Source of the DNA: Candidatus Bathyarchaeota archaeon
GTDB lineage: Archaea; Thermoproteota; Bathyarchaeia; 40CM-2-53-6
Assembly (NCBI GenBank): GCA_963845275.1
Contig: CAWJRR010000008.1
Coordinates: 3,129 to 67,128, forward strand
DNA length: 64,000 nt
Direction: 5' to 3'
The position numbers and the translations under genes were made by a program. Of the stretch, positions 1 through 64,000 are shown in pieces. Positions within the stretch are counted from its first letter, which is position 1; the number at the start of each line of letters is the position of its first letter. The notes below the pieces were generated by a model. It did no database searches and was not told the DNA's origin. It was given only the letters and a program-made list of their open reading frames with translations.

Positions 1-936
1 TCAAATGCACCCTTTATTGTTACTTTTCCCAGTTCACAGGTTATTGATGCAACAGCTTTTGCCTCAAAGGTTGACTTCACTACCGGAACGGAACCTAATA
101 ATGTTGCCATTGGTGACATAGATGGCGATGGCAAACCTGATCTGGTTGTTACAAATTCTGGCAGCAATACTGTTTCGGTCTACAGGAACATAAGCACCTC
201 CGGCTCCATTACAGCCGGTTCATTCGATGACCAAGGTTGACTTTACCACAGGATCATATCCACAGGGTGTTGCTCATTGGTGACATTGATGGAGACGGCA
301 AACCTGATTTAGTCGTTACAAATTATAACAGCAATACTGTTTCTGTCTACAGGAACACCAGCACTTCCGGTTCTATTACAACAAGCTCATTCGCTGCCAA
401 GGTTGACTTCACAACCGGATCGAATCCACAGGGTGTTGCTCATTGGTGACGTTGATGGAGACGGCAAACCTGATTTAGTTGTTACAAATGAAGGTAGCAA
501 TACGGTTTCAGTCTTCAGGAACACAAGCACATCAGGCTCCATTACAGCAAGTTCATTCGCTGCCAATGTTGACTTCACCACAGGAACGAATCCATTATGG
601 TATTGCCATTGGTGACATTGATGGAGACGGAAAACCGGATTTAGTTGTTACAAACTATGCAAGCAATACGGTTTCCGTCTACAGGAACACAAGTACCTCC
701 GGTTCTATTACATCAGGCTCATTCGCTACCAATATTGACTTCACCACAGGAACGAATCCAATTGGTATTGCCATTGGTGACATCGATGGCGATGGCAAAC
801 CTGATTTAGCTGTTACAAATGCAGGTAGCAATACGGTTTCGATATACATGAACACCAGCACCTCAGGTTCTATTACATCAGGCTCATTCGCTACCAATGT
901 TGACTTCACTACAGGATCGAATCCTTATAGTGTTGC
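1..936 (+). pseudogene. FG-GAP/VCBS-type repeat protein; cut by the window edge at its 5' end, multiply frameshifted, 3'-truncated
   Basis: There are about five 55-aa units with GD(I/V)[36 protein letters not shown]. Unit starts (GGTGAC) at 112, 279, 445, 611 and 776 give spacings of 167/166/166/165 nt, so frame is lost in the first three units. ORFs 237-449, 403-615 and 479-1108 are the same gene in different frames. The repeat consensus stops abruptly near 936. Confidence 0.8.
112..936. repeat. Tandem ~166-bp coding repeat (FG-GAP units)
   Basis: Near-identical GGTGACATTGATGGAGACGGCAAACCTGATTTAGTTGTTACAAA cores recur at 112, 279, 445, 611 and 776. Confidence 0.85.
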
Positions 937-1608
937 CAGAGCGTTCACCAGGCCCCATGTTCCAGCGGCAATTAAGAAGAATCTTCCTCGCTTCTTCCAA
1001 TTTGGAAGTCCCGCAAGCATTGCGAATATCATAATGCCTGGGATAAATTTCGTTAGCACCGCCATTGCTAGACCGAACGCGCTTTTGTCATACCGCTTCT
1101 CGAGGTAATACCATATGGATAGGGTGGAGAAGAATGCTACCACAATGTCCCAGTTGTAGAACCCGTAAACTAGGAAAGTAAGCGTAGTTAAAATGTACAA
1201 ATAGATTCGAAACGTTGACAGACGGAGCTTGATACACATCTTGTACAGGAGATAGAGCGTTCCTATCATGAACGGATATTCCAGGACGGTCATCGTAACA
1301 ACGAAGGTGTTGTACTGGTCTATGACGACCGGAAGGTATGTTGAGACAGCTTGGCTGAGGATGATTAAAGCTCCTATTACCTGTGGATATTCGAGTTCAT
1401 ACTGAACGTACGGCACCTGAAGGTTGTGGTGTCCTTGGTAAACATCTCTTATCCAGAGGTAGCCGACATCACTGTAGAAGTTGGGAACCATTAAGGGAAT
1501 TTTCACGAGGGAAGTGAAGACCCATAGCGACGAAGCAACGACGAGCATTAGCTTGAAGTATTCGTCCTTGCTCAGCAAGGCCAGGAAGCTATTTCCTGTA
1601 CTCTTCAT
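925..1608 (-). CDS. Polytopic membrane protein, DUF2029/GT-C glycosyltransferase-like, probably C-terminally truncated
   Basis: 227-aa ORF with multiple hydrophobic helices and a YELEYPQVIG motif resembling the F.YPP loop of GT87/DUF2029 proteins. It is about half the length of the two paralog-like genes at 2500-3801 and 5159-6418. Its last codons are read from FG-GAP repeat sequence. Confidence 0.5.
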   Translation of the reverse strand: MKSTGNSFLALLSKDEYFKLMLVVASSLWVFTSLVKIPLMVPNFYSDVGYLWIRDVYQGHHNLQVPYVQYELEYPQVIGALIILSQAVSTYLPVVIDQYNTFVVTMTVLEYPFMIGTLYLLYKMCIKLRLSTFRIYLYILTTLTFLVYGFYNWDIVVAFFSTLSIWYYLEKRYDKSAFGLAMAVLTKFIPGIMIFAMLAGLPNWKKRGRFFLIAAGTWGLVNALATL

Positions 1609-1706
1609 TCAGGTTTAACCGAAGGTGCTGAGTGTGCGATTGTCTTTAGAATCTTTTCCCCGGTACCCATTTAAGTGGACGCATGCAATGACCACGTGAT
1701 TCTCGT

Positions 1707-2543
1707 TTGAGAATGAAGATCCTAACCATATTTTTCATCGCCTACGTAATCGCGTTAAGTTTCATCCCGCTCGTTCACCAATTGTTCATTGCTCAAAGTT
1801 CATGGCTAGGATATGGCACAGGGGCCTACGCTTACCAGAGCCCCACATACTTCGTACTATTCAACGACCCGTACGATGGTAGCAGTAAGCCAAACATTCA
1901 TGTGAATCCGTCTTTCGCGCCTAACGAGCGCATCAGTATCGTTGAATTCAGCGATTGGACGAGTTACGTTGACGGTTTCAACCTATTCAATGACTTCAAC
2001 GTAACAATACGCGCGTCCGGTGATGGAAAGACTTTGGACGCCACGTACACGAGGCCAGGACTTGTTTTGCACAAGATGATTGAACTCTCCGCCGACACGG
2101 TCCAAGTGAAGATGATTGCAAACAAGGAAGTTAATGCGCACGTGGAATTATGGAAGTGGATAATGACCTCCGTGAACAACTTTACGATCGCTACCGCACC
2201 GAAGCCAATGGTGATCCCAACTTCTACAAGCATCAACTTCACGTTCAATGATCAATCCTTGAACGCGACAGGAGTCGGACAGATTTCATTATCTCGAATT
2301 CCAACACAGATTGAAGTGTGGCCGTTCGAGAACGGATTCAACCGGGTGACTGTGGATTTCATAAATAGTGAGATGACCTTCGCAGTCTCAGGTACAATTA
2401 CTGAACCAGGCCAAGTAAGCTGGAGTTACGGTGACTTACCCTTTGTGTTGCCGGTAATCGCCATCATTACGGTCACCGGATACCTGCTGGTCGAACGCCA
2501 TGGACAAAAGGATAAAGATCGTACTAGCCGCTCTCATAGTTAG
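1707..2543 (+). CDS. Hypothetical envelope protein (N-terminal signal/anchor, C-terminal TM helix plus charged tail)
   Basis: 278-aa ORF. N-terminus is MRMKILTIFFIAYVIALSFIPLV. C-terminus is LPFVLPVIAIITVTGYLLVERHGQKDKDR. Confidence 0.5.
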   Translation: MRMKILTIFFIAYVIALSFIPLVHQLFIAQSSWLGYGTGAYAYQSPTYFVLFNDPYDGSSKPNIHVNPSFAPNERISIVEFSDWTSYVDGFNLFNDFNVTIRASGDGKTLDATYTRPGLVLHKMIELSADTVQVKMIANKEVNAHVELWKWIMTSVNNFTIATAPKPMVIPTSTSINFTFNDQSLNATGVGQISLSRIPTQIEVWPFENGFNRVTVDFINSEMTFAVSGTITEPGQVSWSYGDLPFVLPVIAIITVTGYLLVERHGQKDKDRTSRSHS

Positions 2544-3801
2544 AGTGGTCATCGCGCCATTCTTCATGCACGCGGGTGATTTGGGCACAATTTTCGAATC
2601 AAGCGCAATAGCGTTGAATGGCGGCAACCTGTACAATTTCGTGTACCAGCAAACCGTGCAGATGCAGTACGCAACGGGGTTACCGGTCTTCTTCGAAGGG
2701 TATGCATATCACCCTCTACTCATCTACTTCTTTCTCCCATTCTACTGGGTGTATACTTTGATCGCGGGGCCTGGCCCAGCGATCATCGGAGGCCACTTTC
2801 CAAGTCTCCCTGTGCTCGTATACCCGTGGGCCCTGGTCGCGATCTTCGTGCTCAAGATTCCGATCATATTGGCTGATGTTGCCGTCGTGTACATATTATC
2901 AGGGTTCGACATCAAGAAGGCGGAAATTTACGCGTTCTGCCCTTACATTATTTTCATCTCAGTAGTATGGGGAATGTTCGACGCGATCGTCGCAGTTTTC
3001 CTCCTGTTATCATACCTCACTTTCAACAACAAATGTTCGTACGCGCTTTCTGGATTCACTTACGGCCTCAGCCTCATGAAGCTATACACGATCGTTCTTC
3101 TCCCATTGTACGTGGTGAGACTCTGGGGGAAATGGGGGGACCTATGCAAATTCCTGCTCGGATTGTTAGTCACTCTCATACCGGTAGCCTACTACTGGAT
3201 AGTGAGCCCAATCGCCTTCTGGAATGTGCTGGTTGGTTTTCAAGGAAGTCGCGTCATGGGCGGAGTGAACTTGTATAACTTCGTCTGGATCATTCCGGAC
3301 GTTCGCTTTGATCTCCAATTGTCTATGATCCCAACCATTCTGCTGGTATTCAGTGTGGCTGTGATCGTTGTAGCGTATGGTCGACGATTACCATTGCTTG
3401 AAGCCATTCTGGCCGTAATGCTTGTCAGCTTCCTTTTCGGCAAAGTCCTGAATGAACAATTTCTCGTATCCGTATTCCCGCTGATGCTTCTGTGCAAGAA
3501 GTGTGACACTAGACTTTGGATCGCTCCCTTCATTTTCATCTTCTTACGATCCCCCTTCTACTATTTCGCGATCCCGATCTTGTGGAGTAGCCCCTACTTC
3601 TACGACCTCTACTTTCAGGCAGACACAATTTGGCGTAACTTGCAGACCGCAGGCTACCTGACGATACCCATGTACACGGTCGGAGTAGGCTTTTCGCTTC
3701 TACTGTTGTGGAATTTGATTCAAGTTCTAAGCACATCTCGTCCCGCCGGCGGTCCGTTGTCGCGCATTCTCTCTCGTGTATTACGCATTCGGCGCAAGTA
3801 G
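2500..3801 (+). CDS. Polytopic GT-C-fold glycosyltransferase-like membrane protein
   Basis: 433-aa ORF with more than 10 predicted hydrophobic helices and an acidic first-loop motif (HAGDLGTIFES). Its size and architecture match archaeal/bacterial GT-C mannosyltransferase-like proteins. Confidence 0.55.
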   Translation: MDKRIKIVLAALIVRVVIAPFFMHAGDLGTIFESSAIALNGGNLYNFVYQQTVQMQYATGLPVFFEGYAYHPLLIYFFLPFYWVYTLIAGPGPAIIGGHFPSLPVLVYPWALVAIFVLKIPIILADVAVVYILSGFDIKKAEIYAFCPYIIFISVVWGMFDAIVAVFLLLSYLTFNNKCSYALSGFTYGLSLMKLYTIVLLPLYVVRLWGKWGDLCKFLLGLLVTLIPVAYYWIVSPIAFWNVLVGFQGSRVMGGVNLYNFVWIIPDVRFDLQLSMIPTILLVFSVAVIVVAYGRRLPLLEAILAVMLVSFLFGKVLNEQFLVSVFPLMLLCKKCDTRLWIAPFIFIFLRSPFYYFAIPILWSSPYFYDLYFQADTIWRNLQTAGYLTIPMYTVGVGFSLLLLWNLIQVLSTSRPAGGPLSRILSRVLRIRRK

Positions 3802-4349
3802 TCTACGGAGAAGCATGAGACGGCGAAGATTAACACGACAAGCTTCGCGGCGAAGACCACGTTTATAGCGTAAGGGTTAGCAGGCCACCAGTTCACGATA
3901 ATGTCAGGATTCTGCAATCCTTGAACGGCCAATCCTGCAGACCACAGTACGATTTGATAGAGGACCTCGAAGCCGCTTAGCATTACGAAGAACCAGGCGA
4001 GTATGTAGAGTGATTCGAAGAATTGGTCACCGATCCGTAGCATTCTCTGTTTAGAGATGGGCGAATTAAGACCGAAGCAGTATGAGAGGAAGAACATGTA
4101 CATGAAGAGCGTTATTGGCTTCAGTTGCAAAATGCCAAGATCGATTTCCGCGCTGACTAGGCTCTGGCCGAGTACGTATGGTGATGAGGCGCTAAGGGTA
4201 TAGTAGAAGAGGACACCGATGCTCATGAATCCGAACAGGATTGAGAGAATGTTCATCGCGGGTATCCTACGACCTGGGACACCGAAGGGAGGGTAGAGAG
4301 AGAAGGGGCCGGAATCCTCAGGGCCACCTTTGGTAACGCGTCTGTCCAA
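3720..4349 (-). CDS. Hypothetical integral membrane protein
   Basis: 209-aa ORF with about five hydrophobic helices. The true start may be the internal MNILSILFG. It overlaps the 3' end of 2500-3801 in convergent orientation. Confidence 0.4.
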   Translation of the reverse strand: MDRRVTKGGPEDSGPFSLYPPFGVPGRRIPAMNILSILFGFMSIGVLFYYTLSASSPYVLGQSLVSAEIDLGILQLKPITLFMYMFFLSYCFGLNSPISKQRMLRIGDQFFESLYILAWFFVMLSGFEVLYQIVLWSAGLAVQGLQNPDIIVNWWPANPYAINVVFAAKLVVLIFAVSCFSVDYLRRMRNTRERMRDNGPPAGRDVLRT

Positions 4350-4385
4350 GGGGTTTACACGCGGCTCGCTTGGCCTCTGTGCAGT

Positions 4386-5162
4386 TTAAGGATTTAGTCG
4401 GAACTTGATATCCGGTGCAAAAAGCTGCACTATTGCACTCTGAGGCGAGAGAGGAAAGTGGAGACCGTCACGAGACAGAGCAATCCCACTCACATAGGCC
4501 GAATGCCAACCCACGGCTCTCCCTGCCACGCCGAGAACAATGCTGAACGTTAACTTCTCTGGAGTACTCCAGCGCATCATTCGGTACTCATTCGCAATGT
4601 TCAACTTTTCAAAATACCAGGCGCCTGACGGAGTCGGCAGGAACACAATCCTCTGATCAGGCAGGTTCTTGACGCCCTGCAGCTCATCCGAGAGTACGTA
4701 GCTAATGGTGTGAACGCCGTCATTCGTTTCGACAGCTAAAATAACTGAGGTCCCGTTGAAGAGGTCAGGGTCACAGTGGCACTGCTCCTTCAAAGCCCAG
4801 AAACCTATGCTCGCGTTCATCAGCTCAGTCAATCGGGCACCGTCCAGGGTTTGAGATATGCCTGCGTAGGCCCATCGCGATTGTACTCCGCTTTGGAACA
4901 CTCTCAACTCAAGAGCAGACTTACCTTGCAAACTCACCTTGCTAACTCCGACACTATCGCTCGGTCCTTTGACTGCTTCAAGAGTCCATACCACGAGCCT
5001 AGCACCGTCAGGGCCAGTAACCCATAGGTTGAAGTTGGGATCTAAGATTGCGGGCGGCCCTGTGTATGTGCCTTGAAGGTTCAGGAAAGCAAAAGCCGCG
5101 GCAATAATCAGGATTGCTACGGAGATTGGCGCGAAGTAGCGTTTCACTTGCTTTGACTTCAA
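4386..5162 (-). CDS. Hypothetical N-terminally anchored extracytoplasmic protein (last gene of the five-gene operon)
   Basis: The listed ORF 4386-5312 overlaps the upstream gene. A TTG at 5162-5160 overlaps the upstream stop (5161-5159) and is followed by KSKQVKRYFAPISVAILIIAAAFAF (a TM anchor). Confidence 0.5.
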   Translation of the reverse strand: MKSKQVKRYFAPISVAILIIAAAFAFLNLQGTYTGPPAILDPNFNLWVTGPDGARLVVWTLEAVKGPSDSVGVSKVSLQGKSALELRVFQSGVQSRWAYAGISQTLDGARLTELMNASIGFWALKEQCHCDPDLFNGTSVILAVETNDGVHTISYVLSDELQGVKNLPDQRIVFLPTPSGAWYFEKLNIANEYRMMRWSTPEKLTFSIVLGVAGRAVGWHSAYVSGIALSRDGLHFPLSPQSAIVQLFAPDIKFRLNP

Positions 5163-6418
5163 CCAGGTCGCCTCGATTTCATGGACGAGCGGGGTCTTGA
5201 CTCTGCGCTGTACCAGAGGAGGAGAGAGACGAGCATGAGAGGCATCCAGTAAATTACGTAGCTCGTGAGCGCTCTGAAGGAAAACCAGAGAATGATTCCT
5301 GGAAAGATCCACAGCATGTATCGGAGCTTATCGAAGTAGATGTAATAATTGCCAACGAGCACGATCAACACGCCAATTGCTAAAATTGAGTAAAACACTC
5401 TACCAACACTGATGAGTCCGACCTGGGAGAGAACTGCTGGACCCTGGCTGAGAATAACCAAGTCCGACGTGATTGGCGTAATGACATTCCTGAACCAGTC
5501 AGCTGGGTTGGCATAAGCGAACGGCAAGTTCACGAGCAGGAAAAGCCCGGCAGCTGGACCAAAGAAGGAAGCGATTCTGCGGAGCTTGATTCGCCAGTCC
5601 CCGGGGGTAACGCGAATGAGGTAGATTATGAGGAAAGGCGCTAGAAGCCAAGGTGGCTGCTTGAACGCGCATGCGATACCGTAGAAGAACCCTGAAACCA
5701 CCTGCCGCTTATCCAGCGTGTAGGCCGCGCACATCAAGGGCAGAACCCAAAGCATGTCGGATACGCTCGAGGCGGTGAAATTAATCAGAAGATCTGCTCC
5801 AGCGAATAGTGGAAGGATCAGCATTGGCCTAAGGTTGACAGGCGCTTTCAAGTAAAGCAGTAGAATCGCAGCTACCTCGAATATGACGAGAACCCACCTC
5901 ATGTCCCTTAAGCCTGCTAACACGAATGGTACGAAGACTAAGAAGTGGAGCGACGGGTACTGGAATGTTGCTAAGTAGCCTCCGGTGGTCAAAGGAGTTA
6001 GATCGGACGGTTGCACGGCAAACATCGCGAGAGCCGGCGTCAGGTCATGCGTGTAAGGATTCAATCCCTTCGTAACGAGAATCGCCGCGTACTGACTAAA
6101 CGCCAACACATCCGTCCTGTATGATCCTCGATACGCGATCTCCGCAACCACATACACGCTCGTGATTATCGAGAGAAGAAGCGGGATCAGCGAGAAATCC
6201 TTGAACTTGAACACGGTCTTGGTAGGCATGAGTGATAATGCGATTATGAATAGTGAGACGCCGTACAACAACAAGGTTAGTACTGCGACTTCAGGGTGAA
6301 TGTCAGCCCTGCCGCGATTCCAATCCTGAAAACCCTCGTAGAGTGCAAACTGACCAACGAAAAGAAATGAGAGGCGTAAGATGAATGATTCGTATCGCAC
6401 TCGACTGAATGAGCTCAC
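5159..6418 (-). CDS. DUF2029/GT87-like polytopic glycosyltransferase-like membrane protein
   Basis: 419-aa ORF containing KGLNPYTHDL....FQYPSLHFLVF, which matches the G.N.Y ... F.YPP pattern of GT87/DUF2029. It has many TM helices. Confidence 0.6.
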   Translation of the reverse strand: MSSFSRVRYESFILRLSFLFVGQFALYEGFQDWNRGRADIHPEVAVLTLLLYGVSLFIIALSLMPTKTVFKFKDFSLIPLLLSIITSVYVVAEIAYRGSYRTDVLAFSQYAAILVTKGLNPYTHDLTPALAMFAVQPSDLTPLTTGGYLATFQYPSLHFLVFVPFVLAGLRDMRWVLVIFEVAAILLLYLKAPVNLRPMLILPLFAGADLLINFTASSVSDMLWVLPLMCAAYTLDKRQVVSGFFYGIACAFKQPPWLLAPFLIIYLIRVTPGDWRIKLRRIASFFGPAAGLFLLVNLPFAYANPADWFRNVITPITSDLVILSQGPAVLSQVGLISVGRVFYSILAIGVLIVLVGNYYIYFDKLRYMLWIFPGIILWFSFRALTSYVIYWMPLMLVSLLLWYSAESRPRSSMKSRRPG

Positions 6419-6433
6419 TTTTCTATTGCATCC

Positions 6434-7156
6434 TCACTTCCCAGTTCCATTGGTCCTGCCTCGACGCCGCCGTTTGATCTTGTAAACTAGAAATTCCAGA
6501 ATGGGAAAGTTGAGGAAGATTACGAGGACGAGCGCAACTGTCACCCAAGCTGCGACAACGATGCTCTCACTCCGACCAGGATGAAAGAAAGGTTGAGGAG
6601 ACATTACACGCCTGACTTGCTGAGACACGCCGTTCCCAACTATTATGTCTCGCCAGATCGTTCCACCGTTAGCTAAGTTATTGATCTCGAAGGTAGTCGT
6701 ACCGTTTCCACCCGACATCAACCAAACGTAGATCTGCGGCATCGAAAGATCCACGTCGAACACAACATCGGCGTACACTTCAGAATAGCGAAAGTCCAGA
6801 AGCCCCTTGTAGAAGCTCATCAGATCGCCGTGTCGGACAATAGTCTGATTGTACACCTGATCTTGCCATGGAAGCTTTCGGCCAACATCCAAAGCGTAGT
6901 CAATGTATTTTCCAGTAAACCAGCCACTTGCGAGAACAGTCCCAATCCTGATCCCGTTTGAGTTGGTGCCGTTCAAGTCGTCAAACAGAACCCGGCCCCA
7001 GTCTGATGTTGACTGGATGATGATCCGCATCGGCTCCGTCTCCTGCCATTCTGCTGGAAGCAGTTGGCCGGATACGGGTGAAACGCCGTTGCTAGCCGTG
7101 ATGAATGAGGCGGAGAGTAAGGTGAGTATGACGATTCCGACAAGTCGCCTCTGCAA
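6434..7156 (-). CDS. Secreted protein with C-terminal TM helix and Arg-rich tail (candidate sortase-type substrate)
   Basis: 240-aa ORF. Signal peptide is MQRRLVGIVILTLLSASFITASNG. C-terminus is IVVAAWVTVALVLVIFLNFPILEFLVYKIKRRRRGR. Confidence 0.55.
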   Translation of the reverse strand: MQRRLVGIVILTLLSASFITASNGVSPVSGQLLPAEWQETEPMRIIIQSTSDWGRVLFDDLNGTNSNGIRIGTVLASGWFTGKYIDYALDVGRKLPWQDQVYNQTIVRHGDLMSFYKGLLDFRYSEVYADVVFDVDLSMPQIYVWLMSGGNGTTTFEINNLANGGTIWRDIIVGNGVSQQVRRVMSPQPFFHPGRSESIVVAAWVTVALVLVIFLNFPILEFLVYKIKRRRRGRTNGTGK

Positions 7157-7157
7157 G

Positions 7158-8216
7158 TTAATGGCCTCCCGTCGACTTCACTTTTCTTCTCGCCTTGGGC
7201 GTCGATTCTTTCTTCGGCTTCTTTCCCTGACCAGCTCTGGGAGCTATTCTATCCTCAATCTCCAGTATTAACACTAGGAATACGACTATCCAGATTGGAA
7301 AGAGCACCTCACCGATCGCGTTATGAAACGCGTCAAGTTGTTGTCCGCTCGTTGCGTACACGTAGCCGTAGTATGAAATTGTGAAAATTCTTACCACGTT
7401 GAGTAGTATCGTGCCTGCGATTCCAACCGCGGCGTAAATGATCTTCCGCAGCAGGGGAGCTTGCAGCTTCGCTGCGATAACGATCATCACCACTGAGTAG
7501 ATCAGGATGCTCTGTACACCAACGCTGGGCCAGTAGACAACCAGTCGGTAGTAACCGTGCAAGCCATTAATTGTTAGGTGATTCGTGTATCCGTAAATGG
7601 GGAGACCGAACACTTTCGCTAAGAGCGCAACGCCTGCCACGATGAAGTTCGCCCAAAACTGTAATGGACCTAGCGACCCGTAGGGGAAGAAAGCGTCGAG
7701 CATGTAGAAAACCAACATTCCGAGTGAAAAGACGATTGGGGTAATTATACGACGAATCGTCCCCAGATCAAAGAGCACTGTCGTTAGGATGGTGAGGTAG
7801 ATGCTCATGGCAATGTAGTCGGTCGCCATCAGGAAACTGTTACTTACCTCACCTGACGCACCCAATGATTTGCCGACGGAGTAGATGAAATCTGTCACCT
7901 CTTGACCTAGGCCGACTTGAACAAAGTAGACGGTTGCCCCAAGTACGGTAAGTGCGACCGCAACCTTACGCATCCTGGTCCAATGAATCTTGCCATTCTT
8001 GAAATCTAACAGGTCGAAGCCGAGGAAGAACAATACGAAGAATAGGCCGCCTCTACCTAGCTTCCCGAACCCCGCCCAGCTTAGCTCGAAGGTTTGCGGA
8101 GCGACCATGAAGAGGAATAGGATTGGCACCGCGACCAGGATTAGGAGAACATCACGGCCGCTGATTCGCCGCAGACTCTTCACTAGGTCACTAGTTGTCT
8201 TCGGCAGGGGAGACAT
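7158..8216 (-). CDS. Exosortase/archaeosortase-family polytopic protein; Ser at the position where the catalytic Cys is expected
   Basis: 352-aa ORF with about eight TM helices. VYWPSVGVQSILIY lines up with the family's ..CSG..S motif, and it is followed by LLNVVRIFTISYYG (conserved Arg) and FHNAIGEVLFPIW (conserved His). Confidence 0.6.
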   Translation of the reverse strand: MSPLPKTTSDLVKSLRRISGRDVLLILVAVPILFLFMVAPQTFELSWAGFGKLGRGGLFFVLFFLGFDLLDFKNGKIHWTRMRKVAVALTVLGATVYFVQVGLGQEVTDFIYSVGKSLGASGEVSNSFLMATDYIAMSIYLTILTTVLFDLGTIRRIITPIVFSLGMLVFYMLDAFFPYGSLGPLQFWANFIVAGVALLAKVFGLPIYGYTNHLTINGLHGYYRLVVYWPSVGVQSILIYSVVMIVIAAKLQAPLLRKIIYAAVGIAGTILLNVVRIFTISYYGYVYATSGQQLDAFHNAIGEVLFPIWIVVFLVLILEIEDRIAPRAGQGKKPKKESTPKARRKVKSTGGH

Positions 8217-8226
8217 TCACAGTTAC

Positions 8227-8973
8227 CTAGAAGACACGATCTTTTGGATAGACCTCTATTCCTGATGGGCCTATTTGATACGGACGAAGTTGAGTATCAT
8301 GCCCAATTCCCCTCATCTTCTCCACCTGTAACGCACGTATCACATTCCCCTCATGCACCATCGTATGCAACAGGACTACGCCCTGAGACAGGTACTCCTC
8401 AATCTGAAACCGCCTCGCTAGCTCCGATGTCCGCAACTCACTCGTGACGAGGCAGGAGCATCCCGTTGACTCCAGCGCATCGAAGAAGAGGAGTAAAGAT
8501 CGCCTACGCTTCGGCTCCTCCGGGTAACGCAGCATTAGGGAAGTGATCGGGTCAACGGCTATTCGTTGAATGTCTTCCTCCGTCGCGATCCGTCGAATCG
8601 TTCGAGCTAACGAGCCTAATGTTAATTCAGGAAGAACTAGCTCAACCCCCTTCTCAGACGACACCCGAGTATCAACCTTAGGTCCCGGCCTCTTCAACGG
8701 TGTCGCATCAATCAACGTAAGCGTTCCATCATGCTCTAGGGCTTCAAGGTTCCAGTTGAAGCCAGACAAGTCGCCTTTAACCCTCTCAGGCTTCTCATCA
8801 AGAGAAACATACAAGCCCGATTGACCGGACTTTGCTCCATTCGCTAAGAATTGCATTGCAAAAGTTGTCTTCCCCGAGCCCGGACTTCCCACGACCAGGA
8901 TGGTTCTACCCTTAGGCAAGCCCCCGTGCAATATCTCGTCGAGTCCTTTGATTCCGGTAGGAGTCTGCTCCAA
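8227..8973 (-). CDS. KaiC/RecA-superfamily single-domain ATPase
   Basis: 248-aa ORF. It has GIKGLDEILHGGLPKGRTILVVGSPGSGKTTFAMQFL (Walker A) and a hydrophobic strand plus acidic Walker B-like segment (IQRIAVDPITS). Confidence 0.8.
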   Translation of the reverse strand: MEQTPTGIKGLDEILHGGLPKGRTILVVGSPGSGKTTFAMQFLANGAKSGQSGLYVSLDEKPERVKGDLSGFNWNLEALEHDGTLTLIDATPLKRPGPKVDTRVSSEKGVELVLPELTLGSLARTIRRIATEEDIQRIAVDPITSLMLRYPEEPKRRRSLLLFFDALESTGCSCLVTSELRTSELARRFQIEEYLSQGVVLLHTMVHEGNVIRALQVEKMRGIGHDTQLRPYQIGPSGIEVYPKDRVF

Positions 8974-9185
8974 ACCTGCTAACCCACACTTTGTGACGTG
9001 TAGCGGAGCCCATTAATTAGGTATAGTCTCAAAACGAGAATTAGCATCATGAAATTTGACTCTGTAACGCTCTATGCGGATGTTCGTATTAGCGACTTTT
9101 CGGTAGATTCTCCCCTTCCTAACTAGGCCTTGATACTGAATTAATACAGGACGAAACGTATGCTAAGACTACGAGTGTAAGGTAA

Positions 9186-9857
9186 ATGAGCAGACGAATG
9201 AGCTTGACTGTTGGCTTGTTCGCAGTTTTAGTTCTACTAGCGAGTTGGTTCACCGTTCCAGCCTTCGCGACCTTCTGCCAGATCAGTAGTATATCGTACA
9301 ATTATCCTCGGCAGGTCTTGCCGAGCCAGAGTTTCACCACGACAGTTACTGTGAGCGGTGTTTGTGCTCCTGACGACGCTAACTACTACTCGGTCAGAAC
9401 TGATTTGAACGACATTTCAGGCCTCGTCCTATCGGCCGTATCCGTCCCGATCGGATTCAGCCAGGGCCAGAACTGGACAGTCAACGCAGAGAACCAACTT
9501 ACTGCACCAACCAGTTCCGCCCCATGGCAGATTCAGTTCGCCGTGTACATTTTCGCTGCCGTCGGCAGCGGAGGGACGCTAGATTCAGCAACATTCAAAC
9601 CAGTAACCATACAAGTGGGAACAACACAACCAGCTCAAACTACCACGTCAATCAACCTCACCACAACTCAGACAGAAGCCCCTCCCGTCATGATCTCATC
9701 AACCGCACTAACGTCGAGCACAGCCCTGAACCAAACCACCGAAACCGCACAACCGTTTCTTGATGTCTACAGAGGGGTGGCTGCAGTTCTGGTTCTCATT
9801 CTTCTGGTAATGGTGGTAGTTCTCGTTAAGCAGAGGCAGAACAGGCGTGGCGCATGA
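9186..9857 (+). CDS. Secreted Thr-rich protein with C-terminal TM helix and basic tail
   Basis: 223-aa ORF with a signal peptide (LFAVLVLLASWFTVPAFA), a Thr/Ser-rich linker, and C-terminus GVAAVLVLILLVMVVVLVKQRQNRRGA. Confidence 0.55.
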   Translation: MSRRMSLTVGLFAVLVLLASWFTVPAFATFCQISSISYNYPRQVLPSQSFTTTVTVSGVCAPDDANYYSVRTDLNDISGLVLSAVSVPIGFSQGQNWTVNAENQLTAPTSSAPWQIQFAVYIFAAVGSGGTLDSATFKPVTIQVGTTQPAQTTTSINLTTTQTEAPPVMISSTALTSSTALNQTTETAQPFLDVYRGVAAVLVLILLVMVVVLVKQRQNRRGA

Positions 9858-9964
9858 ACCTCAACCCACTGTTCAAAGCTCGTTCATTTTGTGACGAGCT
9901 TAAGGGGAGTGCAGGAATTTTCGATAGGTTTTTGTTCTCATAAATCGTATTTTCTTCGGTTTCC

Positions 9965-11044
9965 ATGCGAAATTATCTGTTTCTGCAAGCCGCGTTAATC
10001 GTGCTTGTGTTGGGCGGAGGGTTCTGTTTTGCATTATCAACGGTTAGCCTAGTGTATGCATATCCGTACAGTTGGTGGGGATCCAGCTGGGGCTGTCCCT
10101 ACTCGTATTATTACTCATGGTTTTGCCCCTACTATAGTTACTATTACCCTTACTACTATGGATATTATTCGAACCCATATTCGTATGGTTACTCATATTA
10201 CACGCAGCCCACTCAAGTTCAATTATCGGTGAACGTTAACCCGTCGAGTCTACAAAGCGCTGTCACTGTCACTGGGGCAGGATCCTATAACCAAGGAGGC
10301 TCAGCTACTTTTTCAACCTCCCAGAACGTCATTCAGGTTTCTCAGAACACAAGATACGTTTTCTCGAATTGGGCAGGCGACTACTCCGGCCAAGGCTTGA
10401 ATGGTACAGTAACCATGAATTCCGCCAAGGCAGTCACTGCCGTTTACCAAATACAATACTACCTCACAGTCAACTCGCCATCGAACGTCCCATCAATTCT
10501 GGGAAGCGGATGGTACAATGCAAATGATTCAGCTACGCTCACCGTGCCGTCCCAAATCGTGGGAGATACAGAGAGCAGACTCGTGTTCAACGGCTGGAAC
10601 GTTGATGGGACTAATGGTCCGACAAGCTCTACACTGACCGTTCGGATGAGCGCTCCTCACACCGTCACGGCACAATACAAACAGCAGTACTACCTAACTG
10701 TCACGAGCGATCAAGGCCCCACGTCCGGAACAGGATGGTATGATGCCGGCGCTCAAGCTCAGATCTCAGCCTCCACACCTCCAAGTCCAGCCTACGGAAT
10801 CAGTATGTTCTTCAACGGTTGGAACGGCACCGTGAATTCGCCATCAAACCAATCGACAACCGTCCTCATGGACGGACCTAAATCAGTGACCGCGACCTGG
10901 CGAGCTGACGCGACCGTCCTCTACGCAACCATAGCAGCAGTCATAGCGGTGATCGCAGTTGCAACATACCTCATGGTAACGCGCCGGAAACAAACAACAA
11001 ACAATGTGGCAGACACCCCAGGTCCCCGCGCCGGCAAAAGTTGA
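9965..11044 (+). CDS. Secreted protein with a Tyr-rich low-complexity segment, four YYLTV-type repeat domains and a C-terminal TM anchor
   Basis: 359-aa ORF. A signal peptide is followed by YPYSWWGSSWGCPYSYYYSWFCPYYSYYYPYYYGYYSNPYSYGYSYY. About 65-aa repeats then end in (A)VTAVYQIQYYLTV / VTAQYKQQYYLTV, resembling the divergent InlB B-repeat type. The C-terminus carries a TM helix plus RRK. Confidence 0.6.
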   Translation: MRNYLFLQAALIVLVLGGGFCFALSTVSLVYAYPYSWWGSSWGCPYSYYYSWFCPYYSYYYPYYYGYYSNPYSYGYSYYTQPTQVQLSVNVNPSSLQSAVTVTGAGSYNQGGSATFSTSQNVIQVSQNTRYVFSNWAGDYSGQGLNGTVTMNSAKAVTAVYQIQYYLTVNSPSNVPSILGSGWYNANDSATLTVPSQIVGDTESRLVFNGWNVDGTNGPTSSTLTVRMSAPHTVTAQYKQQYYLTVTSDQGPTSGTGWYDAGAQAQISASTPPSPAYGISMFFNGWNGTVNSPSNQSTTVLMDGPKSVTATWRADATVLYATIAAVIAVIAVATYLMVTRRKQTTNNVADTPGPRAGKS

Positions 11045-11390
11045 AGAACCCGAGAGAGAATCGGGTTAGGGTGATACAGTCCAGCGCATCCCTTCGCCAG
11101 ATTAAGCTTCAGGACTGGCCTCGCCAAGTAGCCTCTTGCAGATATACGAGGCTACATACGTGCGTTGTTACTTGTTTATGCGGAATCAAAGTCCTAGAAG
11201 CAACTGGAGTAGGCTGACATACTCCGTGACGTGTTGTGGTATGCAATTGTCGCAAGGCACATTCACAGCAGTGGTAGCGGGAACCATCATGCTCTGCGTT
11301 ACAGTGCTCGTCTGTGTCACGGCTACTTGAACGGTTGATGTGCCCGTTTGAGACAAATTATCGCTGAACACGTTAGCGTACGTTACCGTG

Positions 11391-11951
11391 CTACCGTCTG
11401 CCTTGGTTAAAGTCACAGTCGATAGGTACCCGTTCGATTGTTTGCGTATCCTGCACTTTCACCACGTTATCACTCGGATTGATCGTGACCGTTGTTGTGT
11501 ACATGTTGTAATTCGGCCAGCCGGAGTATCCGCAACGTATGTACCCATAGGGCCCGCGAAAACAACCTGTACTGTAGTACGGCGCGTAGTAACTGTAGTA
11601 CTGATTCTGAACGTAGAGGAGCGTTCCAGTGTACACTTGAACATTCTGCTGACTCATAGTCGAGTAAGCCTGGAGGGAAGTTTGGTATGACGTTGACTGA
11701 TAGAGTTCTGTGGTCATAGTTTGACCGCTAACGTAAACTATCTTATCCCTAGGGAAGACTGGCACCAATAGGACCAGTATAATTACGCCTATTGCGATTA
11801 TAACCCGTTTATCGACCCCACCAACTTTGCCACCCGTACTGCGTGTGACGGATGAAAGCCCCTTCGTTGATGCGCCACACTTCGGGCAGAATTCAGCATC
11901 AGGTTCCAGTTTCCTTCCACACGATTTACAGAACGATTCCGACTCGGACAT
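11391..11951 (-). CDS. Zinc-ribbon membrane-anchored protein with a Tyr-rich ectodomain; possibly continues into 11186-11416 after a frame change
   Basis: 186-aa ORF. It begins with a zinc-ribbon motif (CKSCGRKLEPDAEFCPKCG), followed by a TM helix (IIAIGVIILVLLVPVF). The adjacent overlapping ORF 11186-11416 is on the same strand. Confidence 0.5.
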   Translation of the reverse strand: MSESESFCKSCGRKLEPDAEFCPKCGASTKGLSSVTRSTGGKVGGVDKRVIIAIGVIILVLLVPVFPRDKIVYVSGQTMTTELYQSTSYQTSLQAYSTMSQQNVQVYTGTLLYVQNQYYSYYAPYYSTGCFRGPYGYIRCGYSGWPNYNMYTTTVTINPSDNVVKVQDTQTIERVPIDCDFNQGRR

Positions 11952-12020
11952 TCTTAGATCAAGATTGCTTTCAGACAGCTTCGTATTTAAGTAGAGCGCA
12001 TTGCGACGCGTCTCGATGTT

Positions 12021-12866
12021 TCATGTTGACTTTTTCTCTTCTTCTACCTCTGCGTGATACTTCTTCTTGATCTCTGCGATATTCACGATCGGTGATGGAA
12101 ACTTCATGTTGAGTGATTCGAGTGTGTTCACAAGGATTCGTGATACGACTAGGTTACGGAACCATTTGTGATTGGCCGGGATGATGTACCATGGTGCATA
12201 GTCAGTGTTGCATTTGCTGATGGCGTCTTCGTAGGCTCTTTCGTACTCTTGCCAGTATCCACGTTCTGCGTAATCTGATTCACTGATCTTCCAGCGTCGG
12301 TTCGAGTCGTCCAGGCGCTGTTTGAATCTGGCGAGTTGTTCCTCCTTGTCGATGTGTAGATAGAACTTGAGGATACGTGTACCGTTGTCGAATAATTGCC
12401 TCTCGAAGGCAATAATCTCATCATATCGTCTGGACCAGACTTCCTTGGGAACTAGATTATGCACTCGCACCGCGAGCACGTCCTCGTAATGTGATCGATT
12501 GAATACTGACACGTAACCCTTCCGAGGTGTCGCTTGATGAATGCGCCAGAGATAATCATGTGCCAGTTCCTCGGCTGAGGGAGTTTTGAAGGCGTAGACT
12601 CGACATCCCTGCGGGTTCATCGCGGTTAGAACATGGTCGATTGTACCGTCCTTACCCGCGGCATCCATTCCCTGCAGTATGATGAGGAGCGACCGCTTGT
12701 TCTCTGCGTACATTAGATATTGTAGATCATGCAGTCGTACCGCATCTTTTTCGAGCTCAGCCTGAGCCGAATCTTTGTCTTCGTGTTCTCCTTTATAGCC
12801 GGCGTCGATTTCATCCAGTTTTACTTTACTGTTCGAATCAACCTTGAATTTCTTAGCATAATCCAT
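12021..12866 (-). CDS. ppk2: Polyphosphate kinase 2 family protein
   Basis: 281-aa ORF. LIILQGMDAAGKDGTI (Walker A of PPK2), YLWRIHQATPRKG and FNRSHYEDVL are typical of single-domain PPK2. Confidence 0.85.
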   Translation of the reverse strand: MDYAKKFKVDSNSKVKLDEIDAGYKGEHEDKDSAQAELEKDAVRLHDLQYLMYAENKRSLLIILQGMDAAGKDGTIDHVLTAMNPQGCRVYAFKTPSAEELAHDYLWRIHQATPRKGYVSVFNRSHYEDVLAVRVHNLVPKEVWSRRYDEIIAFERQLFDNGTRILKFYLHIDKEEQLARFKQRLDDSNRRWKISESDYAERGYWQEYERAYEDAISKCNTDYAPWYIIPANHKWFRNLVVSRILVNTLESLNMKFPSPIVNIAEIKKKYHAEVEEEKKST

Positions 12867-13030
12867 TCTTGATCTCCTCTTTCATTATTCGAAGAAGTAT
12901 GTTCGTGTTAGCGCATACAAAGACTAATCAATGGTTAAAACTTCATCTCGAATTCCGGTTTATTCTTTGACAACGCTTAATATGCCGGGTTCGATGCAGT
13001 TTCAATTGACCCTAGGATCAGTGATTAAAG

Positions 13031-13294
13031 TTGCCTCGACTTCTAGTCTTCGTAAACATTTTTGTCGAGTCGCCCACTCTGGATGACGTGGTACAAGCTC
13101 TTTCTCAATTGCCTAATGTAGTAGAGCTCTACGAGGTAACTGGGGAATTCGATATTGTTGCGCTTGTGTCAGCGGCGGACATAGAGGAGTTCCGAGACGT
13201 CTTGAAGAATAAGCTTCTGAAGATTAAGGGTGTAAGGAGCACTGTAACCTCTATCGTGACGAACGCACACAAGGCATCTAGAAACCACGCTTAA
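13031..13294 (+). CDS. Stand-alone Lrp/AsnC-type ligand-binding (RAM) domain protein
   Basis: 87-aa ORF. The pattern VFVNI...LDDVVQALSQLPNVVELYEVTGEFDIVALV.....EFRDVL..KL.KIKGV is typical of AsnC_trans_reg domains. Confidence 0.6.
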   Translation: MPRLLVFVNIFVESPTLDDVVQALSQLPNVVELYEVTGEFDIVALVSAADIEEFRDVLKNKLLKIKGVRSTVTSIVTNAHKASRNHA

Positions 13295-13333
13295 GTTGAC
13301 CGCGGAATAGTGCCTCTGACTTCTTTCATCTGT

Positions 13334-14623
13334 CTATGATATCGCCTTTCTCTGTTTAGAATATCTCTCGTATTCTCTTTTCTCAATAATCTGTTTGATG
13401 TGCTGTACGACTTGCCAGATTTCGTGGTATGTATTATATAGTGGTATGGGGGCGACTCTGATTATATTCGGTGGGCGAAAGTCTGGAACAACTCCTCGTG
13501 AGCGAAGTGCTTCGCCGATGCGTAACGCTTCCTCATGTTCAATCGCGACATGGCCGCCTCGCCGTGCCTCCTCTCTTGGCGTTCCGATCGAGCAGTTGAA
13601 CGGGTTCCCGGAGAGGACGACGTCGACCAGAGACGTGAGGTACGACGTCATTTTGAGAGATTTGGCTCTGGTAGCGTCTATTCCTGCCTCCAACAGAATC
13701 TTCAGAGAACCCTCAAGTGGTGCTGCACTGAGAATTGCGGGAGAGGATATCTGCCAGCCTCCTGCAGTCTCAGCATGCTCGAACCTCAAGGGCAGGTCAA
13801 ACTGCTTCTCTTTTACGTAACCAAACCATCCAGCAAGAGCTGGTTCACGGCCGAAGTGCCTCTTGTTCACATAAAGAAAAGCTGTGCTTCCAGGGCCACC
13901 ATTCAGATACTTGTAACCACACCAAAGCGCGAAGTCCACACCCCACTTATCGAAGTAGTGGGGAACTGCTCCGACCGAATGGCAACAGTCGAACCCTATC
14001 AGGATACCCCTGCGGTGTGCTTCCTCAGTGAGATAGCGTAGGTCAAGAAGCTGCCCACTCCGGTAGAGGACTGAGGGAAGGAACACGATCGCAACCTCCT
14101 CGTCCATTAACTTAACAATATCATCCTCGTCCAAGAAACGGCCATTCACGCTCGGTGCAAGAATCAGGTCTCTGTCTGGATTCATTCCTCTAAGCTTCAA
14201 GATGCTTCTCAAAGCATAGATGTCTGAAGGAAAATCAAGCTCGTCCGCGATAATCTTCCTTCGACTACGGTCAGGTGCGTAGAATGTGTTCACAAGCTGG
14301 TGGATGTTGACGGTGGTTGTGCCTGTAAGGATAACTTCGTTAGGCTCTGCACCTACGAGGCTGGAACACATTGCGCCGATCTGTTCCGCAAAATAAAACC
14401 ATGGGCGCTTCCCTTCGAGCCAACCGCCAATACCCAGCGTTCTCCAATCGTTCAACACGCTGCGAACTGAGTCTTCTGAATCTCTGCAAAGAAGACCAAG
14501 CGAGTTTCCGTCCACGTAGATGCTTCCATCAGGAATGTAGAACCTTTCCCGGAATTTCGCCAGCGGGTCTTCCAAATCGAGCTTTCGAGCGAACGTTTCG
14601 TCCGTCGCAATGTCGTCCTTCAT
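13334..14623 (-). CDS. kynU: Kynureninase (PLP-dependent)
   Basis: 429-aa ORF. It has FYIPDGSIYVDGNSLGL, the aminotransferase class V-like core FDCCHSVGAVP and YKYLNGGPGS (Lys for PLP); the length is typical. Confidence 0.8.
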   Translation of the reverse strand: MKDDIATDETFARKLDLEDPLAKFRERFYIPDGSIYVDGNSLGLLCRDSEDSVRSVLNDWRTLGIGGWLEGKRPWFYFAEQIGAMCSSLVGAEPNEVILTGTTTVNIHQLVNTFYAPDRSRRKIIADELDFPSDIYALRSILKLRGMNPDRDLILAPSVNGRFLDEDDIVKLMDEEVAIVFLPSVLYRSGQLLDLRYLTEEAHRRGILIGFDCCHSVGAVPHYFDKWGVDFALWCGYKYLNGGPGSTAFLYVNKRHFGREPALAGWFGYVKEKQFDLPLRFEHAETAGGWQISSPAILSAAPLEGSLKILLEAGIDATRAKSLKMTSYLTSLVDVVLSGNPFNCSIGTPREEARRGGHVAIEHEEALRIGEALRSRGVVPDFRPPNIIRVAPIPLYNTYHEIWQVVQHIKQIIEKREYERYSKQRKAIS

Positions 14624-14720
14624 AATATGGCCACAGGAATGATAATCAAGTCTAGTCTTGAAAGTGTATCCAATCTTGGAGTTTCACCCGTCGTCCAAAA
14701 GTTAGTTTGGATTCTTCCCC

Positions 14721-16334
14721 TTAATGGTGAATCCAAACTTTGAATGTTGCAACACTATTGACTCTATTTCTTTCATTGAGCAAATGGTTCGGGTCAATGG
14801 TTACCTGGAAGACGTGGCTACCAACGGTTGAAAACCACGTGAAGGTGGTTCGGGTTGAAGACCCTGCTCGGACGCTCACCCGGGCATTCCAGTAAGCGGC
14901 ACCGTCAAGAGTGATCTGGACCTGAGCATTAGTTACGTTCTCAGTTCCAAGATTCAATATTTCTACACTAATCGTAGCCATAGTCTTCGGGCTCGTTATG
15001 TTTGCGGGTTCAGAGTAGATACTCGTTATCACTAAGTCGACGTACGGTTCGGTTTGATTCTGGATTTTTGGCGGAGGCTGTTGAACCTTGGCTGTGCCCC
15101 TCTTCACAGTGATTTGATATGGGATTCCAACCTTAGCCGTGATTGTGACGGATAGGCCGTTCTTGGAGTCCGTAAAAGTTTGGTCAAGATTCCACACAGC
15201 ATCCATCAGTTCAGGCGTAGCAGGATGACCATCAATAACGCGCACTTTGCCTACGCTTGCATTATTATCGACATACGTGATCAGAACACCCGCCGCGGGC
15301 AGAGCAGCGTCAAAACCAGTCAGTGACCTTACTTCAACTAAGTAGTACTGACTCGCATTCGCCGGTACCGCGCTGCTACTGAGCGGGATCTCAATCGCAT
15401 GAACATTCCCTGAAGCGATCTCCGTCGGATCGACAGTAAACGTTGACGTCACACCAGGATTGGCGGTTGCAAGCTGTGATCCATTGATGAAGCCGAGTTG
15501 TATCTTATCCCAAGCCGTCATATGAGCTGGGCTTGAGCCTCGCGGGTCGCCGTTCCATGAGCCCTTATCCATCAGCTCCCACGGGCCAAGAATTGTCTGG
15601 CCGTTCTTCGTGTCGTACAAGTCCGGGAGCCCCAAGTCGTGACCGAACTCGAGACAGTAAACACCGGTAGGGACACCCCCGACCTCGAGCTCTGGGACAA
15701 TGCTGAATAACGAAAGTGTTCGTGAAGGCGTTTGTACGTTGACGCCAGACGACATGTAAGTAACCGACCACACCTCCTTCTTCACACCACTGGACTCTTC
15801 CCCGTAGCCAGAGTGAACGAAAATGAAATAATTGTAATTCTTAAAGTCAACCTTGCCCTGTGCCAAGTGAACAGCGTCTTGGGCAATTTGCCATGACCCG
15901 TCCGAGCCGCTGCAGTCCGCGTCATCTGCTGCTTTACAATCCATCCCGTAGTGCGATTCAGGATACGGAAGCCTGTACCAGCCATAAATGTCGCCCTCAA
16001 TAGTCAGCTTGCCATAAGATATTTCATGGTAATACGCTCCCACCGCTCCAAACCAATTGCTCTTCACCTGATCGATACTCAACGTGTAATTGATGTCTGA
16101 GAAGGCTGCAGCAATCACGAGAACCCGTATGACGCCAGACACAGGTCCCAATTGAGGCGAATAACCGATAGCTGGAAGTGGCATCGACGCATTATTCGAC
16201 GAAAACGCACGGGGAGCGAAAGAGGCTATCAGACGATTTCCCTGTCCACCCACGGTCGACGAGAAGCTGGGCGAAGCCGCAAGGAAGAAAAGGAGTACTA
16301 AAAGCGCATATCTTTCTGACATTCCTAGACTCAT
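14721..16334 (-). CDS. Secreted M6 (immune inhibitor A)-like metalloprotease homolog with a C-terminal CARDB-like domain; the zinc motif reads LEFGH
   Basis: 537-aa ORF with a signal peptide. GVYCLEFGHDLGLPDLYD...GPWELMDKGSWNG matches the M6 core, except that the first His of HExxH is Leu (codon CTC, complement of 15651-15653). The C-terminal DLVITSIYSEP...ISVEILNLGTE resembles CARDB. Confidence 0.7.
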   Translation of the reverse strand: MSLGMSERYALLVLLFFLAASPSFSSTVGGQGNRLIASFAPRAFSSNNASMPLPAIGYSPQLGPVSGVIRVLVIAAAFSDINYTLSIDQVKSNWFGAVGAYYHEISYGKLTIEGDIYGWYRLPYPESHYGMDCKAADDADCSGSDGSWQIAQDAVHLAQGKVDFKNYNYFIFVHSGYGEESSGVKKEVWSVTYMSSGVNVQTPSRTLSLFSIVPELEVGGVPTGVYCLEFGHDLGLPDLYDTKNGQTILGPWELMDKGSWNGDPRGSSPAHMTAWDKIQLGFINGSQLATANPGVTSTFTVDPTEIASGNVHAIEIPLSSSAVPANASQYYLVEVRSLTGFDAALPAAGVLITYVDNNASVGKVRVIDGHPATPELMDAVWNLDQTFTDSKNGLSVTITAKVGIPYQITVKRGTAKVQQPPPKIQNQTEPYVDLVITSIYSEPANITSPKTMATISVEILNLGTENVTNAQVQITLDGAAYWNARVSVRAGSSTRTTFTWFSTVGSHVFQVTIDPNHLLNERNRVNSVATFKVWIHH

Positions 16335-16651
16335 TCTTCGTCGACCAAAACCTAGAGCGGAATCTGCTGAATCTCATAAAGTGTTTAGAGACACAACAAA
16401 CCGTACGATTGACATTCAGGAATTAATGGAATTGACAACAGGGGGACAACTTTACTCCTGATTGGAAAGGGGCGGGAGAAAGGCTAGTTAGTGCCACGGT
16501 CAAACGCAGGGTTTGCTGGGGTGAACAGGTATCTCCTATACTTTCGAGAATGAGCCAACTCACAAATCCTGCTGAAATAGCACCGAAAACAGTAAGCGTT
16601 TAAACCGCGATTGGGACTGCACGTGCGCTCTTGAAGGGGATGTTTCGCTAG

Positions 16652-16855
16652 TTGCGCTTAAGTCAAATTCATACCGTTGGATACATTCTAACTGCGTTAG
16701 GAATTGGCGGGATACTTGTCTCCTTTGCCGGAGAACAGTCAGAATACGTTGATCCAGTCATCTTCACGTTTGCGACGGTATCGATCTTTGTGGCAATAGT
16801 TGGCCTAGCCCTCGTCTTTAAGCTACCAGACAAGAAGGACCCCGCTAGTTCGTGA
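16652..16855 (+). CDS. Small two-helix membrane protein (hypothetical)
   Basis: 67-aa ORF with two hydrophobic stretches; no other support. Confidence 0.3.
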   Translation: MRLSQIHTVGYILTALGIGGILVSFAGEQSEYVDPVIFTFATVSIFVAIVGLALVFKLPDKKDPASS

Positions 16856-16911
16856 GGAGCTAGCGAAGGAAAAGTAGAAAACTGAAGGCGCTATGGTATT
16901 GGAGCGCAGTC

Positions 16912-17295
16912 GTGAGGATGCAGATGAACGCTGTAGCTTTTGCCCGTGAGATGCTGAAAGCGGATCCTTCGATTCGGTATGTGGCGGTTGTGACGGACGA
17001 CTATCACATTTTGGCTTCTGAGCAACGTGAAGGAGTGCCTACGCTAACATCAGATGAGATGCAGCGAAACTTCGTTTCAATAGTTCCACAGATAATCATT
17101 GAGTCAGTGAATAAACTTGCAGGTTTTCTAGGGAAAGTTGAAGGCATAACCGCCCACTACGAGAAGGCTCTACTAGTGTTCTACAAATACGGTAACCTGA
17201 TCGTCATGGTAAGCTTCCAACCCGAGGTAGCAACTCCATTCTTCAATCGGATGACAGAAGCGTTTGAGAAGAATAGCGCTCAATACCTCACCTGA
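16912..17295 (+). CDS. Hypothetical protein
   Basis: 127-aa ORF lying in an intergenic-sized gap. No recognisable motif. Confidence 0.4.
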   Translation: MRMQMNAVAFAREMLKADPSIRYVAVVTDDYHILASEQREGVPTLTSDEMQRNFVSIVPQIIIESVNKLAGFLGKVEGITAHYEKALLVFYKYGNLIVMVSFQPEVATPFFNRMTEAFEKNSAQYLT

Positions 17296-17351
17296 AGCAT
17301 TCCTTTAAGCCGAATACTCTAATCACTAAGTCGTTCAAGTCTGCTGAACCA

Positions 17352-17732
17352 TCAGTGTGGCTGGAGCATGTTTACTCTGTTGCCTTCAGTATCAAAAAAC
17401 GAAACAAACCAGCCAACACCGGGTATCTCCATCGGTTCACCCGACAATTTCCCACCCGCTGCTTCAACCTTCTTTATGTGCTCCTTGATGTTATCCACCT
17501 GAATAGCCACAGTGGTAGTTTGGGATACGTCACCAGTCTTCTGGTAAAAACCTCCATTGATCGTGCCGGGTTTCTTTGGAACGTTGTTCTCGGATTCGGT
17601 GGTGGTAACGAGAACGAATTCTCCCATCTCGGGGCCTAGTTGTTGGGTTTGCCAACCAAATACGTTCTCGTAAAAGCGAACCATGCGTTTTCTGTCCTCT
17701 GCGGGCATTTCAAAATGGATTACAGGATTCAT
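17352..17732 (-). CDS. VOC (glyoxalase/bleomycin-resistance) family protein
   Basis: 126-aa ORF. It has the MNPVIHFEMPAEDRKRMVRFYENVFGW pattern and a C-terminal GGKLSGEPMEIPGVGWFVSFFDTEGN. Confidence 0.8.
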   Translation of the reverse strand: MNPVIHFEMPAEDRKRMVRFYENVFGWQTQQLGPEMGEFVLVTTTESENNVPKKPGTINGGFYQKTGDVSQTTTVAIQVDNIKEHIKKVEAAGGKLSGEPMEIPGVGWFVSFFDTEGNRVNMLQPH

Positions 17733-17878
17733 AATCTAACACTAGCCGTCGTCTCGCCTCCATTTCACGTCTTTTGAGCCTTCCCCTCATGTAGCCAATA
17801 CAACAGAAACCGTCATCTACCAGTCCACATTTTTCTGTGGAGCAGGAATTAGAGTAGACTATTGAGGAGCGAACAGAG

Positions 17879-18379
17879 ATGGTGAATATGAAAGACGAGC
17901 ATACGACGGATATCGCTCTTCACAACGCCAGTCAGGACGAATTGCCGAGCATCCTAGCTTTACTTGATGAATGCGAGCTCCCCAATGAAGGGCTTGCCGC
18001 ACATCTTTCTACAACGATTGTTGCGCGAAACGGGAATGAGATCGTCGGATGTTCGGCCTTGGAACTGTACGAGGAATCTGCACTCCTTCGGTCTGTCGCA
18101 GTCAAACCCACATTTCGGAGCCGAGGATTAGGACGACGCCTAATCAAAACCGCATTAGACCTTGCTACGCACCATAAAGTATCCAATGTCTACCTGCTCA
18201 CAGACACTGCGAACCTGTTCTTCTCAAAACTCGGCTTCGAACCTATTTCACGATCTAAAGTGCCACAAAACGTCCAGCGTTCAGTAGAGTTCACGACGCT
18301 ATGCCCCGACACTGCTACGGTCATGACAAAGGTCTTGTTTGATGCAAGCGCACCAAGAATCAAAAAGTTGAACGACTAG
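17879..18379 (+). CDS. GNAT N-acetyltransferase, ArsN2-like
   Basis: 166-aa ORF. It has an acetyl-CoA motif (LRSVAVKPTFRSRGLGRRLI) and a tail typical of ArsN2-type enzymes (SVEFTTLCPDTATVM). Confidence 0.75.
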   Translation: MVNMKDEHTTDIALHNASQDELPSILALLDECELPNEGLAAHLSTTIVARNGNEIVGCSALELYEESALLRSVAVKPTFRSRGLGRRLIKTALDLATHHKVSNVYLLTDTANLFFSKLGFEPISRSKVPQNVQRSVEFTTLCPDTATVMTKVLFDASAPRIKKLND

Positions 18380-18396
18380 AACGACTACTTTCGTTC

Positions 18397-18723
18397 CTAG
18401 AGTACTGAGAGAAACATTTGAGGTGCAATGAGAATTAATGCAAGTAAGCCTACCGCGATCCCCGTGAAGAATCCGGCCAGATGACGAAACGGTTGACGCG
18501 CCACGAAGCCAATAATTGTTGCAGGCAGACTTGTGGACACAAAATAGTCAGCTAACGGCACAAGCAATGTCAGAAGCACGATCCACAGCGCGTACTGATG
18601 AATCTTGGGCGCAACATTCGCTAGATCAGGGCTAATGCTGCTGACTCGACCAAGTCCCACTACACCGATAGCAAAACCGACAAGTAAGCCAACCACAGTT
18701 GTTGTAGAGACTTTCATTACCAC
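18397..18723 (-). CDS. Small integral membrane protein (hypothetical)
   Basis: 108-aa ORF with three to four hydrophobic helices. Confidence 0.4.
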   Translation of the reverse strand: MVMKVSTTTVVGLLVGFAIGVVGLGRVSSISPDLANVAPKIHQYALWIVLLTLLVPLADYFVSTSLPATIIGFVARQPFRHLAGFFTGIAVGLLALILIAPQMFLSVL

Positions 18724-18738
18724 ACCTTCTTCCTCCCA

Positions 18739-19386
18739 CTAAGATACTGCACTTACGTCAATGTAGTTCGACGGACACAACCCGCCACTCGGACTAACGT
18801 TGAAGCCCTGATAGAGATGCCCGGTCACAGTCACCCATCCTGAAGAGGCAAATGAGGTCGGTAGGTTGCGCAGCGTATAATACTGGTACGCCACAGTTTC
18901 CAAGTAATCTGGGTTGACGAATGGGATTGCTAATTCCACGCATCCACCCGTATCGTGATAAATGTACCCAGAGCACTCCACATTGCCGTTTACGCTCGAT
19001 GACTGACAGAGGCTATTGTAGCCAGGGGCAGGGTAGAGGCAGTTGTATTCACAAGTCTGGTACTCAAGATACGGAGGGTAAACGGGACCATTGCCAAAGC
19101 CTGAGACGGTGGTGGCTATACTAGTGATCGCCGCAGCGCTACTGACAGGACTGATACTAGTCACGGTAACCGTTTGTGTACTGTAGACGTCCTGTACGTT
19201 CGTTATTAGTTGCTGCTGTGTAGTTGTCATTCCACGAGTGGCTAACGGACTATTCGCCGAGTAGACGAGACCAAGAAAACCTACGATAACGATCACTATC
19301 ACTACTATTGCTGCCACATACCTATGACCAGGTTTATTGGGCTCAGGAATTTGCCGAGGCATACTACTTTCGCTCATATGAAACAA
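18739..19386 (-). CDS. N-terminally anchored Cys/Tyr-rich extracytoplasmic protein (hypothetical)
   Basis: 215-aa ORF with a TM anchor (YVAAIVVIVIVIVGFLGLVY), followed by a Thr/Ser linker and a Cys-rich domain. Confidence 0.5.
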   Translation of the reverse strand: MFHMSESSMPRQIPEPNKPGHRYVAAIVVIVIVIVGFLGLVYSANSPLATRGMTTTQQQLITNVQDVYSTQTVTVTSISPVSSAAAITSIATTVSGFGNGPVYPPYLEYQTCEYNCLYPAPGYNSLCQSSSVNGNVECSGYIYHDTGGCVELAIPFVNPDYLETVAYQYYTLRNLPTSFASSGWVTVTGHLYQGFNVSPSGGLCPSNYIDVSAVS

Positions 19387-19645
19387 TGAGACCTTCAGTC
19401 AAAGATCAGTTAAACGCATTTCCACTCGGTGGAAAAAGGTGAATAAAAGAGGAAAAAGCTTAGCGCACTGGTTTCTTTAGGAGCCAGTGTGAATCACTCG
19501 TCGTCAACGTCGTTAACGTCGTCGTCAGGCTCATTGACGTCGGGATCAACCTCATCCTCATTATCATAATCCACCATCTCTCACTTCACCACCTAACAAC
19601 CCTATGACTACTGCAATGTACAATTCAAAAGCCTTCTGACAAGAG

Positions 19646-20539
19646 TTAGGTGACTTTGCAGGAACCCCGTGATTCAGAGTTGCCATAGAACATTGTTATC
19701 GAAGTAGCCGCGAGGATCATTACGCCACCAAGCCACTGTAAAGCGTTGAGTGCGTTTCCGAAGAGCCCTATTGAGACCAGTATGGCGGTAACGGGTTCCA
19801 CGAGACTAATCAGCGCCGCCCTTGAGGGGCCGATTCTCGAAAGCCCGAGGAAGAAAGTAGTTACCGCGATGACCGTGCATACCACAGCGATCGCCACCAC
19901 CCAGAGCCATCCTTCAAAGCTCCAGTTAAGATGAATTGAACCGGTTAAGGCTCCTATTAACCCGAAGCTGACCGAAGCCGCTCCCATCACATAAAACGCC
20001 GCAACAGATCCTCTCACTCTTCTCAGAACCTTCGACCCGCTTAGAATATAGATTGTATACGTGACCGAAGCGCCGAGAGAGAGAAATACGCCCAACCCAA
20101 TGGGACTCCCGAACGGGTTAGCGACGAGAAACAGGCCCACCAGTGCAATGATGAAGGCGACTGTTAGGCGTCGCGACACTCTCTCCCATCCCAATGCGAA
20201 GGCGCCAATCGTCACGAAGACCGGATACGTGTAGAGAAGTAGCTCTACGATTGCTATAGGTGAGTAAAGGAGGGAAGTGTAGTAGAGCGTCGACTGAAGA
20301 AAGTACCCGAACGCGCCGAGACCAATCAAGACGAGTAGATCCTGAGTTTTTGGAATAATCAGGAGCCGTCTAGTTGAGAGAATCGCCCCCATGATTAGGA
20401 ACGCAAGCAGAAACCTAACGAAGAGCAGTTCATCAACACCGACTCCTTGAGAATAGGCCAGTCGAGCAAAGATGGGCATGAAGCCAAATGACACGGCTGA
20501 TACTAGAACAAGAAATATTCCTGTACTTCCCCTGCCCAT
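19646..20539 (-). CDS. EamA/DMT-superfamily transporter
   Basis: 297-aa ORF with ten hydrophobic helices arranged as two EamA-like halves. Confidence 0.8.
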   Translation of the reverse strand: MGRGSTGIFLVLVSAVSFGFMPIFARLAYSQGVGVDELLFVRFLLAFLIMGAILSTRRLLIIPKTQDLLVLIGLGAFGYFLQSTLYYTSLLYSPIAIVELLLYTYPVFVTIGAFALGWERVSRRLTVAFIIALVGLFLVANPFGSPIGLGVFLSLGASVTYTIYILSGSKVLRRVRGSVAAFYVMGAASVSFGLIGALTGSIHLNWSFEGWLWVVAIAVVCTVIAVTTFFLGLSRIGPSRAALISLVEPVTAILVSIGLFGNALNALQWLGGVMILAATSITMFYGNSESRGSCKVT

Positions 20540-20872
20540 TCAGAATCACTATGCGATTTCATTTCAACGTAAGTCACAGATCTTGCGTAAAAGACCTCAT
20601 GTTTCTCGAGCATCAGTCGGCATGCAGTGTGTGCGCGAGCCCTTCTCACTAACGAATAATTCTGCGAGCGAACCGAGCAGTTTGTAGAAGTGCGTGAGGA
20701 TGGTGCTGCGCGCCAATCCAATTCGCTATGCTCTTAGTACGACCTTTGTAACCTGATTCAAGGTCTTATACCTCCGAACCACATGATCTCTTGAAAAGAA
20801 CGAACAAGAATTTCACAAGACAGATAACAGGAAGCTGTGTTGTAATGCGTCATTGGGTGGATTAGGGGGTGA

Positions 20873-21157
20873 ATGTTTACGCCAGCGGAATCAAAATTTG
20901 AGATTTACAAGGATCATGCCGGCAAGTTTAGGTGGAGATTGAAAGCTTCAAACGATGAAGAGATAGCGTCAGGTCAAGGGTACGAATCGAAAGAAGGCTG
21001 CATGAAAGGCGTCGAATCCGTCAAGCATATGGCGTCTAACGCTAAGATACTTGACTTTACGGCACGCGCCTGCCCCAAATGTAATGTCATGATACGTGCT
21101 GACAGCAACTATTGTGACCATTGCGGCACCCGACTTGACTGGCAAAGACCCTACTAG
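20873..21157 (+). CDS. YegP/DUF1508 domain fused to a C-terminal zinc ribbon
   Basis: 94-aa ORF. FEIYKDHAGKFRWRLKASNDEEIASGQGYESKEGCMKGVESVK is YegP-like. It is followed by CPKCNVMIRADSNYCDHCG. Confidence 0.7.
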   Translation: MFTPAESKFEIYKDHAGKFRWRLKASNDEEIASGQGYESKEGCMKGVESVKHMASNAKILDFTARACPKCNVMIRADSNYCDHCGTRLDWQRPY

Positions 21158-21373
21158 TAAACTCCCAACGGTTACAAATTACTTGCGGGTTCGCCCTACT
21201 ACTGGTACTAGCAGCAGGGTCTTCTGAAAATTGCTCTTCGACGTGGAGAGCCACGTTTATGCTAGTCCTATCTATGCGAAAAGCTCCCCTACATGCGAGA
21301 CGACTTCGACTAAACAACACATCACAAACCAGCAACCAACCCTTAATTCGTTTGTCGTCGGGTCCGGGTGCAG

Positions 21374-21400
21374 TTTGATGTGTGCTTATGGTGGTGCGGA
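21374..21400. repeat. Copy of the GT-rich/GGTGCG short repeat family (degenerate)
   Basis: TTTGATGTGTGCTTATGGTGGTGCGGA resembles CTTGTGTGTGTGGCTCTAGTGGTGCGGG at 23648-23675. Confidence 0.4.
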
Positions 21401-21686
21401 GGACTCACAGACTGCGGTGGCGGTGGACTCACATTATCTGCCGAGGTACAATCCGCAACGCCAACAGAACCTAAAATCATTCCGAAGCGGTGCACAGCAT
21501 CGTGGACAAATTGCAAACGCGTTAGGCCCATACGGTATGCGTCGCTGAGGAGGATAGATGAATCCCAACGATCAGTCGCTTCCAACACGCAACTATGTCT
21601 GACCGTAATAATAATGATACCTAAACCGTTGAGTGCAAGTGATGCGCCAAGTTTCCGAAGTTATGTTATGCGACGTGAGTCTAGAG

Positions 21687-21741
21687 ATTTGAACCGTCGT
21701 CGTCTAATTGTGGGTGGTACGCATGGTGCGCACACACACAC
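21687..21741. repeat. Short repeat family copy A (ATTTGAACCGTCGT core plus GGTGCGCACACACACAC)
   Basis: ATTTGAACCGTCGT lies at 21687-21700 and GGTGCGCACACACACAC at 21725-21741. Confidence 0.6.
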
Positions 21742-21950
21742 TAACGGGCGACCGTGAGCACACCGTATCTCCATAGGACGAACCAAATGTTGATGAGGAG
21801 CGGTATCAACGTGACAACAATAACCAAAAATATCCATCGCCCTGTTATCGCAACATGTCTTGTTGACATTACGTAAAATATGATTGCATCGGTGAGAGCG
21901 ATAATGATGATTGCGCGAAGAGTTAAGTCATAAAGTAACGAAAAACCCAT
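21741..21950 (-). CDS. Small two-TM membrane protein (hypothetical)
   Basis: 69-aa ORF. Its ATG directly abuts the stop of the upstream AbrB-like ORF. Confidence 0.4.
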   Translation of the reverse strand: MGFSLLYDLTLRAIIIIALTDAIIFYVMSTRHVAITGRWIFLVIVVTLIPLLINIWFVLWRYGVLTVAR

Positions 21951-22217
21951 TCAACTCACCTCCTCTCGTTTCGGCTTTGATGGATTCGATTGACGAGGCT
22001 TGACAAACATAACTATTCCACCTTGAGCCCGCATCTTCCATTCCAATTGGTCGCCCTCACTTAATCCGAATTGTCTGACGATTCCAATTGGAAGCGTTGA
22101 CCGTAATGACTTGCTCTTGGACGTTGCCCCAGACCAATCGGAACCCGGCGGGGGCGGGGTATAGTGGTGCGCACACACACTGACCAACGCTAATTCACCT
22201 CTGCAAACCGGAAGCAA
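21951..22217 (-). CDS. AbrB/SpoVT-like looped-hinge-helix DNA-binding protein (start uncertain)
   Basis: LPIGIVRQFGLSEGDQLEWKMRAQGGIVMFVKP fits the AbrB/MazE fold pattern. The N-terminal part of the ORF is read through repeat copy B, so the true start is unclear. Confidence 0.45.
   Translation of the reverse strand: MLPVCRGELALVSVCAHHYTPPPPGSDWSGATSKSKSLRSTLPIGIVRQFGLSEGDQLEWKMRAQGGIVMFVKPRQSNPSKPKREEVS
22151..22180. repeat. Short repeat family copy B
   Basis: GGGGCGGGGTATAGTGGTGCGCACACACAC is nearly the reverse complement of 23709-23738. Confidence 0.6.
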
Positions 22218-22319
22218 CGGAAAGAGGAGAAAGATTAGAAGTCACAGGTTCGCATGGCACTCGCCCGACATCTTTGTATTCGACGGGTTGCTCGCGTTCG
22301 ATGCGAGGACCTGCGCGCT

Positions 22320-22703
22320 ATGATATTTGACGAAGAAGCGATTGAGATAATCGATGGAAAGAATTTTGCTTATTTCGCTACAACGATGGCTGATGGTTCT
22401 CCACATGTAGCCCCTGTCTGGATCGACCGCAACGAAGATACGCTTCTGATAAACACCGTCCCAGGCAGGCTGAAACAGAAGAATGTTTCAAGAGACCCAA
22501 GAGTGACGATAAGCATAACCCAAGAGAAGAATCGCTACCGGCATTTGTTCATAAGAGGAAAAGTCATCCAACAAACGAAGGAAGGCGCTCTGGACCACAT
22601 AAATCGATTATCGAGGAAATATCTCGGCAAAGATTACCCATGGAATGATAAGAACAGAATCATCCTCCGAATCAAGCCAGAATACGTTAAGATCTTGGAA
22701 TAA
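22320..22703 (+). CDS. Pyridoxamine 5'-phosphate oxidase-family (PPOX class, probably F420/FMN-binding) protein
   Basis: GKNFAYFATTMADGSPHVAPVWIDRNEDTLLINT...KNVSRDPRVTISI is typical. ATG at 22320 is preferred over the upstream start of ORF 22254-22703. Confidence 0.75.
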   Translation: MIFDEEAIEIIDGKNFAYFATTMADGSPHVAPVWIDRNEDTLLINTVPGRLKQKNVSRDPRVTISITQEKNRYRHLFIRGKVIQQTKEGALDHINRLSRKYLGKDYPWNDKNRIILRIKPEYVKILE

Positions 22704-22765
22704 CGCGGCGGGTTCGCATCCAATCCATCGCCAAATTCAATTAGAGTGGAAGTTGTGATTTTCTA

Positions 22766-22798
22766 TGTATGTGTGCGCACCACGGGACCCACACACAC
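22766..22798. repeat. Short repeat family copy C (inverted orientation)
   Basis: ATGTATGTGTGCGCACCACGGGACCCACACACAC contains GTGTGCGCACCAC, which is the reverse complement of GTGGTGCGCACAC in copies A and B. Confidence 0.6.
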
Positions 22799-22807
22799 TG
22801 GACTTAG

Positions 22808-23508
22808 CTACACGCCAACGGCTTTCACACTCTTGGCAGCCTGTTCGATAAGTGCCGCGACAGCGCCAGGCTGCGACACATAGATCGCGTGACTACCTTT
22901 GACCTCGACAACTGTAGAGCCCGCTCGCTTGGCCATGGCGCACTGCGCGGCAGGCGGAATCATCTTGTCCTCGGTGACAACCAAGTACCAGCTCGGCTTG
23001 GCCTTCCACGCCGGTTCGCTGATTCTGCCGCTGAGAGCCGCCACACCCCAGGGAACCTGGGAGTCGGCCATGAACGCCGCCTTCTCTGCTTCCACATCGG
23101 CCGCAAAGAGGCAGGAAACTTAGCCTTGTCAAGGAACAGAAAGCCGTCCTGCGGAGGCAAAATAGGCGGTACAGGCGCACCGGGCGGTGGATCCTTGATG
23201 AGCGTTGACACGGACTCCCCCTTGTCTGGAGCAAAGGCGGTGATATACACAAGCCCCGCGACCTTCGGATGGTTGCCCGCTTCCGTGATTACCGCACCGC
23301 CGTATGAGTGGCCGACAAGAATCGCCGGAGCGTCCTGCGCTGCCAGAACGCGCTTGGTAACCGCGACGTCATCCTCCAACGAAGTCGTCGGGTTTTGGAC
23401 GATGCTGACATCGTAACCGTTCTTCTTCAGAATCTTGTATACGCCCTCCCAGCCAGCGCCGTCTACAAAGCCACCGTGAACCAAGACGACATTCTTTATG
23501 CTCGTCAC
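22808..23508 (-). pseudogene. Alpha/beta-hydrolase, split by one frameshift
   Basis: ORF 22960-23508 carries VVLVHGGF...LVGHSYGG (nucleophile elbow). ORF 22808-23095 carries the C-terminal half (PSWYLVVTEDKMIP...VEVKGSHAIYVSQP, with the His). The frames switch near 23100-23125. The segment is visibly GC-richer than its surroundings. Confidence 0.75.
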
Positions 23509-23630
23509 GTCTTGTTGACACTGTCCTCGCAGTGATAGCGCTTACCTAGGACAGATTCAGTAGGACCTTATATGACCGTAATCGGAATCCAATCTGCTTG
23601 TATGCTGCTTCTCTTCTTCCCTGAAACAGA

Positions 23631-23738
23631 ATTTGAACCGTCGTTTTCTTGTGTGTGTGGCTCTAGTGGTGCGGGCATCCAAATTTGAACCGTCGTCATT
23701 CATCATTTGTGTGTGTGCGCGCACCACTACACCCCCCC
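23631..23738. repeat. Short repeat family copies D1 and D2 (two ATTTGAACCGTCGT cores, inverted GTGTGTGTGCGCGCACCAC arm)
   Basis: ATTTGAACCGTCGT lies at 23631-23644 and 23683-23696. GTGTGTGTGCGCGCACCACTACACCCCCCC lies at 23709-23738. Confidence 0.6.
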
Positions 23739-23838
23739 AGAAAACAATTAGCTAACTCAACTTCTCATGCCCACTGCATTCTCACGCCTGAATCGAATTC
23801 GAAAAATGATGGAAGATTGACGAGATATCTCTCATCAA

Positions 23839-26208
23839 TCACTGTCGTGTCATGGCTAGGTGAAGGCGTTGTTCGGGTGTGATGAGATGGTCGTGACTGT
23901 CTAAGCCCAAGTCGATCTGCACCCATTTGATCTTCCCGGTAAATTCGCTCTCTTGTGTTGGATAGTCAGGAGTCACGTTCGTGCCGGTCTCGTGACCGAT
24001 ATCAGCCCCTCGTCACCAGAGAAGGCCATAGGTTGGGTAACCTCAACTCGTCCTTCGCCAGCCTTCTGCCCATCATAGTATACAGTTACGTTACCGCCCT
24101 TTCCCAATCCGCCCCCATCATACTTGAACTCCATACGGACCTGATGCTCGCCCGACGGAATCGGTTTCGTTGCCTCTGTCGTGAAGAGTTTAAGGCCAAG
24201 GAAGTTGTACGCGAATTTTGCTTTGCCAGCTTTCGTATAGAGACTCCACCCGCCGAATTTCCGGCTTGATGGATGATTACTCCTTCCGCTCCGGCAGTGG
24301 GAACCACGAGTTCTGCCGTGACGGACCAAGACTTATTCTTGATACTCACGACGCTGCTTTCTAAGAGGCGCCCCATTCCAGCGAAGAATAGTTGCGAATT
24401 TCCTTTGATTAGTTGCGGACGTCCAGCCAAATCGGCGTTAAAGCGTTCGAATGTTCTATCATCCAAGGGTAATACGTTATACTTTGTCGCCTCAATCAAC
24501 CATAGGCGTTGGAGTTCAGCCAGTTTCTCCGGCATCTCTTTCGATAAGTCATGCGCCTGAGTCCAGTCCTTGCTACCATCATAAAGTTCCCAGTTATCCT
24601 TATCAAACGGCGGCGGCTGTCCGGGACCCAAGGTGTGCGATGCTTCGTAACCGCACTCCAACCCTTATAGTAAATCCCACGGTTACAAAACATCTCAAAG
24701 TATTGCAGGTCACGTCGTTCTGGGGCCTTGGCATCGTTGAAACTGTACAGCATACTCTTACCTTCCATCGGCGACTGCATAACACCATTCACTATGGTCG
24801 GCTCAGGAATACCAGCTGCTTCAAGAATTGTTGGGGCAACGTCGATAACGTGGCAGAACTGGTTACGGATCGCATTCTTCTCCTTAATGCCTTTCGGCCA
24901 ATGAATTATCGTACCGTTCCTCGTGCCACCCCAATGAGACGCCACCTGCTTAGTCCACTGGTACGGCGTATCCATAGCCCACGCCCAACCCACCGCATAG
25001 TGATTATACGCGTCTGGCGAGCCAAACTTGTCAAGTTTCGATAAGAGAAACTCAGGGGTCTCGACACCAGTAATCCAGTTCAACAGAATCATTTCATTGA
25101 ACGAGCCCTGAAGTGTTCCTTCAGCAGAAGCTCCGTTGTCGCCTATGATCACGAAGATTAACGTGTCATCCATGATTCCAAGGTCTTCAATCGCGTCGAT
25201 GACCCGACCTACTTGATGATCCGTGTGCGACAGGAAACCCGCGTAAACCTCCATCTCCCTCTCAAGAACTGGTTTGAGCTTCGGATCCATCGCGTCCCAA
25301 GCGGGGATCTCCGCATGGCGTTTAGTTAACTCAGCATTCTGCGGAATGACGCCCAGCGCTTTCTGTTTCTGGAATGTGATCTCCCGTTGCTTATCCCAGC
25401 CATGCGCGAATTTGCCCTTGTACTTGTCCGCCCACTCCTTAGGAACATGATGAGGCGCGTGAGTGGCGCCAGGGGCGAAATAAGCGAAGAACGGCTTGTC
25501 AGGCATCAAAGCCTTCTGCTGACGAATCCACGCAATCGTCCTGTCCGCCAGATCCTCAGTCAGGTGGTAACCTTGCTCAGGGGTTCTGGGGGGTTCGACG
25601 GGGACGGTGCCATTGTAAAGGCCGGGATACCATTGGTTAGTTTCGCCACCGATGAATCCGTAGAAGTATTCAAAGCCACCCCCTCCCACCGGCCAATGAT
25701 CAAAAGGTCCCAACGGAGACGTCTGCCAAACAGGCACTTCGTGGCATTTTCCGAACTGGGCGGTTGAATATCCGTTCAGCTTCAACGTCATCGCTAACGC
25801 AGCTTTGGTGTTCGAGCACAGTGAGTTGTAGCCTGGGGCCGAGGTCGCTGTCTCCGTGACCCCACCCATACCCGTTGAATGATGATTCCTTCCAGTCAGT
25901 AACGCTTGCCGGGTTGGTGAACAAAGAGCCGTAGTATGAAACCGAGTGTACCGTAAACCTCCCGATGCGAGTTTCTCAAAGTTCGGCGTGTAACATGGTC
26001 CACCAAACGCGCTGGATGAACCGAACCCCGCGTCATCAATCAGCACGATCAGAACATTAGGAGCACCCACAGGTGGCCGTATCTCTCTGATCGGAGGATA
26101 CTTCGTATCCGGATCCTTCGCATCATAAGTTGTCAAACCAAACTGTGGTCGGTCAGGAATTGGCAGAATGCTACGTTCAACCTTAGCGGAATCAGTCGAT
26201 GATGACAT
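23839..26208 (-). pseudogene. Arylsulfatase (Cys-type, ~790-aa class) with at least three frameshifts
   Basis: ORFs 24496-26208, 24086-24661 and 23973-24329, plus an unlisted tail (..TGTNVTPDY..KIKWVQIDLGLDSHDHLITPEQRLHLAMTRQ, stop at 23839-23841), are colinear with the intact paralog 29733-32114. Frame changes lie near 24621-24630, 24258-24260 and 24006-24009. Confidence 0.85.
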
Positions 26209-26426
26209 AACAAGTCAATATTACACTAGGCTCTTTACAGAAATAACATTTTGCCGAAAAGTCCTTTCATGACAGCGCGAGAAAAAGGAGGAAGAGCCCT
26301 TAAGATTCATAGGGCAAGCTTCCAGTAGCCGTTATCATCCGTCTCTCCTACAAGAAGTCATAGAGCAGCAGAATTTGAACGTCTCGAAAAGAAATGAAGG
26401 AGAGACTCTGGCGACGTTACTGAAAC

Positions 26427-26858
26427 TTACTTCTTGTAGGCCTTCACTAGTTGTCTTATTACGAATACTAAGGCGAGTCCGAAGATTAGCCACGGGACGT
26501 GAAACATGTACTCGGTGAATGCTAGAAGCATCCAGTTTGGCGGCATTGCGCCCGTGTTATGGAGCCCATCGTGTATCCAATTCAGGAGTGTGAACCAAAG
26601 TGCGATGAATGAGAGCACCAGGAGCGAACCACGAATCTCCCTGGGCCATTTGGAGTAATTTATTCCAAGGTAGATCAAGATTGCTATGCCAACTCCGAAG
26701 GCTAGGGCGTCCCAGATGCTGAGAAAGATGAAGGCTGGAAGCCATGACATCGGCGGCATAGCTGCGGGCGGGAAGATCGTTGGCTCGGTGAACAGAATCA
26801 CTACGGTCAATACAGCAGCGACAACTACTAAGCCAATCTTAGTCGTTCTTGTTGTCAC
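26427..26858 (-). CDS. Integral membrane protein (hypothetical, four helices)
   Basis: 143-aa ORF with four clear hydrophobic helices. Confidence 0.5.
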   Translation of the reverse strand: MTTRTTKIGLVVVAAVLTVVILFTEPTIFPPAAMPPMSWLPAFIFLSIWDALAFGVGIAILIYLGINYSKWPREIRGSLLVLSFIALWFTLLNWIHDGLHNTGAMPPNWMLLAFTEYMFHVPWLIFGLALVFVIRQLVKAYKK

Positions 26859-27179
26859 TTTTTCACCTCCTACTCACTTCACGTTGGGTACTTACTGCCC
26901 TTGTGTTCCCTTAGAGTTCCGACTCGCAGAGAATACAGCAGCCGCATTCAAACGCGGACTAGCGACGAATCGCAAGCTCGGTAAGTGAGTGCGGCGAAGT
27001 AGGTAGTTATCGCTTGCCATTCCGTAGGGCATGGTTGGGCGTGTGCGGATCGTGGCGTGGATGAGGAGGATGAAGAAGTTTCTGGAGAAGAGAGCGAAGA
27101 TGCATGTAACTCCTAGTTCCACGCTCGGCTGGTAGCAATCTTGAAGAATGTCCGGGGAAACATTGTGGTCGAACCCTAG

Positions 27180-27728
27180 ATGAACACCAACATACCGGAG
27201 AAAATATTCCTCACAAAGGGTGTGGGTACCCACAAAGAGAGACTAGCAAGTTTCGAGCTGGCTCTTCGAGATGCGGGTATAGCCTCATGTAACCTAGTCT
27301 ACGTGTCAAGCATCGTACCTCCCAACTGCACCATACTCTCCAGGAACGAGGGTGTCGAACTTCTGAAACCCGGTCAAATACTATTCTGTGTGATGAGTCG
27401 CATCGATACGAATGAGCCGAACAGACTTATGGCCGCAGCCATAGGGATGGCACTGCCGACCGACAAAACAGTGTACGGTTACCTGTCTGAACACAAGTCA
27501 TATGGTCAGACGCAGGAGAAAGCTGGTGACTACGCCGAAGACCTAGCTGCTTCAATGCTCGCGTCGACGCTTGGCGTACCGTTTGACGTCGATAACGCCT
27601 GGGACATTAAGCAAGAGATATGGAACATATCGGGCAAGAAGGTCACCACGAGAAACATTTGTCAATCAGCAGAAGGCAACAAAGACGGATTGTGGACGAC
27701 CGCGATTACGGCCGCCATAATGCTCTAG
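27180..27728 (+). CDS. pdaD: Pyruvoyl-dependent arginine decarboxylase
   Basis: 182-aa ORF. It has FLTKGVGTHKERLASFELALRDAGIASCNLVYVSSIVPP (self-cleavage Ser-Ser) and a typical length. Confidence 0.85.
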   Translation: MNTNIPEKIFLTKGVGTHKERLASFELALRDAGIASCNLVYVSSIVPPNCTILSRNEGVELLKPGQILFCVMSRIDTNEPNRLMAAAIGMALPTDKTVYGYLSEHKSYGQTQEKAGDYAEDLAASMLASTLGVPFDVDNAWDIKQEIWNISGKKVTTRNICQSAEGNKDGLWTTAITAAIML

Positions 27729-27866
27729 TTCGCTATGTATTCTCGCCCTACAGCAGCTTAATGGAACAGTTAGCCACTAAACTCAAGCGCTTGCGTCGTC
27801 AGAGAAGCCGGGGGTTCCTACGCAACTAGTCTGATCTATTCTAGAGAGTGAACGGGTGGTTCTGTT

Positions 27867-28244
27867 CTATAGTAGTTCTGTCCACTTCTCCGGTTTCTCT
27901 ATGACCTTGACTTCGCTGACCGTTCGCATCATCCTTGACTCTTGGGGTCTTGTCTGGTCGATCATGTCCCAAGTCGCGATAGTCCATTGCTCTAAAGCTT
28001 TACAGTCACGCATCTTGTCAAAAGAGGCCCAGTCCGGCGCAGCCCACCAATCCTCGGCATCATAATCTCCAAAGCCATGAATCGTGGTGTAAGTGTTAAG
28101 GTACTTGACCCCCGTTTCCTTCTGTATTCGAGAAGCCAATAGCTTTGCCTCGTCTGACTTCAACCATTTTACGTACTCTGTAACTTTCCCTGGTTTTCCA
28201 TAATAGCTCCATACCCAATAAATCGACATACTTCCCTCACCCAC
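27867..28244 (-). CDS. Hypothetical Trp-rich protein
   Basis: 125-aa ORF that starts 5 nt after the stop of the unlisted zinc-ribbon ORF. Confidence 0.45.
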   Translation of the reverse strand: MGEGSMSIYWVWSYYGKPGKVTEYVKWLKSDEAKLLASRIQKETGVKYLNTYTTIHGFGDYDAEDWWAAPDWASFDKMRDCKALEQWTIATWDMIDQTRPQESRMMRTVSEVKVIEKPEKWTELL

Positions 28245-28248
28245 CCCT

Positions 28249-28413
28249 TTAACGAGTTCTCCGTTTGAAGGGACTCAGAACGAAGAAATTACTGCGCCTG
28301 TTTATGACAAGGAACCTGTCACAGCCTCGACAAATGTAATGTTCCGAATAGATTCCGCCTGAGAAGTACGTCATCTTGCCGCCGCAATGTGGACATCCAG
28401 GAACCCTTCCCAT
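28249..28413 (-). CDS. Small zinc-ribbon protein (54 aa; below the ORF-track cutoff)
   Basis: Hand translation gives MGRVPGCPHCGGKMTYFSGGIYSEHYICRGCDRFLVINRRSNFFVLSPFKRRTR, with two CxxC pairs. Confidence 0.45.
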   Translation of the reverse strand: MGRVPGCPHCGGKMTYFSGGIYSEHYICRGCDRFLVINRRSNFFVLSPFKRRTR

Positions 28414-29218
28414 CTTCTCACATCAACTAAGCATATGCGCCTACCTAGAAATGGGAGTTTCGGTCGTGTTAATTGCCTGTACGGACGAAGTTGAGACATG
28501 CGAGAATTACTTTGATTAATGAAAGGTATATGTTGACCGGAGGCAAATGCACTCATTCCACAAGGCACTCCCGAGTGCAACAACTTGGTTCTACCTATCT
28601 TTCAAGGCCGACCATGTTTGCGCACGGCCAACGAACTATCTATCAGGATAGTCATATATAGGTTAATATGCATAACATGCCCTAAAAGGCGACATATACC
28701 GCCCTCTCGACATGAATTCGACTTACGCATTGCGCAAAGAAACCAGTGAGATCTTTGTCATTGCGCCTTGTGGCCAAATTGACACGTTTCTAGCTTCAAC
28801 GGTTATCTCGTTCTACCGTTATCTGTTAGAGTTAGTAACTGGATAGATAGAATATGCGAAGCTTAAGGGTAAACGAGGATTTCCTTGATAGAGAAGATAG
28901 AGATGCGCTGCAGGATCATATGGATTACCTAGATGGCCTGGGTTATTGGCCAGGGATAATTCACCGCAAATTGAAATTGGCGCGGAGGAGCAAGGTTCAA
29001 GCGGCTCAAGGAACGAATATCGGGAAGACAGTCACGATTCATCTTGTTCCGTAGGCGTGCCTTCCATTAAGCGCACCAGCTATACTCTCAGTTGCTGCCC
29101 CTTGCTGTAGATGTAATTCGTCTCGTCAGGTTTGTTATCATACATGTTCGCCTAATGTTTCGAGTGCAAATCGAAAAGGTCAAGAACCTCTAGGATCTAA
29201 TCATCTGTGTGTTGACTG

Positions 29219-29467
29219 TTGGAAATAGAAACGGCTGATCAAGCGGCGAAGGTAGCTGTTGATTATATCAAGAAGACGTTCAAGGTGAGTGGGGACGTTC
29301 ACGTTACTAGCGTAGCATTCAACGGAACATGCTTTCTTGTTCGAGGCAATTACCACTATGCGGGTCGTGAAGGAATGAGACCTCAAGGGGTCATTGTCAA
29401 GATAGATGGGAAAGCCAATGTAGTTGGATGGTCGCTGAGACCAGAGAAAGAAACGACCGAACTATGA
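29219..29467 (+). CDS. Hypothetical small protein
   Basis: 82-aa ORF lying in otherwise empty sequence. No motif recognised. Confidence 0.3.
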   Translation: MEIETADQAAKVAVDYIKKTFKVSGDVHVTSVAFNGTCFLVRGNYHYAGREGMRPQGVIVKIDGKANVVGWSLRPEKETTEL

Positions 29468-29732
29468 GAAAACTCTCAACGTTAGCGGATCGATTTAAGG
29501 CCAACAATCGACAACGATTCCGTGTGGTTTATGGTATCTGCTTCGTGGTCTCCATTGGCTCCCTAACCAGCATCTTTCTTAGAGTAGCAGAGTCCTTGAT
29601 GGGGAAGGCATCAGCAACGGTCCCATAGTGCGCAGACTCAAAACGATGAACGATGTCCAGTGTAGAACAATTCGCATGAGGTTAGTGAGTAAGTGCTAAA
29701 TATCGTCAGACAGATTCGACTGTGAAGTTGTA

Positions 29733-32114
29733 ATGTCTATGAAAAGCGTTGTTGAGAAATCCGCTGATTCAGTTAAGGTTGAGCGTAGTATTCTGCCTAT
29801 CCCTGATCGACCGCAGTTTGGTTTAACAACTTATGATGCGAAGGATCCGGATACTAAGTATCCGCCAATCAAGGAAGTACGACCACCGGCAGGCGCGCCG
29901 AACGTCCTAATTGTCCTGATTGATGACGCGGGGTTTGGTTCATCCAGCGCGTTTGGTGGACCATGTTACACGCCGAATTTTGAGAAGCTTGCAGCGGAAG
30001 GGTTACGGTACACGCGCTTCCACACTACCGCCCTCTGTTCCCCCACTAGGCAGGCGCTTCTGACCGGCCGTAACCATCATTCGGCTGGGATGGGAGGAGT
30101 CACCGAGATAGCCACCTCGGCTCCTGGCTACAATTCACTTTGCCCGAACACTAAGGCTCCGCTGGCTATGACGCTGAAACTGAACGGGTACTCAACTGCC
30201 CAGTTCGGTAAATGCCATGAGGTTCCGGTCTGGCAGACCTCTTCCTTGGGGCCGTTTGATCACTGGCCCACTGGTGGAGGAGGCTTCGAATATTTCTACG
30301 GCTTCATTGCAGGCGAAACCAACCAGTGGAATCCGGCGCTCTTCAACGCTACTGTCACCGTTGAACCACCAAAAACACCTGAGGAAGGCTACATTCTCAA
30401 TGAGGATCTTGCGGACAAAGCGATTGCGTGGATTCGTCAGCAGAAAGCGTTGATGCCCGACAAACCGTTCTTCGTCTACTTCGCCCCTGGCGCTACTCAC
30501 GCGCCTCATCATGTTCCTAAGGAGTGGGCGGACAAATACAAGGGGAAGTTCGCTCACGGATGGGACCAGCAACGCGAGATCACGTTCAAGAAACAGAAAG
30601 AGTTAGGTGTCATTCCACCTGACGCGGAGTTGACTAAGCGCCACGCCGAGATCCCAGCGTGGGATTCAATGGATCCAAAACTTAAACCAGTCTTGGAACG
30701 CGAAATGGAAGTGTACGCAGGATTCATGGAGCATACTGACCATCATGTAGGACGAGTAATAGACGCGATCAGAGATCTTGGAATCATGGACGACACACTC
30801 ATCTTCTTGATTGTTGGAGACAACGGCGCATCGGCTGAGGGTACCATACAAGGCACATTTAACGAACTGTTATTGCTAAACGGAGTGACATCGGTCGAAA
30901 CACCAGAATTCCTGACGTCTAAAATCGACAAGTTCGGTTCACCCGATGCGTATAACCACTATGCGGTGGGATGGGCCTGGGCAATGGACACGCCGTACCA
31001 GTGGACCAAACAAGTCGCCTCCCATTGGGGAGGTACGCGAAATGGGACGATCATTCATTGGCCGAAAGGCATTAAGGAGAAGAATGCGATTCGTAACCAG
31101 TTCTCTCACGTTATTGACGTGGCTCCGACAATCCTTGATGTGGCAGGCATCTCCGAACCCACGATTGTAAATAGTGTTATGCAGTCTCCATACGAAGGCA
31201 AGAGCCTGCTCTACACCTTCAATGACCCCAAAGCGCCGGAGCGTCGTGACGTGCAGTACTTTGAGATGTTTGGTAACCGTGGAATCTACTATAAGGGCTG
31301 GACGGCGGTGACGAAGCATCGCACACCCTGGGTCATGGCCCCTACAGTACCCTTCGATCAGGACAACTGGGAACTTTACGCTCCAACAGACTGGAGCCAG
31401 GCACACGATCTTTCTAAGGAGATGCCGGATAAGCTCCGTGAACTTCAACGCTTGTGGCTGATCGAGGCTACCAAGTACAATGTGATTCCGCTCGACGATC
31501 GTGGGTTGGAACGTTTCAATGCTGAGATCGCTGGACGTCCTCAACTGATAAAGGGTAATTCACAGCTACTGTTTGCAGGAATGGGGCGTCTTCCCGAAAA
31601 CGCGCTCTTGAACATCAAGAACAAGTCATGGTCTCTTACCGCCGAGGTTGAAATCCCTTCAGCGGGAGTTCAGGGTGTGATAATGAATCAGGGAGGAAAG
31701 TTCGGCGGCTGGAGCCTCTACACAAAAGCAGGCAAAGCAAAATTCGCGTACAACTTCTTAGGCCTCAAATTCTTCACCATCGAGGCAGACAGACCAATAC
31801 CTGCGGGGAAGCATCAGGTACGAATGGAGTTCAAGTACGATGGCGGAGGACTAGCCAAGGGCGGTAAAGTAACCTTGTACTATGATGGTACGAAAACTGG
31901 AGAGGGCCGCGTTGAGGCCACGATACCGATGGTTGCAACGGAGGAGTCCAACGTGGGCCGTGACATTGGCACGAACGTGACCCCTGACTACATGACTGAA
32001 ACGAGTGAGTTCACTGGAAAAATCAAATGGGTACAAATTGACGTGGGTGTGGATAGCCATGACCACCTCATCACACCCGAACAACGTCTGCACATCGCAA
32101 TGACAAGGCAGTAG
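29733..32114 (+). CDS. Arylsulfatase, Cys-type (formylglycine), no signal peptide
   Basis: 793-aa ORF. It has NVLIVLIDDAGFG and TTALCSPTRQALLTGRNHH (Cys codon at 30036-30038). GDNGAS and the C-terminal domain are conserved with 46231-48627. Confidence 0.9.
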   Translation: MSMKSVVEKSADSVKVERSILPIPDRPQFGLTTYDAKDPDTKYPPIKEVRPPAGAPNVLIVLIDDAGFGSSSAFGGPCYTPNFEKLAAEGLRYTRFHTTALCSPTRQALLTGRNHHSAGMGGVTEIATSAPGYNSLCPNTKAPLAMTLKLNGYSTAQFGKCHEVPVWQTSSLGPFDHWPTGGGGFEYFYGFIAGETNQWNPALFNATVTVEPPKTPEEGYILNEDLADKAIAWIRQQKALMPDKPFFVYFAPGATHAPHHVPKEWADKYKGKFAHGWDQQREITFKKQKELGVIPPDAELTKRHAEIPAWDSMDPKLKPVLEREMEVYAGFMEHTDHHVGRVIDAIRDLGIMDDTLIFLIVGDNGASAEGTIQGTFNELLLLNGVTSVETPEFLTSKIDKFGSPDAYNHYAVGWAWAMDTPYQWTKQVASHWGGTRNGTIIHWPKGIKEKNAIRNQFSHVIDVAPTILDVAGISEPTIVNSVMQSPYEGKSLLYTFNDPKAPERRDVQYFEMFGNRGIYYKGWTAVTKHRTPWVMAPTVPFDQDNWELYAPTDWSQAHDLSKEMPDKLRELQRLWLIEATKYNVIPLDDRGLERFNAEIAGRPQLIKGNSQLLFAGMGRLPENALLNIKNKSWSLTAEVEIPSAGVQGVIMNQGGKFGGWSLYTKAGKAKFAYNFLGLKFFTIEADRPIPAGKHQVRMEFKYDGGGLAKGGKVTLYYDGTKTGEGRVEATIPMVATEESNVGRDIGTNVTPDYMTETSEFTGKIKWVQIDVGVDSHDHLITPEQRLHIAMTRQ

Positions 32115-32336
32115 AGTGATGAGAGAATCGTGTCGTGCCTGGAAGTATTGAAGAAGTGAAGTTAATGGAAGTGGATAAACGAGTGCACGTGCATACAAAG
32201 CCGACGCGGAACTCGGCATCGTAAGTTGCGATCAAAATTCGGCGGTATAACTGCGAAGCAATCTAGGTAATAACCAGCGAAGCCTCTACATTTCGTAGAG
32301 CCAATTGTTCATGTTGAACCGAGGCGCTAATTCACC

Positions 32337-33602
32337 ATGAGCCCACGAGAAGAAGAACACGGATCGACACTTGGCGTGACGGATGAAGTCCGGGATTTCT
32401 ACGAACGTTATCCATATCCTCGGCCGATCGAAAGCCTTGACAATTATCGACGGCTCTGGCAGGACCTGCAAAGACGCCGCGCGGATTATCATCTGTTTTG
32501 GCCCTTCAGACCTTACAGGGACGACTACTCCATTCTCATTGCCGGCTGCGGAACATCTCAGGCGGCCAAGCATGCTTTGCGTTGGCCTGCGGTTCGGGTC
32601 GTCGGTGTCGACTTCAGCGCAACAAGTGTGCGCTGTACTGAGGAGCTCAAGCGAAAATACAGCTTGAACAATCTCCAAGTCCACCAGCTTCCCATCGAAC
32701 GGGTGAACGATCTGGAGATAAGCTTCGATCAGGTTGTGTGCACGGGGGTTCTCCATCACCTTGAGGACTCTGACGCAGGACTCAGAGCTCTCCGCGACGT
32801 GCTCAAACCGGATGGAGCGATGCATCTCATGGTGTATGCGCCTTACGGACGGGCCGGCATCTACTTGCTGCAAGAGTTCTGCAGACGAATCGGCATCCAC
32901 GCTTCCGACGAAGAAATTCGGGACCTCATCGCTGCGCTCGGGGCGTTGCCACCCGGACATCCGCTCGAGAACTTGCTGCGCGAGGCCCCGGACTTTCGGG
33001 AAGAGGCGGCGCTTGCTGATGCTCTTCTGCACCCGCATGACCGCGCGTATTCAGTTCCGCAACTATTCGATTTCATTAAAAGAGGAGGACTGACATTTGG
33101 CCGGTGGATGAGACAAGCACCCTACACTCCTCGCTGCGGAGCCATCGCAAAGATCCCGCAGGCCCCCCGAATCGCACAACTTCCGTTAGCAGAACAGTAT
33201 GCCGCCGTCGAACTCTTTCGGGGCACGATGGTTAGCCACAGCATGGTCCTTTACCGAAACGATAATCCTCACGGCTTACAACAGGTCAGTTTTGCCGGTG
33301 ACAATTGGCTTGGCTATGTGCCGATTCGAATGTCAGACACGATCTGCGTACAAGAGCGACTGCCTGCTGGGGCCGCGGGTGTTCTGATTAACCAGAATCA
33401 CACGTACAGGGATCTGATCATGCCAATAGACTCACCAGAAAAACGTCTGTTTGATGCTGTTGACGGGACCAGTAGCATCCGCAATATATTACAAAGAACG
33501 TTGGCATCTTCACAAGAAAGATCGAAGCTCGACATGGCGCGCACTTTCTTCGAACGACTCTGGTGGTATGATCAGATCGTGTTTCGAACCACGTCAACCT
33601 AG
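32337..33602 (+). CDS. Class I SAM-dependent methyltransferase with a C-terminal domain of unknown function
   Basis: 421-aa ORF. It has ILIAGCGTSQAA (motif I), VVGVDFS and FDQVVCTGVLHHLED..LKPDGAM. Confidence 0.75.
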   Translation: MSPREEEHGSTLGVTDEVRDFYERYPYPRPIESLDNYRRLWQDLQRRRADYHLFWPFRPYRDDYSILIAGCGTSQAAKHALRWPAVRVVGVDFSATSVRCTEELKRKYSLNNLQVHQLPIERVNDLEISFDQVVCTGVLHHLEDSDAGLRALRDVLKPDGAMHLMVYAPYGRAGIYLLQEFCRRIGIHASDEEIRDLIAALGALPPGHPLENLLREAPDFREEAALADALLHPHDRAYSVPQLFDFIKRGGLTFGRWMRQAPYTPRCGAIAKIPQAPRIAQLPLAEQYAAVELFRGTMVSHSMVLYRNDNPHGLQQVSFAGDNWLGYVPIRMSDTICVQERLPAGAAGVLINQNHTYRDLIMPIDSPEKRLFDAVDGTSSIRNILQRTLASSQERSKLDMARTFFERLWWYDQIVFRTTST

Positions 33603-33657
33603 GGCTAAATTAGATAACAACAGTAACCAAATCATACGGAAATAGAGAGAACAGAGA

Positions 33658-34578
33658 ATGATACAATTATTGCCGGCGTGGAATGACGGCGTTGCGAAGC
33701 AGGCGATCATAGATTTTGTGAAACGAGTGACAACCGACGGCTCGCCTGATTTTGTTCCGCCTGCCGAGCGCATCGCGGTTTTCGATAATGACGGCACACT
33801 CTGGGCTGAACAACCATTCTATTTCCAGGGACTCTTCGTTTTTGAACGTATTCGCGCCTTAGCGCCTCAGCATCCTGAGTGGAGAGAGGCACAGCCCTTC
33901 AAGGCCGTGCTCGAGAATGACATGAAAAGCCTGGCTGCATCGGGCATGCAAGGTCTGATCGAACTTGTGGTGGCAACCCACGCAGGCATGACCACGGAAG
34001 AGTTCGAACGTACCGTTAAGGATTGGCTTGCCACGGCCCGGCATCCGAGGTTCAACAGACTGTACACTGATCTCGTTTTTCAACCGATGCTGGAGTTGTT
34101 GGCATATTTCCGGGCGAACAGTTTCAGGACGTTTGTCGTCTCCGGCGGCGGCATCGAGTTCGTGCGCACTTTCAGTGAAGAGGTGTATGGAATTCCTCCT
34201 GAACAGGTTATTGGAAGCAGTATCTTGACGAGGTTCGAGGTTCGGGATGGAAGGCCAGTACTCGTGAGGGAACCCAAAGTGGACTTTATCGACGATCAAG
34301 AAGGCAAACCGGTTGGCATAAACAAGTTTCTTGGTCGCCGTCCCATTGCCGTATTCGGTAACTCAGACGGTGATTATCAAATGCTCGAGTGGGTCACTGC
34401 TGGCACGGGACCACGCTTCGGGCTTATCATTCACCATGATGATGCCGTTCGCGAGTTCGCATACGACCGCGCCTCAGCCGCAGGCAAACTCGACCGCGCC
34501 CTCGACGAAGCCCCCAAACGCGGCTGGACTATAGTTAGTATGAAGAAAGACTGGAATCGAGTGTTTTCGCGTGAATAA
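33658..34578 (+). CDS. HAD-superfamily hydrolase
   Basis: 306-aa ORF. It has IAVFDNDGTLW (motif I), VVSGG (motif II-like) and FGNSDGDYQML (motif IV). Confidence 0.75.
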   Translation: MIQLLPAWNDGVAKQAIIDFVKRVTTDGSPDFVPPAERIAVFDNDGTLWAEQPFYFQGLFVFERIRALAPQHPEWREAQPFKAVLENDMKSLAASGMQGLIELVVATHAGMTTEEFERTVKDWLATARHPRFNRLYTDLVFQPMLELLAYFRANSFRTFVVSGGGIEFVRTFSEEVYGIPPEQVIGSSILTRFEVRDGRPVLVREPKVDFIDDQEGKPVGINKFLGRRPIAVFGNSDGDYQMLEWVTAGTGPRFGLIIHHDDAVREFAYDRASAAGKLDRALDEAPKRGWTIVSMKKDWNRVFSRE

Positions 34579-34621
34579 GTTAGATGTGAGGATTCTACGA
34601 ACGTGTTTTAGGTCGATTGTG

Positions 34622-35221
34622 TTAAGCGAATAACTTTCTTTCTCGCCTGATGATTAGTGCAACCAGGCTTAAGGATAGTGTGAGTGGTATCGCTATGCTC
34701 CAGACGGGGAATTCTGGAGTCGCAGTATTAACCGACAACATGGATGAATTAGCGCTCGTTGTGAGTGTTATGAACGGAGGATAACTCAGATCGATTGTTG
34801 CGTAACCGCTGGCAATCTGACCTAAGCCGTTGTTTCGGTAGACGAAGAGCATGTAGTATGTCCCGCTGGTCGTGATGGCAGCGTTGTATGTATTGTTCGA
34901 TCCGCCGACTTGCGTATACATGAAGAGAGGATACGCACTTTGAGGAAGAGAGCAGGTGTTCCCTTGCACAAATGCGTTGAAGTCGTTTTGAGACAGAACA
35001 TAGAAATCGAGGGTGACATCAGCTGTGAAGTATCCCTGAATAATTTGACCCTTCTGTGCTGAAAATGCAAACGGAAGTAACGCACACTGATGCGGCGGAG
35101 GAGTGTTAACTGTCACAACCGTATACGCTGCGCCTGACTGGCTATTGGCGTTTGGAACTATGAGGAATGGAATGAAGATTGCGACGAGTAGAAGAATGGA
35201 GATTATGGCTTTGCTCGTCAT
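34622..35221 (-). CDS. Secreted protein with a PEF-CTERM-like C-terminal sorting signal
   Basis: An internal ATG at 35221 starts MTSKAIISILLLVAIFIPFLIVPNANSQS (signal peptide). The C-terminus is TPEFPVWSIAIPLTLSLSLVALIIRRERKLFA. It appears inside the 669-aa ORF only because the upstream gene lost its stop through a frameshift. Confidence 0.55.
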   Translation of the reverse strand: MTSKAIISILLLVAIFIPFLIVPNANSQSGAAYTVVTVNTPPPHQCALLPFAFSAQKGQIIQGYFTADVTLDFYVLSQNDFNAFVQGNTCSLPQSAYPLFMYTQVGGSNNTYNAAITTSGTYYMLFVYRNNGLGQIASGYATIDLSYPPFITLTTSANSSMLSVNTATPEFPVWSIAIPLTLSLSLVALIIRRERKLFA

Positions 35222-35280
35222 GCTATCACAGACAATAATGACGGTCAAGGTCTGGGCTATTAAACTGATCAGGTCATGTT

Positions 35281-36631
35281 TCAAGTCTTCATGTGAGGTA
35301 GGGACTGCGTTGGGCTGCCGTGGCAGTTCTTCACTTTTCGTCCACTTCCGCAGGGGCAGAGTTCGTTCCGTCCTAGTTTCTCCACCGCGGCCATGAGGGT
35401 CAGCGTTCTCCACTGCCAGAATCTTGCTGACCTCAGCTGCGGGGTGGCCATCGCGAATTAGCGTGGCCATTATCTTCATTGCGTGGTCGGCGTGGTTGAA
35501 GAATGCCTTGTACCCTGCACACAAGTAGTTTAAGCCTGGTTCTCCGTCGGGTGTTTTGATGAATCTGTTTTTTGGGCATTCTCCGTTACAGGCAAACCTG
35601 ACTTCGCACTCCCTGCAGTAGCGAGGTAGCGTGTCAAGCTTATCTTGACCGAACTTCTGCTGCTGGGCCGAAGCAACCAACTCGACCATGTGCTGTTCCT
35701 TGATGTTGCCCAACAGGTACTTGGGTTCGACAAAATGATCGCAGGAGTACATATCCCCATTATGCTCCAAGGCTAAGCCACGACCACACGTCTTGTCAAA
35801 AACGCACATCCCTGATGAAGGTAACCCAACCCAATTGCGTACCGCAGCCTCAAAAGTTTGAACGAATACTCGCCCGACGTCGTTGTGCACCCATTCATCG
35901 AAGATTGTTATGAGAAAGCGGCCGAACTGTTCAGCGCGAACAGAACGCTCAGAAACCGTTGTCCCTTCCTGGATTAATGTTAGGCCGCTTGAGTTGATTC
36001 GTTCAACTACCGGAATGAGTTGAATCCAGGTTGTTCTTGCTTCGTCACGCAGGAAACGGTAGACTTCAAGCGGATGATCACCATTGACACGGTTCACCGT
36101 GGTAAGAACATTGTACTCCACTCCATTATTCTGCAGCAAGCGGAGCCCGCGCATCACTTTATCGAACGTTGGCTTCCCCTTCCGATCAACACGGAACGCG
36201 TCATGCAACTCCCGTGGGCCATCAATACTTATGCCGACCAAGAAATCGTTCGCTCTAAGAAACTCACACCACTGATCACTGAGCAGCGTACCATTCGTTT
36301 GAATCGTGTTTTCGAACGTCATCCCCGGACGCCGGTACTTTTTCTCATACTCGATCGCGCGCCGGAAGAAATCGAGGCCCATCAAGGTCGGTTCGCCACC
36401 CTGCCAGGCAACTGTCACTTGATTTGTGCGATGGGATTCAATCAGCTGCTTAACGTATTGTTCGAGGAGTTGATCATCCATACGAAAACTGCTGCCTGGA
36501 TAGAGCTGCTCCTTATCCAAGTAGAAGCAGTACGCGCAGTCTAGGTTGCAGATTGCACCCGTCGGTTTAGCTAGTACGTGGAAGCTGGGGGGACCGGTAT
36601 TGCTCATTGCTTCCGCGCTCAACGACTCCAC
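35281..36631 (-). CDS. Anaerobic sulfatase-maturating enzyme (radical SAM/SPASM), with a frameshift near the 3' end
   Basis: It has the radical SAM motif [16 protein letters not shown] and the SPASM Cys clusters ([18 protein letters not shown]). A SEC-C-like [14 protein letters not shown] (35341-35358 onward) is readable only in another frame, which ends at a TGA at 35281-35283. Confidence 0.8.
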
Positions 36632-36700
36632 TTCTCATTACTGAACAAGGTAGGAAATTATGTAATCCATTACTGTCGCCGCGTTATGACATGAATCACG

Positions 36701-37060
36701 TCAGCGAGCGAGGCCGTTCCAGTAGGTGAACATCTGACCTCCAGAAGCCGAGAGGATTTCTCTGGCGGGAAGGTTTGGTTTGCCGAGGACAGTGAACTTA
36801 GGTTTTGAAATCTTCATCAACTTCGGTATAATCATTCCCACATGGGTTATGTGAGCACGGAGGGCTCCTGCGTTCGGATACTCCTCTACGAGAAATGATT
36901 TGCTCTGTTCCTTATCGAAGTAGCATTGGTACCTCAGCGTGTTTGGTTCCTTTTCTTTCACAACCTCTAAAAGTTCCTGGAAAATTTCCTTGAATTCATC
37001 AACTTTCCCAGGCGTGATAGTAAACTCCGTAAGCACATAAACTCGAGGATCCTCTTCCAT
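36701..37060 (-). CDS. ABM (antibiotic biosynthesis monooxygenase)-like small protein
   Basis: It has the ferredoxin-like pattern VYVLTEFTITPGKVDEFKEIFQELLEVVKEKEPNTLRY..F..EEY.N..AL.AH. The ORF abuts the FGE stop; ATG at 37060 is preferred over TTG at 37096. Confidence 0.6.
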   Translation of the reverse strand: MEEDPRVYVLTEFTITPGKVDEFKEIFQELLEVVKEKEPNTLRYQCYFDKEQSKSFLVEEYPNAGALRAHITHVGMIIPKLMKISKPKFTVLGKPNLPAREILSASGGQMFTYWNGLAR

Positions 37061-37096
37061 TACATCCACTTCTTGAACAATCCTAGTCACGGCCAA

Positions 37097-38068
37097 TTAG
37101 TCTTTACCCTGAAGGTTACGGGCGATGCAGCGAAACCCAAGATGCGACATCCCAGAATCGATCATTTGTGGTTGTCGCGCGGCGGGCCTGTAACGTAAAC
37201 AGTAATTTGGCGCACACAGGTGCGAACCCCCCTTGACCACTTTTCGCGGTATCCTGAATTGTGGTTGTCCTGGATCGTAGCTTGCGTCGGGCCGGATTAT
37301 GCGAGGATTCTTAGCGAGCGTGCAACATGACTTGAACCCCTCTGCTCGTTCATCGAGATGGGGGACATACCAGTCGCTTGTCCATTCCCATACGTTTCCA
37401 GCCATATCATACAGACCATAACCGTTCGGGTCGAAGGATCCTACGGGTGACGTGCCTTCATATTTGTCTATGAGCAGATTCTGCCATGGGAATTCTCCTT
37501 GCCAAGTGTTTGCCTTAGGTGCCGTGGTCTGCACATCTTCATCGCCCCAGGTGAATTTCGCTCCGTTTAACCCGCCGCGCGCGGCAAATTCCCATTCGGC
37601 CTCTGTAGGCAACTCTTTACCCGCCCACTTTGCATAAGCCTCCGCATCCTCATACGCTACATGAACAACTGGATGCTTTTCCATTCCTTGAATTGAACTC
37701 TTAGTACCCGATGGGTGACGCCAGTTTGCTCCAGGCGTCCAGGCCCACCAGTTCGCGTAATTCTTTAGATCAACAGGACCATTTGATTTTCGAAATACCA
37801 TGGCGCCGGGCACAAGATTTTCGGCGGGCGCTCCTGGAAAATCGTTCGGATTAAGTGGCCTCTCTGCAACAGTGACGTATCCGATTTCATTTACGAATCT
37901 TTCAAACTGCTCGTTTGTCACCTCGTATTTATCTATCCAGAAACCGTCGACGCTGACCTCGTGAACGGGTCGTTCCTCGGGATAGAAATCGTTTGAACCC
38001 ATGAGGAACGTCCCTCCTGGAATCCAGATCATGTTCAACTTCTCAGGTTTGTTGATTGAAGACGTCAA
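37097..38068 (-). CDS. Formylglycine-generating enzyme (FGE/SUMF1 family)
   Basis: 323-aa ORF. It has WIPGGTFLMGS...RPVHEVSVDGFWIDKYEVTNEQF, GNVWEWTSDW and a C-terminal Cys pair (LCAPNYCLRYR). Confidence 0.85.
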   Translation of the reverse strand: MTSSINKPEKLNMIWIPGGTFLMGSNDFYPEERPVHEVSVDGFWIDKYEVTNEQFERFVNEIGYVTVAERPLNPNDFPGAPAENLVPGAMVFRKSNGPVDLKNYANWWAWTPGANWRHPSGTKSSIQGMEKHPVVHVAYEDAEAYAKWAGKELPTEAEWEFAARGGLNGAKFTWGDEDVQTTAPKANTWQGEFPWQNLLIDKYEGTSPVGSFDPNGYGLYDMAGNVWEWTSDWYVPHLDERAEGFKSCCTLAKNPRIIRPDASYDPGQPQFRIPRKVVKGGSHLCAPNYCLRYRPAARQPQMIDSGMSHLGFRCIARNLQGKD

Positions 38069-38191
38069 TTTGCATCAACCCTATAGTGCATCAAGTGTTC
38101 TACATTGAAAATGTTCAGAAAGAAAAAGAAGACTGGAGAACGCGCCTAGATCTCGGCGCGTTCTTTCACTTCACCTTACCGTTAACTACCT

Positions 38192-39715
38192 TTACTTGAC
38201 GCCGCCACCGGAAGCAGATGCAAGAAGGTCATGCTTTTGTCGTGCCCGCTCTAGAGCGTCGCCGATGCTGAAGCTAGAGGGTTTTTGACGTGGCGGGAAC
38301 GCTTCGAACGTTTTGAGGAACTGTCCTACTATGGCTTGGGCTGGCACTAGAAGGAAGACACGATCGCAGAACCATTTGTTCAAGAACATGTCCCCATCCT
38401 CATCGTCCATCTCGAACGGGTTGCTGCGCAGGTTCATGATCAGCGGTACGCGCAATTGGACAAGGGGTTCCGCCCAGACGTGAAAACCGTGGGCACGTTG
38501 TACCATGAAATGGATCTTCCAGTTTCCGTATCGCAGAGCCATGAGTTCGCCGTCGTCACTCCAGTAGAGGAATCCTGGTCGCGGATTCGACTTCACTTCG
38601 CCTTTCCAGAATGGCATTAGGTTGTAGCCATCGAGGTGGACTTTGAAGGTCTTATTGTCTGCCTTGTAACCTTGCTTGAGTTTTTCGACAATGTTCGGTT
38701 CACCGGCTGCAGCCACAAGCGTGGGCAGCATGTCGTTGTGGGCGAAGATTTCGTTACTGACGGTACCGGGTTTGATTACGCCTGGCCAACGGATAAAGCA
38801 TGGCACACGCCAGCCTCCTTCCCAGTTAGTGTCCTTCTCACCTCGGAACGGTGTGACACCACCATCGGGCCAAGTCATTTCTTCGGCGCCGTTGTCGGTG
38901 GCGTACATGACGATAGTATTGTTCGCGATGCCTAACTGATCGATCTTGGCGAGCAATTGTCCGACCATGCCGTCGTGCTCGACCATACCGTCAGCTTCGA
39001 TACCCAAACCTGTCTTTCCAACTGACGCTGGCTTCAGGTGGGTGAATATGTGCATGCGAGTTGAGTTGAACCAGCAGAAGAATGGTTTGCCTTCCTTGGT
39101 TGCCTTATCGATGAACTTCATTGCGCCGTCCAGGAACTCTTCGTCAATGGTCTCCATGCGCTTCATGGTCATGGGGCCGGTGTTCTCGATCTTCTGAGTA
39201 CCATCCGGCATAGCCCAGCTATGCAGCACACCACGCGGACCGAAATTCTTCTTGAAGTTAGGATATTCTGACTCCTTCGGGTAATCAGGACATTCTGGCT
39301 CTTGTTCAGCGTTCAGGTGGTAGAGGTTACCGAAAAATTCGTCGAAGCCGTGAACAGTGGGCAGGAACTCGTCGCGGTCGCCCACGTGGTTCTTTCCGAA
39401 CTGGCCGCACACGTAGCCCTGAGGCTTGAGCATTTCCGCGATTGTGGGGTCCTCCGGTTGCAGGCCTAGTTTTGCACCCGGCAGACCAACCTTCGTAAGG
39501 CCAGTGCGGATGGGTGATTGGCCTGTGATGAAGGCGGCGCGGCCGGCGGTGCAGCTCTGCTGCCCGTACCAGTCAGTAAACATCGCCCCTTCATGAGCGA
39601 CTCGATCGATGTTAGGTGTACGATATCCCATGATTCCGTGATTGTAAGCGCTAATGTTGAACCAGCCAATATCGTCTCCCCAAATTATCAGAATATTCGG
39701 TTTCTTATCAGGCAA
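38192..39715 (-). CDS. Sulfatase, Cys-type with a C-T-A-G-R formylglycine motif, no signal peptide
   Basis: 507-aa ORF. It has NILIIWGDDIGW, QQSCTAGRAAFITGQ (Cys codon at 39551-39553) and TDNGAE. Confidence 0.85.
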   Translation of the reverse strand: MPDKKPNILIIWGDDIGWFNISAYNHGIMGYRTPNIDRVAHEGAMFTDWYGQQSCTAGRAAFITGQSPIRTGLTKVGLPGAKLGLQPEDPTIAEMLKPQGYVCGQFGKNHVGDRDEFLPTVHGFDEFFGNLYHLNAEQEPECPDYPKESEYPNFKKNFGPRGVLHSWAMPDGTQKIENTGPMTMKRMETIDEEFLDGAMKFIDKATKEGKPFFCWFNSTRMHIFTHLKPASVGKTGLGIEADGMVEHDGMVGQLLAKIDQLGIANNTIVMYATDNGAEEMTWPDGGVTPFRGEKDTNWEGGWRVPCFIRWPGVIKPGTVSNEIFAHNDMLPTLVAAAGEPNIVEKLKQGYKADNKTFKVHLDGYNLMPFWKGEVKSNPRPGFLYWSDDGELMALRYGNWKIHFMVQRAHGFHVWAEPLVQLRVPLIMNLRSNPFEMDDEDGDMFLNKWFCDRVFLLVPAQAIVGQFLKTFEAFPPRQKPSSFSIGDALERARQKHDLLASASGGGVK

Positions 39716-39875
39716 AATATATCGGAGGCTATACAGTTATCTAGCAATATAAGTATGTGATTGACCTTGAGAGAAGTGACGATAATACCCTGAAATTCAC
39801 GAAATGTCTCCATCTACAAAACAATACATGCTCACGATGTATTCTGAATCCTTAAAGACACGGCTTGCGATGTAG

Positions 39876-42248
39876 ATGCCAGTGTTGATTATGTCAAAGA
39901 TGGTTGAGTATAAGCCAGGAACTGCGTTCCCCGGTGTGATAGGACGGACGTGGGATCAATCTAGTCCGGCTTGGCCGGCACCTCTCCGCGCTAAACCGGG
40001 CGCGCCTAATGTGCTGTTCATAATTCTTGATGATACAGGTTTTGGACATCTGGGCTGTTTTGGTGGCCTCGTCCAGACGCCGAACTTGGACGCGCTTGCC
40101 GCGAACGGCCTCCGTTATAATAATATGCACACCACGGCGCTATGCTCGCCCACCCGAACCTGCATCATAACTGGACGCAATCATCACTCAAACGGAATGG
40201 CATGCATCACTGAAGGATCCACCGGCTATCCGGGTTACAACGGTAACATCCCGTTCGAGAACGGGTTACTGCCCGAAATGCTATTGCAATATGGCTACAA
40301 CACCTACGCCCTCGGCAAATGGCACATGACCCCCGCCGACCAAATATCTGCGGCCGGCCCATATGATCGCTGGCCACTCGGCCGCGGCTTCGAGCATTAC
40401 TACGGCTTCCTAGGCGGCGACACGAACCAGTGGTATCCGGAGCTTACACGCGACAATCATAGTGTCACACCGCCGAAGACACCCGAAGAAGGCTACCATC
40501 TAACACCTGACCTAGTCGATAATGCAATCAGCTTCATAGTCTCCGCCAAGCAAGTAGCTCCGAACAAACCGTTCTTCATGTACTTCTGCACCGGCACCGC
40601 GCACGCCCCGCACCATGTACCCAAGGAATGGGCTGACAAGTACAAGGGCAAATTTGACGACGGCTGGGACGCTTATCGCGAGAAAGTGTTCGCTAACCAG
40701 AAGAAGATGGGTATCGTTCCCGCGAACGCTGAACTCTCACGCCATGACCCGGACGTACAGGACTGGAACAAACTCAAACCAGAAGAGAAGAAACTCTATG
40801 CTCGCATGATGGAGGTCTTCGCAGGCTTCCTCACCCACGCCGACTACCACATCGGTCGACTCCTCGACTTCCTGAAGACCATTGGTGAGTATGAGAACAC
40901 GCTCATCATGGTCCTATCGGACAACGGCGCCAGCGCAGAAGGCGGACCCACCGGCTCGATCAACGAGAACCGCTTCTTCAACAACGTGCCGGATTCGCTC
41001 GAGGATAACTTGAAGGCGATTGATAAGATCGGCGGAACCGAAACATACAACCATTATGCATGGGGCTGGACCTTCGCGGGCAACACGCCGTTCCGCCGCT
41101 GGAAACGTGAAACCTACCGTGGAGGGGTGAGCGATCCATTCATCGTCCACTGGCCCAAGGGCATCAAGGCGAAGGGCGAAGTACGAACACAGTACGCTCA
41201 CGCAATTGACATGGTACCGACCGTCCTTGAAGCGTTAGGAATCGAACCGCCATCCACCATCAAGGGTGTCACCCAGTCGCCTATCCAAGGCGTCAGTTTT
41301 GCTCATACTTTCGATGATGCGAAGGCGCCCAGTAAACACATCACACAATACTTTGAGATGATGGGGCATCGTTCCATCTATCATGATGGGTGGCGCGCTG
41401 TCTGCCCGTGGCCGGGTCCATCATTCACGGAGGCTGGCAAAGGGTTCGGCGCACCGATCCCCGCTGATATGCTGACTGAGCTAGATGCAAAGCATTGGGA
41501 GCTGTATCATGTGGCAGAGGATTTCGCCGAGAACCATAATGTTGCTGAAGAGAACCGACCAAAACTTATCGAAATGGTAAGTGCGTGGTACGTTGAGGCG
41601 GGTAAGTACAATGTGCTTCCGGTAGATGGTCGCGGAACTTTACGGATGGTTGACCCGCGCCCGGAAATCGCGGTCGATCGTTCAAGCTACACCTACTATC
41701 CGAACTCGGAGCCAGTGCCAACGAATGCGGCTGTTAAAGTGCTTAACCGTTCGCACACCATTACCGCGGACGTCGAGATTCCGAAGGGTGGAGCGGAAGG
41801 AGTACTCCTTATGCATGGTGGCAGCGACGGAGGCTACTCTTTCTACGTGAAGGATGGCAAGCTGCACTACGTCCACAACTACGTGTCGAAGACTCGTTAT
41901 ACTTTCTCGTCTACTACATCTGTGCCAGAGGGCCGTCACAAACTCGCCTACCAGTTCCAGGTTACCGGCAAGCCTGACATAGCGCACGGTAAAGGCACGC
42001 CGGGTCGCGGACAATTATTCATCGACGGAAAGCAGGTCGGACAGGCTGATATACCGATTACGAGTCCTCTCGCCCTCGGACTGAGTAGCGGCTTAGTCTG
42101 CGGAGAAAATCCAGGATCACCAGTCACCCCTGACTATGAATCGCCGTTCAAATTCACGGGCACAATCTACGGCGTGACGGTCGACGTGACCGGAGAACAC
42201 GTTAGGGACCCAGAGGCCGAGCACCGCGCAATCATGGCGCGCCAGTAA
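39876..42248 (+). CDS. Arylsulfatase, Cys-type, ~790-aa class, no signal peptide
   Basis: 790-aa ORF. It has NVLFIILDDTGFG, TTALCSPTRTCIITGRNHH and SDNGAS. The C-terminal domain is colinear with the other long sulfatases. Confidence 0.85.
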   Translation: MPVLIMSKMVEYKPGTAFPGVIGRTWDQSSPAWPAPLRAKPGAPNVLFIILDDTGFGHLGCFGGLVQTPNLDALAANGLRYNNMHTTALCSPTRTCIITGRNHHSNGMACITEGSTGYPGYNGNIPFENGLLPEMLLQYGYNTYALGKWHMTPADQISAAGPYDRWPLGRGFEHYYGFLGGDTNQWYPELTRDNHSVTPPKTPEEGYHLTPDLVDNAISFIVSAKQVAPNKPFFMYFCTGTAHAPHHVPKEWADKYKGKFDDGWDAYREKVFANQKKMGIVPANAELSRHDPDVQDWNKLKPEEKKLYARMMEVFAGFLTHADYHIGRLLDFLKTIGEYENTLIMVLSDNGASAEGGPTGSINENRFFNNVPDSLEDNLKAIDKIGGTETYNHYAWGWTFAGNTPFRRWKRETYRGGVSDPFIVHWPKGIKAKGEVRTQYAHAIDMVPTVLEALGIEPPSTIKGVTQSPIQGVSFAHTFDDAKAPSKHITQYFEMMGHRSIYHDGWRAVCPWPGPSFTEAGKGFGAPIPADMLTELDAKHWELYHVAEDFAENHNVAEENRPKLIEMVSAWYVEAGKYNVLPVDGRGTLRMVDPRPEIAVDRSSYTYYPNSEPVPTNAAVKVLNRSHTITADVEIPKGGAEGVLLMHGGSDGGYSFYVKDGKLHYVHNYVSKTRYTFSSTTSVPEGRHKLAYQFQVTGKPDIAHGKGTPGRGQLFIDGKQVGQADIPITSPLALGLSSGLVCGENPGSPVTPDYESPFKFTGTIYGVTVDVTGEHVRDPEAEHRAIMARQ

Positions 42249-42412
42249 AACAAGGACGAAGGCCTACCTAAAATCGATCCCATGACCTCTAGGAGTCAGC
42301 TAAGGTCAGCAAGACACACAGAGGTCTACGACTACGGACAAGCGACATACGGCAAACCATATAACTTGTTGAACACAGCATCCGACGCACATTCTACAGG
42401 ATTTGGAGTCGC

Positions 42413-43201
42413 ATGAATTTCTGGGATCTCCCCCTCTTCACTCTCAGCTTTACAACCTTCACCATAGTTGACCTCCTGGCTGCGACAACAAATGCGTTCA
42501 ACGGTGCACTGCTCTGTCGAAGCCCCTCTCATTATCGCAATTATACTAGTCGTTGGAATCATCTTGATGGCTTTGCTTGGGCGGAATCGGCGGAGGAGTA
42601 TCCCGTGACGTTCTCCTGAATAAGATTCCGTCAGCCTTCACTAATCCGCTGTACGTTTTGCTGTGTGTCGTAGCAGCCAATCATTGCTTTGCAGATACAC
42701 TATAGGACTGGCCAGGCGTTCCGTGAGGGATTGTTCACGTTCATGACCGCTTTCTCCTTGCCCTGGTATGCGGTGGTTGGATGTGATGCGGCTTTGAGAG
42801 CAGGTCTCCCAGCCTTGGCGGCGATCGTTATCGGAATTGTTGGACCGACTGCTGGACGATACTTCATCGACATAACCTCGGGTGTAACACCGACGCATTT
42901 CGTGAGAGGGCGAATGGTTTGTGGGCACAGCCGTCCTAACAAGCGCTGTTTACGTTGTTTGCTATTGGTCTGGGACTTTCTTTAGTTCCGGCGAGTCTCA
43001 TCTCCTTCGCCGTAGGATTCACGTTCCGCCTCACCGCGCTGCACAAGGGCTGGGAGGAACCTGAGCCGATAGACCAGCCGCAAAAAGCCCGAACCCCCAA
43101 CAGAAACCCTAGGCACCCCGAAGGAAGAATTGGAAAAGCTAGAGAAGGCGAGAAAGGAAGAGCTAGAGAAGGAGAGGGCGGCTGGAAAAACAGGAGAATA
43201 A
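42413..43201 (+). pseudogene. UPF0126/TRIC-like membrane protein, heavily frameshifted
   Basis: Family-like peptides are readable only by hopping frames: IVDLLAATTNAFNGALLCRS / IIAIILVVGIILMALLG / GGIGGGVSRDVLLNKIPSAF..VVAA / IIALQIHY..AVVGCDAALRAGLPALAAIVIGIVGPTAGRYFIDI / GEWFVGTAVLTSAVYVV / FAIGLGLSLVPASLISFAVGFTFRLTALHKGWEEPEP / KKPEPPTE..EELEKLEKARKEELEKERAAGKTGE-stop (43199-43201). Confidence 0.65.
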
Positions 43202-43204
43202 TGC

Positions 43205-43795
43205 ATGAGCAGTAGTGACGCGAAGTCTGGAAAGGCGCAAAGAAAGACGTGGTTGCCCTATCTCATTCGCGGAATACTGGGCATAATCATCGCCGTCAAC
43301 TTGATTCAGTTCGTTTTCATCCGGGAAAAAGGCCCCAACTTTCCATTCTACATGGGACTGTTCTTCCTCTTCAACGGTATCCTCAGCTTCAAGGAAGCCC
43401 GAGCGGAACCCGTCAAGAGTACCGGGTTAATCCTAGCTGCATTAGCCAGCATTATCGGCGGCCTAGTCTTATTCATCGTCTACCCGTTCTCTCCCTTTCG
43501 TCAAACGTTAGTAACAACTGACCTCGGCAGGTATTCGTTGGGCGCGATTGTGATCATTATCGGCTTACTACAAATGGGAGGGACATTGCACATAACCCCC
43601 GAGCCAGTACTGAAACAAGCCCATCTCGTATTCGGTTTCTTGGAAGTGATGCTGGGCATCGCAGTCATCGCCTCATCCATCGAGGTAGCGGTCATTATTG
43701 GATTCGTTTGGGTAATTCTTGTCGCAGTATACATGTTCTACGTGGTGCATCGTCTCCGCACGTCACTGATAGGTTCCGCGATGGCGAAATCATAA
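43205..43795 (+). CDS. DUF308/HdeD-like integral membrane protein
   Basis: 196-aa ORF with six hydrophobic helices and the RGILGIIIAV pattern. Confidence 0.5.
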   Translation: MSSSDAKSGKAQRKTWLPYLIRGILGIIIAVNLIQFVFIREKGPNFPFYMGLFFLFNGILSFKEARAEPVKSTGLILAALASIIGGLVLFIVYPFSPFRQTLVTTDLGRYSLGAIVIIIGLLQMGGTLHITPEPVLKQAHLVFGFLEVMLGIAVIASSIEVAVIIGFVWVILVAVYMFYVVHRLRTSLIGSAMAKS

Positions 43796-44238
43796 ATCAC
43801 AATTTAATCGATGAATCATCCTGCGGTCCATAGCCGCTATCGCTTGATAGGGCGGGGAGTGTTTTGGAGTTCTGAAGGTGCCTGAGGAACGTGTACAAGT
43901 GGTCAGATAGGGAACATTACATAGGGCGCTCCGCTATTGCGAGGTGTGCTCGCGGTGGTGAATTCGAATGGCAAAAAGTAGTTTTTGGCATTGGCGCCGC
44001 GAAGGTAACGTTCAATACTCAAAAGAGGAAAAATCTGCAGAGAATCATTAAGCTGCATGAGAAAACCGCCGCCTTTCACAGCGGCAATTCAGGCGGGGAT
44101 AAAATTCAATCTACCGTCCCCGAGAATTTCCTGTGTTTCTTCCGTACGTAATTCTTGCCCGATCAGATCCAATAACTCATGGTCTTAGAATTTGTAATCT
44201 ATAGGGGCATCTATAAGTCGGGGCCACTATTACAGCCC

Positions 44239-44610
44239 ATGTCGGATCGAACATTCCTGTGCAACTGCCAAAAGTGCGGAACCGAATTCGAATTTACAGG
44301 AACCTATGAGAAATTCAATGAATTCATGGATTCAAAGAACTTCAGTTGCCCAAGTGGCCATAAAGAAAACAGTCGTCCGCGAGCTTTTCTCAAGGTGACA
44401 AAGATGAGTGAACCTCAACCAACCGTAGAGTGGAAACCAGCTGAAGGCAGAATTTACGTAAATGTTCTCGACTATCAAACCGCCCGAATCCGAGGAATGC
44501 AATTAGATCACCTTGGTTCAGGGCTGTACATTGATCGACGAACACGAAAGAAATACGACTACGAAGAGGACGCGAAAGGAATCCGACACTACTTCGAAGT
44601 CATAGCTTGA
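44239..44610 (+). CDS. Hypothetical Cys-containing protein
   Basis: ATG at 44239 (MSDRTFLCNCQKCGTEFEF....FSCPSGH) is preferred over the listed start at 44179. Confidence 0.4.
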   Translation: MSDRTFLCNCQKCGTEFEFTGTYEKFNEFMDSKNFSCPSGHKENSRPRAFLKVTKMSEPQPTVEWKPAEGRIYVNVLDYQTARIRGMQLDHLGSGLYIDRRTRKKYDYEEDAKGIRHYFEVIA

Positions 44611-44742
44611 TCACAGCGTTCAAGAACATACCTGATCCCTAGTCACCCATTCAAGTCGGCCAATTACGCCGATTAAAGTGAGGACCGCTAGGGAATTGCT
44701 TTTTTGGGCTATCTTGCGTAGCGTGGTGGTGAGCGCGCGACG

Positions 44743-45999
44743 TCAGGGGCGACGCGGATTCTTGTTCACAAGCGAGGAAACCGAGCATTGAACGATCGTT
44801 GATGAAGTTGCAAAGGCAAAGCGTGGGTATGGTTGCTGCGAGCCTTTTAGCACTCCAGCTCCAACCCAGGTCACGTAACTCATATCCTTAGCGAATTGAG
44901 TCAAGTCCTTGAATGCTCCGTTCTGGTACGAGAGGAGCATTCCTCCGTGCAACTTTGAATATCCGCCAAAAATCCAGGAAGAGTGGGTAAACGCAAGTGT
45001 GAGTATACTCGAAGTTTGCGTTCTGACGTACGATGGCAGTGATTGTGATAGGTCTGCGAATCCGAATGAGGAATAGGTTATCGCCCATGCTCTACCAGGA
45101 AGAAGTTGAGCTACAGGAGGACCGCCAGCCAGCATCCACTCGTAACCATCCCACGCCATCGCGTTAACAGTAAAGTCCGCACCCAGCCGCGAATTTAACC
45201 CAGACGTCAAATCAACGAAGTTGCGGCCATCATAGCTGGCCAGAAAGTTGACACCGCCAATTAACCAGTACCGCCCGTTCCATCCAATCGCTTGGACAGG
45301 CCCGAACGTTCGGAGACTCTTTACAGCATGAGTAGTCAGATCAGTAGGCTTGGCGCCATCGAAAGAGAACAGTACCCTGCGGAAGCGACCGTATCCACCG
45401 CCCACTAACCAATACTTGCCGTTCCATGCGTTCGCGTAAAGGATCGCGTCATCCTGCCTTGGAACCAAAGCGGATAGGTCAGTGAAATGGTACCCGTCGA
45501 ATGTTCCTAGCGACATGTGATTGAACGCTTGCTTTGACACGCCGGGCAGAGCGTCAGAGCCTAGACCTGAAAGTAGCCAATGCCTGCCGTTATAGCTGGC
45601 GCTGAATACGTCTCCGCCACTCCAGGAACCTGCTTGCCCGTAATTATCAAGCGAACCCTCAGCTACGACGTTCATGCCATCATACAAACAGACATACGGC
45701 CCAAGGGAAGCATCATCGCTACCCCATCCGGAAATCAACCATTGTGAACCATTCCAGCCCCCACCCCACACAGTGCCTTCACTTGAAACGGGAGCCAGCT
45801 TTGTGACGGAGTAATCTGAGAGCAGGATCCTGTACAGCCTAGGCGCCTGACCGCGCTTGAACCAAGTCCCATTCTGACCACCAACTAGAATATACTGACT
45901 TTCTGATTGAATCGGTATTCCACCGGATGGAGAACCTTGAGCGATTGAGAACACGGTGACTGCCGTCACGATAAGAAGAATCGCAACGATCAGAAGCAT
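44743..45999 (-). CDS. N-anchored beta-propeller-like repeat protein (WNG..WL.GG blades)
   Basis: 418-aa ORF with a TM anchor. Blades recur about every 50-60 aa: GGGWNGSQWLISGWG, SYNGRHWLLSGLG, AWNGKYWLVGGGYG, GWNGRYWLIGGVN and AWDGYEWMLAGG. Each is followed by ..(Y/F)DG..F.DL(S/T). Confidence 0.6.
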   Translation of the reverse strand: MLLIVAILLIVTAVTVFSIAQGSPSGGIPIQSESQYILVGGQNGTWFKRGQAPRLYRILLSDYSVTKLAPVSSEGTVWGGGWNGSQWLISGWGSDDASLGPYVCLYDGMNVVAEGSLDNYGQAGSWSGGDVFSASYNGRHWLLSGLGSDALPGVSKQAFNHMSLGTFDGYHFTDLSALVPRQDDAILYANAWNGKYWLVGGGYGRFRRVLFSFDGAKPTDLTTHAVKSLRTFGPVQAIGWNGRYWLIGGVNFLASYDGRNFVDLTSGLNSRLGADFTVNAMAWDGYEWMLAGGPPVAQLLPGRAWAITYSSFGFADLSQSLPSYVRTQTSSILTLAFTHSSWIFGGYSKLHGGMLLSYQNGAFKDLTQFAKDMSYVTWVGAGVLKGSQQPYPRFAFATSSTIVQCSVSSLVNKNPRRP

Positions 46000-46230
46000 G
46001 AGAGACGAAATTGATCGCGTTCTTAGTACACCCGATCCGCAGCGAGAGAGCGATTAATGATCGATCTTGCAGTTCACATTTAGTTCTTTCCATAAGACTA
46101 GGTTCAATTTGCTCCAATAATCTGAGGCGACAATTCTACCGCGAACAAGATAGGGCAACGACTTTCTACCGTCTATATTACGCATTAAAGGAAAAGAAGG
46201 GCGCTACGGGCCGCCCTTTCGTTAGATCTC

Positions 46231-48627
46231 CTACTGTATTGACATGTGTATGCGGAATCGTTCCTCTGGCGTGATCAGGTGATCATGGCTGTCGGAACCC
46301 ACGTCGATCTGAACCCACCGAACCTTACCCGTGAAGTCGTTTCCTCTTACCCCGAAGTCTTTGCAGATCGGGGCCCCCGTCTTGTTCCCGACCTCGGTTA
46401 CTGAGTCTGCCGAGAAAACTACAGCGTGCGTATGTTCCACACGACCTTGACCTACCTGCTTCCCGTCAACGTAGAGTGTCGCCACGCCTCCTTTCCCGAG
46501 CCCGCCGCCATCGTACTTGAACTCCATGCGTACTTGGTGTTTTCCTTCCGGCAGGGTTTCAGACGCTTCCACCATGTAGGTCTCCATGCCGAGGAAGTTG
46601 TAGACATACTTGAGCCTCCCCTGATACGCGTATAGAGCCCATCCGCCGAAGTTTCCGCCCTGAGCAACTATCACTCCTTTAACACCTGGAGCCAATCGAG
46701 GAAGGCGTGTCGCTTTTGGTACCTCGATATTGGCTGTGACTTGATGCGACTTATTCTTGATGTCGATCGTAGTATTGTCGCCACCGAAGTATGCTATGCC
46801 CGGAAAGAGGAGCTGAGTGTTTCCGCTGATTAGTTGAGGCCGGCCCGCCATTGCGGGTATCATCCGCTCGGCCTTCCGGTCATCTAAAGGTAGCACGTTA
46901 TGGCGCGTAGCCTCTATCAACCATAGTCGCTGAAGTTCGTGAAGCTTTTCTGGGTTCGTCTTCGAGATGTCTTCCGCCTGAGTCCAGTCTGTTGGAGCGT
47001 AGAGTTCCCAGACATCATCATCGAATGCTCGCAACTTCTCCGCTGTGAGAAGCCAGGGCGTGCTGTGCTTGGTGACTGCGGTCCAGCCCTTGTAGTATAT
47101 GCCTCGGTTACAGAACATTTCAAAGTACTGAAGCTCGCGGTGCTCAGGAGCTTTGGGATCATCGAACGTGTACGCCATACTCACTCCCTCCATTGGATGC
47201 TGTCCGACACCGTCCACGTTGCGTGGTTCAGGGATTCCTGCCACGTCGAGAATGGTTGGAGCAATGTCGATCACGTGATGGAACTGAGTCCTGATTTGAC
47301 CTTTCGATTTAATGCGGCTAGGCCAGTGAATTATCGTACCGTTCCTCGTGCCACCCCAGTGGGAAGCCACTTGCTTCGTCCACTGGTAGGGTGTGTTCAT
47401 GGCATGAGCCCAGCCCACCGCATAATGATTGTAGGAGTCTCTTCCACCAAAGTCATCCAGGTGCTTCATCAAGTATTCAGGAGTCTCAAGTTCTCCAGCC
47501 CCGTTGAAGTTGCCCATCTCGTTGAAAGTTCCGTTAAGTGTGCCTTCAGCAGAAGCGCCATTGTCGCCTATGATGTAGATTACGAGGGTCTCGTCCAGGA
47601 TCCCTAGGTCCTTCAACGCGTCAATTAATCTGCCAACATGATGGTCGGTAAACTCCATGAAACCTGCGTACACTTCCATTTCGCGCCTGAGTACGGGTTT
47701 CAGGTTTTCTGGCATCGCGTCCCACGCAGGTATCTCTTTGTGTCTCGCAGTCAGCTTCGCATCACTGGGGATGACTCCGAGTTGCTTCTGTTTTGCGAAG
47801 GTACGTTCGCGGAGCTTATCCCAGCCATCGTCAAACTTACCCTTGTACTTATCAGCCCACTCCTTCGGAACATGATGGGGTGCATGTGTAGCACCGGGGG
47901 CGAAGTAGACGAAGAAAGGCTTGTCCGGTGCAGTTGCCTTCTGCGCGCGAATGTAGGAAATCGCCTTATCGGTCATATCAGGAACTAAATGATATTCCGG
48001 ATCGTCGGGAAGCTCAACTCGAGTCGTATTATCGAGAAGCTCCGGGAACCACTGGTTGGTCTCCCCTGCCTGGAAACCGTAGAACCGTTCGAATCCACCG
48101 CCGCCTGCTGGCCAATGTTCCATGGGGCCGATCACGTTATTCTCCCACACTGGAACTTCGTGGCATTTACCGAACTGAGCTGTTGAGTACCCATTTAATT
48201 TCAGGATCTTAGCAACCGGCGCCATATTATTCATACGCATAGAGGTGTAGCCTGGGATAGCGGTCGCTGTTTCAGTAATGGAACCCATCCCAGCCGTATG
48301 ATGGTTACGACCGGTCAGCAACGCTTGACGTGTCGGCGAACAAAGAGCAGTCGTATGGAAACGCGTATACCTGAGACCTTCAGAAGCAAGCCTCTCCGCG
48401 GTAGGCGTATTACACGGTCCACCAAACGCGCTAGACGAACCAAAACCTGCATCGTCAATCAGAATCAGAAGCACGTTAGGCGCTCCAGGAGGAGGACGCA
48501 CGGGCTTAATGGCAGCGAATTTCGAATCCGGATCCTTAGCGTCATAAAGAATAGGCCCAGCGTAAGCGAGGTCAGGTATAGGTAAACTCGACCGGTAACC
48601 TGCCAACGGATCTTTCGAAGATGACAT
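46231..48627 (-). CDS. Arylsulfatase, Cys-type, ~800-aa class, no signal peptide
   Basis: 798-aa ORF. It has NVLLILIDDAGFG, TTALCSPTRQALLTGRNHH and GDNGAS, and is colinear with 29733-32114. Confidence 0.9.
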   Translation of the reverse strand: MSSSKDPLAGYRSSLPIPDLAYAGPILYDAKDPDSKFAAIKPVRPPPGAPNVLLILIDDAGFGSSSAFGGPCNTPTAERLASEGLRYTRFHTTALCSPTRQALLTGRNHHTAGMGSITETATAIPGYTSMRMNNMAPVAKILKLNGYSTAQFGKCHEVPVWENNVIGPMEHWPAGGGGFERFYGFQAGETNQWFPELLDNTTRVELPDDPEYHLVPDMTDKAISYIRAQKATAPDKPFFVYFAPGATHAPHHVPKEWADKYKGKFDDGWDKLRERTFAKQKQLGVIPSDAKLTARHKEIPAWDAMPENLKPVLRREMEVYAGFMEFTDHHVGRLIDALKDLGILDETLVIYIIGDNGASAEGTLNGTFNEMGNFNGAGELETPEYLMKHLDDFGGRDSYNHYAVGWAHAMNTPYQWTKQVASHWGGTRNGTIIHWPSRIKSKGQIRTQFHHVIDIAPTILDVAGIPEPRNVDGVGQHPMEGVSMAYTFDDPKAPEHRELQYFEMFCNRGIYYKGWTAVTKHSTPWLLTAEKLRAFDDDVWELYAPTDWTQAEDISKTNPEKLHELQRLWLIEATRHNVLPLDDRKAERMIPAMAGRPQLISGNTQLLFPGIAYFGGDNTTIDIKNKSHQVTANIEVPKATRLPRLAPGVKGVIVAQGGNFGGWALYAYQGRLKYVYNFLGMETYMVEASETLPEGKHQVRMEFKYDGGGLGKGGVATLYVDGKQVGQGRVEHTHAVVFSADSVTEVGNKTGAPICKDFGVRGNDFTGKVRWVQIDVGSDSHDHLITPEERFRIHMSIQ

Positions 48628-48930
48628 GAAACATCAAACCAGTAGGGATGATAGTTAAAACTTTGCATAATGAATTCAGTGCAGACAGTCCTAGTCCAAA
48701 CGTCCTAGCTTGATTTCACGCGGCGCCGAATAGCTTGTGATCCTCAGGACCACGCAGCCGAGAATCATCGACCCGTGCATGACGATTCCCCTTCCCAACA
48801 CTAGCCTGGGAGAGCTGAGAGAGTGCTTCTTTGATTCTTGAACCGAAGATGTTTTGAATACTCCGCCTTTCTTACTCCTGTGCTGCTCTTGACCGAACTT
48901 TCGGAGGCTCAAAGGCGTTGGCCGATAGGC

Positions 48931-50583
48931 ATGGGCATTTTCCCGATTGCTAAGTCAGAGTTTCCGAGAAACGTCCTCGCCGGTATTACGTTGGCGACCC
49001 TGGCGATTCCTGAAGTTATGGGTTATACGAGAATTTCAGGCACCCCTGTTATTACTGGTCTCTTCACGATTCTGCTTCCAATGGCGCTGTACTCGTTCTT
49101 CGGGTCATCACGGCACTTAGTTGTTGGCGCTGACTCAGCAACGGCCGCAGTTCTAGCAGCTGGGCTACTAGGACTCGCCGCGGTCGGCTCTCCTGAGTAT
49201 GTGGCATATGCGGGCGTACTTGCCTTGATGGTTGCGGGAATGTTGATCCTAGCGCGTTTGGTAAAACTAGGATTTCTAGCGGACTTCCTCTCCCGGACGG
49301 TTCTGGTTGGTTTCCTTGCAGGCGTGGGTATCGAAATCGCTATCAAGCAAATTCCGGACATGCTTGGAATCTCGGGACAGAGCGGCGGAGTAATTCAGGA
49401 AATAGCCACTGATTTTCTGTCAATCTCCAATACGAACGTCTATTCGCTCGCAATCTCGATCGCGCTTTTGGTCGTAATCTTCGGAACGAAAAGAATCTCA
49501 CGAAAAATACCAGTGGCGTTATTTGCCGTTTTGGCTGTGATCGTTGTAAGCTACGTGCTCAATCTTTCTTCGCACGGAGTCCCCGTGCTTGGACCGATTC
49601 CAAGCGGATTACCTCAAATCGCCTTCCCCAACCCACCAATGAATTGGGTCATACTCCAGCAACTATTACCTATAGCCGCATCCATGTTCGTAATCATACT
49701 GGCACAAAGTGCCGCGACTTCACGGGCCTACGCAGACCGCTACAATGAACACCTCGACGAGAACTTGGACCTAGTTGGACTCGGGCTTGCAAACATTGGC
49801 GCAGCTTTGTCCGGCACGTTCGTCGTAAACGGTAGTCCAACGAAGACTGAGATGGTTGACAGCGCCGGAGGTCGAAGTCAGCTCGCCCAACTTACAACCG
49901 TGGCCATCGTACTCGCAGTCCTACTCTTCTTGACGGCTCCCTTGTCCTATATGCCATACGCGGTTCTGGCCGCGATAGTCTTCACCATAGGAGTTGAACT
50001 CGTCGATGTGAAACAAATGCGTCAGATCTTCGTCCAACGTCCGAGTGAATTTTGGGTAGCAGTTCTCACTGCTGGTACCGTAGTCTTCGTGGGAGTCGAG
50101 CAAGGCATCGTACTAGCAATTCTTCTGTCACTTATTGACCATACCCGCCGGGGTTATCGACCGAAGAACATTGTGCTCGCTTTGGACCAAGACGGCGGCC
50201 GGCAAGTAAGACCAGTGAGTAGCCACGCCCAACTTCTCCCAGGCCTAATCGTCTACCGTTTCAACCACAGCATGTACTACGCAAATTGCGAACAACTCAA
50301 AACTGAAGTCCGCGAGTTGGTGATGGGAGCGAAACCCCCTCTCTCTTGGTTCTGTCTAGACCTAGGTGGGGTCGATGACATAGATTTCTCGGCAGCCGAA
50401 TCGCTGCGCCAAACTTTCGAGTTATTGAAGCAACAATCCATCAGACCCATATTCGTTGAGGTGCAAGATACAGCACTCGCCGAATTAGATAGGTACGGGA
50501 TTACCACTCAATACGTCTTCGGACACATTCACGAAGTAGACGCCGCCTACCGGCAGACGATTGAGGGTCACGTCGACAATTGA
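48931..50583 (+). CDS. SulP-family anion (sulfate) permease with a C-terminal STAS domain
   Basis: It has NVLAGITLATLAIPEVMGY, multiple TM helices and a STAS-like tail (LIVYRFNHSMYYANCEQL....DLGGVDDIDFSAAESL). ATG at 48931 is preferred over the listed start at 48838. Confidence 0.85.
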   Translation: MGIFPIAKSEFPRNVLAGITLATLAIPEVMGYTRISGTPVITGLFTILLPMALYSFFGSSRHLVVGADSATAAVLAAGLLGLAAVGSPEYVAYAGVLALMVAGMLILARLVKLGFLADFLSRTVLVGFLAGVGIEIAIKQIPDMLGISGQSGGVIQEIATDFLSISNTNVYSLAISIALLVVIFGTKRISRKIPVALFAVLAVIVVSYVLNLSSHGVPVLGPIPSGLPQIAFPNPPMNWVILQQLLPIAASMFVIILAQSAATSRAYADRYNEHLDENLDLVGLGLANIGAALSGTFVVNGSPTKTEMVDSAGGRSQLAQLTTVAIVLAVLLFLTAPLSYMPYAVLAAIVFTIGVELVDVKQMRQIFVQRPSEFWVAVLTAGTVVFVGVEQGIVLAILLSLIDHTRRGYRPKNIVLALDQDGGRQVRPVSSHAQLLPGLIVYRFNHSMYYANCEQLKTEVRELVMGAKPPLSWFCLDLGGVDDIDFSAAESLRQTFELLKQQSIRPIFVEVQDTALAELDRYGITTQYVFGHIHEVDAAYRQTIEGHVDN

Positions 50584-50640
50584 GGATGCAGATAGTGGAA
50601 ACCGCGTTCAAGAGGAGAATCGCTGAGGAAGTGCAGGCTC

Positions 50641-51181
50641 ATGAAGGAAGTTGAAGTTAAGATAATCGAAATCGACCGAGGACAGGTTGAAGTTAAGCTG
50701 ATGTCTTTAGGGGCTACGAAGACTCTTGATGATGACGTTGACACATTATTCTTCGACTTTCCAGATAACTCAATCTCGAACGCAAAGAACCTGCTACGGC
50801 TCCGGAGAGTCGGAGATAAGACGACACTCACATTCAAGAAATTCGTTGAGAGCGACACGGCCAAAGTCAGAGTCGAGAACGAGGTGACAGTATCCGATCT
50901 TGAAACTGCCAAATCGATACTCCAATCTCTAGGTCTCATCTCAACGCTGCATATGGAGAAGCATCGGACGAGTTACTCGCTTGCCGAGCGGTGTAGAAGT
51001 TGATGTAGACGAGTACACCGGACGGTACTCGCATATTCCGACCCTTCTAGAGATAGAGGGACCGGACGCAGCCACGGTACAGGCACATGCCAAATTGCTC
51101 GGGTTCAAGCCTGAACAATGCAAGTCCTGGACAACATTCGACCTTATAGATTATTATTCTCGTAAGGAATTAGGAACGTGA
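50641..51181 (+). pseudogene. CYTH-domain (class IV adenylate cyclase / triphosphate tunnel) protein, split by one frameshift
   Basis: ORF 50641-51003 starts MKEVEVKIIEI (the EXEXK motif). ORF 50981-51181 carries GVEVDVDEYTGRYSHIPTLLEIEG. The frame change lies near 50978-50985. Confidence 0.7.
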
Positions 51182-53346
51182 AGCCGTTGGAGTCAACACC
51201 CTCGGTCCAGGTCGCGGATGAAGAATCTGTGAAGAGCAGATCGCTGGATGATCCTTCGCTTTTCATAAACCGAGAGGTAAGTTGGATAAGGTTCAACTAT
51301 CGAGTTCTCGAAGAGGCGCATGACACGACTCACCCGCTTCTAGAGCGGGTGAAATTCCTCGCCATCAGCGGAAGTAACTTAGATGAATTCTTCATGACCC
51401 GCGCCTCAATCTTGGAGCAGCACGTCGAAAGAGGCGATTTTGAGCCAACACCCGGCTCTCGCATGACCCCTCTGGAGCAGATTAAGGTCACTAGGAGCGA
51501 AATCCTCCCGCTTCTCAAGAAACAGAAAGAGTGTTGGAAAAAGGAATTAGCCCCAGCACTAGCCAAGGAAGGAATACGCATCCTAGAACCTCAAGATCTC
51601 ACCCCCCAGCAGAGTCGAACGCTCCGTGAGTATTTTGAGAAGGAAATCCTTCCAGTCATGAAGAAACCCGACGCGGAATACGTCGCTGGATACATCTCCA
51701 ACCTTCACGTGAACTTACTTGTAGTCGCTAACGATCCTCGAATGAGCGAGGCCCCGACTAAGCTCTTAGTCGAAGCGCCCACCGACACGTTTGACAGGTT
51801 CATCCGAATACCGCCAGTTGAGGGTCGAAAGAACGAGGATAATTTCATACTGCTAGAAGATCTGGTTGCTTCGAATCTGGATCTACTGTTTCCAGCTTCC
51901 AAAATTCTTAGCTATTATAAGTTTAGAGTGACTCGAAATGCTGAGATAGATGTTGTAGCAGATGAAAAGACTGACTTTCTTACTACGATGGAGTTGAGCA
52001 TAAGACAGAGGCGCCACGGGAAGCCTGCTCGACTTGAGTTCCAAGCTTCTATGCCACAACACTTACGCGAATACCTAACACAAAGCATAGGAGCGTTCCA
52101 TGTTCCAAGCGTCGAAGATGTCCAGTACGAGATTGATGGCCCCTTTGGACTAGTTGACCTCTGGCAGCTCCTCAAACTGAAAAGACCCGACCTGAAAGAC
52201 ACCCCCTTCCAAGGATTCATAGTCCCCGAATTAGGACCCGGTAAACATTTCAGCGAACCAATAGCCGCAAGGGACTATGCGCTCTACCATCCCTACGACA
52301 GCTTCGATATGGTTGTGAACGTTCTCGCAGACGCAGCCATCGACCCAAATGTCACGGAAATCTACATCACCCTCTACCGAATCGACCCGGACTCTCCTGT
52401 AATTTCACACTTGATGAAGGCGGCATCAAGCGGGAAGAAAGTGACAGCCCTAATCGAGCTGAAAGCCAAATTCGACGAGGCAAACAACATCAACTGGGCA
52501 AAGGTGATGACTCAAGCAGGCGTCAAGGTCGTCTACAACTTCCCCAAGATCAAAGTACACGCAAAGCTCGCTCTCATAATTAGAAGAGAGGACGGAAAGG
52601 CGATTCAATATTCACACCTTGGGTCAGGCAACTACAACACGGTCACCACGCGAATCTACGGAGACATAGGCTACTTGACCTCCAACCCCGAGATAGGAGC
52701 GGAAGTCTCTGATCTCTTCAGTAAACTAACTACTGACCCTAGAAAGGCGGGGCCTTACAAGCATCTGCTAGTTGCACCTACCTCGCTCAAGAATGAAATC
52801 CTCAGCCGCATCGACAGGGAAATAGCTTCACACCAGAAGACGAAAGACGGCTATCTTGCCTTCAAGATGAACGGGCTCGTCGATAAGAACATCATTCAAG
52901 CACTCTACAGGGCTTCGCAAGCAGGTGTCAAGATAGACCTTAACGTTCGAGGACTCTGCTGTCTGAGACCAGGCATTCAAGGCATTAGCGAGAACATTCG
53001 CGTCGTATCAATTGTCGGAAGATTCTTGGAACACGCGCGAATATACTACTTCAGAAACGGCGGCGAAGAGGAAGTCCTGCTGGGAAGTAGCGACATGATG
53101 CCGAGGAATCTTGAGAAGAGGGTTGAAGTCTTATTCTCCGTACCCGACCCGAAAATAAAGTTAGCAATATTGCGAATTCTTAACGTGCATTTGAAGGATA
53201 ACGTGAAAGCTAGACGTCTCCTTTCGAACGGCACTTATGAGAGAGTTAAGCCTAGACCAGGCGAGGAACTGGTCGATTCCCAACTCTGGTTGATCAATAA
53301 CAGAGGAGCATGGCATGAGATCCCGCCCATCCCCGAGCATGCCTGA
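51178..53346 (+). CDS. ppk1: Polyphosphate kinase 1
   Basis: 722-aa ORF. It has FINREVSWIRFNYRVLEEA, PLLERVKFLAISGSNLDEFF and KIKVHAKLALI (the phospho-His region). The GTG start overlaps the CYTH stop (GTGA). Confidence 0.9.
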   Translation: MKPLESTPSVQVADEESVKSRSLDDPSLFINREVSWIRFNYRVLEEAHDTTHPLLERVKFLAISGSNLDEFFMTRASILEQHVERGDFEPTPGSRMTPLEQIKVTRSEILPLLKKQKECWKKELAPALAKEGIRILEPQDLTPQQSRTLREYFEKEILPVMKKPDAEYVAGYISNLHVNLLVVANDPRMSEAPTKLLVEAPTDTFDRFIRIPPVEGRKNEDNFILLEDLVASNLDLLFPASKILSYYKFRVTRNAEIDVVADEKTDFLTTMELSIRQRRHGKPARLEFQASMPQHLREYLTQSIGAFHVPSVEDVQYEIDGPFGLVDLWQLLKLKRPDLKDTPFQGFIVPELGPGKHFSEPIAARDYALYHPYDSFDMVVNVLADAAIDPNVTEIYITLYRIDPDSPVISHLMKAASSGKKVTALIELKAKFDEANNINWAKVMTQAGVKVVYNFPKIKVHAKLALIIRREDGKAIQYSHLGSGNYNTVTTRIYGDIGYLTSNPEIGAEVSDLFSKLTTDPRKAGPYKHLLVAPTSLKNEILSRIDREIASHQKTKDGYLAFKMNGLVDKNIIQALYRASQAGVKIDLNVRGLCCLRPGIQGISENIRVVSIVGRFLEHARIYYFRNGGEEEVLLGSSDMMPRNLEKRVEVLFSVPDPKIKLAILRILNVHLKDNVKARRLLSNGTYERVKPRPGEELVDSQLWLINNRGAWHEIPPIPEHA

Positions 53347-53366
53347 ATCCTCCAAAGACGGCTACT

Positions 53367-54924
53367 GTGCGCTTGCAGCAGCTAACGCTTCGCCGGCAGA
53401 CGAAGGAACTTGAAAAGCAATTCGACGGAGCCCGAAAGAATACCAATATCGAGTACGTCCACAAGCTCAGAGTTGCATCCCGCAGACTAAGAGCTTCCCT
53501 CAACGTCTTCGAGGAGTGCTTTGACCCGAAACTCACAAAGAAGTGGAGAAAGAGAACCAGGAACTTGACGAGATCCGTCGGCGCAGCGAGAGACGCAGAC
53601 GTACAAATAGCCTTCTTAGAGAATTACGCTAGAGCCCTTCAGGACCCGGCCGCAACTTCCCGGACTCGAGTACATCTTAGCGTCGAAGAGATCGATCAGG
53701 AAAGGAATGCAGTCCGACGTAATCGAAGTCCTGGACGATCTGAAAGGCTCAAGAATACTCGAGGAAATCTCTGACAGCTGTAAGACAATTTCAACATCCA
53801 CCAACGAACAAGGTATCGCATCGTTAACGACGTTCGAGAGGGCACACGATAAGATAGCTGTAAAGCTTGATCGAGCTGCTGGCCTTCGAACCCTTCGTCC
53901 ACAACGAGGCTGCCGCACCGAAACATCATGAAATGCGCATAGCCGCAAAACGGCTCAGGTACACGATGGAAATTTTCTCACCTATTTACAAGAGTGGACT
54001 GAGCGATCAAATCTCCCTCCTGAAACAGTTTCAAGATGTACTAGGTGACATCCATGACTACTTTGTATGGATGCAAGAACTGAGAGCCGATAGGTCAGAT
54101 ATTCCAATCGAGGCGAGATACGGAGTCACCAAACTGCTGACAGATCTTACGGAAATGAGAAAGACCCGATACAGAAACTTCGTCTTTCTCTGGGATGATA
54201 CAAAAGCCAACGGCCTCTTCGAAAGGATACGACAATTAACAGACGTAGGACCACGAAGCGCAATACTCCAAGAGATACTCCAGAGGGATAGAAGGGTCGC
54301 AGTTATCTCCGACATTCACGGTAACCTAGACGCATTACGCGCCGTTGTTTCCGACGCCCAGGCATTAGGATTGCAGGTTTTCTTGAATGCAGGCGACGCC
54401 GTCGGGTTCGGCATCTACCCAAGTCAAGTCATTCAAGCAGTTCGATCAGCTACTTTCCTGAACGTAGACTGGAAACGTGGACTTAGAAGTCCTTGACACG
54501 CTACGTAATCCCAACTCCAAAGGAGACGAGGCAGGTAAAGAACTCGCTATTGACGAATTAACACCCGTCAGACGTGACGTACCTCCAATCATTACCCAAA
54601 GAATTGCGACTCCAAATCGACGGTAAGACCATCTTAGTCACTCATGGAACACCAGAGTCAGTGGATGAACACCTCTACCCTGATTCTCCAGTAGAACGAT
54701 TCCGAGAAATCGCACTCAAAACGAGCGCTGACGTAATCATCACAGGTCACACTCACACGCCGATGAACAGGGACGTTGACGGCGTGATCTTCATGAATCC
54801 TGGAAGCGTTGGCAGATCGGTCGACGGAGACCCTAGAGCCGAATACGCAGTGCTCAGTCTCGACCCCCTCAGCATAGAGTTCAGGAGAGTGAATACGACT
54901 TCGAAACCGTCGCCAACCAGATGA
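53367..54924 (+). pseudogene. CHAD domain fused to a calcineurin-like metallophosphoesterase, with at least four frame changes
   Basis: CHAD helices are readable: VHKLRVASRRLRASLNVFEECF..GAARDADV, then HEMRIAAKRLRYTMEIFSPIY. The MPP motifs follow: VAVISDIHGN, NAGDAVGFG, GNVDLEV and ILVTHGTPES..IITGHTHTP. The pieces lie in frames 3/1/2/3/1, with switches near 53650-53660, ~53870, ~54465 and ~54565. Confidence 0.7.
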
Positions 54925-55640
54925 GGAAGAAAGGCATGCCAGAGAACCTTGCCCAAGTGCTCGTCCGCGCCCTCCCGTCGAGCGTCATTAAGAAACAGGA
55001 AGAAGAACTCAAGAGAAAACCGGTATGGAAGAACAGATCCACTATCACTAAAGTCAGAGAAATCGCTATGAAGTACCTTCCTGACGAAACACACCCCGAG
55101 CAAGATAGAAAACTTGCTTTGATGATATTCGACAAAACTAAGAAACTGCATCGCCTCGGCAGCGAAGAACGCTACTGGCTCGAATGCGCAGCTCTCCTCC
55201 ACGACATCGGACTCTCCAGAAGCGGGAAGGCGCATCACAAGTCGTCACTCAACCTAATACTGAACGATCCGAATCTTCCATTCACATACAAGGAAAGATA
55301 CCTGATCGGAAGCATCGCAAGGTATCATCGGAAGGCGCTTCCCAACAAGAAACACTTCAACCTCAAACCACTCAACCAAACTGAGAGGGAGAAAGTGGCA
55401 ATTCTCTCATCCATCCTGCGAGTAGCGGATGCATTCGATTACTCTCACAAAGCCATCGTCTCGGGCGTGAATATCAAAACATTTCCTAATCATATCGCTC
55501 TTGAGTGCAGATTCTCCGGAAATCACGACCTCGAGGACATGTCGGTCGGTAAGAAGAAAGATCTCTTTGAGAAAACGTTCAAGAGCGCATTGACGATCGT
55601 CTGGAAACCCGAACTTACTGCTAGACGCATTGCTTCATGA
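54921..55640 (+). CDS. HD-domain protein related to the C-terminal domain of Ppx/GppA
   Basis: 239-aa ORF. It has ECAALLHDIGLSRSGKAHHKSS....IGSIARYHRKALP. Its ATG overlaps the preceding stop (ATGA). Confidence 0.7.
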   Translation: MRKKGMPENLAQVLVRALPSSVIKKQEEELKRKPVWKNRSTITKVREIAMKYLPDETHPEQDRKLALMIFDKTKKLHRLGSEERYWLECAALLHDIGLSRSGKAHHKSSLNLILNDPNLPFTYKERYLIGSIARYHRKALPNKKHFNLKPLNQTEREKVAILSSILRVADAFDYSHKAIVSGVNIKTFPNHIALECRFSGNHDLEDMSVGKKKDLFEKTFKSALTIVWKPELTARRIAS

Positions 55641-55854
55641 GCAGCAACCTCGAAATCCAAAAGCGTATGACAATAAGACTCACGTAGGGTACGTGAACTG
55701 GCGAATAGAATCAAGTACAACCTCGAGTTTGTTGGCTAATCCACTTCAAGTTCTCTTCTGTACACGTTCTCGAACCATGCAGGAGTTCTTCGCGACGGCC
55801 CACCTCTCTAGCAGCAAGCCTCCACGTCCGGCCAGTCGTAACTTTACCTTCGCC

Positions 55855-57256
55855 TTACCGATTGTAACGTGCAGTCGTTTCAGCTTTTCCCGCATGTTCT
55901 CTGTCAAGAGCTTCCGCGAGGCGTAGGAGTGGCCCTAACTTATTCACAACGTTCCGTTGCGCTACGGAAAGCTCTTCGTACTCTTTATGGTCTGGCTTTG
56001 GCAATGCTCTGCTATGATATCGGACGATAATCGCAACAATCTCTCGTTGAGAGTCGCTAAGTCCGATTATCGGTGACGCCTTGATCAAATAGTACGAGTG
56101 TTTGTGGTGATCAGTCATCCCGATGTAGTAGCCTATGTCATGCAAGAGCCCTGCAACCTCAAGTAGTGTCCGTTCTTTGGGCCCGAGTTTGTGCAGTCTC
56201 CGAGTTGAATCGAACAGGTTCAGTGCAATACGAGCCACAGTCATGGAATGTTGTGCATCATAGTCAAACTTCCTTCCGAAGAGTTTGGCAGATGAGGTGA
56301 CTTGCAAGTGATAGAAGGGTTCTTCGACTTTGCGAAGTTTAGACGCCATGTCGACTAAAAGACCATCCCTGAGTCCCACTCGAGGAATGAGTATGCGATT
56401 AACACGAGCGTGTTGGGCAATATTCTGGAGGACTATGGCCGCGGGAATTATGACGTCCGCTCGGTCTGGCCGCAGCTTGAATTTTCTCATTCTATCTTCA
56501 TACGACTTCGATTCAAGTCGCACGAGAATCGAATCAAGGTCCTGGGTAGTGAGTGAAGTGGCGTTTTTCCTGCCACAAAGCTGAACTCCCAGCTCCCCCA
56601 ACGCTTCGACATTGCCGCCTGTCGCTATGCAGAAGCCGATCCTGTGGGCCGCTAGTTCCTTCTTTAGCCGCGTATCTGCGACGTTCAAGTAGGCATGAAC
56701 TAGTTGTCGAAAAACTTTGTCACCACGCTTCTTCTGCTCAAGCATTTGAAGTAGCCTAACGGTGCCTGTGGCGAAACTCTCAGTTACCAGAATCTCACGT
56801 TGATTGGCGAGGCTGATCTCGACACTGCCGCCTCCAATGTCGACGATCAAGGCGAGTTTGCGTTTCAACTTAACGTTGCTCGTGACAGCTAAATGAATGA
56901 GGCGCGCTTCCTCGTCTCCGCTAATGGGCTCTATTGTTATTTCGGAGGCCTTCGCGATTTGGTCGATAACGTATTCCCGATTGCTGGCCTCTCTGAGCGC
57001 ACTCGTGCCTACGGCTCTGACTAATTTCGCTTTTTCCGGCGTTGATAAGCTTCCGGAACTTCAGGAAGGCGTCCATTGCCTCGACGAGTCGCTTATTGGA
57101 GATCTCTCGGTTTGCGAAGACATCGGCTCCAAGCCGAACTGGTTCTCGAGCAGTATGGATTAGGTCAAGTTTTCCTTTGTCATCTGCTGACGCGATTGCC
57201 AATCGAATTGCGTTCGATCCAACGTCAATCGCGGCCAACTTCGGCATGCTATGCAC
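55855..57256 (-). pseudogene. ppx: Exopolyphosphatase Ppx/GppA, split by one frameshift in a homopolymer
   Basis: ORF 56921-57256 starts ..KLAAIDVGSNAIRLAIA. ORF 55855-56868 carries LIVDIGGGSVEIS and the HD region (LLHDIGYYI..HHKHSYYLI). The connecting peptide AKLVRAVGTSALREASNREYVIDQIAKASEITIEPISGDEEARLIHLAV is in frame with the downstream part. The switch occurs at the T5 run at 57031-57035. Confidence 0.8.
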
Positions 57257-57392
57257 TTCTATGCGAATATGATACTAACCAGCACATGGATTGAGACTTA
57301 TCAAAGATGCGCATATTCCCCATTCAGTAGCGTGATGCAAAAGGGCAATGGACTTAAGCAATCCCAACTGAGTAGCACGAAGGCCCAACACG

Positions 57393-58736
57393 TTGACTAT
57401 CCCCATTTCAGAACTCAACAGTTCCGGACCCAGCCTTCCAACTACTCGGCCTGCGAATGCACCGCCAGTGTTTCATCTCCTAGCAAAACCTCGAGGCGCT
57501 ATCTGTAATCTCGATTGTAAGTACTGTTTCTACCTTTCCAAGGAGCAACTCTACGCGGGTAGCACATTCCGCATGACGGATGAGATGCTGGAAACGTATA
57601 TCCGACAACTCATAGAATCCCACACGACCAGCGAAGTTACTGTGGCATGGCAGGGCGGTGAGCCAACCCTGATGGGGCTCGATTTTTTCAGGCGTTCGAT
57701 CGTGTACGAAAAGGAATATGCAAGACCGGGGATGCAGATTCAGAACACCATTCAAACGAATGGAACCTTGATCAATGATGAGTGGGCAGCCTTCTTCAAG
57801 GAGAATAATTTCCTGGTCGGCCTCAGCATAGACGGCCCCCGCGAGATGCACGATTATTACCGAGTCGACAGGCAGGGAGCACCAACCTTCGATCACGTTA
57901 TGCGCGGCTTACGTTTCCTGCAGAAGCATGAAGTCGAATGGAACGCGCTTACGACGATTCACCATGCGAACGCTGATCACCCTGTGGAAGTTTACCGTTT
58001 TCTACGTGACGAATGCAAAGCAGGATTCATCCAATTCATCCCAATCGTTGAGCGACTCACGCCTGACAGCAGCAAAGTGACTGATCGTTCAGTGACTGCT
58101 GAACAATACGGCAAGTTCCTTGTTGGCGTCTTCGAGGAGTGGGTGAGGCGTGACGTTGCTAAGGTGTATGTGCAAATGTTCGATGTCGCACTCGCGAATT
58201 GGCACGGCGAACCCTCAGGCTTGTGCGTTCACTCCGAAACTTGCGGAGGCGCACTGGCCATTGAACATAATGGTGATCTATACTCTTGCGATCATTTCGT
58301 TACTCCCCAGTACAAGCTGGGTAACATCAAACAGAAGCATATGATTGAATTAGTGGGGTCGGATCAGCAACTCAAGTTTGGGCGGGATAAGCTCGACACC
58401 CTTCCTAAATACTGCCGCGAATGCGAGGTGCGCTTCGCATGCCACGGCGGCTGCCCGAAGGACCGATTCATCACAACGCCCGACGGAGAACCGGGACTAA
58501 ACTACCTGTGCGCGGGCTTCAAGATCTTCTTCAACCACATCGATCAGCCTATGAAGACTATGAGCCAACTACTCCACAGAAATCGGGCACCCGCAGAGAT
58601 AATGCAAACGTATGCAAAGCAAGGGATCATGGAACCTGACCTGGATACGCACGCCTCCACGTGCTCTATTTCCACAGAATATCGGCTTGCGAACAAAACT
58701 ATGAGTCATTACTCAATGTTGGATGAAACATACTGA
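57393..58736 (+). CDS. Anaerobic sulfatase-maturating enzyme (radical SAM/SPASM), second copy
   Basis: 447-aa ORF. It has CNLDCKYCFY, GGEPTL and [18 protein letters not shown]. By eye it shares a majority of residues with the 35281-36631 product. Confidence 0.85.
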   Translation: MTIPISELNSSGPSLPTTRPANAPPVFHLLAKPRGAICNLDCKYCFYLSKEQLYAGSTFRMTDEMLETYIRQLIESHTTSEVTVAWQGGEPTLMGLDFFRRSIVYEKEYARPGMQIQNTIQTNGTLINDEWAAFFKENNFLVGLSIDGPREMHDYYRVDRQGAPTFDHVMRGLRFLQKHEVEWNALTTIHHANADHPVEVYRFLRDECKAGFIQFIPIVERLTPDSSKVTDRSVTAEQYGKFLVGVFEEWVRRDVAKVYVQMFDVALANWHGEPSGLCVHSETCGGALAIEHNGDLYSCDHFVTPQYKLGNIKQKHMIELVGSDQQLKFGRDKLDTLPKYCRECEVRFACHGGCPKDRFITTPDGEPGLNYLCAGFKIFFNHIDQPMKTMSQLLHRNRAPAEIMQTYAKQGIMEPDLDTHASTCSISTEYRLANKTMSHYSMLDETY

Positions 58737-59230
58737 ATCGGCAACCCATTCGCGTCCCCGTAGGGTCGTGTGAAGGTTAGCCCAGTCCTGTAAATAGCTC
58801 GTTGATGCCTAAGCGCATCGTCCATGGTCCATGGACCATCCACCGTCCAGAACGTATCATCGTCGGGAACAGCCGAGTTACCACGAGGGGTACTAGCAGG
58901 CAACCCGGCCTCAGAACCGATTTGTACTAGGTTTGGCAGACGGTTTGGAGGAACTAGCATTGCAAATATGCCTCGGATTTGAGCACATTTTTTCGTTTTC
59001 CCAGCCTTCGAGGAGGGTTCCGTTCGCTACCGTTCGAGACGGCTTGAAGAGACATGTCACGAGACATCCCAGCCTAGTTCCACGCGTCCTTCAGGAGAGT
59101 TCGCATAGATTTGTTTGCTAGTTGTATGTGAGTTCTGTAGTTCGATTATGCTGGTCTACAATGTCGTTAAGTAGGCTTGTCCACGACTTCCCTTTCTCAT
59201 GTCCGATCTTCCTTCTTAGTTCAGTCATAG

Positions 59231-59626
59231 TTATGTCGGCACGAACATGGGTTGGATATGCTGCTCGAGGAGTATCGGGGTGGGTTCCTCAGCTAGTTCG
59301 GCGTGTTCCTGGCTAGTTGAACTAGCCGAAGTCTCCTCGGAACTAGCTAGTTCGTTGACTTTGGGGCTAGTTGAACTAGCTAGTTCATCGACTTCAGGGC
59401 TAGTTGAACTAGCAGGTTCAGGGCTAGTTGGTTCGGGTATGGTGGCTACAAGGCCGGGTTCCACCTTAGGTTGCTCGTCCTTAACCCTACCTTCCTTGAT
59501 TAGGAAGTCGATAACCTGGGCTACTCCCGTGGTATCGGTTTTCAGAACATAGGTAACTAGGGTCGGCGCCGTCTTTGGGGGAGGGCGACGTCGTGTCTCG
59601 CATTGGCTTTGAGCCTTATGCATCAA
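59231..59626 (-). CDS. Hypothetical Ser/Thr/Glu/Pro-rich protein (coding status uncertain; contains the CTAG-palindrome array)
   Basis: 131-aa ORF. The opposite strand is also open (59247-59552), so ORF length alone is weak evidence. Confidence 0.3.
   Translation of the reverse strand: MMHKAQSQCETRRRPPPKTAPTLVTYVLKTDTTGVAQVIDFLIKEGRVKDEQPKVEPGLVATIPEPTSPEPASSTSPEVDELASSTSPKVNELASSEETSASSTSQEHAELAEEPTPILLEQHIQPMFVPT
59291..59431. repeat. Array of CTAG-centred palindromes / imperfect direct repeats
   Basis: GCTAGTTGAACTAGC lies at 59312-59326, 59366-59380 and 59399-59413. GAACTAGCTAGTTC lies at 59340-59353 and 59373-59386. Partial copies lie at 59291-59300 and 59423-59431. Confidence 0.7.
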
Positions 59627-59712
59627 CCCTCGATCAGGGAGGCTATTTTACGTTCACATTCTGGCGCTTCATGCACTATGAGATACAATCGTAGCGGGTG
59701 TCAGCCCTTATC

Positions 59713-59928
59713 CTACGTCATCTTAGTTCCGTCATAGCGTCTGCGTCGTAGTACGTATAGTGATGCTGCTAGTGCTGATGCTGCCGCGATAACTAATCCG
59801 TTGAATTCGGGTACGGGTATGTTGCTTTGCTCCAAGTACACGTTCTGTCCTTGCGCGTTCACATCCGCCGAAACGGCAACGGACCAGGACTGAGACGCGT
59901 AACCTGGATCCCTCGCCTCGCCTAACAA
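59713..59928 (-). pseudogene. 3' remnant of a PEF-CTERM-type surface protein gene
   Basis: The ORF ends ..NIPVPEFNGLVIAAASALAASLYVLRRRRYDGTKMT (PEF + TM + Arg cluster). It has no signal peptide and no ATG, and an in-frame stop lies a few codons upstream of the listed start. Confidence 0.45.
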
Positions 59929-60005
59929 GTGTGTTACTAATCTGCCAGACCAAGATGGCTGAGACCCATACTATGTAGCTTCTGTTATTGTCTGAACTTT
60001 TGCTT

Positions 60006-60053
60006 ACCCCTACATATGCTGTGGAAAACGAAAAGCTATGAACATGTAGGGGT
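60006..60053. promoter_or_regulatory. 10-bp inverted repeat immediately upstream of the Fic gene
   Basis: ACCCCTACAT (60006-60015) and ATGTAGGGGT (60044-60053) are separated by 28 nt. The Fic ATG lies at 60059. Confidence 0.3.
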
Positions 60054-60058
60054 AGATA

Positions 60059-60949
60059 ATGTTCATGGTAACTATCAAGAAGAGGCGGATAGGGGGCAGA
60101 ACATACTACTATCTGGAGCACAGCGTGCGCAGAGAGCGAAGGGTCGAGAAGCGGGAGAAGTACCTCGGCAGGAGCATGCCCAAGAACATGCAGACAGTGA
60201 AAGCGGAATTTCTCCACAACATATACAGGGAGAAATGGTTCGATGTCTTTGACCGGATAAAGAAGAACTACTCGGAAGAAGAGAAGCTTACTCCTAGATC
60301 CGCAAGGGGGGAAGAACTTAGAAAATTCTCGATCAGGTTCACGTACGACACACAGAGGATAGAAGGATCGAAGCTGACGCTGAAGGAGACCGCAGAGCTC
60401 CTAGAAGCGGGAATAGCGCCAAGCGGTAAGCCGATTCGTGACGTAAAGGAAGCAGAAGCGCACCAGAACGTCTTCAGCGAGATGCTCAAGCAACAGAAGG
60501 ACCTCTCACTCCAGCTAATCCTCCACTGGCACACTAAGCTTTTCGAAACAACTAAGCAAGACATAGCTGGAAGAATAAGAAAGCACCAGGTTGCAATCTC
60601 AGCCAGCAAGTTTATTCCGCCATCACCCGCAGAAATACCTCCTCTCTTGAGAGACTACTTCAGATGGTACGAACGAAGCAAGCAGAAACTACACCCAGTT
60701 GAACTGGCATCACTGGCGCATCTGAAATTCGTAACTGTGCATCCTTTCGCGGACGGCAACGGCAGAATCAGCAGGCTGATAATGAACTTCATCCTACACA
60801 GGAACGGCTTCCCCATGCTCAACATTACCTACCAGAAAAGAAGCAGCTACTACAATGCCTTAGAAAGATCCCAGACCAAGAGGCAGGATCACATATTCAT
60901 GCAATGGTCTTTCAGAAGATACCTCAAAGAGCATAAGAGATACGTTTAG
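60059..60949 (+). CDS. Fic-domain protein (AMPylase family) with an N-terminal intramolecular inhibitory motif
   Basis: 296-aa ORF with the Fic motif HPFADGNGRISRL. TQRIEG (residues 98-103) matches the (S/T)xxxE(G/N) inhibitory helix motif. Confidence 0.85.
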   Translation: MFMVTIKKRRIGGRTYYYLEHSVRRERRVEKREKYLGRSMPKNMQTVKAEFLHNIYREKWFDVFDRIKKNYSEEEKLTPRSARGEELRKFSIRFTYDTQRIEGSKLTLKETAELLEAGIAPSGKPIRDVKEAEAHQNVFSEMLKQQKDLSLQLILHWHTKLFETTKQDIAGRIRKHQVAISASKFIPPSPAEIPPLLRDYFRWYERSKQKLHPVELASLAHLKFVTVHPFADGNGRISRLIMNFILHRNGFPMLNITYQKRSSYYNALERSQTKRQDHIFMQWSFRRYLKEHKRYV

Positions 60950-61109
60950 GGTTCTCTTCACCTCGCGGAAGCCTCGACTACACCAATCATCAACCGTTCC
61001 ATCATGTAACCTGAACAGGACTCGACGTGTCAACTAACTCGTTCGAGGAGCACCGATGCATCATGCGAACGCTTATTACTGCTAAGAGTGACTTGATGGC
61101 TCGATGTCT

Positions 61110-61256
61110 ATGCCTAAGAAATCAACCTCGAGTTCTAAGGCTAAGCGAAAAGCCAAAGCCAGGAAAGTAAAACGGAAAGTCAAGAAAGGAGCAAAGGCAG
61201 CTAAGCGGAAATTCGGCCAAGGGCTCATGGGCCTCGGAAAGAAACTAAGCTCTTAG
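61110..61256 (+). CDS. 48-aa Lys/Arg-rich small basic protein (below the ORF-track cutoff)
   Basis: Hand translation gives MPKKSTSSSKAKRKAKARKVKRKVKKGAKAAKRKFGQGLMGLGKKLSS. The 12-bp palindrome CGCGGCGCCGCG lies 20 nt downstream (61276-61287). Confidence 0.4.
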   Translation: MPKKSTSSSKAKRKAKARKVKRKVKKGAKAAKRKFGQGLMGLGKKLSS

Positions 61257-61467
61257 CGCCAATATTTCTGTATCGCGCGGCGCCGCGAAATACGGCTCAT
61301 CGGTGGAATTCATACTCTAAAATCAATCCAAGGGAAATCGACCTGTCATTGCTTTCAATCTGTGCGCAGTGACAAGTTCGCATTCGAAAGAACGATGATT
61401 ATATGAAACGAACATGGTCACGAGTTAATGGCAATCGAACGTTAGTTAATGGAGACAGAGGGCAGGC

Positions 61468-61830
61468 ATGCGACCTGAGATTGACGGGACTAAGTTTGGC
61501 TCGATCACCATTGATGGAGATGAACTAGATCACGATGTGGTGATTCGATTGAACGGCAAGGTGAAGAAACGGAAGAAGAAACTGTCAAAGGCTGTCTATG
61601 GTACATCACACATAATTTCGCTGGACGAAGCCAAGCAAGTCTATCAGGAAGGCGCGAAACGACTCATCATTGGTTCCGGGCAGTATAGTAACGTAACTCT
61701 ATCAGACGATGCTGAGGCATATTTCGTGCGGAAGAAGTGCGAAGTGAAGTTGCTACCCACCCCTGATGCAATCGCCATTTGGAACAGGACCGAGGGCGCA
61801 CTGATCGGGTTATTCCACGTTACGTGCTGA
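61468..61830 (+). CDS. Mth938-like domain protein
   Basis: 120-aa ORF. It has FGSITIDGDELDHDVVI......L.....GTSHIISLDEAKQV...GAKRLIIGSGQYSNV, and the size is typical of Mth938/DUF498-type proteins. Confidence 0.65.
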   Translation: MRPEIDGTKFGSITIDGDELDHDVVIRLNGKVKKRKKKLSKAVYGTSHIISLDEAKQVYQEGAKRLIIGSGQYSNVTLSDDAEAYFVRKKCEVKLLPTPDAIAIWNRTEGALIGLFHVTC

Positions 61831-62125
61831 TTACTATCGTGGCGTATAGCCCTACTCTTGCAGAGTTGCGGTAATTCTGCCGGATCGAATTGCTTTCAGA
61901 AACACGGCATGGTCACGTTCAGCTTGATCGGCGTGAATTTGATAATTCGCATGCGCTTGGATTGAAGGAGACACGCTATAAACTGTAATGTTCTTAGAGG
62001 TCACGCGTTCCGTTATGTCTAGGTCAGCTAATGAGCGTTTAATCGAGATATAGAAAAAACTCAGCACCGGCTACACCGATGCTGAAGTTTGGGGAAAGCA
62101 CACCTGGCACGTTAGCTTCTGGGGT

Positions 62126-62767
62126 TTATGCTAAAGTGCCTGTTGTCGGAACGTTCCTAGTTTCGGCGACGCGACGTGCCAAAGCTACGGTTGCAGCAAC
62201 ACGGCGTTTCTCTGCCTGACGAGCCATAGCTACAGCTGCCATTCGACGTTTTTCAGCACGGCGAAGTGCGGTCACGGTTGCAAGGCGACGTTTCTCTGCG
62301 CGACGGAGTAATGCAATAGTTGCGAGACGACGTTTCTCAACACGACGTGCTAAAGCAACTGCTGCAATGCGACGATTCTCGGCACGGCGAATCAGGGCGA
62401 GTGCTAGGAGTCGTCCTTTCTCAGCTCGGCGGCGTAAAGCGACGGCAAGCGCGAGACGTCTCGCTATGCGGCGTTCCTCAACACGACGTGCTAGTGCAAT
62501 TGCGGCAATGAGGCGTCCCTTCAAGCGGCGTTCCTCGGCCCGGCGAGCCAATGCCACAGCCAGGACGACTCGCCTTTCAGTTCGGCGTAACTCAGCAACG
62601 GCCCTAAGAAGACGCATCTCAGCAACAGTCCTGAGGCGACGCGTGTCAGATACGGTGGTAAAGAGACGTGTTACAGCAACGGCTCTAATGCGACGAGCCT
62701 CAGCAACGGCCTTGATGAGACGTATTTCAGCTAATCGTTCTTGTTGTCTAACAGACATGTTTATCAC
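62126..62767 (-). CDS. Arg/Ala-rich tandem-repeat protein (about 13 units of ~14 aa); strand assignment tentative
   Basis: 213-aa ORF with units such as RRAEKRRLATIALL, RRAEKRRLATVTAL, RRAEKRRMAAVAMA, RRVEKRRLATIALL and RRAENRRIAAVALA. The underlying DNA period is 42 bp, with two 57-bp units. AT-rich TATA-like sequence lies upstream (62771-62790). Confidence 0.45.
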   Translation of the reverse strand: MINMSVRQQERLAEIRLIKAVAEARRIRAVAVTRLFTTVSDTRRLRTVAEMRLLRAVAELRRTERRVVLAVALARRAEERRLKGRLIAAIALARRVEERRIARRLALAVALRRRAEKGRLLALALIRRAENRRIAAVALARRVEKRRLATIALLRRAEKRRLATVTALRRAEKRRMAAVAMARQAEKRRVAATVALARRVAETRNVPTTGTLA

Positions 62768-62939
62768 GTTATATTGATATACGCAGAAGGTATATGTGCC
62801 TTATGCATCACCAATAACGATGGCATTTTACGATCGATTCCAGTTCCGGCCAAAATCAATTCACAGGGTCAGTAAATTATCGAACTTTCACACTTATTTA
62901 TGTCACATAACCACTTGCTATCACGTGGATGAAGGAAAC

Positions 62940-63425
62940 ATGGCATCGAAGACTCATGGCATTCTAACGATTCTTTTCGGATTGATTCTTCTAATATTCC
63001 CATGGTTTGGTTTATGGACTCTGACCGCGATCTTCGGATTAATTCTGATATTGATCGGTATAGGTTTGCTGGCGTTTGGTGCATTCATGTATCAATCAAG
63101 CAAGGCAGCGGCTGTAGCATTTTTGATACTTGGGATTCTTGGATTGATTTCCGGGGTTGGGCTATTTGGGAACGTAGGCGCCTTTGCTGCGTTGGCAGGG
63201 CTGGCACTCTACATGAGCGGCTTCATCTTGATAATTGCTGGTCTTGTACTCGTGTTAAAGCCACGAACGAAACTATCACGGGAAGTGGGCCTCTTAGGCA
63301 TCATCATGGGCATAGTATACATCATCCTGGGTTCATTCGCGGTTGACCCGCGTGGGCTTTCAATTCTAATGGGCATCTGGCTGATAATTGCTGGCGCAAC
63401 CTCTCTGTTGTCCGCCGGTCAATAG
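62940..63425 (+). CDS. DUF308/HdeD-like integral membrane protein
   Basis: ATG at 62940 (MASKTHGILTILFGLILLIFPW...) is followed by six Gly-rich hydrophobic helices. The listed upstream start at 62796 is unlikely. Confidence 0.6.
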   Translation: MASKTHGILTILFGLILLIFPWFGLWTLTAIFGLILILIGIGLLAFGAFMYQSSKAAAVAFLILGILGLISGVGLFGNVGAFAALAGLALYMSGFILIIAGLVLVLKPRTKLSREVGLLGIIMGIVYIILGSFAVDPRGLSILMGIWLIIAGATSLLSAGQ

Positions 63426-63538
63426 GTAATTAGTACGAGATTGGTGAAAGAAGCTCTCTAATCCGTTCACCATTAGCGAGACTGATTCCCTAAACACGTC
63501 GCCCGCCCACTAGGCTTCTTCGCTTTCAAGCAGAGTGG

Positions 63539-63994
63539 TCAACCTTGGGTCTTTGGTTTCTTCTGTTGCAGAGGGAGGGAAGAGCCTACTGCCTTTTTCA
63601 TGTACGTATTGAGAAATCTCATAAGAGCAATCCCGGTCATTAACGAGATCCCAAGAATTATCCAAATTTGGAGTGGCCGTAACAGGACCTTGAAGGGAAG
63701 CATCGTATTATTCAATAGGTGGAAGACTGCGAAGGCAATTAATAATAGTAGAACCATGTTGAGACACGATCTACCTTTCTGAGCAAGTGCGCGTACGCGT
63801 TTGACATCGCCGCTCTCAATTTCCATTAGCGCGAATCCGAAAACAACGAGAGCAATTATGTTCAGGACAACTATAATGTCATAAACCCAGAGAATTATGT
63901 CGACAGGGAGAATCACGAAGAGCGCGACTGGTGAAAAGTACACGGCTACCATCTGATTAAAGCTGTAAGGAGGAGAACCGAGTTGCGTTTGCAA
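63539..63994 (-). CDS. Integral membrane protein (hypothetical)
   Basis: 151-aa ORF with four hydrophobic helices and a basic C-terminal tail. Confidence 0.4.
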   Translation of the reverse strand: MQTQLGSPPYSFNQMVAVYFSPVALFVILPVDIILWVYDIIVVLNIIALVVFGFALMEIESGDVKRVRALAQKGRSCLNMVLLLLIAFAVFHLLNNTMLPFKVLLRPLQIWIILGISLMTGIALMRFLNTYMKKAVGSSLPLQQKKPKTQG

Positions 63995-64000
63995 GTAATT

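Follow-up and report, generated by a model that had tools for sequence, protein, structure and literature searches.

Archaeosortases ArtA and ArtC (Haft, Payne and Selengut 2012; Haloferax volcanii ArtA) share the TIGR04178 signature and conserved Arg and His residues, and their cargo are surface or S-layer-type proteins that end in a tripartite C-terminal signal (motif, transmembrane (TM) segment, basic cluster), PGF-CTERM for ArtA and PEF-CTERM for ArtC. Proteolysis by ArtA has been demonstrated (PMC6098224), and for neither enzyme has a neighbouring KaiC ATPase or GT-C gene been reported (literature search; PMC6098224). In the literature searched, we found no paper linking KaiC and archaeosortases, in agreement with the original prediction, which had held that described archaeosortase systems lack a dedicated KaiC-type ATPase. 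Thaumarchaeosortase (TIGR04297) has eight TM segments and a Ser in place of the catalytic Cys (WPS.G), and PEFG-CTERM proteins have been reported in Nitrosopumilus (PMC6593220). In bacteria, the EpsH/exosortase (XrtA) gene is "nearly always" surrounded by genes for exopolysaccharide (PMC1569441), and an exopolysaccharide cluster that is under tyrosine-kinase regulation and contains an exosortase has been described (epsSMASH preprint). On the ATPase side, the archaeal single-domain KaiC-like ATPases (PH0186, PH0284, ArlH, CirA-type regulators) are proteins of ~250 aa with one KaiC domain, often encoded beside membrane machinery, as is ArlH in the archaellum.

Architecture and conservation of the operon

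The window, a stretch of 64,000 nucleotides from an uncultured soil archaeon of the Bathyarchaeia, contains the following features.

925-1608, minus strand: truncated membrane protein gene, 227 aa, the 5' half of a gene encoding ~420 aa in relatives
1707-2543, plus strand: first gene of the convergent pair, 278 aa, conserved, with signal peptide and C-terminal TM segment
2500-3801, plus strand: second gene of the convergent pair, 433 aa, conserved 8-TM membrane protein
3720-4349, minus strand: g3720, sixth co-directional gene, small membrane protein with 3-4 TM segments
4386-5162, minus strand: protein E gene, 258 aa, starting at an internal TTG at 5162 within the longer ORF 4386-5312
5159-6418, minus strand: protein D gene, 419 aa, GTG start
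6434-7156, minus strand: protein C gene, 240 aa, TTG start
7158-8216, minus strand: sortase gene, 352 aa, ATG start
8227-8973, minus strand: KaiC-like ATPase gene, 248 aa, TTG start, first gene of the operon
9011-9019, minus strand: TATA-box-like element TAATTAATG, ~40 nt upstream of the KaiC start
9186-9857 and 9965-11044, plus strand: two divergently transcribed surface proteins, that at 9186-9857 with a Ser/Thr-rich stalk

The five minus-strand ORFs from KaiC to E were borne out by the ORF listing and by reading the strand, as were their gaps of 10 nt (KaiC/sortase, 8226-8217), 1 nt (sortase/C, 7157) and 15 nt (C/D, 6433-6419) and the 4-base TTGA overlap of D and E (start TTG 5162-5160, stop TGA 5161-5159). 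All five are called genes with identical starts on the public contig (67,584 bp). The cluster is larger than the five genes originally proposed, with g3720 and the convergent pair added to it. g3720 begins 36 nt after E (36-55 nt in relatives' public calls), carries the conserved motif WWPANPYAINVVFAAKLVVLIF, shares 82 nt at its 3' end with the convergent gene 2500-3801, and lies downstream of E in all loci of sufficient length. The TATA-box-like element is the probable operon promoter, judging from its sequence: a AAGTAAATAATATG-type block is conserved at the corresponding place before KaiC in 12 of the 12 loci compared, including those with an alternative cassette, and the motif is unique on the coding strand across 3600-9300.

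The order sortase-C-D-E-g3720 is kept in every Bathyarchaeia relative with a long enough contig. The locus is not a chance arrangement: more than 15 independent contigs with sortase identities of 56-95% repeat this order and its close spacing, and the convergent pair is likewise conserved over that range. Gene order is thus conserved, the sortase does not fall into an unrelated membrane family, and nothing assigns the ATPase to a separate transcription unit, all as the original prediction had anticipated.

The sortase, its neighbours and the candidate cargo

The product of 7158-8216 scores 47.1 bits on TIGR04178 (cutoff 23), confirming it as an exosortase/archaeosortase-type protein. Its closest HMM is that of thaumarchaeosortase (TIGR04297, E=5.4e-43), at 147.6 bits against a cutoff of 250; the ArtC model gives 27 bits against 100. 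A hydropathy scan finds eight TM segments, the same layout as in thaumarchaeosortase. Ser231 occupies the position of the catalytic Cys and is accompanied by Asn273, Arg276 and His298, so that the Arg and His of ArtA and ArtC are present and the nucleophile is Ser, not Cys. Ser is also found here in four of four bona fide thaumarchaeosortases tested, but identity to these is ~32% and the host belongs to the Bathyarchaeia, not to the ammonia-oxidising archaea. Among 62 family representatives, the nucleophile column holds Cys in 38 and Ser in 24, with several switches on a rough tree, while Arg and Asn occur in all and His in 61. With Ser in place of Cys, the protein could use another chemistry or be non-catalytic.

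Protein C comprises a signal peptide, a conserved beta-rich ectodomain of ~170 aa, a juxtamembrane PQPFFxPGRxE motif, a TM segment, LNFPxLE and a basic tail, and the predicted topology, ending in KIKRRRRGR, agrees with the hydropathy scan. It has no match in Pfam, NCBIfam or PADLOC, and its single-sequence model was unusable (pLDDT 44). In most public gene calls C starts 0-4 nt after the sortase, including in a clade whose sortase is 49% identical; the called gap is larger in L095, L104 and L106. Protein D, polytopic as predicted (seven or more TM segments by hydropathy scan), has a conserved acidic YEGFQDWNRG loop after TM1. The window protein reaches 19.1 bits on the GT87 model, under the cutoff of 25; at family level the GT87-like assignment holds, with 19 of 32 orthologues matching GT87 (best E 4.6e-8) and two of 32 matching Alg6_Alg8. 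The best structural match of its model (pLDDT 68.9), to GPI mannosyltransferase I, falls short of significance (TM-score 0.36). From these family matches, D is a putative divergent GT87/ALG6-like glycosyltransferase of GT-C type. Protein E is an extracytoplasmic protein, N-anchored by a single TM segment (hydropathy scan), has no family match in Pfam and HMM model searches, and evolves fast (36-50% identity among orthologues).

The flanking genes fit the original prediction less well. The gene at 2500-3801 had been called GT-C-like, but none of nine orthologues (62-94% identity) matches any Pfam family, and an hhalign comparison with D yields a probability of 0.4%. Likewise, 925-1608, also taken for a flanking GT-C-like gene, is merely the 5' half of a truncated gene: it breaks off at an FG-GAP repeat array that switches reading frame. 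It matches weakly a cell-surface glycopolymer formation family (NF046093, E=0.0038), and in relatives the genes that come after the full-length orthologue encode, in order, a GT2, an epimerase, a second GT2, an APH-like kinase and a HAD protein. The repeat domain of the two surface proteins at 9186-9857 and 9965-11044 recurs in a ~960-990-aa protein upstream of the sortase in other relatives; neither window protein has a PEF-type tail. The TM segments and basic tails of C, 1707-2543, 9186-9857 and 9965-11044 share no common motif and match no sorting-signal model, so that their proposed role as sorting signals was not upheld; a signal peptide, TM segment and basic tail are generic for type-I membrane proteins.

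A sorting-like tail, IPVPEF(S/N)G-TM-RRRR, occurs instead on a large secreted protein (1171-1473 aa) of relatives, which is likely the sortase cargo. In L003, L004, L007, L105 and L100 such a protein is encoded on the KaiC strand, its gene ending 183-192 nt before KaiC; L095 and L104 have one too. The complete genes (L003, L104, L100) encode signal peptides, and the tails are near-identical among loci. TIGR03024 (PEF-CTERM) aligns with them end to end, solely below its cutoff, and they have the tripartite organisation of ArtA and ArtC signals. The likely target tails have (I/V)PEF in common with those of thaumarchaeosortase, with G next or S/N and then G; loci encoding sortases of the bona fide type contain similar (I/V)PEF(G/P) tails. 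An intact PEF-tail gene is lacking in the window, which retains just an orphan tail:

59713-59928, minus strand: orphan 71-aa ORF with PEF-CTERM-like tail (…YLEQSNIPVPEFNGLVIAAASALAASLYVLRRRR…), matching TIGR03024 positions 1-25 of 25 at 13.8 bits (cutoff 23)

This ORF is, by its tail, a remnant of the putative cargo gene.

The KaiC-like ATPase and its linkage to the sortase

The KaiC assignment of 8227-8973 is confirmed by PF06745 (197 bits, E=3.9e-58). The protein has a single KaiC domain of the RecA superfamily, no TM segment, and the Walker A motif GSPGSGKT at residues 29-36. It resembles the archaeal single-domain KaiC-like ATPases in length, domain number and Walker A and B motifs, and its nearest solved structures are KaiC CI domains, PH0186 and PH0284. 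It differs from them in its partner genes and in falling below every named subfamily cutoff in the model search, that is, circadian KaiC, the archaeal KaiC_arch families (KaiC_arch_3, 137 against 249) and ArlH (29.7 against 215).

Of 15 informative loci, 13 have a KaiC gene at the head of one of the two operons. The gene immediately precedes the sortase, with 10-46 nt between them, in the window, L001-L004, L007, L095 and L104-L106, and heads instead the operon of the 1707-2543 and 2500-3801 orthologues in L006, L010/L097 and L096, directly upstream of the former (17-42 nt); it was not found in the visible flanks of L012 and L014. The linkage is seen, with differing arrangements, in three divergent sortase clades, that of the window and two more distant ones. 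The clade at 49% identity has a tight operon that opens with a membrane-anchored fusion protein, in which an Ig-like ectodomain and one TM segment are joined to a KaiC domain; next come a sortase paralogue, a 286-aa protein, the sortase and C (gaps 30, 17, 6 and 0 nt). At 35% identity, KaiC is a stand-alone protein encoded beside a CelA/PgaC-like GT2, with 1.8-3.6 kb between its gene and the sortase. Three loci (L100, L102, L103) have exchanged the cassette, with a 35%-identical sortase and without C, D, E, g3720, g2500 and g1707, and their KaiC is still 76-77% identical; KaiC therefore belongs to the island and is not a partner co-evolving with the sortase, and it could be simply a conserved flank gene. 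By contrast, 80 loci with sortases at least 69% identical to bona fide thaumarchaeosortase, probably of ammonia-oxidiser type, have a lone sortase gene amid housekeeping genes and lack KaiC, GT-C and C/E proteins in its vicinity.

Proposed function and alternative readings

From the observed homologies, gene order, spacing and co-occurrence, we infer the substrate, the direction of regulation and all biochemical activities in the model that follows. On balance, we consider it probable that the locus is a Bathyarchaeia cell-envelope island in which a KaiC-switched sortase would process PEF-tail cargo and a GT-C enzyme would glycosylate. A single promoter upstream of KaiC would read KaiC, sortase, C, the GT87-like GT-C, E and g3720, with the convergent pair adjoining. 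The sortase would be a membrane transpeptidase or protease, with Ser231, Arg276 and His298 predicted at the outer membrane face; its most likely substrate is the IPVPEF(S/N)G-TM-RRRR tail of the large secreted protein, possibly an S-layer protein, which it would cleave at that tail and then re-anchor or release. The GT-C enzyme probably transfers sugars from a lipid-linked donor at the same membrane face. The cytoplasmic KaiC is most likely a regulatory nucleotide/autophosphorylation switch coupling cell state to processing, and less likely an energy source for the sortase. EpsH/XrtA loci, which have a chain-length regulator and a tyrosine autokinase, similarly place a sortase-family gene within a surface-glycan cluster (PMC1569441) and a P-loop regulator in the conserved part beside a variable cassette (PMC1569441; epsSMASH preprint). 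The position of KaiC resembles, in layout only, that of the autokinase at the conserved end of bacterial capsule/exopolysaccharide loci; the bacterial ATPase is a MinD-type tyrosine kinase, non-homologous to the RecA/KaiC type, and the window system has neither outer membrane nor PEP motif.

The envelope module might be real and KaiC a mere conserved neighbour, a signalling or housekeeping ATPase with no sortase or glycan role, and we take this seriously while holding it rather unlikely. Its persistence across the cassette exchange fits such a neighbour, as does its absence near the cluster in L012, L014 and the 80 thaumarchaeosortase-type loci, and archaea carry many KaiC paralogues. However, KaiC always shares the direction of the operon that abuts it, at a distance of 10-46 nt, even where the cassette is inverted; a separate promoter has no space before the sortase; and in another clade the first gene of a sortase operon is, independently, that of a different KaiC-domain protein, only 25% identical. 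That protein C, rather than the distant PEF-tail protein, is the dedicated one-to-one substrate, with KaiC and GT-C accessory, seems unlikely to us. C follows the sortase closely, co-diverges with it to the 49% clade, and has a signal peptide, a conserved juxtamembrane motif, a TM segment and a basic tail; but its ectodomain is conserved as much as its tail, which together with LNFPxLE after the TM segment fits a stable membrane subunit better, no sorting-signal model matches it, and the alternative cassette lacks it.

We regard as improbable a glycan enzyme (polymerase, ligase or flippase-like) working with GT-C/GT2, in which the Ser would reflect another role. The sortase does lie amid polytopic proteins, the alternative cassette has an adjacent CelA/PgaC-like synthase, the window lacks an intact sorting-signal protein, the Cys important in ArtA is replaced, and the initial guess for EpsH itself was a flippase or polymerase (PMC1569441). 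Yet the Arg, His and Asn motifs are kept, Cys/Ser alternation in one column is what a nucleophile typically shows, relatives encode tripartite PEF-type tails beside the island, similar tails occur in thaumarchaeosortase loci, and ArtA is proteolytic. An anti-virus defence or mobile-element module is barely conceivable: toxin-antitoxin pairs and a transposase lie beside or within the island in several relatives and KaiC weakly matches mad8 at the P-loop level, but the other nine proteins have no PADLOC match, base composition is uniform across the region, and the genes encode envelope proteins and glycosyltransferases.

For the KaiC-switched island that we prefer, the original idea of an uncharacterised processing and glycosylation module with an ATPase thus survives in its families, gene order and KaiC linkage, and finds no support for the flanking GT-C gene (2500-3801) or for the basic tails as signals. 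Since relatives keep the KaiC-sortase-GT operon beside a large surface protein with a matching tail, the operon probably encodes a hitherto undescribed machine for the regulated processing of surface proteins.

Layout of the probable operon and gene order among relatives

The five minus-strand ORFs that the original prediction joined into a KaiC-archaeosortase-GT-C operon are borne out by the analysis, with ORFs at 8227-8973, 7158-8216, 6434-7156 and 5159-6418, and with protein E (258 aa) corresponding to an internal TTG start at 5162 inside ORF 4386-5312 (minus strand). The predicted spacing of 10, 1 and 15 nt agrees with the strand sequence, as does the TTGA start/stop overlap at 5162-5159, and all five proteins are called genes with identical boundaries on a 67,584-bp public contig. 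After a further 36 nt, E is followed by a co-oriented sixth gene, g3720, which was missing from the prediction.

Genes and putative promoter motif of the island in the window
8227-8973, minus strand: KaiC-type ATPase
7158-8216, minus strand: sortase
6434-7156, minus strand: protein C
5159-6418, minus strand: protein D
4386-5162, minus strand: protein E
3720-4349, minus strand: g3720
2500-3801, plus strand: g2500
1707-2543, plus strand: g1707
925-1608, minus strand: g925
9019-9011, KaiC coding strand: TATA-like block TAATTAATG (consensus AAGTAAATAATATG in the alignment)

All 12 aligned loci, among them those with the alternative cassette described below, have the TATA-like block some 40 nt before the start of KaiC. 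On the coding strand from 3600 to 9300 it is the sole such motif, the sole run of five T's falls within the 3' end of gene E, and the gaps inside the operon (10, 1, 15 and -4 nt) leave no non-coding space for a second promoter. The single motif and the lack of intergenic space support, but do not prove, co-transcription from KaiC onward. The base composition is even across the operon region, and an Rfam scan of the whole 64-kb window gave no match. The 3' ends of the convergent genes g3720 (minus) and g2500 (plus) overlap by 82 nt (3720-3801); relatives with an overlap of about 10-80 nt between this pair include loci L003, L004, L096, L104 and L105. At the other edge of the island, g925 corresponds to just the first half of a gene of 421 aa in relatives, and it stops against an FG-GAP repeat array with a repeatedly shifting reading frame. 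In the interval 1-1108 (both strands), this FG-GAP/VCBS-type array lies on the plus strand, abuts g925 and jumps among all three frames; a decayed gene and a collapsed-repeat join made in assembly close to the contig end are the two explanations for it.

Gene order was compared in 14 relatives from the genome collection, all of them close, and a wider view was taken from contigs encoding members of the sortase family. At sortase identities of 56-95%, all sufficiently long loci keep the order sortase-C-D-E-g3720 followed by the convergent pair g2500/g1707 (tblastn and ORF clustering), and further contigs with public gene calls show the same order and the same tight spacing, 4-nt overlaps among them. 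The contigs of two other relatives, P0124 (Cys-type) and P0419, are too short to inform on the neighbourhood. Apart from one contig, binned as Methylomirabilota, the 14 relatives are all annotated as Bathyarchaeia. The contig of L002 (DATKOK010000106.1, from a 'Methylomirabilota bacterium' MAG), whose KaiC and sortase are 94% and 81% identical to those of the window, is probably mis-binned.

Toxin-antitoxin pairs (PIN/VapB, ParE/RelE-like, MazE-like) are inserted in several relatives, either at the borders of the island or between the two operons, which suggests that the region is prone to recombination.

Toxin-antitoxin insertions at loci of relatives
L012: 12796-13295
L014: 14838-15254
L103: 13844-14472
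L104: 8041-8498
L106: 6885-8607

A serine-type sortase and its likely cargo

The archaeosortase-like assignment of the 352-aa protein holds, with matches to TIGR04178 (47.1 bits against a cutoff of 23, residues 227-320) and PF09721 (28.3 against 25.7), and with eight hydrophobic segments in a Kyte-Doolittle scan. The nearest subfamily is thaumarchaeosortase (TIGR04297, 147.6 bits, E=5.4e-43), whose cutoff of 250 is not reached and whose bona fide members score 265-527 bits; the ArtC model TIGR03762 is a distant second (27.3 bits, cutoff 100).

A scan of 1.8 billion representative proteins gave 286 family clusters at E<=0.001, and motif columns were read from an alignment of 62 full-length members. 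An invariant catalytic Cys can be rejected, as the window sortase has Ser231 (motif WPSVG) in the Cys column, where 38 representatives have Cys and 24 have Ser. The Arg and His that the superfamily keeps as partners of the nucleophile are conserved: Arg276, like Asn273, does not vary among the 62 members, 61 of which have His298. Each of the four members above the thaumarchaeosortase cutoff has Ser at the nucleophile position (motif WPSAG). In a rough neighbour-joining tree the Ser and Cys forms are interleaved, implying several switches, and such an alternation is the pattern that would be expected of a working nucleophile. Hydropathy and the positive-inside rule would place Ser231, Arg276 and His298 all at the outer membrane boundary, which agrees with the model proposed for EpsH (PMC1569441). 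A PDB sequence search found no solved exosortase or archaeosortase structure, and profiles of the sortase, D and g2500 families likewise gave no usable match among PDB sequences.

Each reading frame of the Bathyarchaeia loci was searched for the succession of a motif, a TM segment and a basic end. A near-identical tail, SNIP(V/I)PEF(S/N)G(I/L)A(V/I)VAFSALAASLY(L/V)LRRRR, came to light at the very C-terminus of proteins 1171-1473 aa long, with signal peptides visible in the complete genes of L003, L104 and L100. In L003, L004, L007, L105 and L100 these genes have the orientation of KaiC and end 183-192 nt before it; L095 and L104 also have them, so that tails adjoin the island in 7 relatives. 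The archaeal PEF-CTERM model TIGR03024 aligns over positions 1-25 of 25 with 12.2-18.9 bits in five of the seven tails scanned, missing its cutoff of 23. Similar (I/V)PEF(G/P) tails occur at loci with bona fide-type thaumarchaeosortases, and PEFG-CTERM proteins have been reported in Nitrosopumilus (PMC6593220). From the position and sequence of these tails, the large secreted PEF-tailed protein is likely the cargo of the sortase.

The 64-kb window has no intact gene for a PEF-tailed surface protein, only an orphan tail ORF that looks like the stump of one.

Tail-bearing and other ORFs elsewhere in the window
59713-59928, minus strand: orphan 71-aa ORF with a complete PEF-CTERM-like tail and seven extra residues
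60059-60949, plus strand: Fic-domain gene (HPFADGNGR motif) adjoining the orphan ORF
34622-36631, minus strand: radical SAM/SPASM protein, 669 aa
62126-62767, minus strand: 213-aa ORF made almost wholly of Arg/Ala-rich repeats (ALARRAEKRRLA)

The original prediction had pointed to the C-terminal tails of C, g1707 and the surface proteins at 9186-9857 and 9965-11044 (both plus strand). As sorting signals these tails find no support: no C-terminal motif is shared by these four and the upstream protein of about 960-990 aa, and their conservation is family-specific only. Besides internal TM segments, the radical SAM/SPASM protein has the C-terminus TPEFPVWSIAIPLTLSLSLVALIIRRERKLFA, which is a PEF-TM-basic tail on an enzyme expected to be cytoplasmic; it matched none of the sorting-signal models.

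The KaiC ATPase and the other membrane proteins

The first gene of the operon was correctly predicted as KaiC-type, and its product consists of one KaiC domain (PF06745, 197 bits, cutoff 26.6, E=3.9e-58) with the Walker A motif GSPGSGKT at residue 29. It does not match circadian KaiC, which has two tandem domains, as the protein has one domain in 248 aa and stays below the cutoffs of the circadian models NF006799 (157.7 against 408) and TIGR02655 (105.4 against 546). It is also under the cutoffs of the named archaeal KaiC groups and of ArlH. Among solved structures, it is closest to KaiC CI domains and to the Pyrococcus proteins PH0186 and PH0284.

The GT87-like assignment of protein D draws on its orthologues, 19 of 32 of which match GT87 (E<=0.01, best 4.6e-8) and two Alg6_Alg8; the window protein itself gives a sub-threshold match (PF09594, 19.1 bits, cutoff 25). 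After TM1, D has a YEGFQDWNRG loop, presumably the first extracytoplasmic one, in which Glu28 is invariant and Asp32 at least 90% conserved. An AlphaFold model from the 32-sequence alignment is of moderate confidence (pLDDT 68.9); Foldseek gave no match at E<0.7 with it, and the top TM-score (0.36) is that of GPI mannosyltransferase I, a GT-C enzyme. We therefore read D as probably a divergent GT-C enzyme.

A GT-C assignment had also been proposed for g2500, which finds no support among Pfam, NCBIfam and PDB profiles; as a paralogue of D it can be rejected (hhalign probability 0.4%). Searches of C, E, g3720, g1707 and g2500 against Pfam, NCBIfam and PADLOC gave no match, and the negative PADLOC scan also speaks against a defence system. 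Protein C, whose single-sequence model has a pLDDT of 44, is conserved over its entire length among orthologues, a pattern more in keeping with a stable subunit than with a cleaved signal. Its ectodomain carries two N-G-T sequons within the most conserved blocks, one in FDDLNGTNSNG, which is invariant or nearly so, and one in GGNGTTTF, whose Asn varies in a few orthologues; they could be sites of glycosylation or else contribute to a binding site.

Exchangeable cassettes and the proposed role of KaiC

Two further clades, whose sortases are 49% and 35% identical to that of the window, show how the island varies. In the 49% clade, a tight operon begins with a KaiC fusion, followed by a sortase paralogue, a 286-aa protein, the sortase and a C homologue. 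In the fusion (701-734 aa), a signal sequence and Ig-like domains are joined through one TM helix to a cytoplasmic KaiC domain (PF06745, E=6.5e-18 in the L096 orthologue). The Ig-like part corresponds to CarboxypepD_reg/bMG3 domains, DUF7504 accompanies the KaiC domain, and the N-terminal signal-like segment is seen in L096. In the 35% clade, the sortase lies between polytopic proteins without an assigned family, beside a CelA/PgaC-like processive GT2. A stand-alone KaiC, 76-77% identical to that of the window, is found 1.8-3.6 kb from this sortase, and the g925 homologue is 59-69% identical.

KaiC and cassette arrangements among the loci
Window, L001-L004, L007, L095, L104, L105, L106: KaiC directly upstream of the sortase
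L006, L010/L097, L096: KaiC at the opposite end, heading g1707-g2500 with a 17-42-nt gap
L012, L014: KaiC not seen in the available flanks, which hold toxin-antitoxin genes instead
L096:17631-19832, L098:5844-7949, L099:5745-7949, L104:1-866: receptor-like KaiC fusion
L100:6695-8350, L102:6641-8296, L103:6701-8356: alternative cassette (CelA/PgaC-like GT2, polytopic proteins, 35%-identical sortase)

The conserved KaiC and g925 flanks define a shared frame, namely surface protein, KaiC, variable cassette and g925-GT2-epimerase-GT2-kinase-HAD. The cassette, including its sortase, has undergone exchange or inversion within this frame. Among metagenome loci, 80 encode a sortase with at least 69% identity to a bona fide thaumarchaeosortase, and in these no homologue of the other twelve proteins of the window lies within 8 kb; the sortase lies there in a housekeeping neighbourhood, and these loci are probably of the ammonia-oxidiser type.

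The best reading of the locus is an envelope-biogenesis island. The serine-type sortase would process the PEF-tailed surface protein, the GT-C enzyme would glycosylate at the outer face of the membrane, and the KaiC-like ATPase, as the first gene transcribed, would regulate both. KaiC remains constant while the cassettes change, and at other loci an extracellular domain is joined to a KaiC domain; both observations point to a regulator or sensor of the whole island rather than to a motor dedicated to a single sortase. The main rival, that KaiC is merely a syntenic neighbour, seems to us rather unlikely. A more specific proposal, quite unlikely as it stands, is that KaiC, free or fused by one TM helix to an extracellular Ig-like sensor, is an integral cytoplasmic component of a serine-sortase machine and gates C-terminal processing and glycosylation of the main surface protein by its nucleotide or phosphorylation state.

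In its layout the island resembles the capsule and exopolysaccharide loci of bacteria, which place a conserved autokinase before a variable region and in which exosortase genes are commonly embedded (PMC1569441). The likeness is one of organisation only; the ATPases are not homologous. Archaeosortases, PEF-type tails, the thaumarchaeosortase HMM, exosortases in glycan loci and KaiC-like ATPases beside membrane systems are already known. Our literature search found no description of a conserved operon in which a KaiC ATPase heads a Ser-type sortase and a GT-C module, of KaiC-sortase linkage in three sortase clades, receptor-like fusion included, of cassette exchange within a fixed frame, or of repeated Cys/Ser switching.

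The repeated flips between Cys and Ser that are suggested for the nucleophile of this archaeal sortase branch are relevant to how catalysis proceeds in exosortases and archaeosortases. If a KaiC-gated serine sortase proved real, it would be the first sortase system under nucleotide control, and archaea would have a counterpart of the capsule autokinases of bacteria. Bathyarchaeia rank with the most abundant uncultured archaea of soils and sediments, and to our knowledge almost nothing is known of how they build their cell surface. The locus provides a concrete parts list, with a putative tail-defined cargo, a serine-type sortase, a putative lipid-sugar transferase and a putative ATPase switch, and suggests that in archaea KaiC-like ATPases may control the assembly of surface polymers, a task that falls to tyrosine autokinases in bacteria.

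Follow-up and report, generated by a model that had tools for sequence, protein, structure and literature searches.

A serine at the catalytic-cysteine position of a thaumarchaeosortase-like archaeosortase homolog from soil and peat Bathyarchaeia

The stretch of DNA analyzed here (the window, 64,000 nucleotides from a Candidatus Bathyarchaeota archaeon, GCA_963845275.1 CAWJRR010000008.1:3129-67128) carries a run of five tightly packed genes on the same strand, which encode, in order, a KaiC-like ATPase, a polytopic archaeosortase homolog of 352 aa, a secreted or anchored protein (p240), a GT87-like glycosyltransferase and a membrane-anchored protein (p308) whose true start probably lies later than that of its open reading frame (ORF). 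Genes for two surface proteins lie on the opposite strand (Table 1). The subject of this analysis is the second gene of the run and, within it, a single codon.

Table 1. Features of the sortase locus, with the small cysteine-type sortase of the same genome for comparison. Coordinates count from the first letter of the window unless a contig is named.
Feature	Coordinates	Strand	Basis or remark
Serine-type archaeosortase homolog (thaumarchaeosortase-like), polytopic membrane protein, 352 aa	7158..8216	-	ORF, profile matches and AlphaFold2 model
Codon AGC, Ser231, motif W-P-S-V-G-V-Q-S (YWPSVGVQS), catalytic-Cys column	7524..7526	-	Direct reading and alignments
Codon AGA, Arg276, motif L-N-V-V-R-I-F (LLNVVRIF), conserved family Arg	7389..7391	-	Direct reading and alignments
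Codon CAT, His298, motif F-H-N-x-I-G-E (AFHNAIGE), conserved family His	7323..7325	-	Direct reading and alignments
KaiC-like single-domain ATPase	8227..8973	-	PF06745 KaiC, 197 bits; 10 nt upstream of the sortase
p240, secreted/anchored protein of 240 aa, directly downstream of the sortase	6434..7156	-	ORF, conserved synteny
Polytopic GT87/GT-C-like glycosyltransferase, 419 aa	5159..6418	-	PF09594 GT87, 19.1 bits, sub-threshold
p308, ORF of 308 aa that ends the conserved cluster and has a membrane anchor at its N-terminus	4386..5312	-	ORF
Thr/Ser-rich surface protein, 223 aa, tripartite tail AQPFLDVYRG, TM helix, KQRQNRRGA	9186..9857	+	Divergent from the operon
Surface protein, 359 aa, B-repeat-like units, 'TWRAD', TM helix, RRK tail	9965..11044	+	Several loci of the clade have homologs upstream of the sortase
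Small Cys-type archaeosortase of the same genome, 177 aa, Cys76	G000 C6 (L002:1294-1827)		TIGR04178, 41-43 bits

The 352-aa protein belongs to the exosortase/archaeosortase superfamily, as it scores above the cut-offs of both PF09721 Exosortase_EpsH (28.3 bits; cut-off 25.7) and TIGR04178 exo_archaeo (47.1 bits; cut-off 23), its residues 227-320 covering positions 3-94 of the latter profile. Its best full-length curated model is the thaumarchaeosortase model TIGR04297, which it matches over profile positions 5-295 of 307 with 147.6 bits (E 5e-43), short of the cut-off of 250. A search of 5.8 billion proteins returned 199 homologs; the best 120 of these 199 are 57-94% identical to the query, and many of the 120 carry the JGI label 'thaumarchaeosortase' or stem from Candidatus Bathyarchaeia metagenome-assembled genomes (MAGs). 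The sortase family is small, since an exhaustive profile search over 1.84 billion cluster representatives (50% identity) found only 267 clusters at E <= 1e-3. Related loci of the window's clade were contributed by MAGs from SPRUCE peat, from Danish soil and from other sources. One further record, L054 (DATKOK010000106.1), is titled 'Candidatus Methylomirabilota bacterium' and encodes an 81%-identical sortase copy together with KaiC-like, p240 and GT87-like genes; this contig almost certainly belongs to Bathyarchaeia and ended up in a bacterial MAG through mis-binning.

Exosortases and archaeosortases are regarded as cysteine transpeptidases, and the superfamily normally keeps its Cys nucleophile along with a downstream Arg and His. 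The 352-aa protein retains the last two as R276 and H298, and has Ser231 in place of the first. The initial annotation had proposed this substitution from an alignment by eye; three independent kinds of alignment now place Ser231 in the catalytic-Cys column. In the curated TIGR04178 profile, position 7 corresponds both to Ser231 and to Cys76 of the small Cys-type sortase encoded elsewhere in the same genome, whose residues 70-154 cover positions 1-90. Pairwise BLASTP of these two proteins gave no informative alignment, and profile methods were used instead. Profile-profile alignment (hhalign) of the Ser231 family against six small Cys sortases from the window genome and related genomes (probability 73%, E 3e-5) pairs VVYWPSVGVQS with EIQRMCTGVQV, LLNVVRIF with LANIGRIA and AFHNAIGEV with LVHYPTGLI, thereby matching R276 with Arg and H298 with His, so that the two motifs picked out earlier as Arg-like and His-like have direct counterparts in Cys-type enzymes. 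Within the family itself, 94 relatives read WPC[AS]G where the 352-aa protein reads WPSVG, and those with W-P-C-A-G-V include other Bathyarchaeia, some from the window genome's own GTDB order. Across 246 aligned family sequences, the column of Ser231 holds Ser in 126 and Cys in 94, while the Arg276 column is Arg in 230/230 and the His298 column is His in 224/226. Ser231 thus occupies the catalytic-Cys column, which the agreement of the curated-profile, profile-profile and in-family alignments confirms. Direct reading likewise bears out that its codon is AGC on the complementary strand. Could a genuine catalytic Cys reside elsewhere in the protein? This is excluded, because the 352-aa protein contains no cysteine at all; nor is there a clade-conserved Cys column among its 120 close homologs, 77 of which lack Cys altogether.

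A serine at this position is not peculiar to the window. When 401 genomes of the phylum were searched with TIGR04297, 58 genomes gave matches above the cut-off, at 370-658 bits, and all matches above 250 bits came from three families that lie in the same phylum but outside the window genome's class, which contributed none; we take these three families to be Nitrososphaeria, the class of the ammonia-oxidizing archaea. On this model, Bathyarchaeia genes, that of the window among them, reach 30-166 bits. The canonical thaumarchaeosortase genes extracted from the search read F-W-P-S-A-G-V-H-S in 46/46 cases. Ser at the catalytic-Cys column is the normal state of an already catalogued family, the thaumarchaeosortases, whose database description presumably mentions it; none of the papers searched mentions thaumarchaeosortase or TIGR04297. 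Thaumarchaeosortases resemble the 352-aa protein in length, in architecture, in the motif W-P-S-x-G-V-x-S and in having the identical Arg and His, and on the family tree they share a half with the window's clade. They differ in host (Nitrososphaeria rather than Bathyarchaeia), in score, in the codon class of their serine (TCN rather than AGY) and in gene context, as no operon of KaiC-like, p240 and GT87-like genes was seen within ~1.5 kb of the canonical genes, nor within ~5 kb for two of them (L103 and L104). By sequence comparison, the window's clade is a divergent, uncatalogued Bathyarchaeia branch of this known Ser-type sortase group.

Three groups of cysteine enzymes provide further points of reference. 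The Cys-type Bathyarchaeia relatives, some of them from the same GTDB order, are 31-41% identical to the 352-aa protein and alignable end to end; they share its Arg, His and framework residues, and some have KaiC-like or GT87-like neighbors, but they retain the cysteine (TGY) in W-P-C-A-G-V where the window's gene encodes serine. The small Cys-type sortase of the window genome is half as long, and its C-T-G-V-Q aligns with S-V-G-V-Q of the 352-aa protein. Its best model is heimdallarchaeosortase, at a sub-threshold 45 bits (cut-off 130). Of 8 related genomes, 6 encode it alongside the Ser form, and the two genes are often separated by 14-15 kb. More remote is ArtA of Haloferax volcanii (MEROPS C106), which shares the TIGR04178 superfamily signature and is a polytopic membrane enzyme; its targets are C-terminal tripartite signals. 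It has a Cys nucleophile and a known signal, PGF-CTERM, and its similarity to the 352-aa protein is only distant; its own model, TIGR04125, does not match the latter. In ArtA, Cys173, Arg214 and Arg253 are critical for C-terminal processing (PMC9263693; PMC6098224).

An AlphaFold2 model of the 352-aa protein, built from a 20-sequence alignment (pLDDT 75.8, pTM 0.69), comprises ~9 long helices, which makes it polytopic, and a short three-stranded sheet (residues 207-226) just before Ser231. In this model Ser231 caps helix 232-250 at its N-terminus, helix 255-286 contains Arg276 and helix 291-324 contains His298. Neither a PDB sequence search nor a Foldseek comparison of the model with PDB structures returned a solved homolog. 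Whether orthologs in related genomes also have Ser, a check suggested at the outset, is answered by the complete invariance of all three residues: Ser231, Arg276 and His298 are present in 121/121 clade sequences, namely the 352-aa protein and the best 120 of its 199 homologs. On a broader scale, among 179 full-length Ser-type and Cys-type members, D174, P178, Q186, W229, G233, S236, G265, T269, N273, R276, H298, G302 and W309 are conserved to at least 93%, and the nucleophile itself is the sole systematic difference between the two types. A single fragment of 199 aa from the window's clade (P0126) reads W-P-N-V-G-V-Q-S, with Asn at the nucleophile column; its AAY codon is one step off AGY, and it could be an error or a decaying copy.

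How did the serine arise? A maximum-likelihood protein tree of 155 near-full-length members, calculated with the nucleophile column left out, splits into two halves (SH-aLRT 95). One is mostly Cys with several Ser lineages; the other contains the window's clade (26 rows, support 100) and a Nitrososphaeria-centered Ser clade (37 rows, support 99), and its unresolved base holds Cys-type genes, some from the window genome's own order. Parsimony counts eight Cys/Ser changes on this tree, and well-supported branches force at least two. The protein tree alone was set aside as an argument for an independent serine origin, given the unresolved base of the second half and an AU test that does not reject one clade for all 71 Ser forms of that half.

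The codons are more telling. At column 231, canonical Nitrososphaeria genes use TCN in 46/46 cases (TCT 29, TCA 12, TCG 3, TCC 2), loci of the window's clade use AGY in 15/15 (AGC 12, AGT 3) and Cys relatives use TGY in 22/22. TCN is also found in the P0124, P0130, P0133, P0137, P0144 and P0162 loci, and AGC in P0122 and in five Ser lineages of the mostly-Cys half (P0165, P0183, P0185, P0193 and P0201). That AGC lies one base away from the Cys codon TGC, as had been pointed out from the sequence, proves informative, since the Cys relatives use TGY and the window's clade only AGY. TGY is one substitution away from AGY and likewise from TCY, whereas AGY and TCN are two substitutions apart, which underlies the classic 'two serines' argument that the two serine codon sets can mark separate origins. 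A control is provided by Ser236, a second invariant serine five codons downstream, which is encoded by AGY in 94/94 loci, including all 46 from Nitrososphaeria. The codon class at a constrained serine therefore appears stable over the depth of the family, and codon bias was rejected as the source of the TCN/AGY split, as Nitrososphaeria use AGY at Ser236 throughout. Because the codon classes at column 231 are partitioned while Ser236 is uniform, the two serine classes are best read as separate one-step derivatives of cysteine. In the window's clade, a TGY cysteine codon would have become AGY by one T-to-A change; in Nitrososphaeria, a separate G-to-C change would have produced TCN. On this codon evidence, the AGY serine of the window's clade probably arose independently of the serine of the ammonia oxidizers.

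Several other explanations of the serine have to be weighed against an active, lineage-fixed enzyme. As AGC is a single base off TGC, one might have suspected an error of sequencing or assembly, or a TGC-to-AGC mutation that is recent and private to this MAG, but Ser recurs in 120 independent homologs drawn from many metagenomes, and AGY in 14 independent genome loci of the clade. Invariance in 121/121 sequences at 57-94% identity means that Ser231 is not a product of chance or base calling, and this explanation was rejected, its residual probability being negligible. It is also conceivable that the loss of the cysteine ended catalysis, and that the protein was kept for a structural or regulatory role in the membrane, as a partner of the KaiC-like ATPase and p240. 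Ser-type members are known from sequence alone, and the partner genes are tightly syntenic, both of which leave room for such a pseudo-enzyme. Yet pseudo-enzymes usually lose their remaining catalytic residues, and here Ser231, Arg276 and His298 are invariant within the clade, while the Arg, the His and the framework are 93-100% conserved across the 179 Ser-type and Cys-type relatives. Furthermore, the serine codon varies synonymously (AGC/AGT in the clade; TCT/TCA/TCC/TCG in Nitrososphaeria) under a constant residue, a sign of purifying selection on Ser itself. We thus regard an inactive scaffold as improbable; because the Arg, the His and the framework are conserved in both types, an active Ser enzyme is favored. 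Among the readings offered by the initial annotation, that of a lineage-specific subfamily which already possessed Ser is upheld by the best-matching model, by the 46/46 canonical members with Ser and by the JGI labels; that of a Ser-nucleophile variant is compatible with it and, we infer from the same conservation, preferable to the dead scaffold. Taken together, with a probability of roughly 0.8, the 352-aa protein would be a functional, lineage-fixed serine-type exosortase/archaeosortase from a Bathyarchaeia clade of soil and peat that most resembles the thaumarchaeosortases of ammonia oxidizers.

A separate issue is whether this serine shares its origin with that of the ammonia oxidizers. 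Serine may have arisen once, in the common ancestor of the window's clade and Nitrososphaeria, or have been passed on by gene transfer, with the codon class switching between TCN and AGY at a later time. The AU test does not reject a single clade of the 71 Ser forms (p 0.685), and the constrained tree is in fact 21 log-likelihood units higher; the WPS.GV motif is alike in both clades; and codon-set switches at conserved serines, via Thr or Cys intermediates, are documented as a matter of general knowledge. However, the neighboring Ser236 never changed class in 94 loci over the same evolutionary depth, column 231 is strictly partitioned (46/46 TCN against 15/15 AGY), and the second half has Cys (TGY) forms from the window genome's own order branching off near its base. 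A class switch would, in addition, most plausibly have passed through Cys, which would again make the AGY serine a derivative of cysteine. A single origin therefore seems unlikely to us, though it deserves to be taken seriously, and separate origins remain the preferred reading. Extended to the whole family, this reading would have the Cys-to-Ser nucleophile exchange occur at least three separate times, each leaving its codon fingerprint (TCN in the Nitrososphaeria-associated lineages; AGY in the window's clade and several Bathyarchaeia-like lineages) with the other framework residues fixed, perhaps as an adaptation of an extracytoplasmic active site to oxidizing habitats. We lean toward this extended scenario, but only slightly.

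The genes around the sortase are conserved with it. The order of sortase, p240, GT87-like gene and p308 recurs as far as the contigs reach, with p240 in 14/14 related loci, the GT87-like gene in 13 and p308 in 11. The KaiC-like gene adjoins the sortase in six clade loci and also in the P0122, P0130 and P0133 loci, and its product is ~60-95% identical between loci (window, L089, L090, L091 and L099). Outside the clade, a GT87-like gene occurs in the P0124 locus and in the Cys-type locus L097, and a KaiC-like gene near the Cys-type L099. The presence of such neighbors in other subclades and near two Cys-type relatives indicates that the KaiC/GT87 association predates the nucleophile switch. To our knowledge, no pairing of a sortase with KaiC has been described. 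In one of these loci (L090, the P0133 locus), a TCN-type Ser sortase with an overlapping upstream KaiC-like gene lies among genes for CdvA, CetZ-tubulin, Alba and actin-family proteins, on an archaeal contig.

Which proteins might such an enzyme act on? p240 consists of a signal peptide, a conserved domain of ~170 aa, the motif RRVMSPQPFFxPGRxES, a TM helix (LNFPxLE) and a basic tail; it matches no Pfam or NCBIfam model, and its C-terminal region is conserved in 13/13 loci that cover it. Judging from its sequence and position, p240 is the leading candidate for a substrate or partner dedicated to the sortase, the alternative being the surface proteins with PEF-like tails. A genome-wide tail scan found ~11 of the latter (VPEF, TM helix, basic tail), together with three IPGFPVE tails and at least six surface proteins in which B-repeat-like '..[AT]W[RY]xDY..' units are followed by a TM helix and an Arg-rich tail ('WRxDY'-TM-RRR), a recurrent class without a curated model to which the 359-aa protein of the window belongs. 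For comparison, the cognate substrates of the thaumarchaeosortases would, according to database curation, be the PEFG-CTERM proteins (TIGR04296). Ten tails from the genome were scored with NCBIfam models. The PEF-like tails remained sub-threshold, with one at 16.8 bits against TIGR04296, whose cut-off is 25, and three at 12.6-17.1 bits against TIGR03024, whose cut-off is 23. Of the IPGFPVE tails, which belong to three ORFs on another contig (G000 C12), two were scanned and both exceeded the cut-off of the Loki-CTERM model NF033507 (27.1 and 26.5 bits; cut-off 19.9). Loki-CTERM tails and a heimdallarchaeosortase-like small Cys sortase in one genome suggest an Asgard-like sorting pair outside the Asgard archaea. 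In two relatives, the genes immediately upstream of the KaiC-sortase pair encode large PEF-tailed proteins, and one or more PEF-tailed proteins adjoin the small Cys sortase in the window genome. Two other lines of assignment were given up. 'QPF[FL]', shared by p240 and the 223-aa protein, was rejected as a general sorting motif, as these are the only two such tripartite tails in the genome and the ortholog of the 223-aa protein is found only in the nearest relative (L066). The substrates could not be divided between the two sortases by co-occurrence either, with both enzymes present in 6/8 related genomes. An ORF outside the window, at ~99.3-100.8 kb of another contig (G000 C3), terminates in ~50 consecutive Phe residues that correspond to a long poly-T tract, probably an assembly artefact.

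By homology to ArtA, the enzyme would be embedded in the membrane, its active site positioned at the outer side, where it would recognize a C-terminal tripartite signal (motif, TM helix and basic tail) on a secreted protein. Ser231, helped by His298 and Arg276, would then attack the signal to form an acyl-enzyme ester rather than a thioester, with the membrane-anchor signal cleaved off, and transfer to water, or to an acceptor of lipid or glycan nature, would resolve the ester. By this analogy, the most likely function is that of a Ser-His-Arg membrane transpeptidase or protease for surface proteins.

We know of no member of this superfamily other than Haloferax ArtA that has been tested, and of no structure of the fold. 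Against this background, close relatives that differ only in Ser or Cys as the nucleophile, with the same Arg, His and framework, constitute matched natural pairs for probing the catalysis of cleavage and anchoring. They further suggest that 'Cys-Arg-His' is too narrow a rule for annotation, and the Bathyarchaeia clade, which falls below the thaumarchaeosortase cut-off, would need a model of its own. Serine forms were already catalogued in the ammonia-oxidizing archaea; what appears to be new here is the codon evidence for a separate serine origin, with the split among TCN, AGY and TGY serving as a simple, checkable marker of repeated switching. That a KaiC-like ATPase and a GT87-like glycosyltransferase recur alongside the sortase points to a regulated module of surface-protein maturation in an uncultured, globally abundant archaeal class. 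If the repeated exchange of Cys for Ser is true, thioester and ester chemistry would be interchangeable within the exosortase/archaeosortase fold, a natural 'tale of two serines'.

Follow-up and report, generated by a model that had tools for sequence, protein, structure and literature searches.

Older literature divides the maturation of sulfatases between two enzymes—formylglycine-generating enzyme (FGE) activates those with a CXPXR motif, and the anaerobic sulfatase maturase (anSME) modifies SXPXR and CXAXR (PMC2459300)—and human FGE has been reported to be specific for a proline-containing tag, although the review that says so also records that bacterial FGEs (those of M. tuberculosis and S. 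coelicolor) accept CTAGR (PMC12054377). Co-occurrence of FGE and anSME has been described in anaerobic Kiritimatiellales (PMC6388578). Among sulfatases of solved structure, PsFucS1 (7AJ0) belongs to the S1_13 subfamily (PMC8484680). For a peat bog it has been proposed that anaerobic respiration draws on sulfate cleaved from organic matter, and sulfite reduction is encoded in some of the Bathyarchaeia MAGs there (PMC12296737).

The organism considered here is a peat-soil archaeon of the Bathyarchaeia, and the window (the whole stretch of DNA that was analysed) spans 64,000 nucleotides. How did it come by a set of sulfatases with both maturation routes, and what would it do with them? The answer that we consider probable is that bacterial-type, cytoplasmic, formylglycine-dependent sulfatases and two maturation systems were transferred into a Bathyarchaeia backbone. 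The sulfatase genes are as follows.

23839..26208, minus strand: frameshifted paralogue of the long arylsulfatases, CSPTR (PF00884, 218 bits over the first 570 aa)
29733..32114, plus strand: long arylsulfatase, 793 aa, CSPTR, leaderless (PF00884, 217 bits)
38192..39715, minus strand: 507-aa sulfatase, CTAGR, leaderless (PF00884, 160.6 bits)
39876..42248, plus strand: long arylsulfatase, 790 aa, CSPTR, leaderless (PF00884, 221 bits)
46231..48627, minus strand: long arylsulfatase, 798 aa, CSPTR, leaderless (PF00884, 226 bits)

The first-pass annotation had counted five Cys-type sulfatases here, four of about 790 aa with CSPTR (one decayed) and one of 507 aa with CTAGR, and that census holds: the genes lie at or near the positions it gave, all match PF00884, and three of the long copies are intact. 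It had also raised the question of whether these might be phosphatase- or phosphonate-type proteins. Each of the six sulfatases of the genome (the sixth is on contig C6) retains all 10 residues that serve catalysis and metal binding in the P. aeruginosa arylsulfatase, so the window enzymes are predicted to be genuine S1 sulfatases. The 793-aa protein is S1_4-like with a C-terminal ConA/LamG-like domain, and the P. aeruginosa enzyme is its nearest solved structure (4CXK, E 1.5e-62; wild-type 1HDH, 1.2e-61); the 798-aa protein is 67% identical to it and keeps the catalytic residues. The 790-aa gene, divergently oriented to that for the 507-aa enzyme, has an orthologue 97-98% identical in the Bathyarchaeia MAG SPRUCE 253 (L008) and a copy 74% identical in a deltaproteobacterial MAG (L083). 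The 507-aa enzyme is S1_13/ARSA-like, with PsFucS1 (E 6e-60) and human ARSA as the nearest structures. The copy at 23839-26208 shares 76% DNA identity with 29733-32114 and changes frame three times (near 24620, 24257 and 24010-24024); its CSPTR and catalytic residues are unbroken within the N-terminal 570 aa, and it is probably a pseudogenised copy.

That the sulfatases lack signal peptides was seen correctly at first pass; that this is unusual was not borne out. In-frame sequence upstream of each start runs for at most 11 codons before a stop, no twin-arginine pair falls within the first 40 residues, and there is no hydrophobic N-terminus; residues 1-70 contain a single hydrophobic segment, the conserved first beta-strand PNVLIVLIDD. 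We therefore predict that the enzymes are made without leaders and stay in the cytoplasm. The same leaderless beginning is found in all 11 close homologues whose complete sequences were read (from cyanobacteria, Methylomirabilota, Desulfobacterales, Methanotrichaceae and metagenome sources), bacterial homologues at 73-95% identity are likewise leaderless, and the 507-aa enzyme, too, has bacterial relatives that open with the first strand. The absence of a leader is thus a family trait and nothing special to this archaeon.

Three maturases accompany the sulfatases, the anSMEs being called at a TIGR03942 cut-off of 349.45 bits.

35281..36631, minus strand: anSME 1, a radical-SAM/SPASM maturase (TIGR03942, 500.6 bits)
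37097..38068, minus strand: oxygen-dependent FGE, leaderless (PF03781, 291.6 bits)
57393..58736, plus strand: anSME 2, an anaerobic sulfatase maturase, intact (TIGR03942, 508.6 bits)

An FGE and two anSMEs had been announced, and all are present with their catalytic cysteines, but 35281-36631 is not the plain gene it was taken for. It sits inside a 669-aa ORF (34622-36631) in which a one-base insertion, placed after roughly codon 408 by comparison with the 457-aa L008 orthologue, throws a SEC-C-like C-terminal tail out of frame and causes read-through into the next gene; the catalytic core is unbroken. FGE aligns with human FGE (1Y1E, E 4e-68) at both catalytic cysteines (GGSHLCAPNYCLRYRPAAR). 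anSME 2, 63% identical to anSME 1, aligns with anSMEcpe (4K36, E 2e-63) at CX3CX2C and at all auxiliary-cluster cysteines.

Which maturase serves which sulfatase? The first-pass annotation had suggested a possible division of labour between the two motifs, by which FGE would mature the CxPxR enzymes and the anSMEs would be there for the CxAxR (CTAGR) one, just as the older statement and the specificity of human FGE would have it. We think this very unlikely, since CTAGR is a motif that M. tuberculosis and S. coelicolor FGEs are reported to accept and since genomes put the motif beside FGE. Among 80 FGE loci from a genome collection (78 labelled bacterial; genes counted if within 10 kb), homologues of the 507-aa sulfatase are the commonest neighbour, at 43 loci, with CTAGR in 40 of 40 readable copies, 45-66% identity to the 507-aa enzyme and a spacing that is often 8-400 bp; the CTAGR sulfatase is thus the conserved genomic partner of FGE. 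Nor do the anSMEs keep to one motif. In five Acidobacteria loci (L011, L017, L018, L021 and L031) an anSME shares the cluster, directly after a long CSPTR sulfatase in L018 and L021 and directly before a CTAGR sulfatase in L011, L017, L021 and L031, and in a relative from the class (G139) four long sulfatases are accompanied by an anSME but by no FGE. From such neighbourhoods, we infer that either route may serve either motif. The presence of both routes at one archaeal locus, which had been presented as a peculiarity, is no such thing: FGE, anSME and both sulfatase types are already together in Acidobacteriaceae loci, and there is the precedent of the Kiritimatiellales. None of the features once flagged as odd is out of the ordinary for enzymes of these families.

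Other genes lie among the sulfatases.

32337..33602, plus strand: class I SAM methyltransferase, 421 aa (Methyltransf_12/25/11; PDB 8HKR, E 1.4e-57)
33658..34578, plus strand: HAD-family hydrolase, 306 aa (PDB 4OVY, E 1e-129; HAD-IB match below cut-off)
34622..35221, minus strand: small secreted/anchored protein with signal peptide and PEF-type C-terminal anchor (from the translation of ORF 34622-36631)
36701..37096, minus strand: ABM-domain protein, YgiN-like (PF03992)
42413..43201, plus strand: UPF0126/Gly_transporter-family membrane protein gene, broken (tblastn; PF03458 in the L008 copy)
43205..43795, plus strand: multi-pass membrane protein, 196 aa (weak DUF308 match)

Two of these, the methyltransferase (homologous to M. 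tuberculosis Rv2067c; PMC10739865) and the HAD hydrolase, belong to an FGE-linked bacterial module: of the 80 loci, 18 have a homologue of the former (52-76% identity) and 20 a homologue of the latter no more than 10 kb from FGE. Like the 507-aa and 790-aa sulfatases, both share 60-76% identity with their bacterial counterparts in loci centred on FGE. Named matches to the 793-aa sulfatase (73-83% identity) are mostly bacterial—cyanobacteria, Methylomirabilota, Desulfobacterales—with one Methanotrichaceae archaeon. FGE matches a sister Bathyarchaeia MAG best, at 93%; its next best matches stand at 70-76% and are mostly Acidobacteriaceae. In a tree it falls inside an Acidobacteriota-dominated clade (support 98/88), and the immediate sub-clade of this FGE also contains Nitrosopolaris, Niastella and Ignavibacteria sequences. 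Of 151 genomes sampled from the class, 5 have FGE, 10 have anSME and this genome alone has both maturases; none of the 11 genomes of the same family has a sulfatase. The island has a GC content of 0.52 against 0.485 for the genome, and on related contigs the ppk1-CYTH-DUF308-UPF0126-192aa-ABM backbone is free of sulfatase genes. The sulfatase genes and maturases were apparently acquired from soil bacteria by inter-domain transfer, the donor lineage being judged from present-day best matches.

Might the contig instead be bacterial, a binning artefact foreign to the archaeon? The nearest relatives of the island genes are indeed bacterial and the MAG has 4% contamination, but the 67-kb contig also holds an archaeal-type pyruvoyl arginine decarboxylase, a KaiC-archaeosortase operon and PEF-type anchors. 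Interleaved with the sulfatases are the ABM, UPF0126, 196-aa and 418-aa genes, whose relatives were found only on contigs of this lineage (the labelled ones Bathyarchaeia MAGs) or as paralogues elsewhere in the genome, and the independently assembled L008 has the same arrangement. We regard such an artefact as highly improbable, and the transfer into an archaeal backbone remains our reading.

The backbone itself can be picked out. UPF0126 and the 196-aa gene are native to it; 196-aa orthologues come after UPF0126 in L008, L169, L170 and L172, and the intact 261-aa L008 UPF0126 finds three pieces in three frames here by tblastn. ABM, too, is a native backbone gene and no part of the transferred module: its GC is 0.46 (island, 0.52), its relatives stand in the loci without sulfatases, and the only organism-labelled one of 55 homologues (all at least 61% identical) is a Bathyarchaeia MAG. 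The abutment of ABM on FGE reported at first pass is there if a TTG start is used, the ORF then following the FGE stop codon immediately (the length called for most homologues, 119-120 aa, points to an ATG 36 nt further on), but since ABM belongs to the native backbone, the contact is probably a by-product of insertion and not a functional pair. The gene at 34622-35221, fused to anSME 1 by read-through in this assembly, is outside the sulfatase function.

Is the island a non-functional relic en route to loss? Three frameshifts in one sulfatase copy, the frameshifted anSME 1 tail, the broken UPF0126, frameshifted copies of two long sulfatases on a related contig (L168) and a TGA at codon 15 of the SPRUCE 253 FGE would all suit such an account, and part of the island may be decaying. 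These lesions cluster in particular genes, however, and some may be assembly errors; four window sulfatases, FGE and anSME 2 are intact with all catalytic residues kept. Measured against the syntenic sister MAG SPRUCE 253 (dS 0.2-0.55), dN/dS is 0.04 for the 790-aa sulfatase, 0.10 for the 507-aa sulfatase, 0.08 for FGE and 0.07 for the anSME 1 core, which indicates that the genes have been kept functional by purifying selection long after acquisition. Decay of the whole is, in our judgment, unlikely.

It had been said that no obvious importer is present, which overlooked a gene beside, and divergent from, that for the 798-aa sulfatase.

48838..50583, plus strand: SulP/STAS anion permease (PF00916, 253.9 bits, plus STAS)

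On C6 the sixth sulfatase has another SulP directly upstream, which gives the genome two SulP-sulfatase pairs. The metagenome loci L133, L135 and L145 hold SulP-sulfatase-maturase trios, and of 80 metagenome loci just 4 have a SulP close to a long sulfatase, a weak link outside this genome. The SulP of the window is the best candidate transporter for sulfate or a sulfate ester.

A life across oxygen regimes, as first proposed, fits the terminal oxidases of the genome (COX1, 503 bits; cytochrome bd subunit I, 147 bits), which agree with the use of both maturation routes. The MAG yielded nothing for ATP sulfurylase (PF01747) or the sulfite/nitrite reductase domain (PF01077), nor any PAPS_reduct match above cut-off; as it is only 78.5% complete, the lack of a visible sulfate-to-sulfide route is weak evidence. 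The absence of these sulfur genes and the presence of the oxidases could each be a binning artefact.

What are the enzymes for? One possibility, which we hold tentatively and as the lesser one, is sulfur scavenging: sulfate freed from organic esters would serve as sulfur supply or electron acceptor in sulfate-poor peat, as with the sulfate-starvation arylsulfatase of Pseudomonas, and SulP would take it up. P. aeruginosa AtsA (S1_4) is the nearest solved relative, SulP is a sulfate-permease family, and the closest relatives come from the peat bog for which sulfate cleavage has been put forward and where some Bathyarchaeia MAGs encode sulfite reduction; the missing sulfate-reduction genes count, weakly, on the other side.

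In the scheme that we prefer, peat or soil bacteria resembling Acidobacteriota were probably the donors, and the genes would have entered a backbone region that is conserved in Bathyarchaeia (ppk1-CYTH ... UPF0126-membrane protein ... ABM). The leaderless sulfatases would be synthesised in the cytoplasm, where the active-site cysteine (of CSPTR in the long S1_4-like enzymes, of CTAGR in the 507-aa one) would become formylglycine by the copper- and oxygen-dependent FGE when oxygen is present and by either radical-SAM anSME when it is absent. The mature enzymes would hydrolyse small imported sulfate esters, and the adjacent SulP permeases would carry sulfate or sulfate ester across the membrane; we infer these substrates, what SulP does and in which direction, and the physiological purpose. 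Because no sulfate-reduction genes were found, we slightly favour access to the desulfated carbon skeleton over sulfur supply as what the archaeon would gain.

What, in this stretch of an archaeal genome, would release sulfate from organic compounds, and what would activate the enzymes that do so? The first-pass annotation had proposed a sulfatase island, and the ORF listing and the Pfam/NCBIfam scans confirmed the existence of its sulfatases, its oxygen-dependent formylglycine-generating enzyme (FGE), its ABM-domain ORF and both of its radical-SAM anaerobic sulfatase maturases (anSMEs):

Genes of the island and their neighbours
23839-26208, minus strand: decayed long sulfatase copy, CSPTR, 76% DNA identity to 29733-32114
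29733-32114, plus strand: long sulfatase, 793 aa, CSPTR (ORF listing, Pfam/NCBIfam)
32337-33602: methyltransferase, 421 aa, Rv2067c homologue
33658-34578: HAD hydrolase, 306 aa, 4OVY match
35281-36631 in the first-pass annotation, minus strand: anSME1
36701-37096, minus strand: ABM-domain ORF
37097-38068, minus strand: FGE, PF03781
38192-39715, minus strand: 507-aa sulfatase, CTAGR
39876-42248, plus strand: long sulfatase, 790 aa, CSPTR (ORF listing, Pfam/NCBIfam)
42413-43201: UPF0126 gene, broken
44743-45999: membrane-anchored repeat protein, 418 aa, no Pfam match
46231-48627, minus strand: long sulfatase, 798 aa, CSPTR (ORF listing, Pfam/NCBIfam)
48838-50583: SulP/STAS permease, divergent from the 798-aa sulfatase and about 210 bp from it
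57393-58736, plus strand: anSME2

All five window sulfatases match PF00884 (cut-off 25 bits) with 160-226 bits, and a sixth (long, 777 aa, leaderless, CSPTR) sits on another contig of the genome, C6. Ten catalytic and calcium-binding residues of the Pseudomonas aeruginosa arylsulfatase PAS, or AtsA (D13, D14, C51, R55, K113, H115, H211, D317, N318 and K375), are kept in the alignment of all six (the decayed copy has them in its N-terminal part), and the PehA equivalog model, whose cut-off is 900, gave no more than 28-67 bits. Family, motif and residues mark the six proteins as S1 sulfatases, predicted to depend on formylglycine and to hydrolyse sulfate esters. Among solved structures, PAS (PDB 1HDH), the type member of SulfAtlas subfamily S1_4 (PMC5066984), comes closest to the three long sulfatases (E about 1e-62, residues 55-577) and shares with them the Cys-type C-x-P-x-R motif and all ten scored residues; the archaeal enzymes exceed it by about 250 aa and, unlike PAS, have 50 conserved residues added at the N-terminus and a ConA/LamG-like domain at the C-terminus. 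The top solved matches to the 507-aa enzyme are PsFucS1 (PDB 7AJ0, S1_13, E 6e-60; PMC8484680) and human arylsulfatase A (E 3e-49), although PsFucS1 has CTSSR in place of CTAGR and, to judge from the offset of the alignment, extends further at the N-terminus; the S1_4 and S1_13 likeness of the window proteins is thus a likeness to their nearest solved structures, 1HDH and 7AJ0. The copy at 23839-26208 is probably decayed, as the first reading had it: its last third can be traced against 29733-32114 only with three frame changes, near 24620, 24257 and 24010-24024.

Where would these enzymes work? They had been described as leaderless, and we agree. Signal peptides hidden by mis-called starts were considered and ruled out, since the in-frame room upstream of each gene ends at a stop within 11 codons. 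There is no RR pair in the first 40 residues of any of these proteins, and the first 70 contain nothing hydrophobic apart from the opening beta-strand of the fold; by these features, therefore, there is no Sec or Tat leader. That absence is nothing special, however, because homologues of the 793-aa and 507-aa enzymes are equally leaderless. Homologues of the 793-aa sulfatase run into the thousands; the best 120 are 72-95% identical and 779-806 aa long, with named examples from Planktothrix, Phormidium, Methylomirabilota, Desulfobacterales and Methanotrichaceae. All 11 that we read open with the same hydrophilic 50-residue extension (...ILPIPD...TTYDAKDP...) and have no leader. Bacterial relatives of the 507-aa enzyme begin at the first strand itself, with M..K(Q/K)PNILILWGDD. 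PAS is likewise leaderless and cytoplasmic. Many predicted cytoplasmic sulfatases are also reported from Kiritimatiellales (PMC6388578).

The genome, a 2.26-Mb MAG in 23 contigs that is 78.5% complete, holds no FGE or anSME beyond the copies in the window, and all of these look sound in their cores. The FGE matches PF03781 at 291.6 bits and resembles over its full length those of Mycobacterium tuberculosis (Rv0712), Streptomyces coelicolor (2Q17/6MUJ), Thermomonospora curvata (5NXL) and human (1Y1E), with E values from 1e-63 to 4e-68; against the human enzyme it aligns over residues 12-320 (E 4e-68) and keeps both catalytic cysteines (...LCAPNYC... with ...MCHRSYC...). Unlike those FGEs it has an archaeal host, and its Cu/O2 dependence and substrate range are putative. 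Against TIGR03942 (equivalog cut-off 349.45), anSME1 and anSME2 score 500.6 and 508.6 bits. Both share with Clostridium perfringens anSMEcpe the CX3CX2C motif of radical-SAM enzymes and the cysteines of the two auxiliary clusters: anSME2, aligned to 4K36, keeps every one in an intact frame, and the translation of anSME1 reads CNLDCAYC, ...CVFDKTCG...SCD, ...[14 protein letters not shown]... and ...LCAGYK. The locus differs from that of anSMEcpe in holding two anSME paralogues, 63% identical. The first of them is the radical-SAM maturase that the first-pass annotation had named, with other bounds: it sits in a 669-aa ORF (34622-36631) that runs from anSME1 on into the neighbouring gene for a small secreted protein. 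Compared with its 457-aa orthologue in the sister MAG "Candidatus Bathyarchaeia archaeon SPRUCE 253" (contig L008), anSME1 has an intact core and one extra base after about codon 408, which shifts the frame of its SEC-C-like tail (CPCGSG; ...[13 protein letters not shown]) and could be either a real change or an assembly error.

Two kinds of sulfatase motif and two kinds of maturase invite the thought, put forward in the first pass, of a division of labour in which CxPxR sulfatases go to the FGE and CxAxR sulfatases to the anSMEs. The likely root of this idea is an older statement that assigns CXAXR sulfatases to anSME (PMC2459300). For this family two findings speak against it: the CTAGR sulfatase adjoins the FGE across many genomes, and bacterial FGEs are reported to accept CTAGR. 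We took 80 FGE-centred loci from a genome collection, searched them with the window proteins and counted neighbours within 10 kb. Relatives of the 507-aa sulfatase lie near the FGE in 43 of the 80, 40-66% identical (one extra copy, 29%) and often just 8-400 bp away, and every relative with a readable N-terminus (40/40) has CTAGR. The HAD hydrolase is near in 20 loci, the methyltransferase in 18 and an anSME in only 6. According to a review, the FGEs of M. tuberculosis and S. coelicolor accept CTPSR and CTAGR alike, whereas human FGE takes the proline form only (PMC12054377), and the bacterial behaviour agrees with the two motif kinds in the window. Nor was an exclusive pairing of long sulfatase with anSME, which some Acidobacteria loci had hinted at, upheld: around long sulfatases in 80 metagenome loci an anSME is near in 5 and an FGE in 4, and one locus alone, L141, has both. 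The sensible reading of the two maturation routes is that they would provide redundancy by oxygen regime rather than a motif-based partition. The locus lends comparative-genomic support to the view that CTAGR sulfatases, besides the CxPxR kind, are naturally served by prokaryotic FGEs, and the comparative evidence that they are the usual partner of FGE is modestly new.

So is the conserved FGE neighbourhood itself: a CTAGR sulfatase, an Rv2067c-like methyltransferase and a 4OVY-like HAD hydrolase, an uncharacterised module to which the locus draws attention. The methyltransferase matches M. tuberculosis Rv2067c (PDB 8HKR) with E 1.4e-57, and the HAD hydrolase matches the structural-genomics entry 4OVY with E 1e-129. 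Rv2067c has been described as a secreted histone H3K79 methyltransferase. Soil-bacterial homologues of the methyltransferase near FGEs (L011, L028, L035, L057, L083 and others) are 52-76% identical to it and usually accompanied by a CTAGR sulfatase. The neighbourhood suggests that the native role of Rv2067c-like methyltransferases is a different, sulfatase-related one. Can all of this be drawn into a single account? Tentatively, and with more doubt than conviction, we propose that the 507-aa enzyme belongs to a widespread family of leaderless CTAGR sulfatases that is the native partner of prokaryotic FGE, often together with the methyltransferase and the HAD hydrolase; that the four genes may form a cytoplasmic organosulfate module of soil and peat microbes; and that its transfer, along with long arylsulfatases and anSMEs, might have newly enabled a peat Bathyarchaeia lineage to use organic sulfate esters with and without oxygen.

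From where, then, did the island come? The closest FGE, at 93%, is that of SPRUCE 253, a peat-bog MAG whose contig L008 is syntenic with the window through the 418-aa protein, a 196-aa membrane protein, UPF0126, the 790-aa and 507-aa sulfatases, the FGE, ABM and anSME1, with protein identities from 75% (the 196-aa membrane protein) to 98% (the 790-aa sulfatase); this match supports the Bathyarchaeia assignment. The next FGE matches, at 70-76%, are nearly all from soil and peat MAGs of Acidobacteriaceae, and a maximum-likelihood tree puts the window FGE inside a 34-sequence, Acidobacteriota-dominated clade (support 98/88), its immediate sub-clade also including sequences from Nitrosopolaris, Niastella and Ignavibacteria. 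Five Acidobacteria loci (L011, L017, L018, L021 and L031) have an anSME near the FGE along with further island families, and in L017, L021 and L031 all five families are present: long sulfatase, anSME, CTAGR sulfatase, FGE and methyltransferase. The Acidobacteriaceae loci gather the same families, both maturases included, within 10 kb and at 52-76% identity to the window proteins; there and in the window alike the CTAGR sulfatase precedes the FGE, and the FGEs belong to the same well-supported clade. The order differs in that the anSME lies downstream of the long sulfatase in L017, L018 and L021 (directly in L018 and L021), whereas anSME1 in the window comes after the FGE and ABM; the Acidobacteriaceae loci lack ABM, and the window has extra sulfatase copies and interleaved archaeal backbone genes.

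Since the anSME is already close to the FGE in the Acidobacteria loci, co-location of the two maturases was already present in bacteria. Their joint presence is reported from Kiritimatiellales as well (PMC6388578). Kiritimatiellales F1 and F21 have, as here, FGE-domain genes, an anSME and many predicted cytoplasmic sulfatases, although in these marine bacteria polysaccharide sulfatases number in the hundreds and are mostly exported, whereas our peat archaeon has six leaderless arylsulfatase-like ones (PMC6388578). Within the archaeal class, among 151 sampled genomes, 11 of them from the same family, a sulfatase domain scored above cut-off in 44 (none of the 11), an FGE domain occurred in 5 and an anSME above cut-off in 10, and this genome alone had both FGE and anSME. 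The GC content of the island is 0.52, against 0.485 for the genome. In 2016, SulfAtlas listed archaeal formylglycine sulfatases only from Methanomicrobia and Halobacteria, and horizontal acquisition from bacteria was proposed for them (PMC5066984); with the locus described here the pattern reaches Bathyarchaeia, and the case is well resolved.

What does the surrounding backbone show? The first pass had seen the FGE as translationally abutted to ABM; we reject a coupled functional pair, because relatives keep ABM in a backbone that has neither FGE nor sulfatases and usually start it at an internal ATG. The search for ABM homologues gave 55, none below 61% identity; the sole named one comes from a Bathyarchaeia MAG, and most are called as 119-120 aa, starting at an ATG 36 nt past the TTG that abuts the FGE stop; among the 80 FGE loci ABM is near in one, that of the sister archaeon. 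Three related, sulfatase-free contigs (L169, L170 and L172) carry ppk1, CYTH, DUF308, UPF0126, a 192-aa membrane protein, small ORFs, ABM and cytochrome bd oxidase genes, all of which are present in the window at 36701-53346, with sulfatase genes interleaved and segments inverted. A fourth related contig, L168, has a frameshifted long sulfatase directly upstream of ABM and no FGE. These arrangements make ABM a native gene at an insertion-prone site, with which its GC content of 0.46 agrees, and, read from gene order, the backbone around ABM looks like a recurrent insertion site. Both long sulfatases on L168 are frameshifted, and a NikR-NicO nickel regulator/transporter pair lies between ABM and the orthologue of the 790-aa sulfatase there (3218-4751). 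The 418-aa protein at 44743-45999 has an 80% identical orthologue on L008 and paralogues on two other contigs of the genome, C4 (apparently frameshifted) and C2.

Have the acquired genes been kept for use? Between the window and SPRUCE 253, dS is 0.22-0.55 and dN/dS is low: 0.04 for the 790-aa sulfatase, 0.10 for the 507-aa sulfatase, 0.08 for the FGE and 0.07 for the anSME1 core, with 0.24-0.28 for the native neighbours (ABM, the 196-aa and the 418-aa proteins). The low ratios show that purifying selection has acted in the archaeal host. Frameshifts in the window fall in one sulfatase copy, in the anSME1 tail (35221-35400) and in UPF0126 (42413-43201), and their clustering in a few genes, with about 40 kb of neighbouring coding sequence intact, argues for probable real decay over random assembly error. 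Several neighbouring genes of 2-2.4 kb are intact beside the frameshifted ones. In SPRUCE 253 a TGA replaces the Trp15 codon of the FGE (L008 10043-10045), so that MIWIPGG reads MI-stop-IPGG, while the remainder of that gene is under purifying selection; the TGA may mean that the gene was lately inactivated, that translation restarts at a later Met or that the base was misread in sequencing.

The first pass had seen no obvious organosulfate importer, and for ABC-type transporters in the window this stands: Pfam found none in most window ORFs of at least 120 aa, and the transporter-type finds were only SulP, EamA and the broken UPF0126. The Pseudomonas Ats system, by comparison, couples AtsA to the AtsRBC ABC transporter, and no transporter of that type turned up in the window ORFs scanned. 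What the claim missed is the SulP permease (PF00916 253.9 bits, STAS domain PF01740 34.1 bits), a candidate transporter beside the 798-aa sulfatase. A second SulP (PF00916 320.4 bits, STAS 72.1 bits) lies 171 bp upstream of the 777-aa sulfatase on C6, on the same strand (L002 8270-12501), and the genome has three SulP-like permeases. Near the C6 pair are very large secreted proteins and, further along, archaeal F420-biosynthesis genes. Long sulfatase, SulP and maturase come together in three metagenome loci (L133, L135 and L145); a strongly conserved partnership is ruled out by the 4 of 80 loci with SulP in each set, FGE-centred and long-sulfatase-centred. We regard SulP as a candidate mover of sulfate or small sulfate esters, suggested by gene position, and not as an established partner.

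Among the genes of the genome are those for subunit I of a haem-copper oxidase (503 bits) and of a cytochrome bd oxidase (147 bits), and the two oxidases make an oxygen-dependent FGE plausible in this organism. Both are encoded though the class is usually regarded as anaerobic. The earlier suggestion of a life across oxygen regimes is consistent with the oxidases and with the shifting water table of peat (PMC12296737). No ATP sulfurylase, sulfite/nitrite-reductase domain or above-cut-off PAPS reductase was found in the genome (78.5% complete). If that absence does not come from the missing 21%, we infer that the released sulfate would be a by-product, that the benefit would be the desulfated carbon compound and that SulP could export the sulfate.

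Every component here—S1 sulfatases, FGE, anSME and SulP—falls clearly within a known family, FGE-anSME co-occurrence and cytoplasmic sulfatases were each known before (PMC6388578), and existing knowledge of how sulfatases or maturases work is not altered. Modestly new is the probable passage, from one domain to another, of a sulfatase set with both maturation routes into peat Bathyarchaeia. Ester sulfates are a large sulfur pool in peat and soil, and little is known of what the Bathyarchaeia abundant there contribute to the turnover of sulfur and carbon. One peat lineage among them has probably acquired a complete and selectively maintained bacterial-type toolkit for cytoplasmic desulfation, with predicted activation in the presence or absence of oxygen.

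Follow-up and report, generated by a model that had tools for sequence, protein, structure and literature searches.

The polyphosphate (polyP) cassette of this Candidatus Bathyarchaeota genome carries ten frame breaks, which we take, with a probability of about 0.85, to be consensus errors of a patchy metagenome-assembled genome (MAG) and not selective decay, a judgment drawn from sequence comparisons. The cassette lies in a stretch of 64,000 nucleotides (hereafter the window), whose numbering is used throughout. The first-pass annotation of this DNA had left two readings side by side, a snapshot of the loss of polyP mobilization or a set of consensus errors. The latter is favored over the former, given ten unique one-base lesions, the absence of a decay signature, and the presence of the same damage in core genes. 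Most likely, there has been no real loss of polyP turnover. The true content would be an intact-type CYTH-PPK1-(CHAD-MPE-HD)-PPX cassette (MPE, metallophosphoesterase), conserved in a Bathyarchaeia genus from peat.

Genes of the polyphosphate cassette

Pfam searches matched the gene content and order given in the first-pass annotation, i.e., a SulP/STAS permease, CYTH, ppk1, CHAD-metallophosphoesterase, HD, and a convergent ppx, and also agreed with its assignment of a distant PPK2 gene, whose frame is intact (Table 1).

Table 1. Features of the polyphosphate cassette, its neighbors, and the PPK2 gene in the window
Feature	Coordinates	Strand	Evidence
SulP-family anion permease, C-terminal STAS, open frame	48838..50583	+	Pfam Sulfate_transp 2.9e-75, STAS 2.4e-08
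CYTH / triphosphate tunnel metalloenzyme, split	50641..51181	+	Pfam CYTH 8.2e-12 on first piece
ppk1, polyphosphate kinase 1, 722 aa, open	51178..53346	+	Pfam PPK1 domains
CHAD-metallophosphoesterase (YfcE/Metallophos_2)-HD (Ppx-GppA domain III) fusion, ~771 aa, broken	53315..55640	+	Pfam on pieces
ppx, Ppx/GppA-family exopolyphosphatase, broken	55736..57256	-	Pfam Ppx-GppA and Ppx-GppA_III on 337-aa piece
PPK2, polyphosphate kinase 2, 281 aa, open	12021..12866	-	Pfam PPK2 2.8e-74, profile positions 3-226/229
Sulfatase, 798 aa, left neighbor; last gene of sulfatase island	46231..48627	-	Pfam Sulfatase 8.8e-67
Radical-SAM/SPASM anaerobic sulfatase-maturase-like gene, right neighbor	57393..58736	+	Pfam Radical_SAM, SPASM

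The alignment to the closest relative (genome G002) revealed a single one-base insertion in CYTH, an extra C at 50984, as had been reported; the orthologue in G002 has 179 aa. The N terminus of the protein (MKEVEVK) carries the ExExK motif defined for CYTH proteins (PMC8233210) at residues 3 to 7 (EVEVK), and the fold profile is matched as well. The TGA of CYTH is overlapped by the GTG of ppk1 (GTGA), an arrangement also found in G002 and already described for an intact ppk1, which the open frame bears out. PPK1 holds its four-domain architecture (N, head, C1, and C2) in one open frame, with PF13089, PF02503, PF17941, and PF13090 (PP_kinase_N, PP_kinase, PP_kinase_C_1, and PP_kinase_C) all near full length. 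The protein is 96% identical in amino acids to that of G002, and the alignment of five genomes showed no indel specific to the MAG in ppk1. The SulP permease likewise had no indel relative to G002 over the portion present in that genome.

The fusion gene differs most from its earlier description, which had at least four frame changes in a CHAD-metallophosphoesterase gene followed by a separate, intact, ATGA-coupled HD gene. The frame changes are there in the sequence, but they were undercounted: we found six, comprising five insertions (53382, 53657, 53871, 54467, and 54563) and a one-base deletion after 54893. The deletion splits off the HD part, leaving CHAD and Metallophos at 53367 to 54924 and HD/Ppx-GppA_III at 54921 to 55640, and it accounts for the apparent ATGA coupling of the second piece. 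What looked like an HD gene is the C-terminal domain of a CHAD-MPE-HD protein, encoded by a single ORF of 762 to 800 aa in G002, G004, G013, and G014. Once the lesions are compensated, the gene, whose start overlaps the end of ppk1, encodes 771 aa that are 92% identical to the G002 protein, with zero internal stops.

The CHAD profile is matched on two pieces (positions 3 to 112 and 170 to 228 of 228), which covers both four-helix bundles. Comparison of the G002 orthologue with PDB chains matched residues 28 to 303 to the CHAD structure 6qv7 (PDB), residues 325 to 549 to the metallophosphoesterases 3rqz, 3qfm, and E. coli YfcE 1su1 (E values from 1e-22 to 5e-6), and the C-terminal part to the PPX structure 8jgt (PDB). 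The motif set sought for calcineurin-like metallophosphoesterases (D-x-H, GD, GN-x-D/E, H, and GH-x-H) occurs as SDIHG, AGDAVG, GNVD, THG, and GHTH in the G002 protein and in the compensated reading of the MAG; in the raw frames of the MAG, GNVD lies behind the insertion at 54467. At least 560 homologues of the fusion protein were identified; most belong to Bathyarchaeia, and one is from [Eubacterium] cellulosolvens. PGAP labels the protein "YfcE family phosphodiesterase." A literature search found no paper describing a CHAD-MPE-HD architecture, and this association of CHAD, a YfcE-like metallophosphoesterase, and a PPX C-terminal domain is one point of modest biological interest. In yeast, Ppn2 is a metallophosphoesterase endopolyphosphatase. 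By analogy with Ppn2, and from the fusion to CHAD and a PPX domain, we infer that the MPE domain is a putative polyphosphatase, and the fusion enzyme may reasonably be regarded as a candidate polyP-tethered phosphohydrolase.

The ppx gene carries three one-base insertions (57039, 55883, and 55781), instead of the single frameshift counted before, and its true extent is 55736 to 57256, whereas the pieces matched by Pfam span 55855 to 57256. It is not one uninterrupted frame in the assembly and is colinear with a 505-aa protein of G002. Its 337-aa piece combines PF02541 (N-terminal ASKHA) with PF21447 (domain III, HD), the architecture of the Ppx/GppA family.

Together, these genes would form a normal polyP cassette of this genus, here with a SulP permease in front. 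PPK1 would make polyP from ATP, CHAD may tether the fusion enzyme to long-chain polyP so that its MPE domain could hydrolyze polyP or a polyP-related phosphoanhydride, and PPX would trim the chains. The predicted role of CYTH is to clear tripolyphosphate end products, while PPK2, 40 kb away, may rephosphorylate nucleotides with polyP.

Conservation of the locus in relatives

Each cassette gene is in one open frame in four congeneric genomes and in about 45 contigs from peat metagenomes. The comparison across genomes proposed earlier thus reveals a locus that is syntenic and unbroken in relatives, and its gene order is colinear with contigs C44 and C74 of G002 over the whole region. Within the genus, the cassette belongs to the accessory genes: 9 of 18 congeners have ppk1. 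The proposal of a combined S/P-scavenging island is weakly supported: the linkage of sulfatases, SulP, and polyP genes is common to G002, but the adjacency of SulP does not persist beyond the closest relatives, an orthologous permease lying directly upstream of CYTH in only 3 of the ~22 loci with enough flank. Identical intact alleles of the MAG's genes were not found in public collections. Look-ups of the exact PPK1 and HD-piece sequences gave no hit, the scan of metagenomes gave no match to these genes above 96% identity, and none of the proteins clustered at 90% with the fusion protein was an intact allele of the MAG's type.

Origin of the frame breaks

The cassette accumulates ten one-base indels, of which CYTH has one, the fusion gene six, and ppx three; nine are insertions and the tenth is a deletion, and at every site the MAG alone deviates from G002, G004, G013, and G014. 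When the ten are compensated, the cassette genes have no internal stop. Neither nonsense codons nor indels of varied length, as in a true pseudogene, were found (10/10 lesions are of one base). Counts per branch in the fusion gene and ppx, with G004 as the outgroup, gave 36 nonsynonymous and 60 synonymous changes for the MAG and 37 and 82 for G002 (Fisher test; P = 0.39), revealing no excess of amino acid changes on the MAG branch of the kind that relaxed selection would leave. The nonsynonymous share in these two genes is far under the neutral value of 0.74 (P = 6e-14).

The same type of lesion was found in unrelated conserved genes and is absent from the nearest relative, which is what an assembly error would produce. 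One-base insertions outside homopolymers also break ilvE, leuD, cobD, rad50, etfA, and genes for a P-type ATPase, a sulfatase, and a UPF0126 protein, and G002 is intact at every one of these genes that was compared. Pfam confirmed the splits of the P-type ATPase, Rad50, EtfA, and glycerate kinase, and the amino acid identity to G002 is 99.6% for the split cobD. In the window itself, the UPF0126 gene has six one-base insertions (261 aa and intact in G002), a sulfatase is broken by three frame changes, and the anaerobic sulfatase-maturase (anSME) gene is fused to its neighbor by one insertion. Within ~181 kb of alignment with G002, the MAG has 30 frame-breaking events at places where the frame of G002 is open, and the one-base events among them are 20 insertions and 2 deletions (P = 1e-4). 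A hexamer-Viterbi scan of the whole genome made 175 frame-switch calls, a rough figure, since the finder recovers about half of the known sites and is misled by conserved pairs of overlapping genes (window positions 2496 and 5200, with the same ORF layout in G002). In 69 of these calls, a rough floor that includes one trivial end-of-gene call (window position 3709), the downstream part is left without a possible start codon. The MAG has 23 contigs and a completeness of 78.5%, against 93 to 100% in its relatives.

The ten lesions are clustered, with 10 in 6.1 kb where ~0.3 would be expected from the background outside the contig (P = 3e-12). This clustering, together with five clean aminoacyl-tRNA synthetase genes (~10 kb), led us to reject uniform random error, and a patchy technical cause must therefore be assumed. 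Homopolymer error was rejected because the inserted bases stand in runs of length 1 or 2, and a shared motif or methylation site because the ten sites have no common context. In six of eight cases, the inserted base is one that relatives carry as an alternative allele in the neighboring alignment column (P = 0.01 by simulation), and the lesion-rich segments are those closest to G002 (93 to 94% versus 87 to 90% elsewhere). Both observations are compatible with a collapse of co-occurring strains. The breaks would then be single-base consensus errors, nearly all of them spurious insertions, spread patchily through a contiguous, 78% "complete" MAG, and would probably go back to poor resolution of a long-read or hybrid consensus in places where close strains co-occur. 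The contrast drawn in the first-pass annotation between intact synthesis and broken turnover holds for the presence of the breaks. Since the evidence favors consensus errors, finding them beside an intact ppk1 is most likely due to chance, and nine events scattered over 6 kb can readily leave a gap of 2.4 kb (estimated P about 0.2).

A real and very recent loss of CYTH, CHAD-MPE-HD, and PPX in a wave of insertion-biased inactivation that spared PPK1 and PPK2 is the strongest competitor, although an unlikely one. The breaks do stand in the deposited sequence, where they are concentrated in the polyP cassette, the UPF0126 gene, and one sulfatase while neighboring genes are open, and the presence of ppk1 in only half of the congeners suggests that loss of the cassette is tolerated in the lineage. 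If real, they would offer a rare snapshot of an archaeon abandoning polyP mobilization yet retaining synthesis. Natural indels in prokaryotes vary in length and are biased toward deletions. The lesions are instead all of exactly one base, with insertions outnumbering deletions 9:1, the branch of the MAG has neither a nonsynonymous excess nor a nonsense codon, and the G002 frames are open at the MAG's breaks. The same damage in ilvE, leuD, cobD, rad50, and etfA, not all of which would be dispensable, also speaks against it. That every cassette gene for polyP degradation or binding was freshly inactivated and both kinases kept, all before substitutional decay set in, seems improbable to us; behind it would stand a mutational burst with an unusual bias toward insertions, one that struck biosynthetic genes as well.

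A chimera of strains or a mis-binned contig, in which the broken genes are a decayed second copy and an intact copy lies elsewhere, is very improbable. It would fit the closer similarity of the lesion-rich segments to G002, but ppk1 is single copy in the whole assembly, the region is colinear with C44 and C74, and the substitutional decay expected of such a copy is absent. Programmed +1 frameshifting or transcript editing, to which the perfectly conserved compensated frames and the same fix (skipping one base) at 9 of the 10 sites might point, can be practically dismissed, since the ten sites share no motif, slippery site, or stop codon, one of them requires the opposite correction, the extra bases occur in none of the four congeners or ~45 metagenome loci, and pervasive +1 decoding has, to our knowledge, no precedent in archaea.

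With consensus errors as the preferred explanation, no frameshift or "pseudogene" called in any part of this MAG should be given a biological meaning unless reads back it. The completeness of 78% is probably too low as a result of broken markers.

Comparison with known systems

The MAG resembles other indel-ridden long-read or hybrid MAGs in its high contiguity, low marker completeness, and many one-base breaks in conserved genes. Unlike the homopolymer deletions usual in such MAGs, its errors are patchy insertions outside homopolymers.

In both the cassette and the E. coli-type ppk-ppx operon, a four-domain PPK1 adjoins an exopolyphosphatase of the Ppx/GppA family. The cassette differs from the bacterial operon in its archaeal host (Bathyarchaeia), in its two extra genes (CYTH and the CHAD fusion), and in the orientation of ppx, which is convergent in some species and tandem in others. 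The CYTH protein, a predicted triphosphatase, is, like SaTTM of Sulfolobus acidocaldarius (PMC8233210), a small stand-alone archaeal CYTH with an N-terminal ExExK, but its gene sits inside a polyP cassette. The association of CYTH and CHAD with polyP, pointed out in the first-pass annotation, is correct and was previously known: CHAD proteins of polyP operons are likewise encoded beside polyP kinase and phosphatase genes (Lorenzo-Orts et al., bioRxiv 10.1101/567040). YgiF is a CYTH-CHAD fusion, whereas here the fusion partners of CHAD are a metallophosphoesterase and a PPX-type HD domain, and CYTH is a stand-alone protein of 179 aa encoded in the same locus. The metallophosphoesterase domain is shared with 3rqz, 3qfm, and YfcE, which are single-domain proteins, while that of Bathyarchaeia is part of a fusion.

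Polyphosphate cassette and its relatives

ORF listing and Pfam scans returned the gene order that the first-pass annotation had given for the polyphosphate (polyP) block. In the block, ppk1 is intact, with all four PPK1 domains and no lesion, and GTGA-coupled to CYTH; PPK2, elsewhere in the window, is also intact. The HD protein, described there as a separate intact gene with ATGA coupling, has to be reassigned: in relatives, CHAD, metallophosphoesterase (MPE), and HD domains are read in one frame, and it is therefore the C-terminal domain of a CHAD-MPE-HD fusion and has no gene of its own; the fusion gene spans 53315-55640.

Frame-broken and split genes, with neighboring features. Positions are those of the window unless a contig (C6 to C22) of the genome is named; insertions and deletions are of one base unless stated
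Feature	Position	Strand	Evidence	Frame breaks	ORF in closest genome
Zinc-ribbon membrane protein (ORF)	11391-11951	-		insertion ~11440, shortens ORF	open for 322 codons
PPK2	12021-12866	-	Pfam	intact	
Sulfatase paralogue, 790-aa type	23842-26208	-	tblastn with 798-aa paralogue: frames -2, -1, -3, -2	three frame changes in C-terminal third	
Radical-SAM/SPASM maturase (ORF)	34622-36631	-		insertion 35402	457 aa
UPF0126/TRIC-like membrane protein	42547-43186			six insertions, one two-base deletion	261 aa, intact
Sulfatase, flanks polyP block	46231-48627	-	ORF listing, Pfam		
SulP/STAS permease	48838-50583	+	ORF listing, Pfam		
CYTH, two frames	50641-51181	+	ORF listing, Pfam	insertion 50984	179 aa, open
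ppk1, 722 aa	51178-53346	+	Pfam; GTG overlaps CYTH TGA		722 aa, open
CHAD and MPE fragments of fusion	53367-54924	+	ORF listing, Pfam	insertions 53382, 53657, 53871, 54467, 54563; deletion after 54893	776 aa, open (CHAD + MPE + HD in single ORF)
HD/Ppx-GppA-domain-III ORF	54921-55640	+	ORF listing, Pfam		
ppx, convergent, two ORFs	55855-57256	-	ORF listing, Pfam	insertions 57039, 55883, 55781	505 aa, open
Radical-SAM/SPASM maturase, flanks polyP block	57393-58736	+	ORF listing, Pfam		
leuD, ilvE, cobD, rad50 (beside mre11), P-type ATPase, etfA	C22:97652-99238; C12:167279-168239; C6:7801-10800; C15:39292-41385; C19:50875-54010			split	

The comparison across related genomes proposed in that annotation showed the CYTH-ppk1-fusion-ppx cassette to be syntenic in four congeneric genomes, and its CYTH-ppk1-fusion part in about 45 metagenome contigs. 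All cassette genes are open in the closest genome (G002, Candidatus Bathyarchaeia archaeon isolate SPRUCE 253), whose PPK1 is 96% identical to that of the studied genome (G000), and likewise in G004, G013, and G014 (fusion ORF of 762 to 800 aa, ppx of 503 to 505 aa). In the metagenome contigs (tblastn), CYTH, ppk1, and fusion are always colinear, and the fusion, as far as each contig covers it, gives one HSP in a single frame; ppx either neighbors them, on one strand or the other, or is not on the contig. An intact allele of the G000 type was found neither in the public metagenome scan nor in the fusion-protein cluster, and exact look-ups of proteins encoded in the window gave no match. Related contigs derive from peat and bog metagenomes. 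In one public contig of the lineage (OCOJ01034903.1, 195-2344), ppk1 itself lies in three frames; frame-broken polyP genes recur elsewhere as assembly noise. Contig DATKOK010000002.1 of G004, with the same genus and cassette, is titled “Candidatus Methylomirabilota bacterium,” probably a taxonomic mislabel.

The order sulfatase-SulP-polyP recurs in G002, in which SulP spans the junction of contigs C44 and C74. The linkage behind the proposed sulfur- and phosphorus-scavenging island is thus common to both genomes, but an orthologous SulP lies directly upstream of CYTH in only 3 of the ~22 loci with enough flank, and the order is a local arrangement and not a conserved module.

Single-base breaks across the genome

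Pairwise and five-genome DNA alignments, parsed by script, revealed ten sites where G000 alone differs from the four other genomes. Each lesion is a single base in length, with insertions at nine of the ten sites, while ppk1 has no G000-specific indel site in the five-genome alignment. The genes and breaks of the first-pass annotation are real in the sequence, as is its single CYTH frameshift. Its lesion counts were otherwise wrong: the CHAD gene has six breaks (five insertions and one deletion) instead of “at least four,” and ppx has three insertions instead of one frameshift.

The breaks are not confined to polyP genes. In the window, the UPF0126 gene is the densest lesion patch seen, and the insertion at 35402 extends the maturase into the neighboring gene, for an ORF of 669 aa. 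A dicodon-based Viterbi scan that included frameshift states and had been trained on the long ORFs of G000 made 175 frame-switch calls across the genome, which are not a count of true breaks, since the scan miscalls conserved overlapping gene pairs. It found five of the ten known polyP-block sites and placed three of its calls in the broken sulfatase; for 69 calls, the downstream part lacks any possible start codon. Two window ORFs without Pfam matches (1707-2543 and 2500-3801, + strand) share 44 nt, read in different frames, a layout kept in G002 (278 and 433 aa) and therefore a genuine overlap, not a frameshift. Complementary domain halves in different frames were identified with Pfam for a P-type ATPase, Rad50, EtfA, and glycerate kinase. 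The ilvE gene is in three frames and leuD and cobD in two each; all three are open in G002, to which CobD is 99.6% identical in amino acids. Over ~181 kb aligned between G002 and G000, 30 events have the frame open only in G002 (20 one-base insertions and two one-base deletions; P = 1e−4). The opposite class has 15 events, all marginal short ORFs save one, in which an insertion and a deletion 81 nt apart compensate each other within a G000 ORF of 772 aa.

Origin of the frame breaks

We consider it very probable (about 85%) that the frame breaks are an assembly artefact. Consensus errors, one of the two readings offered by the first-pass annotation, explain them best, given the same breaks genome-wide and the lack of a decay signature. 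Lesions are not uniformly spread in G000 (2.26 Mb, 23 contigs, rated 78.5% complete): ten fall in 6.1 kb versus ~0.3 expected from the background outside the window's contig, C8 (P = 3e−12), and five aminoacyl-tRNA synthetase genes are free of frame breaks. In six of eight insertions, the inserted base matches an alternative allele that relatives carry in the adjoining column (simulated P = 0.01), as though the two alleles of a SNP had been placed one after the other, and lesion-rich segments are the closest to G002 (93 to 94% versus 87 to 90% elsewhere). Both observations suggest a technical cause of the patches: near-identical co-occurring strains may have been collapsed, or threaded by few long reads, in which case the lesion-rich segments would be expected to be those closest to G002.

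The other reading, a loss of polyP mobilization with synthesis retained, draws on the intact ppk1 beside broken turnover genes. A lesion-free stretch of 2.4 kb, as in ppk1, is, however, unremarkable for nine events in 6 kb (by our estimate, P about 0.2), so this pattern requires no biological explanation. Once its lesion columns are compensated, the fusion reads through 771 aa (92% identical to G002) with the natural stop as its sole stop. Substitutions polarized with G004 as outgroup (synonymous/non-synonymous, G000 versus G002 branch) were 35/23 versus 46/23 in the fusion, 25/13 versus 36/14 in ppx, and 44/16 versus 45/11 in ppk1. The branches did not differ for fusion and ppx pooled (Fisher P = 0.39), and the non-synonymous share was far below the neutral expectation (P = 6e−14). 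Had ten indels accumulated neutrally in 4.4 kb, many tens of unconstrained substitutions would be expected beside them; none were seen in fusion and ppx. Decay of turnover is thus not supported. Homopolymer extension as the origin of the inserted bases is ruled out, since the runs are of only 1 to 2 bases.

ARAGORN found only 3 tRNA genes in the 23 contigs without intron search and ~24 candidates with introns allowed, some implying implausibly long introns; as far as these candidates go, nearly every tRNA gene of the archaeon seems to be interrupted.

Predicted functions and the CHAD-MPE-HD family

From family knowledge, PPK1 would polymerize polyP from ATP, PPX would degrade the chains, and PPK2 would use polyP as phosphoryl donor. 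The item worth keeping is the fusion, an uncharacterized enzyme family best studied in the intact relatives, on which our literature search found no paper. It has at least 560 homologues (~770 to 800 aa) of the same Pfam architecture, the majority from Bathyarchaeia and labeled “YfcE family phosphodiesterase,” and one in [Eubacterium] cellulosolvens (46% identity); in peat Bathyarchaeia, its position next to ppk1 is conserved. The stand-alone CYTH, with an ExExK motif, is probably a triphosphatase like SaTTM, which is archaeal (PMC8233210). The fusion protein combines a CHAD domain (residues 28 to 303, like PDB 6qv7), a YfcE-like metallophosphoesterase carrying every metal motif (residues 325 to 549, like 3rqz and 3qfm), and the HD-type domain from the C-terminus of exopolyphosphatase (residues 586 to 754, like 8jgt). 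The CHAD module, known from polyP operons, binds long-chain polyP specifically and enhances the polyPase YgiF (10.1101/567040); with this binding and the three-domain make-up, we expect the fusion to be a candidate polyP-tethered phosphohydrolase.
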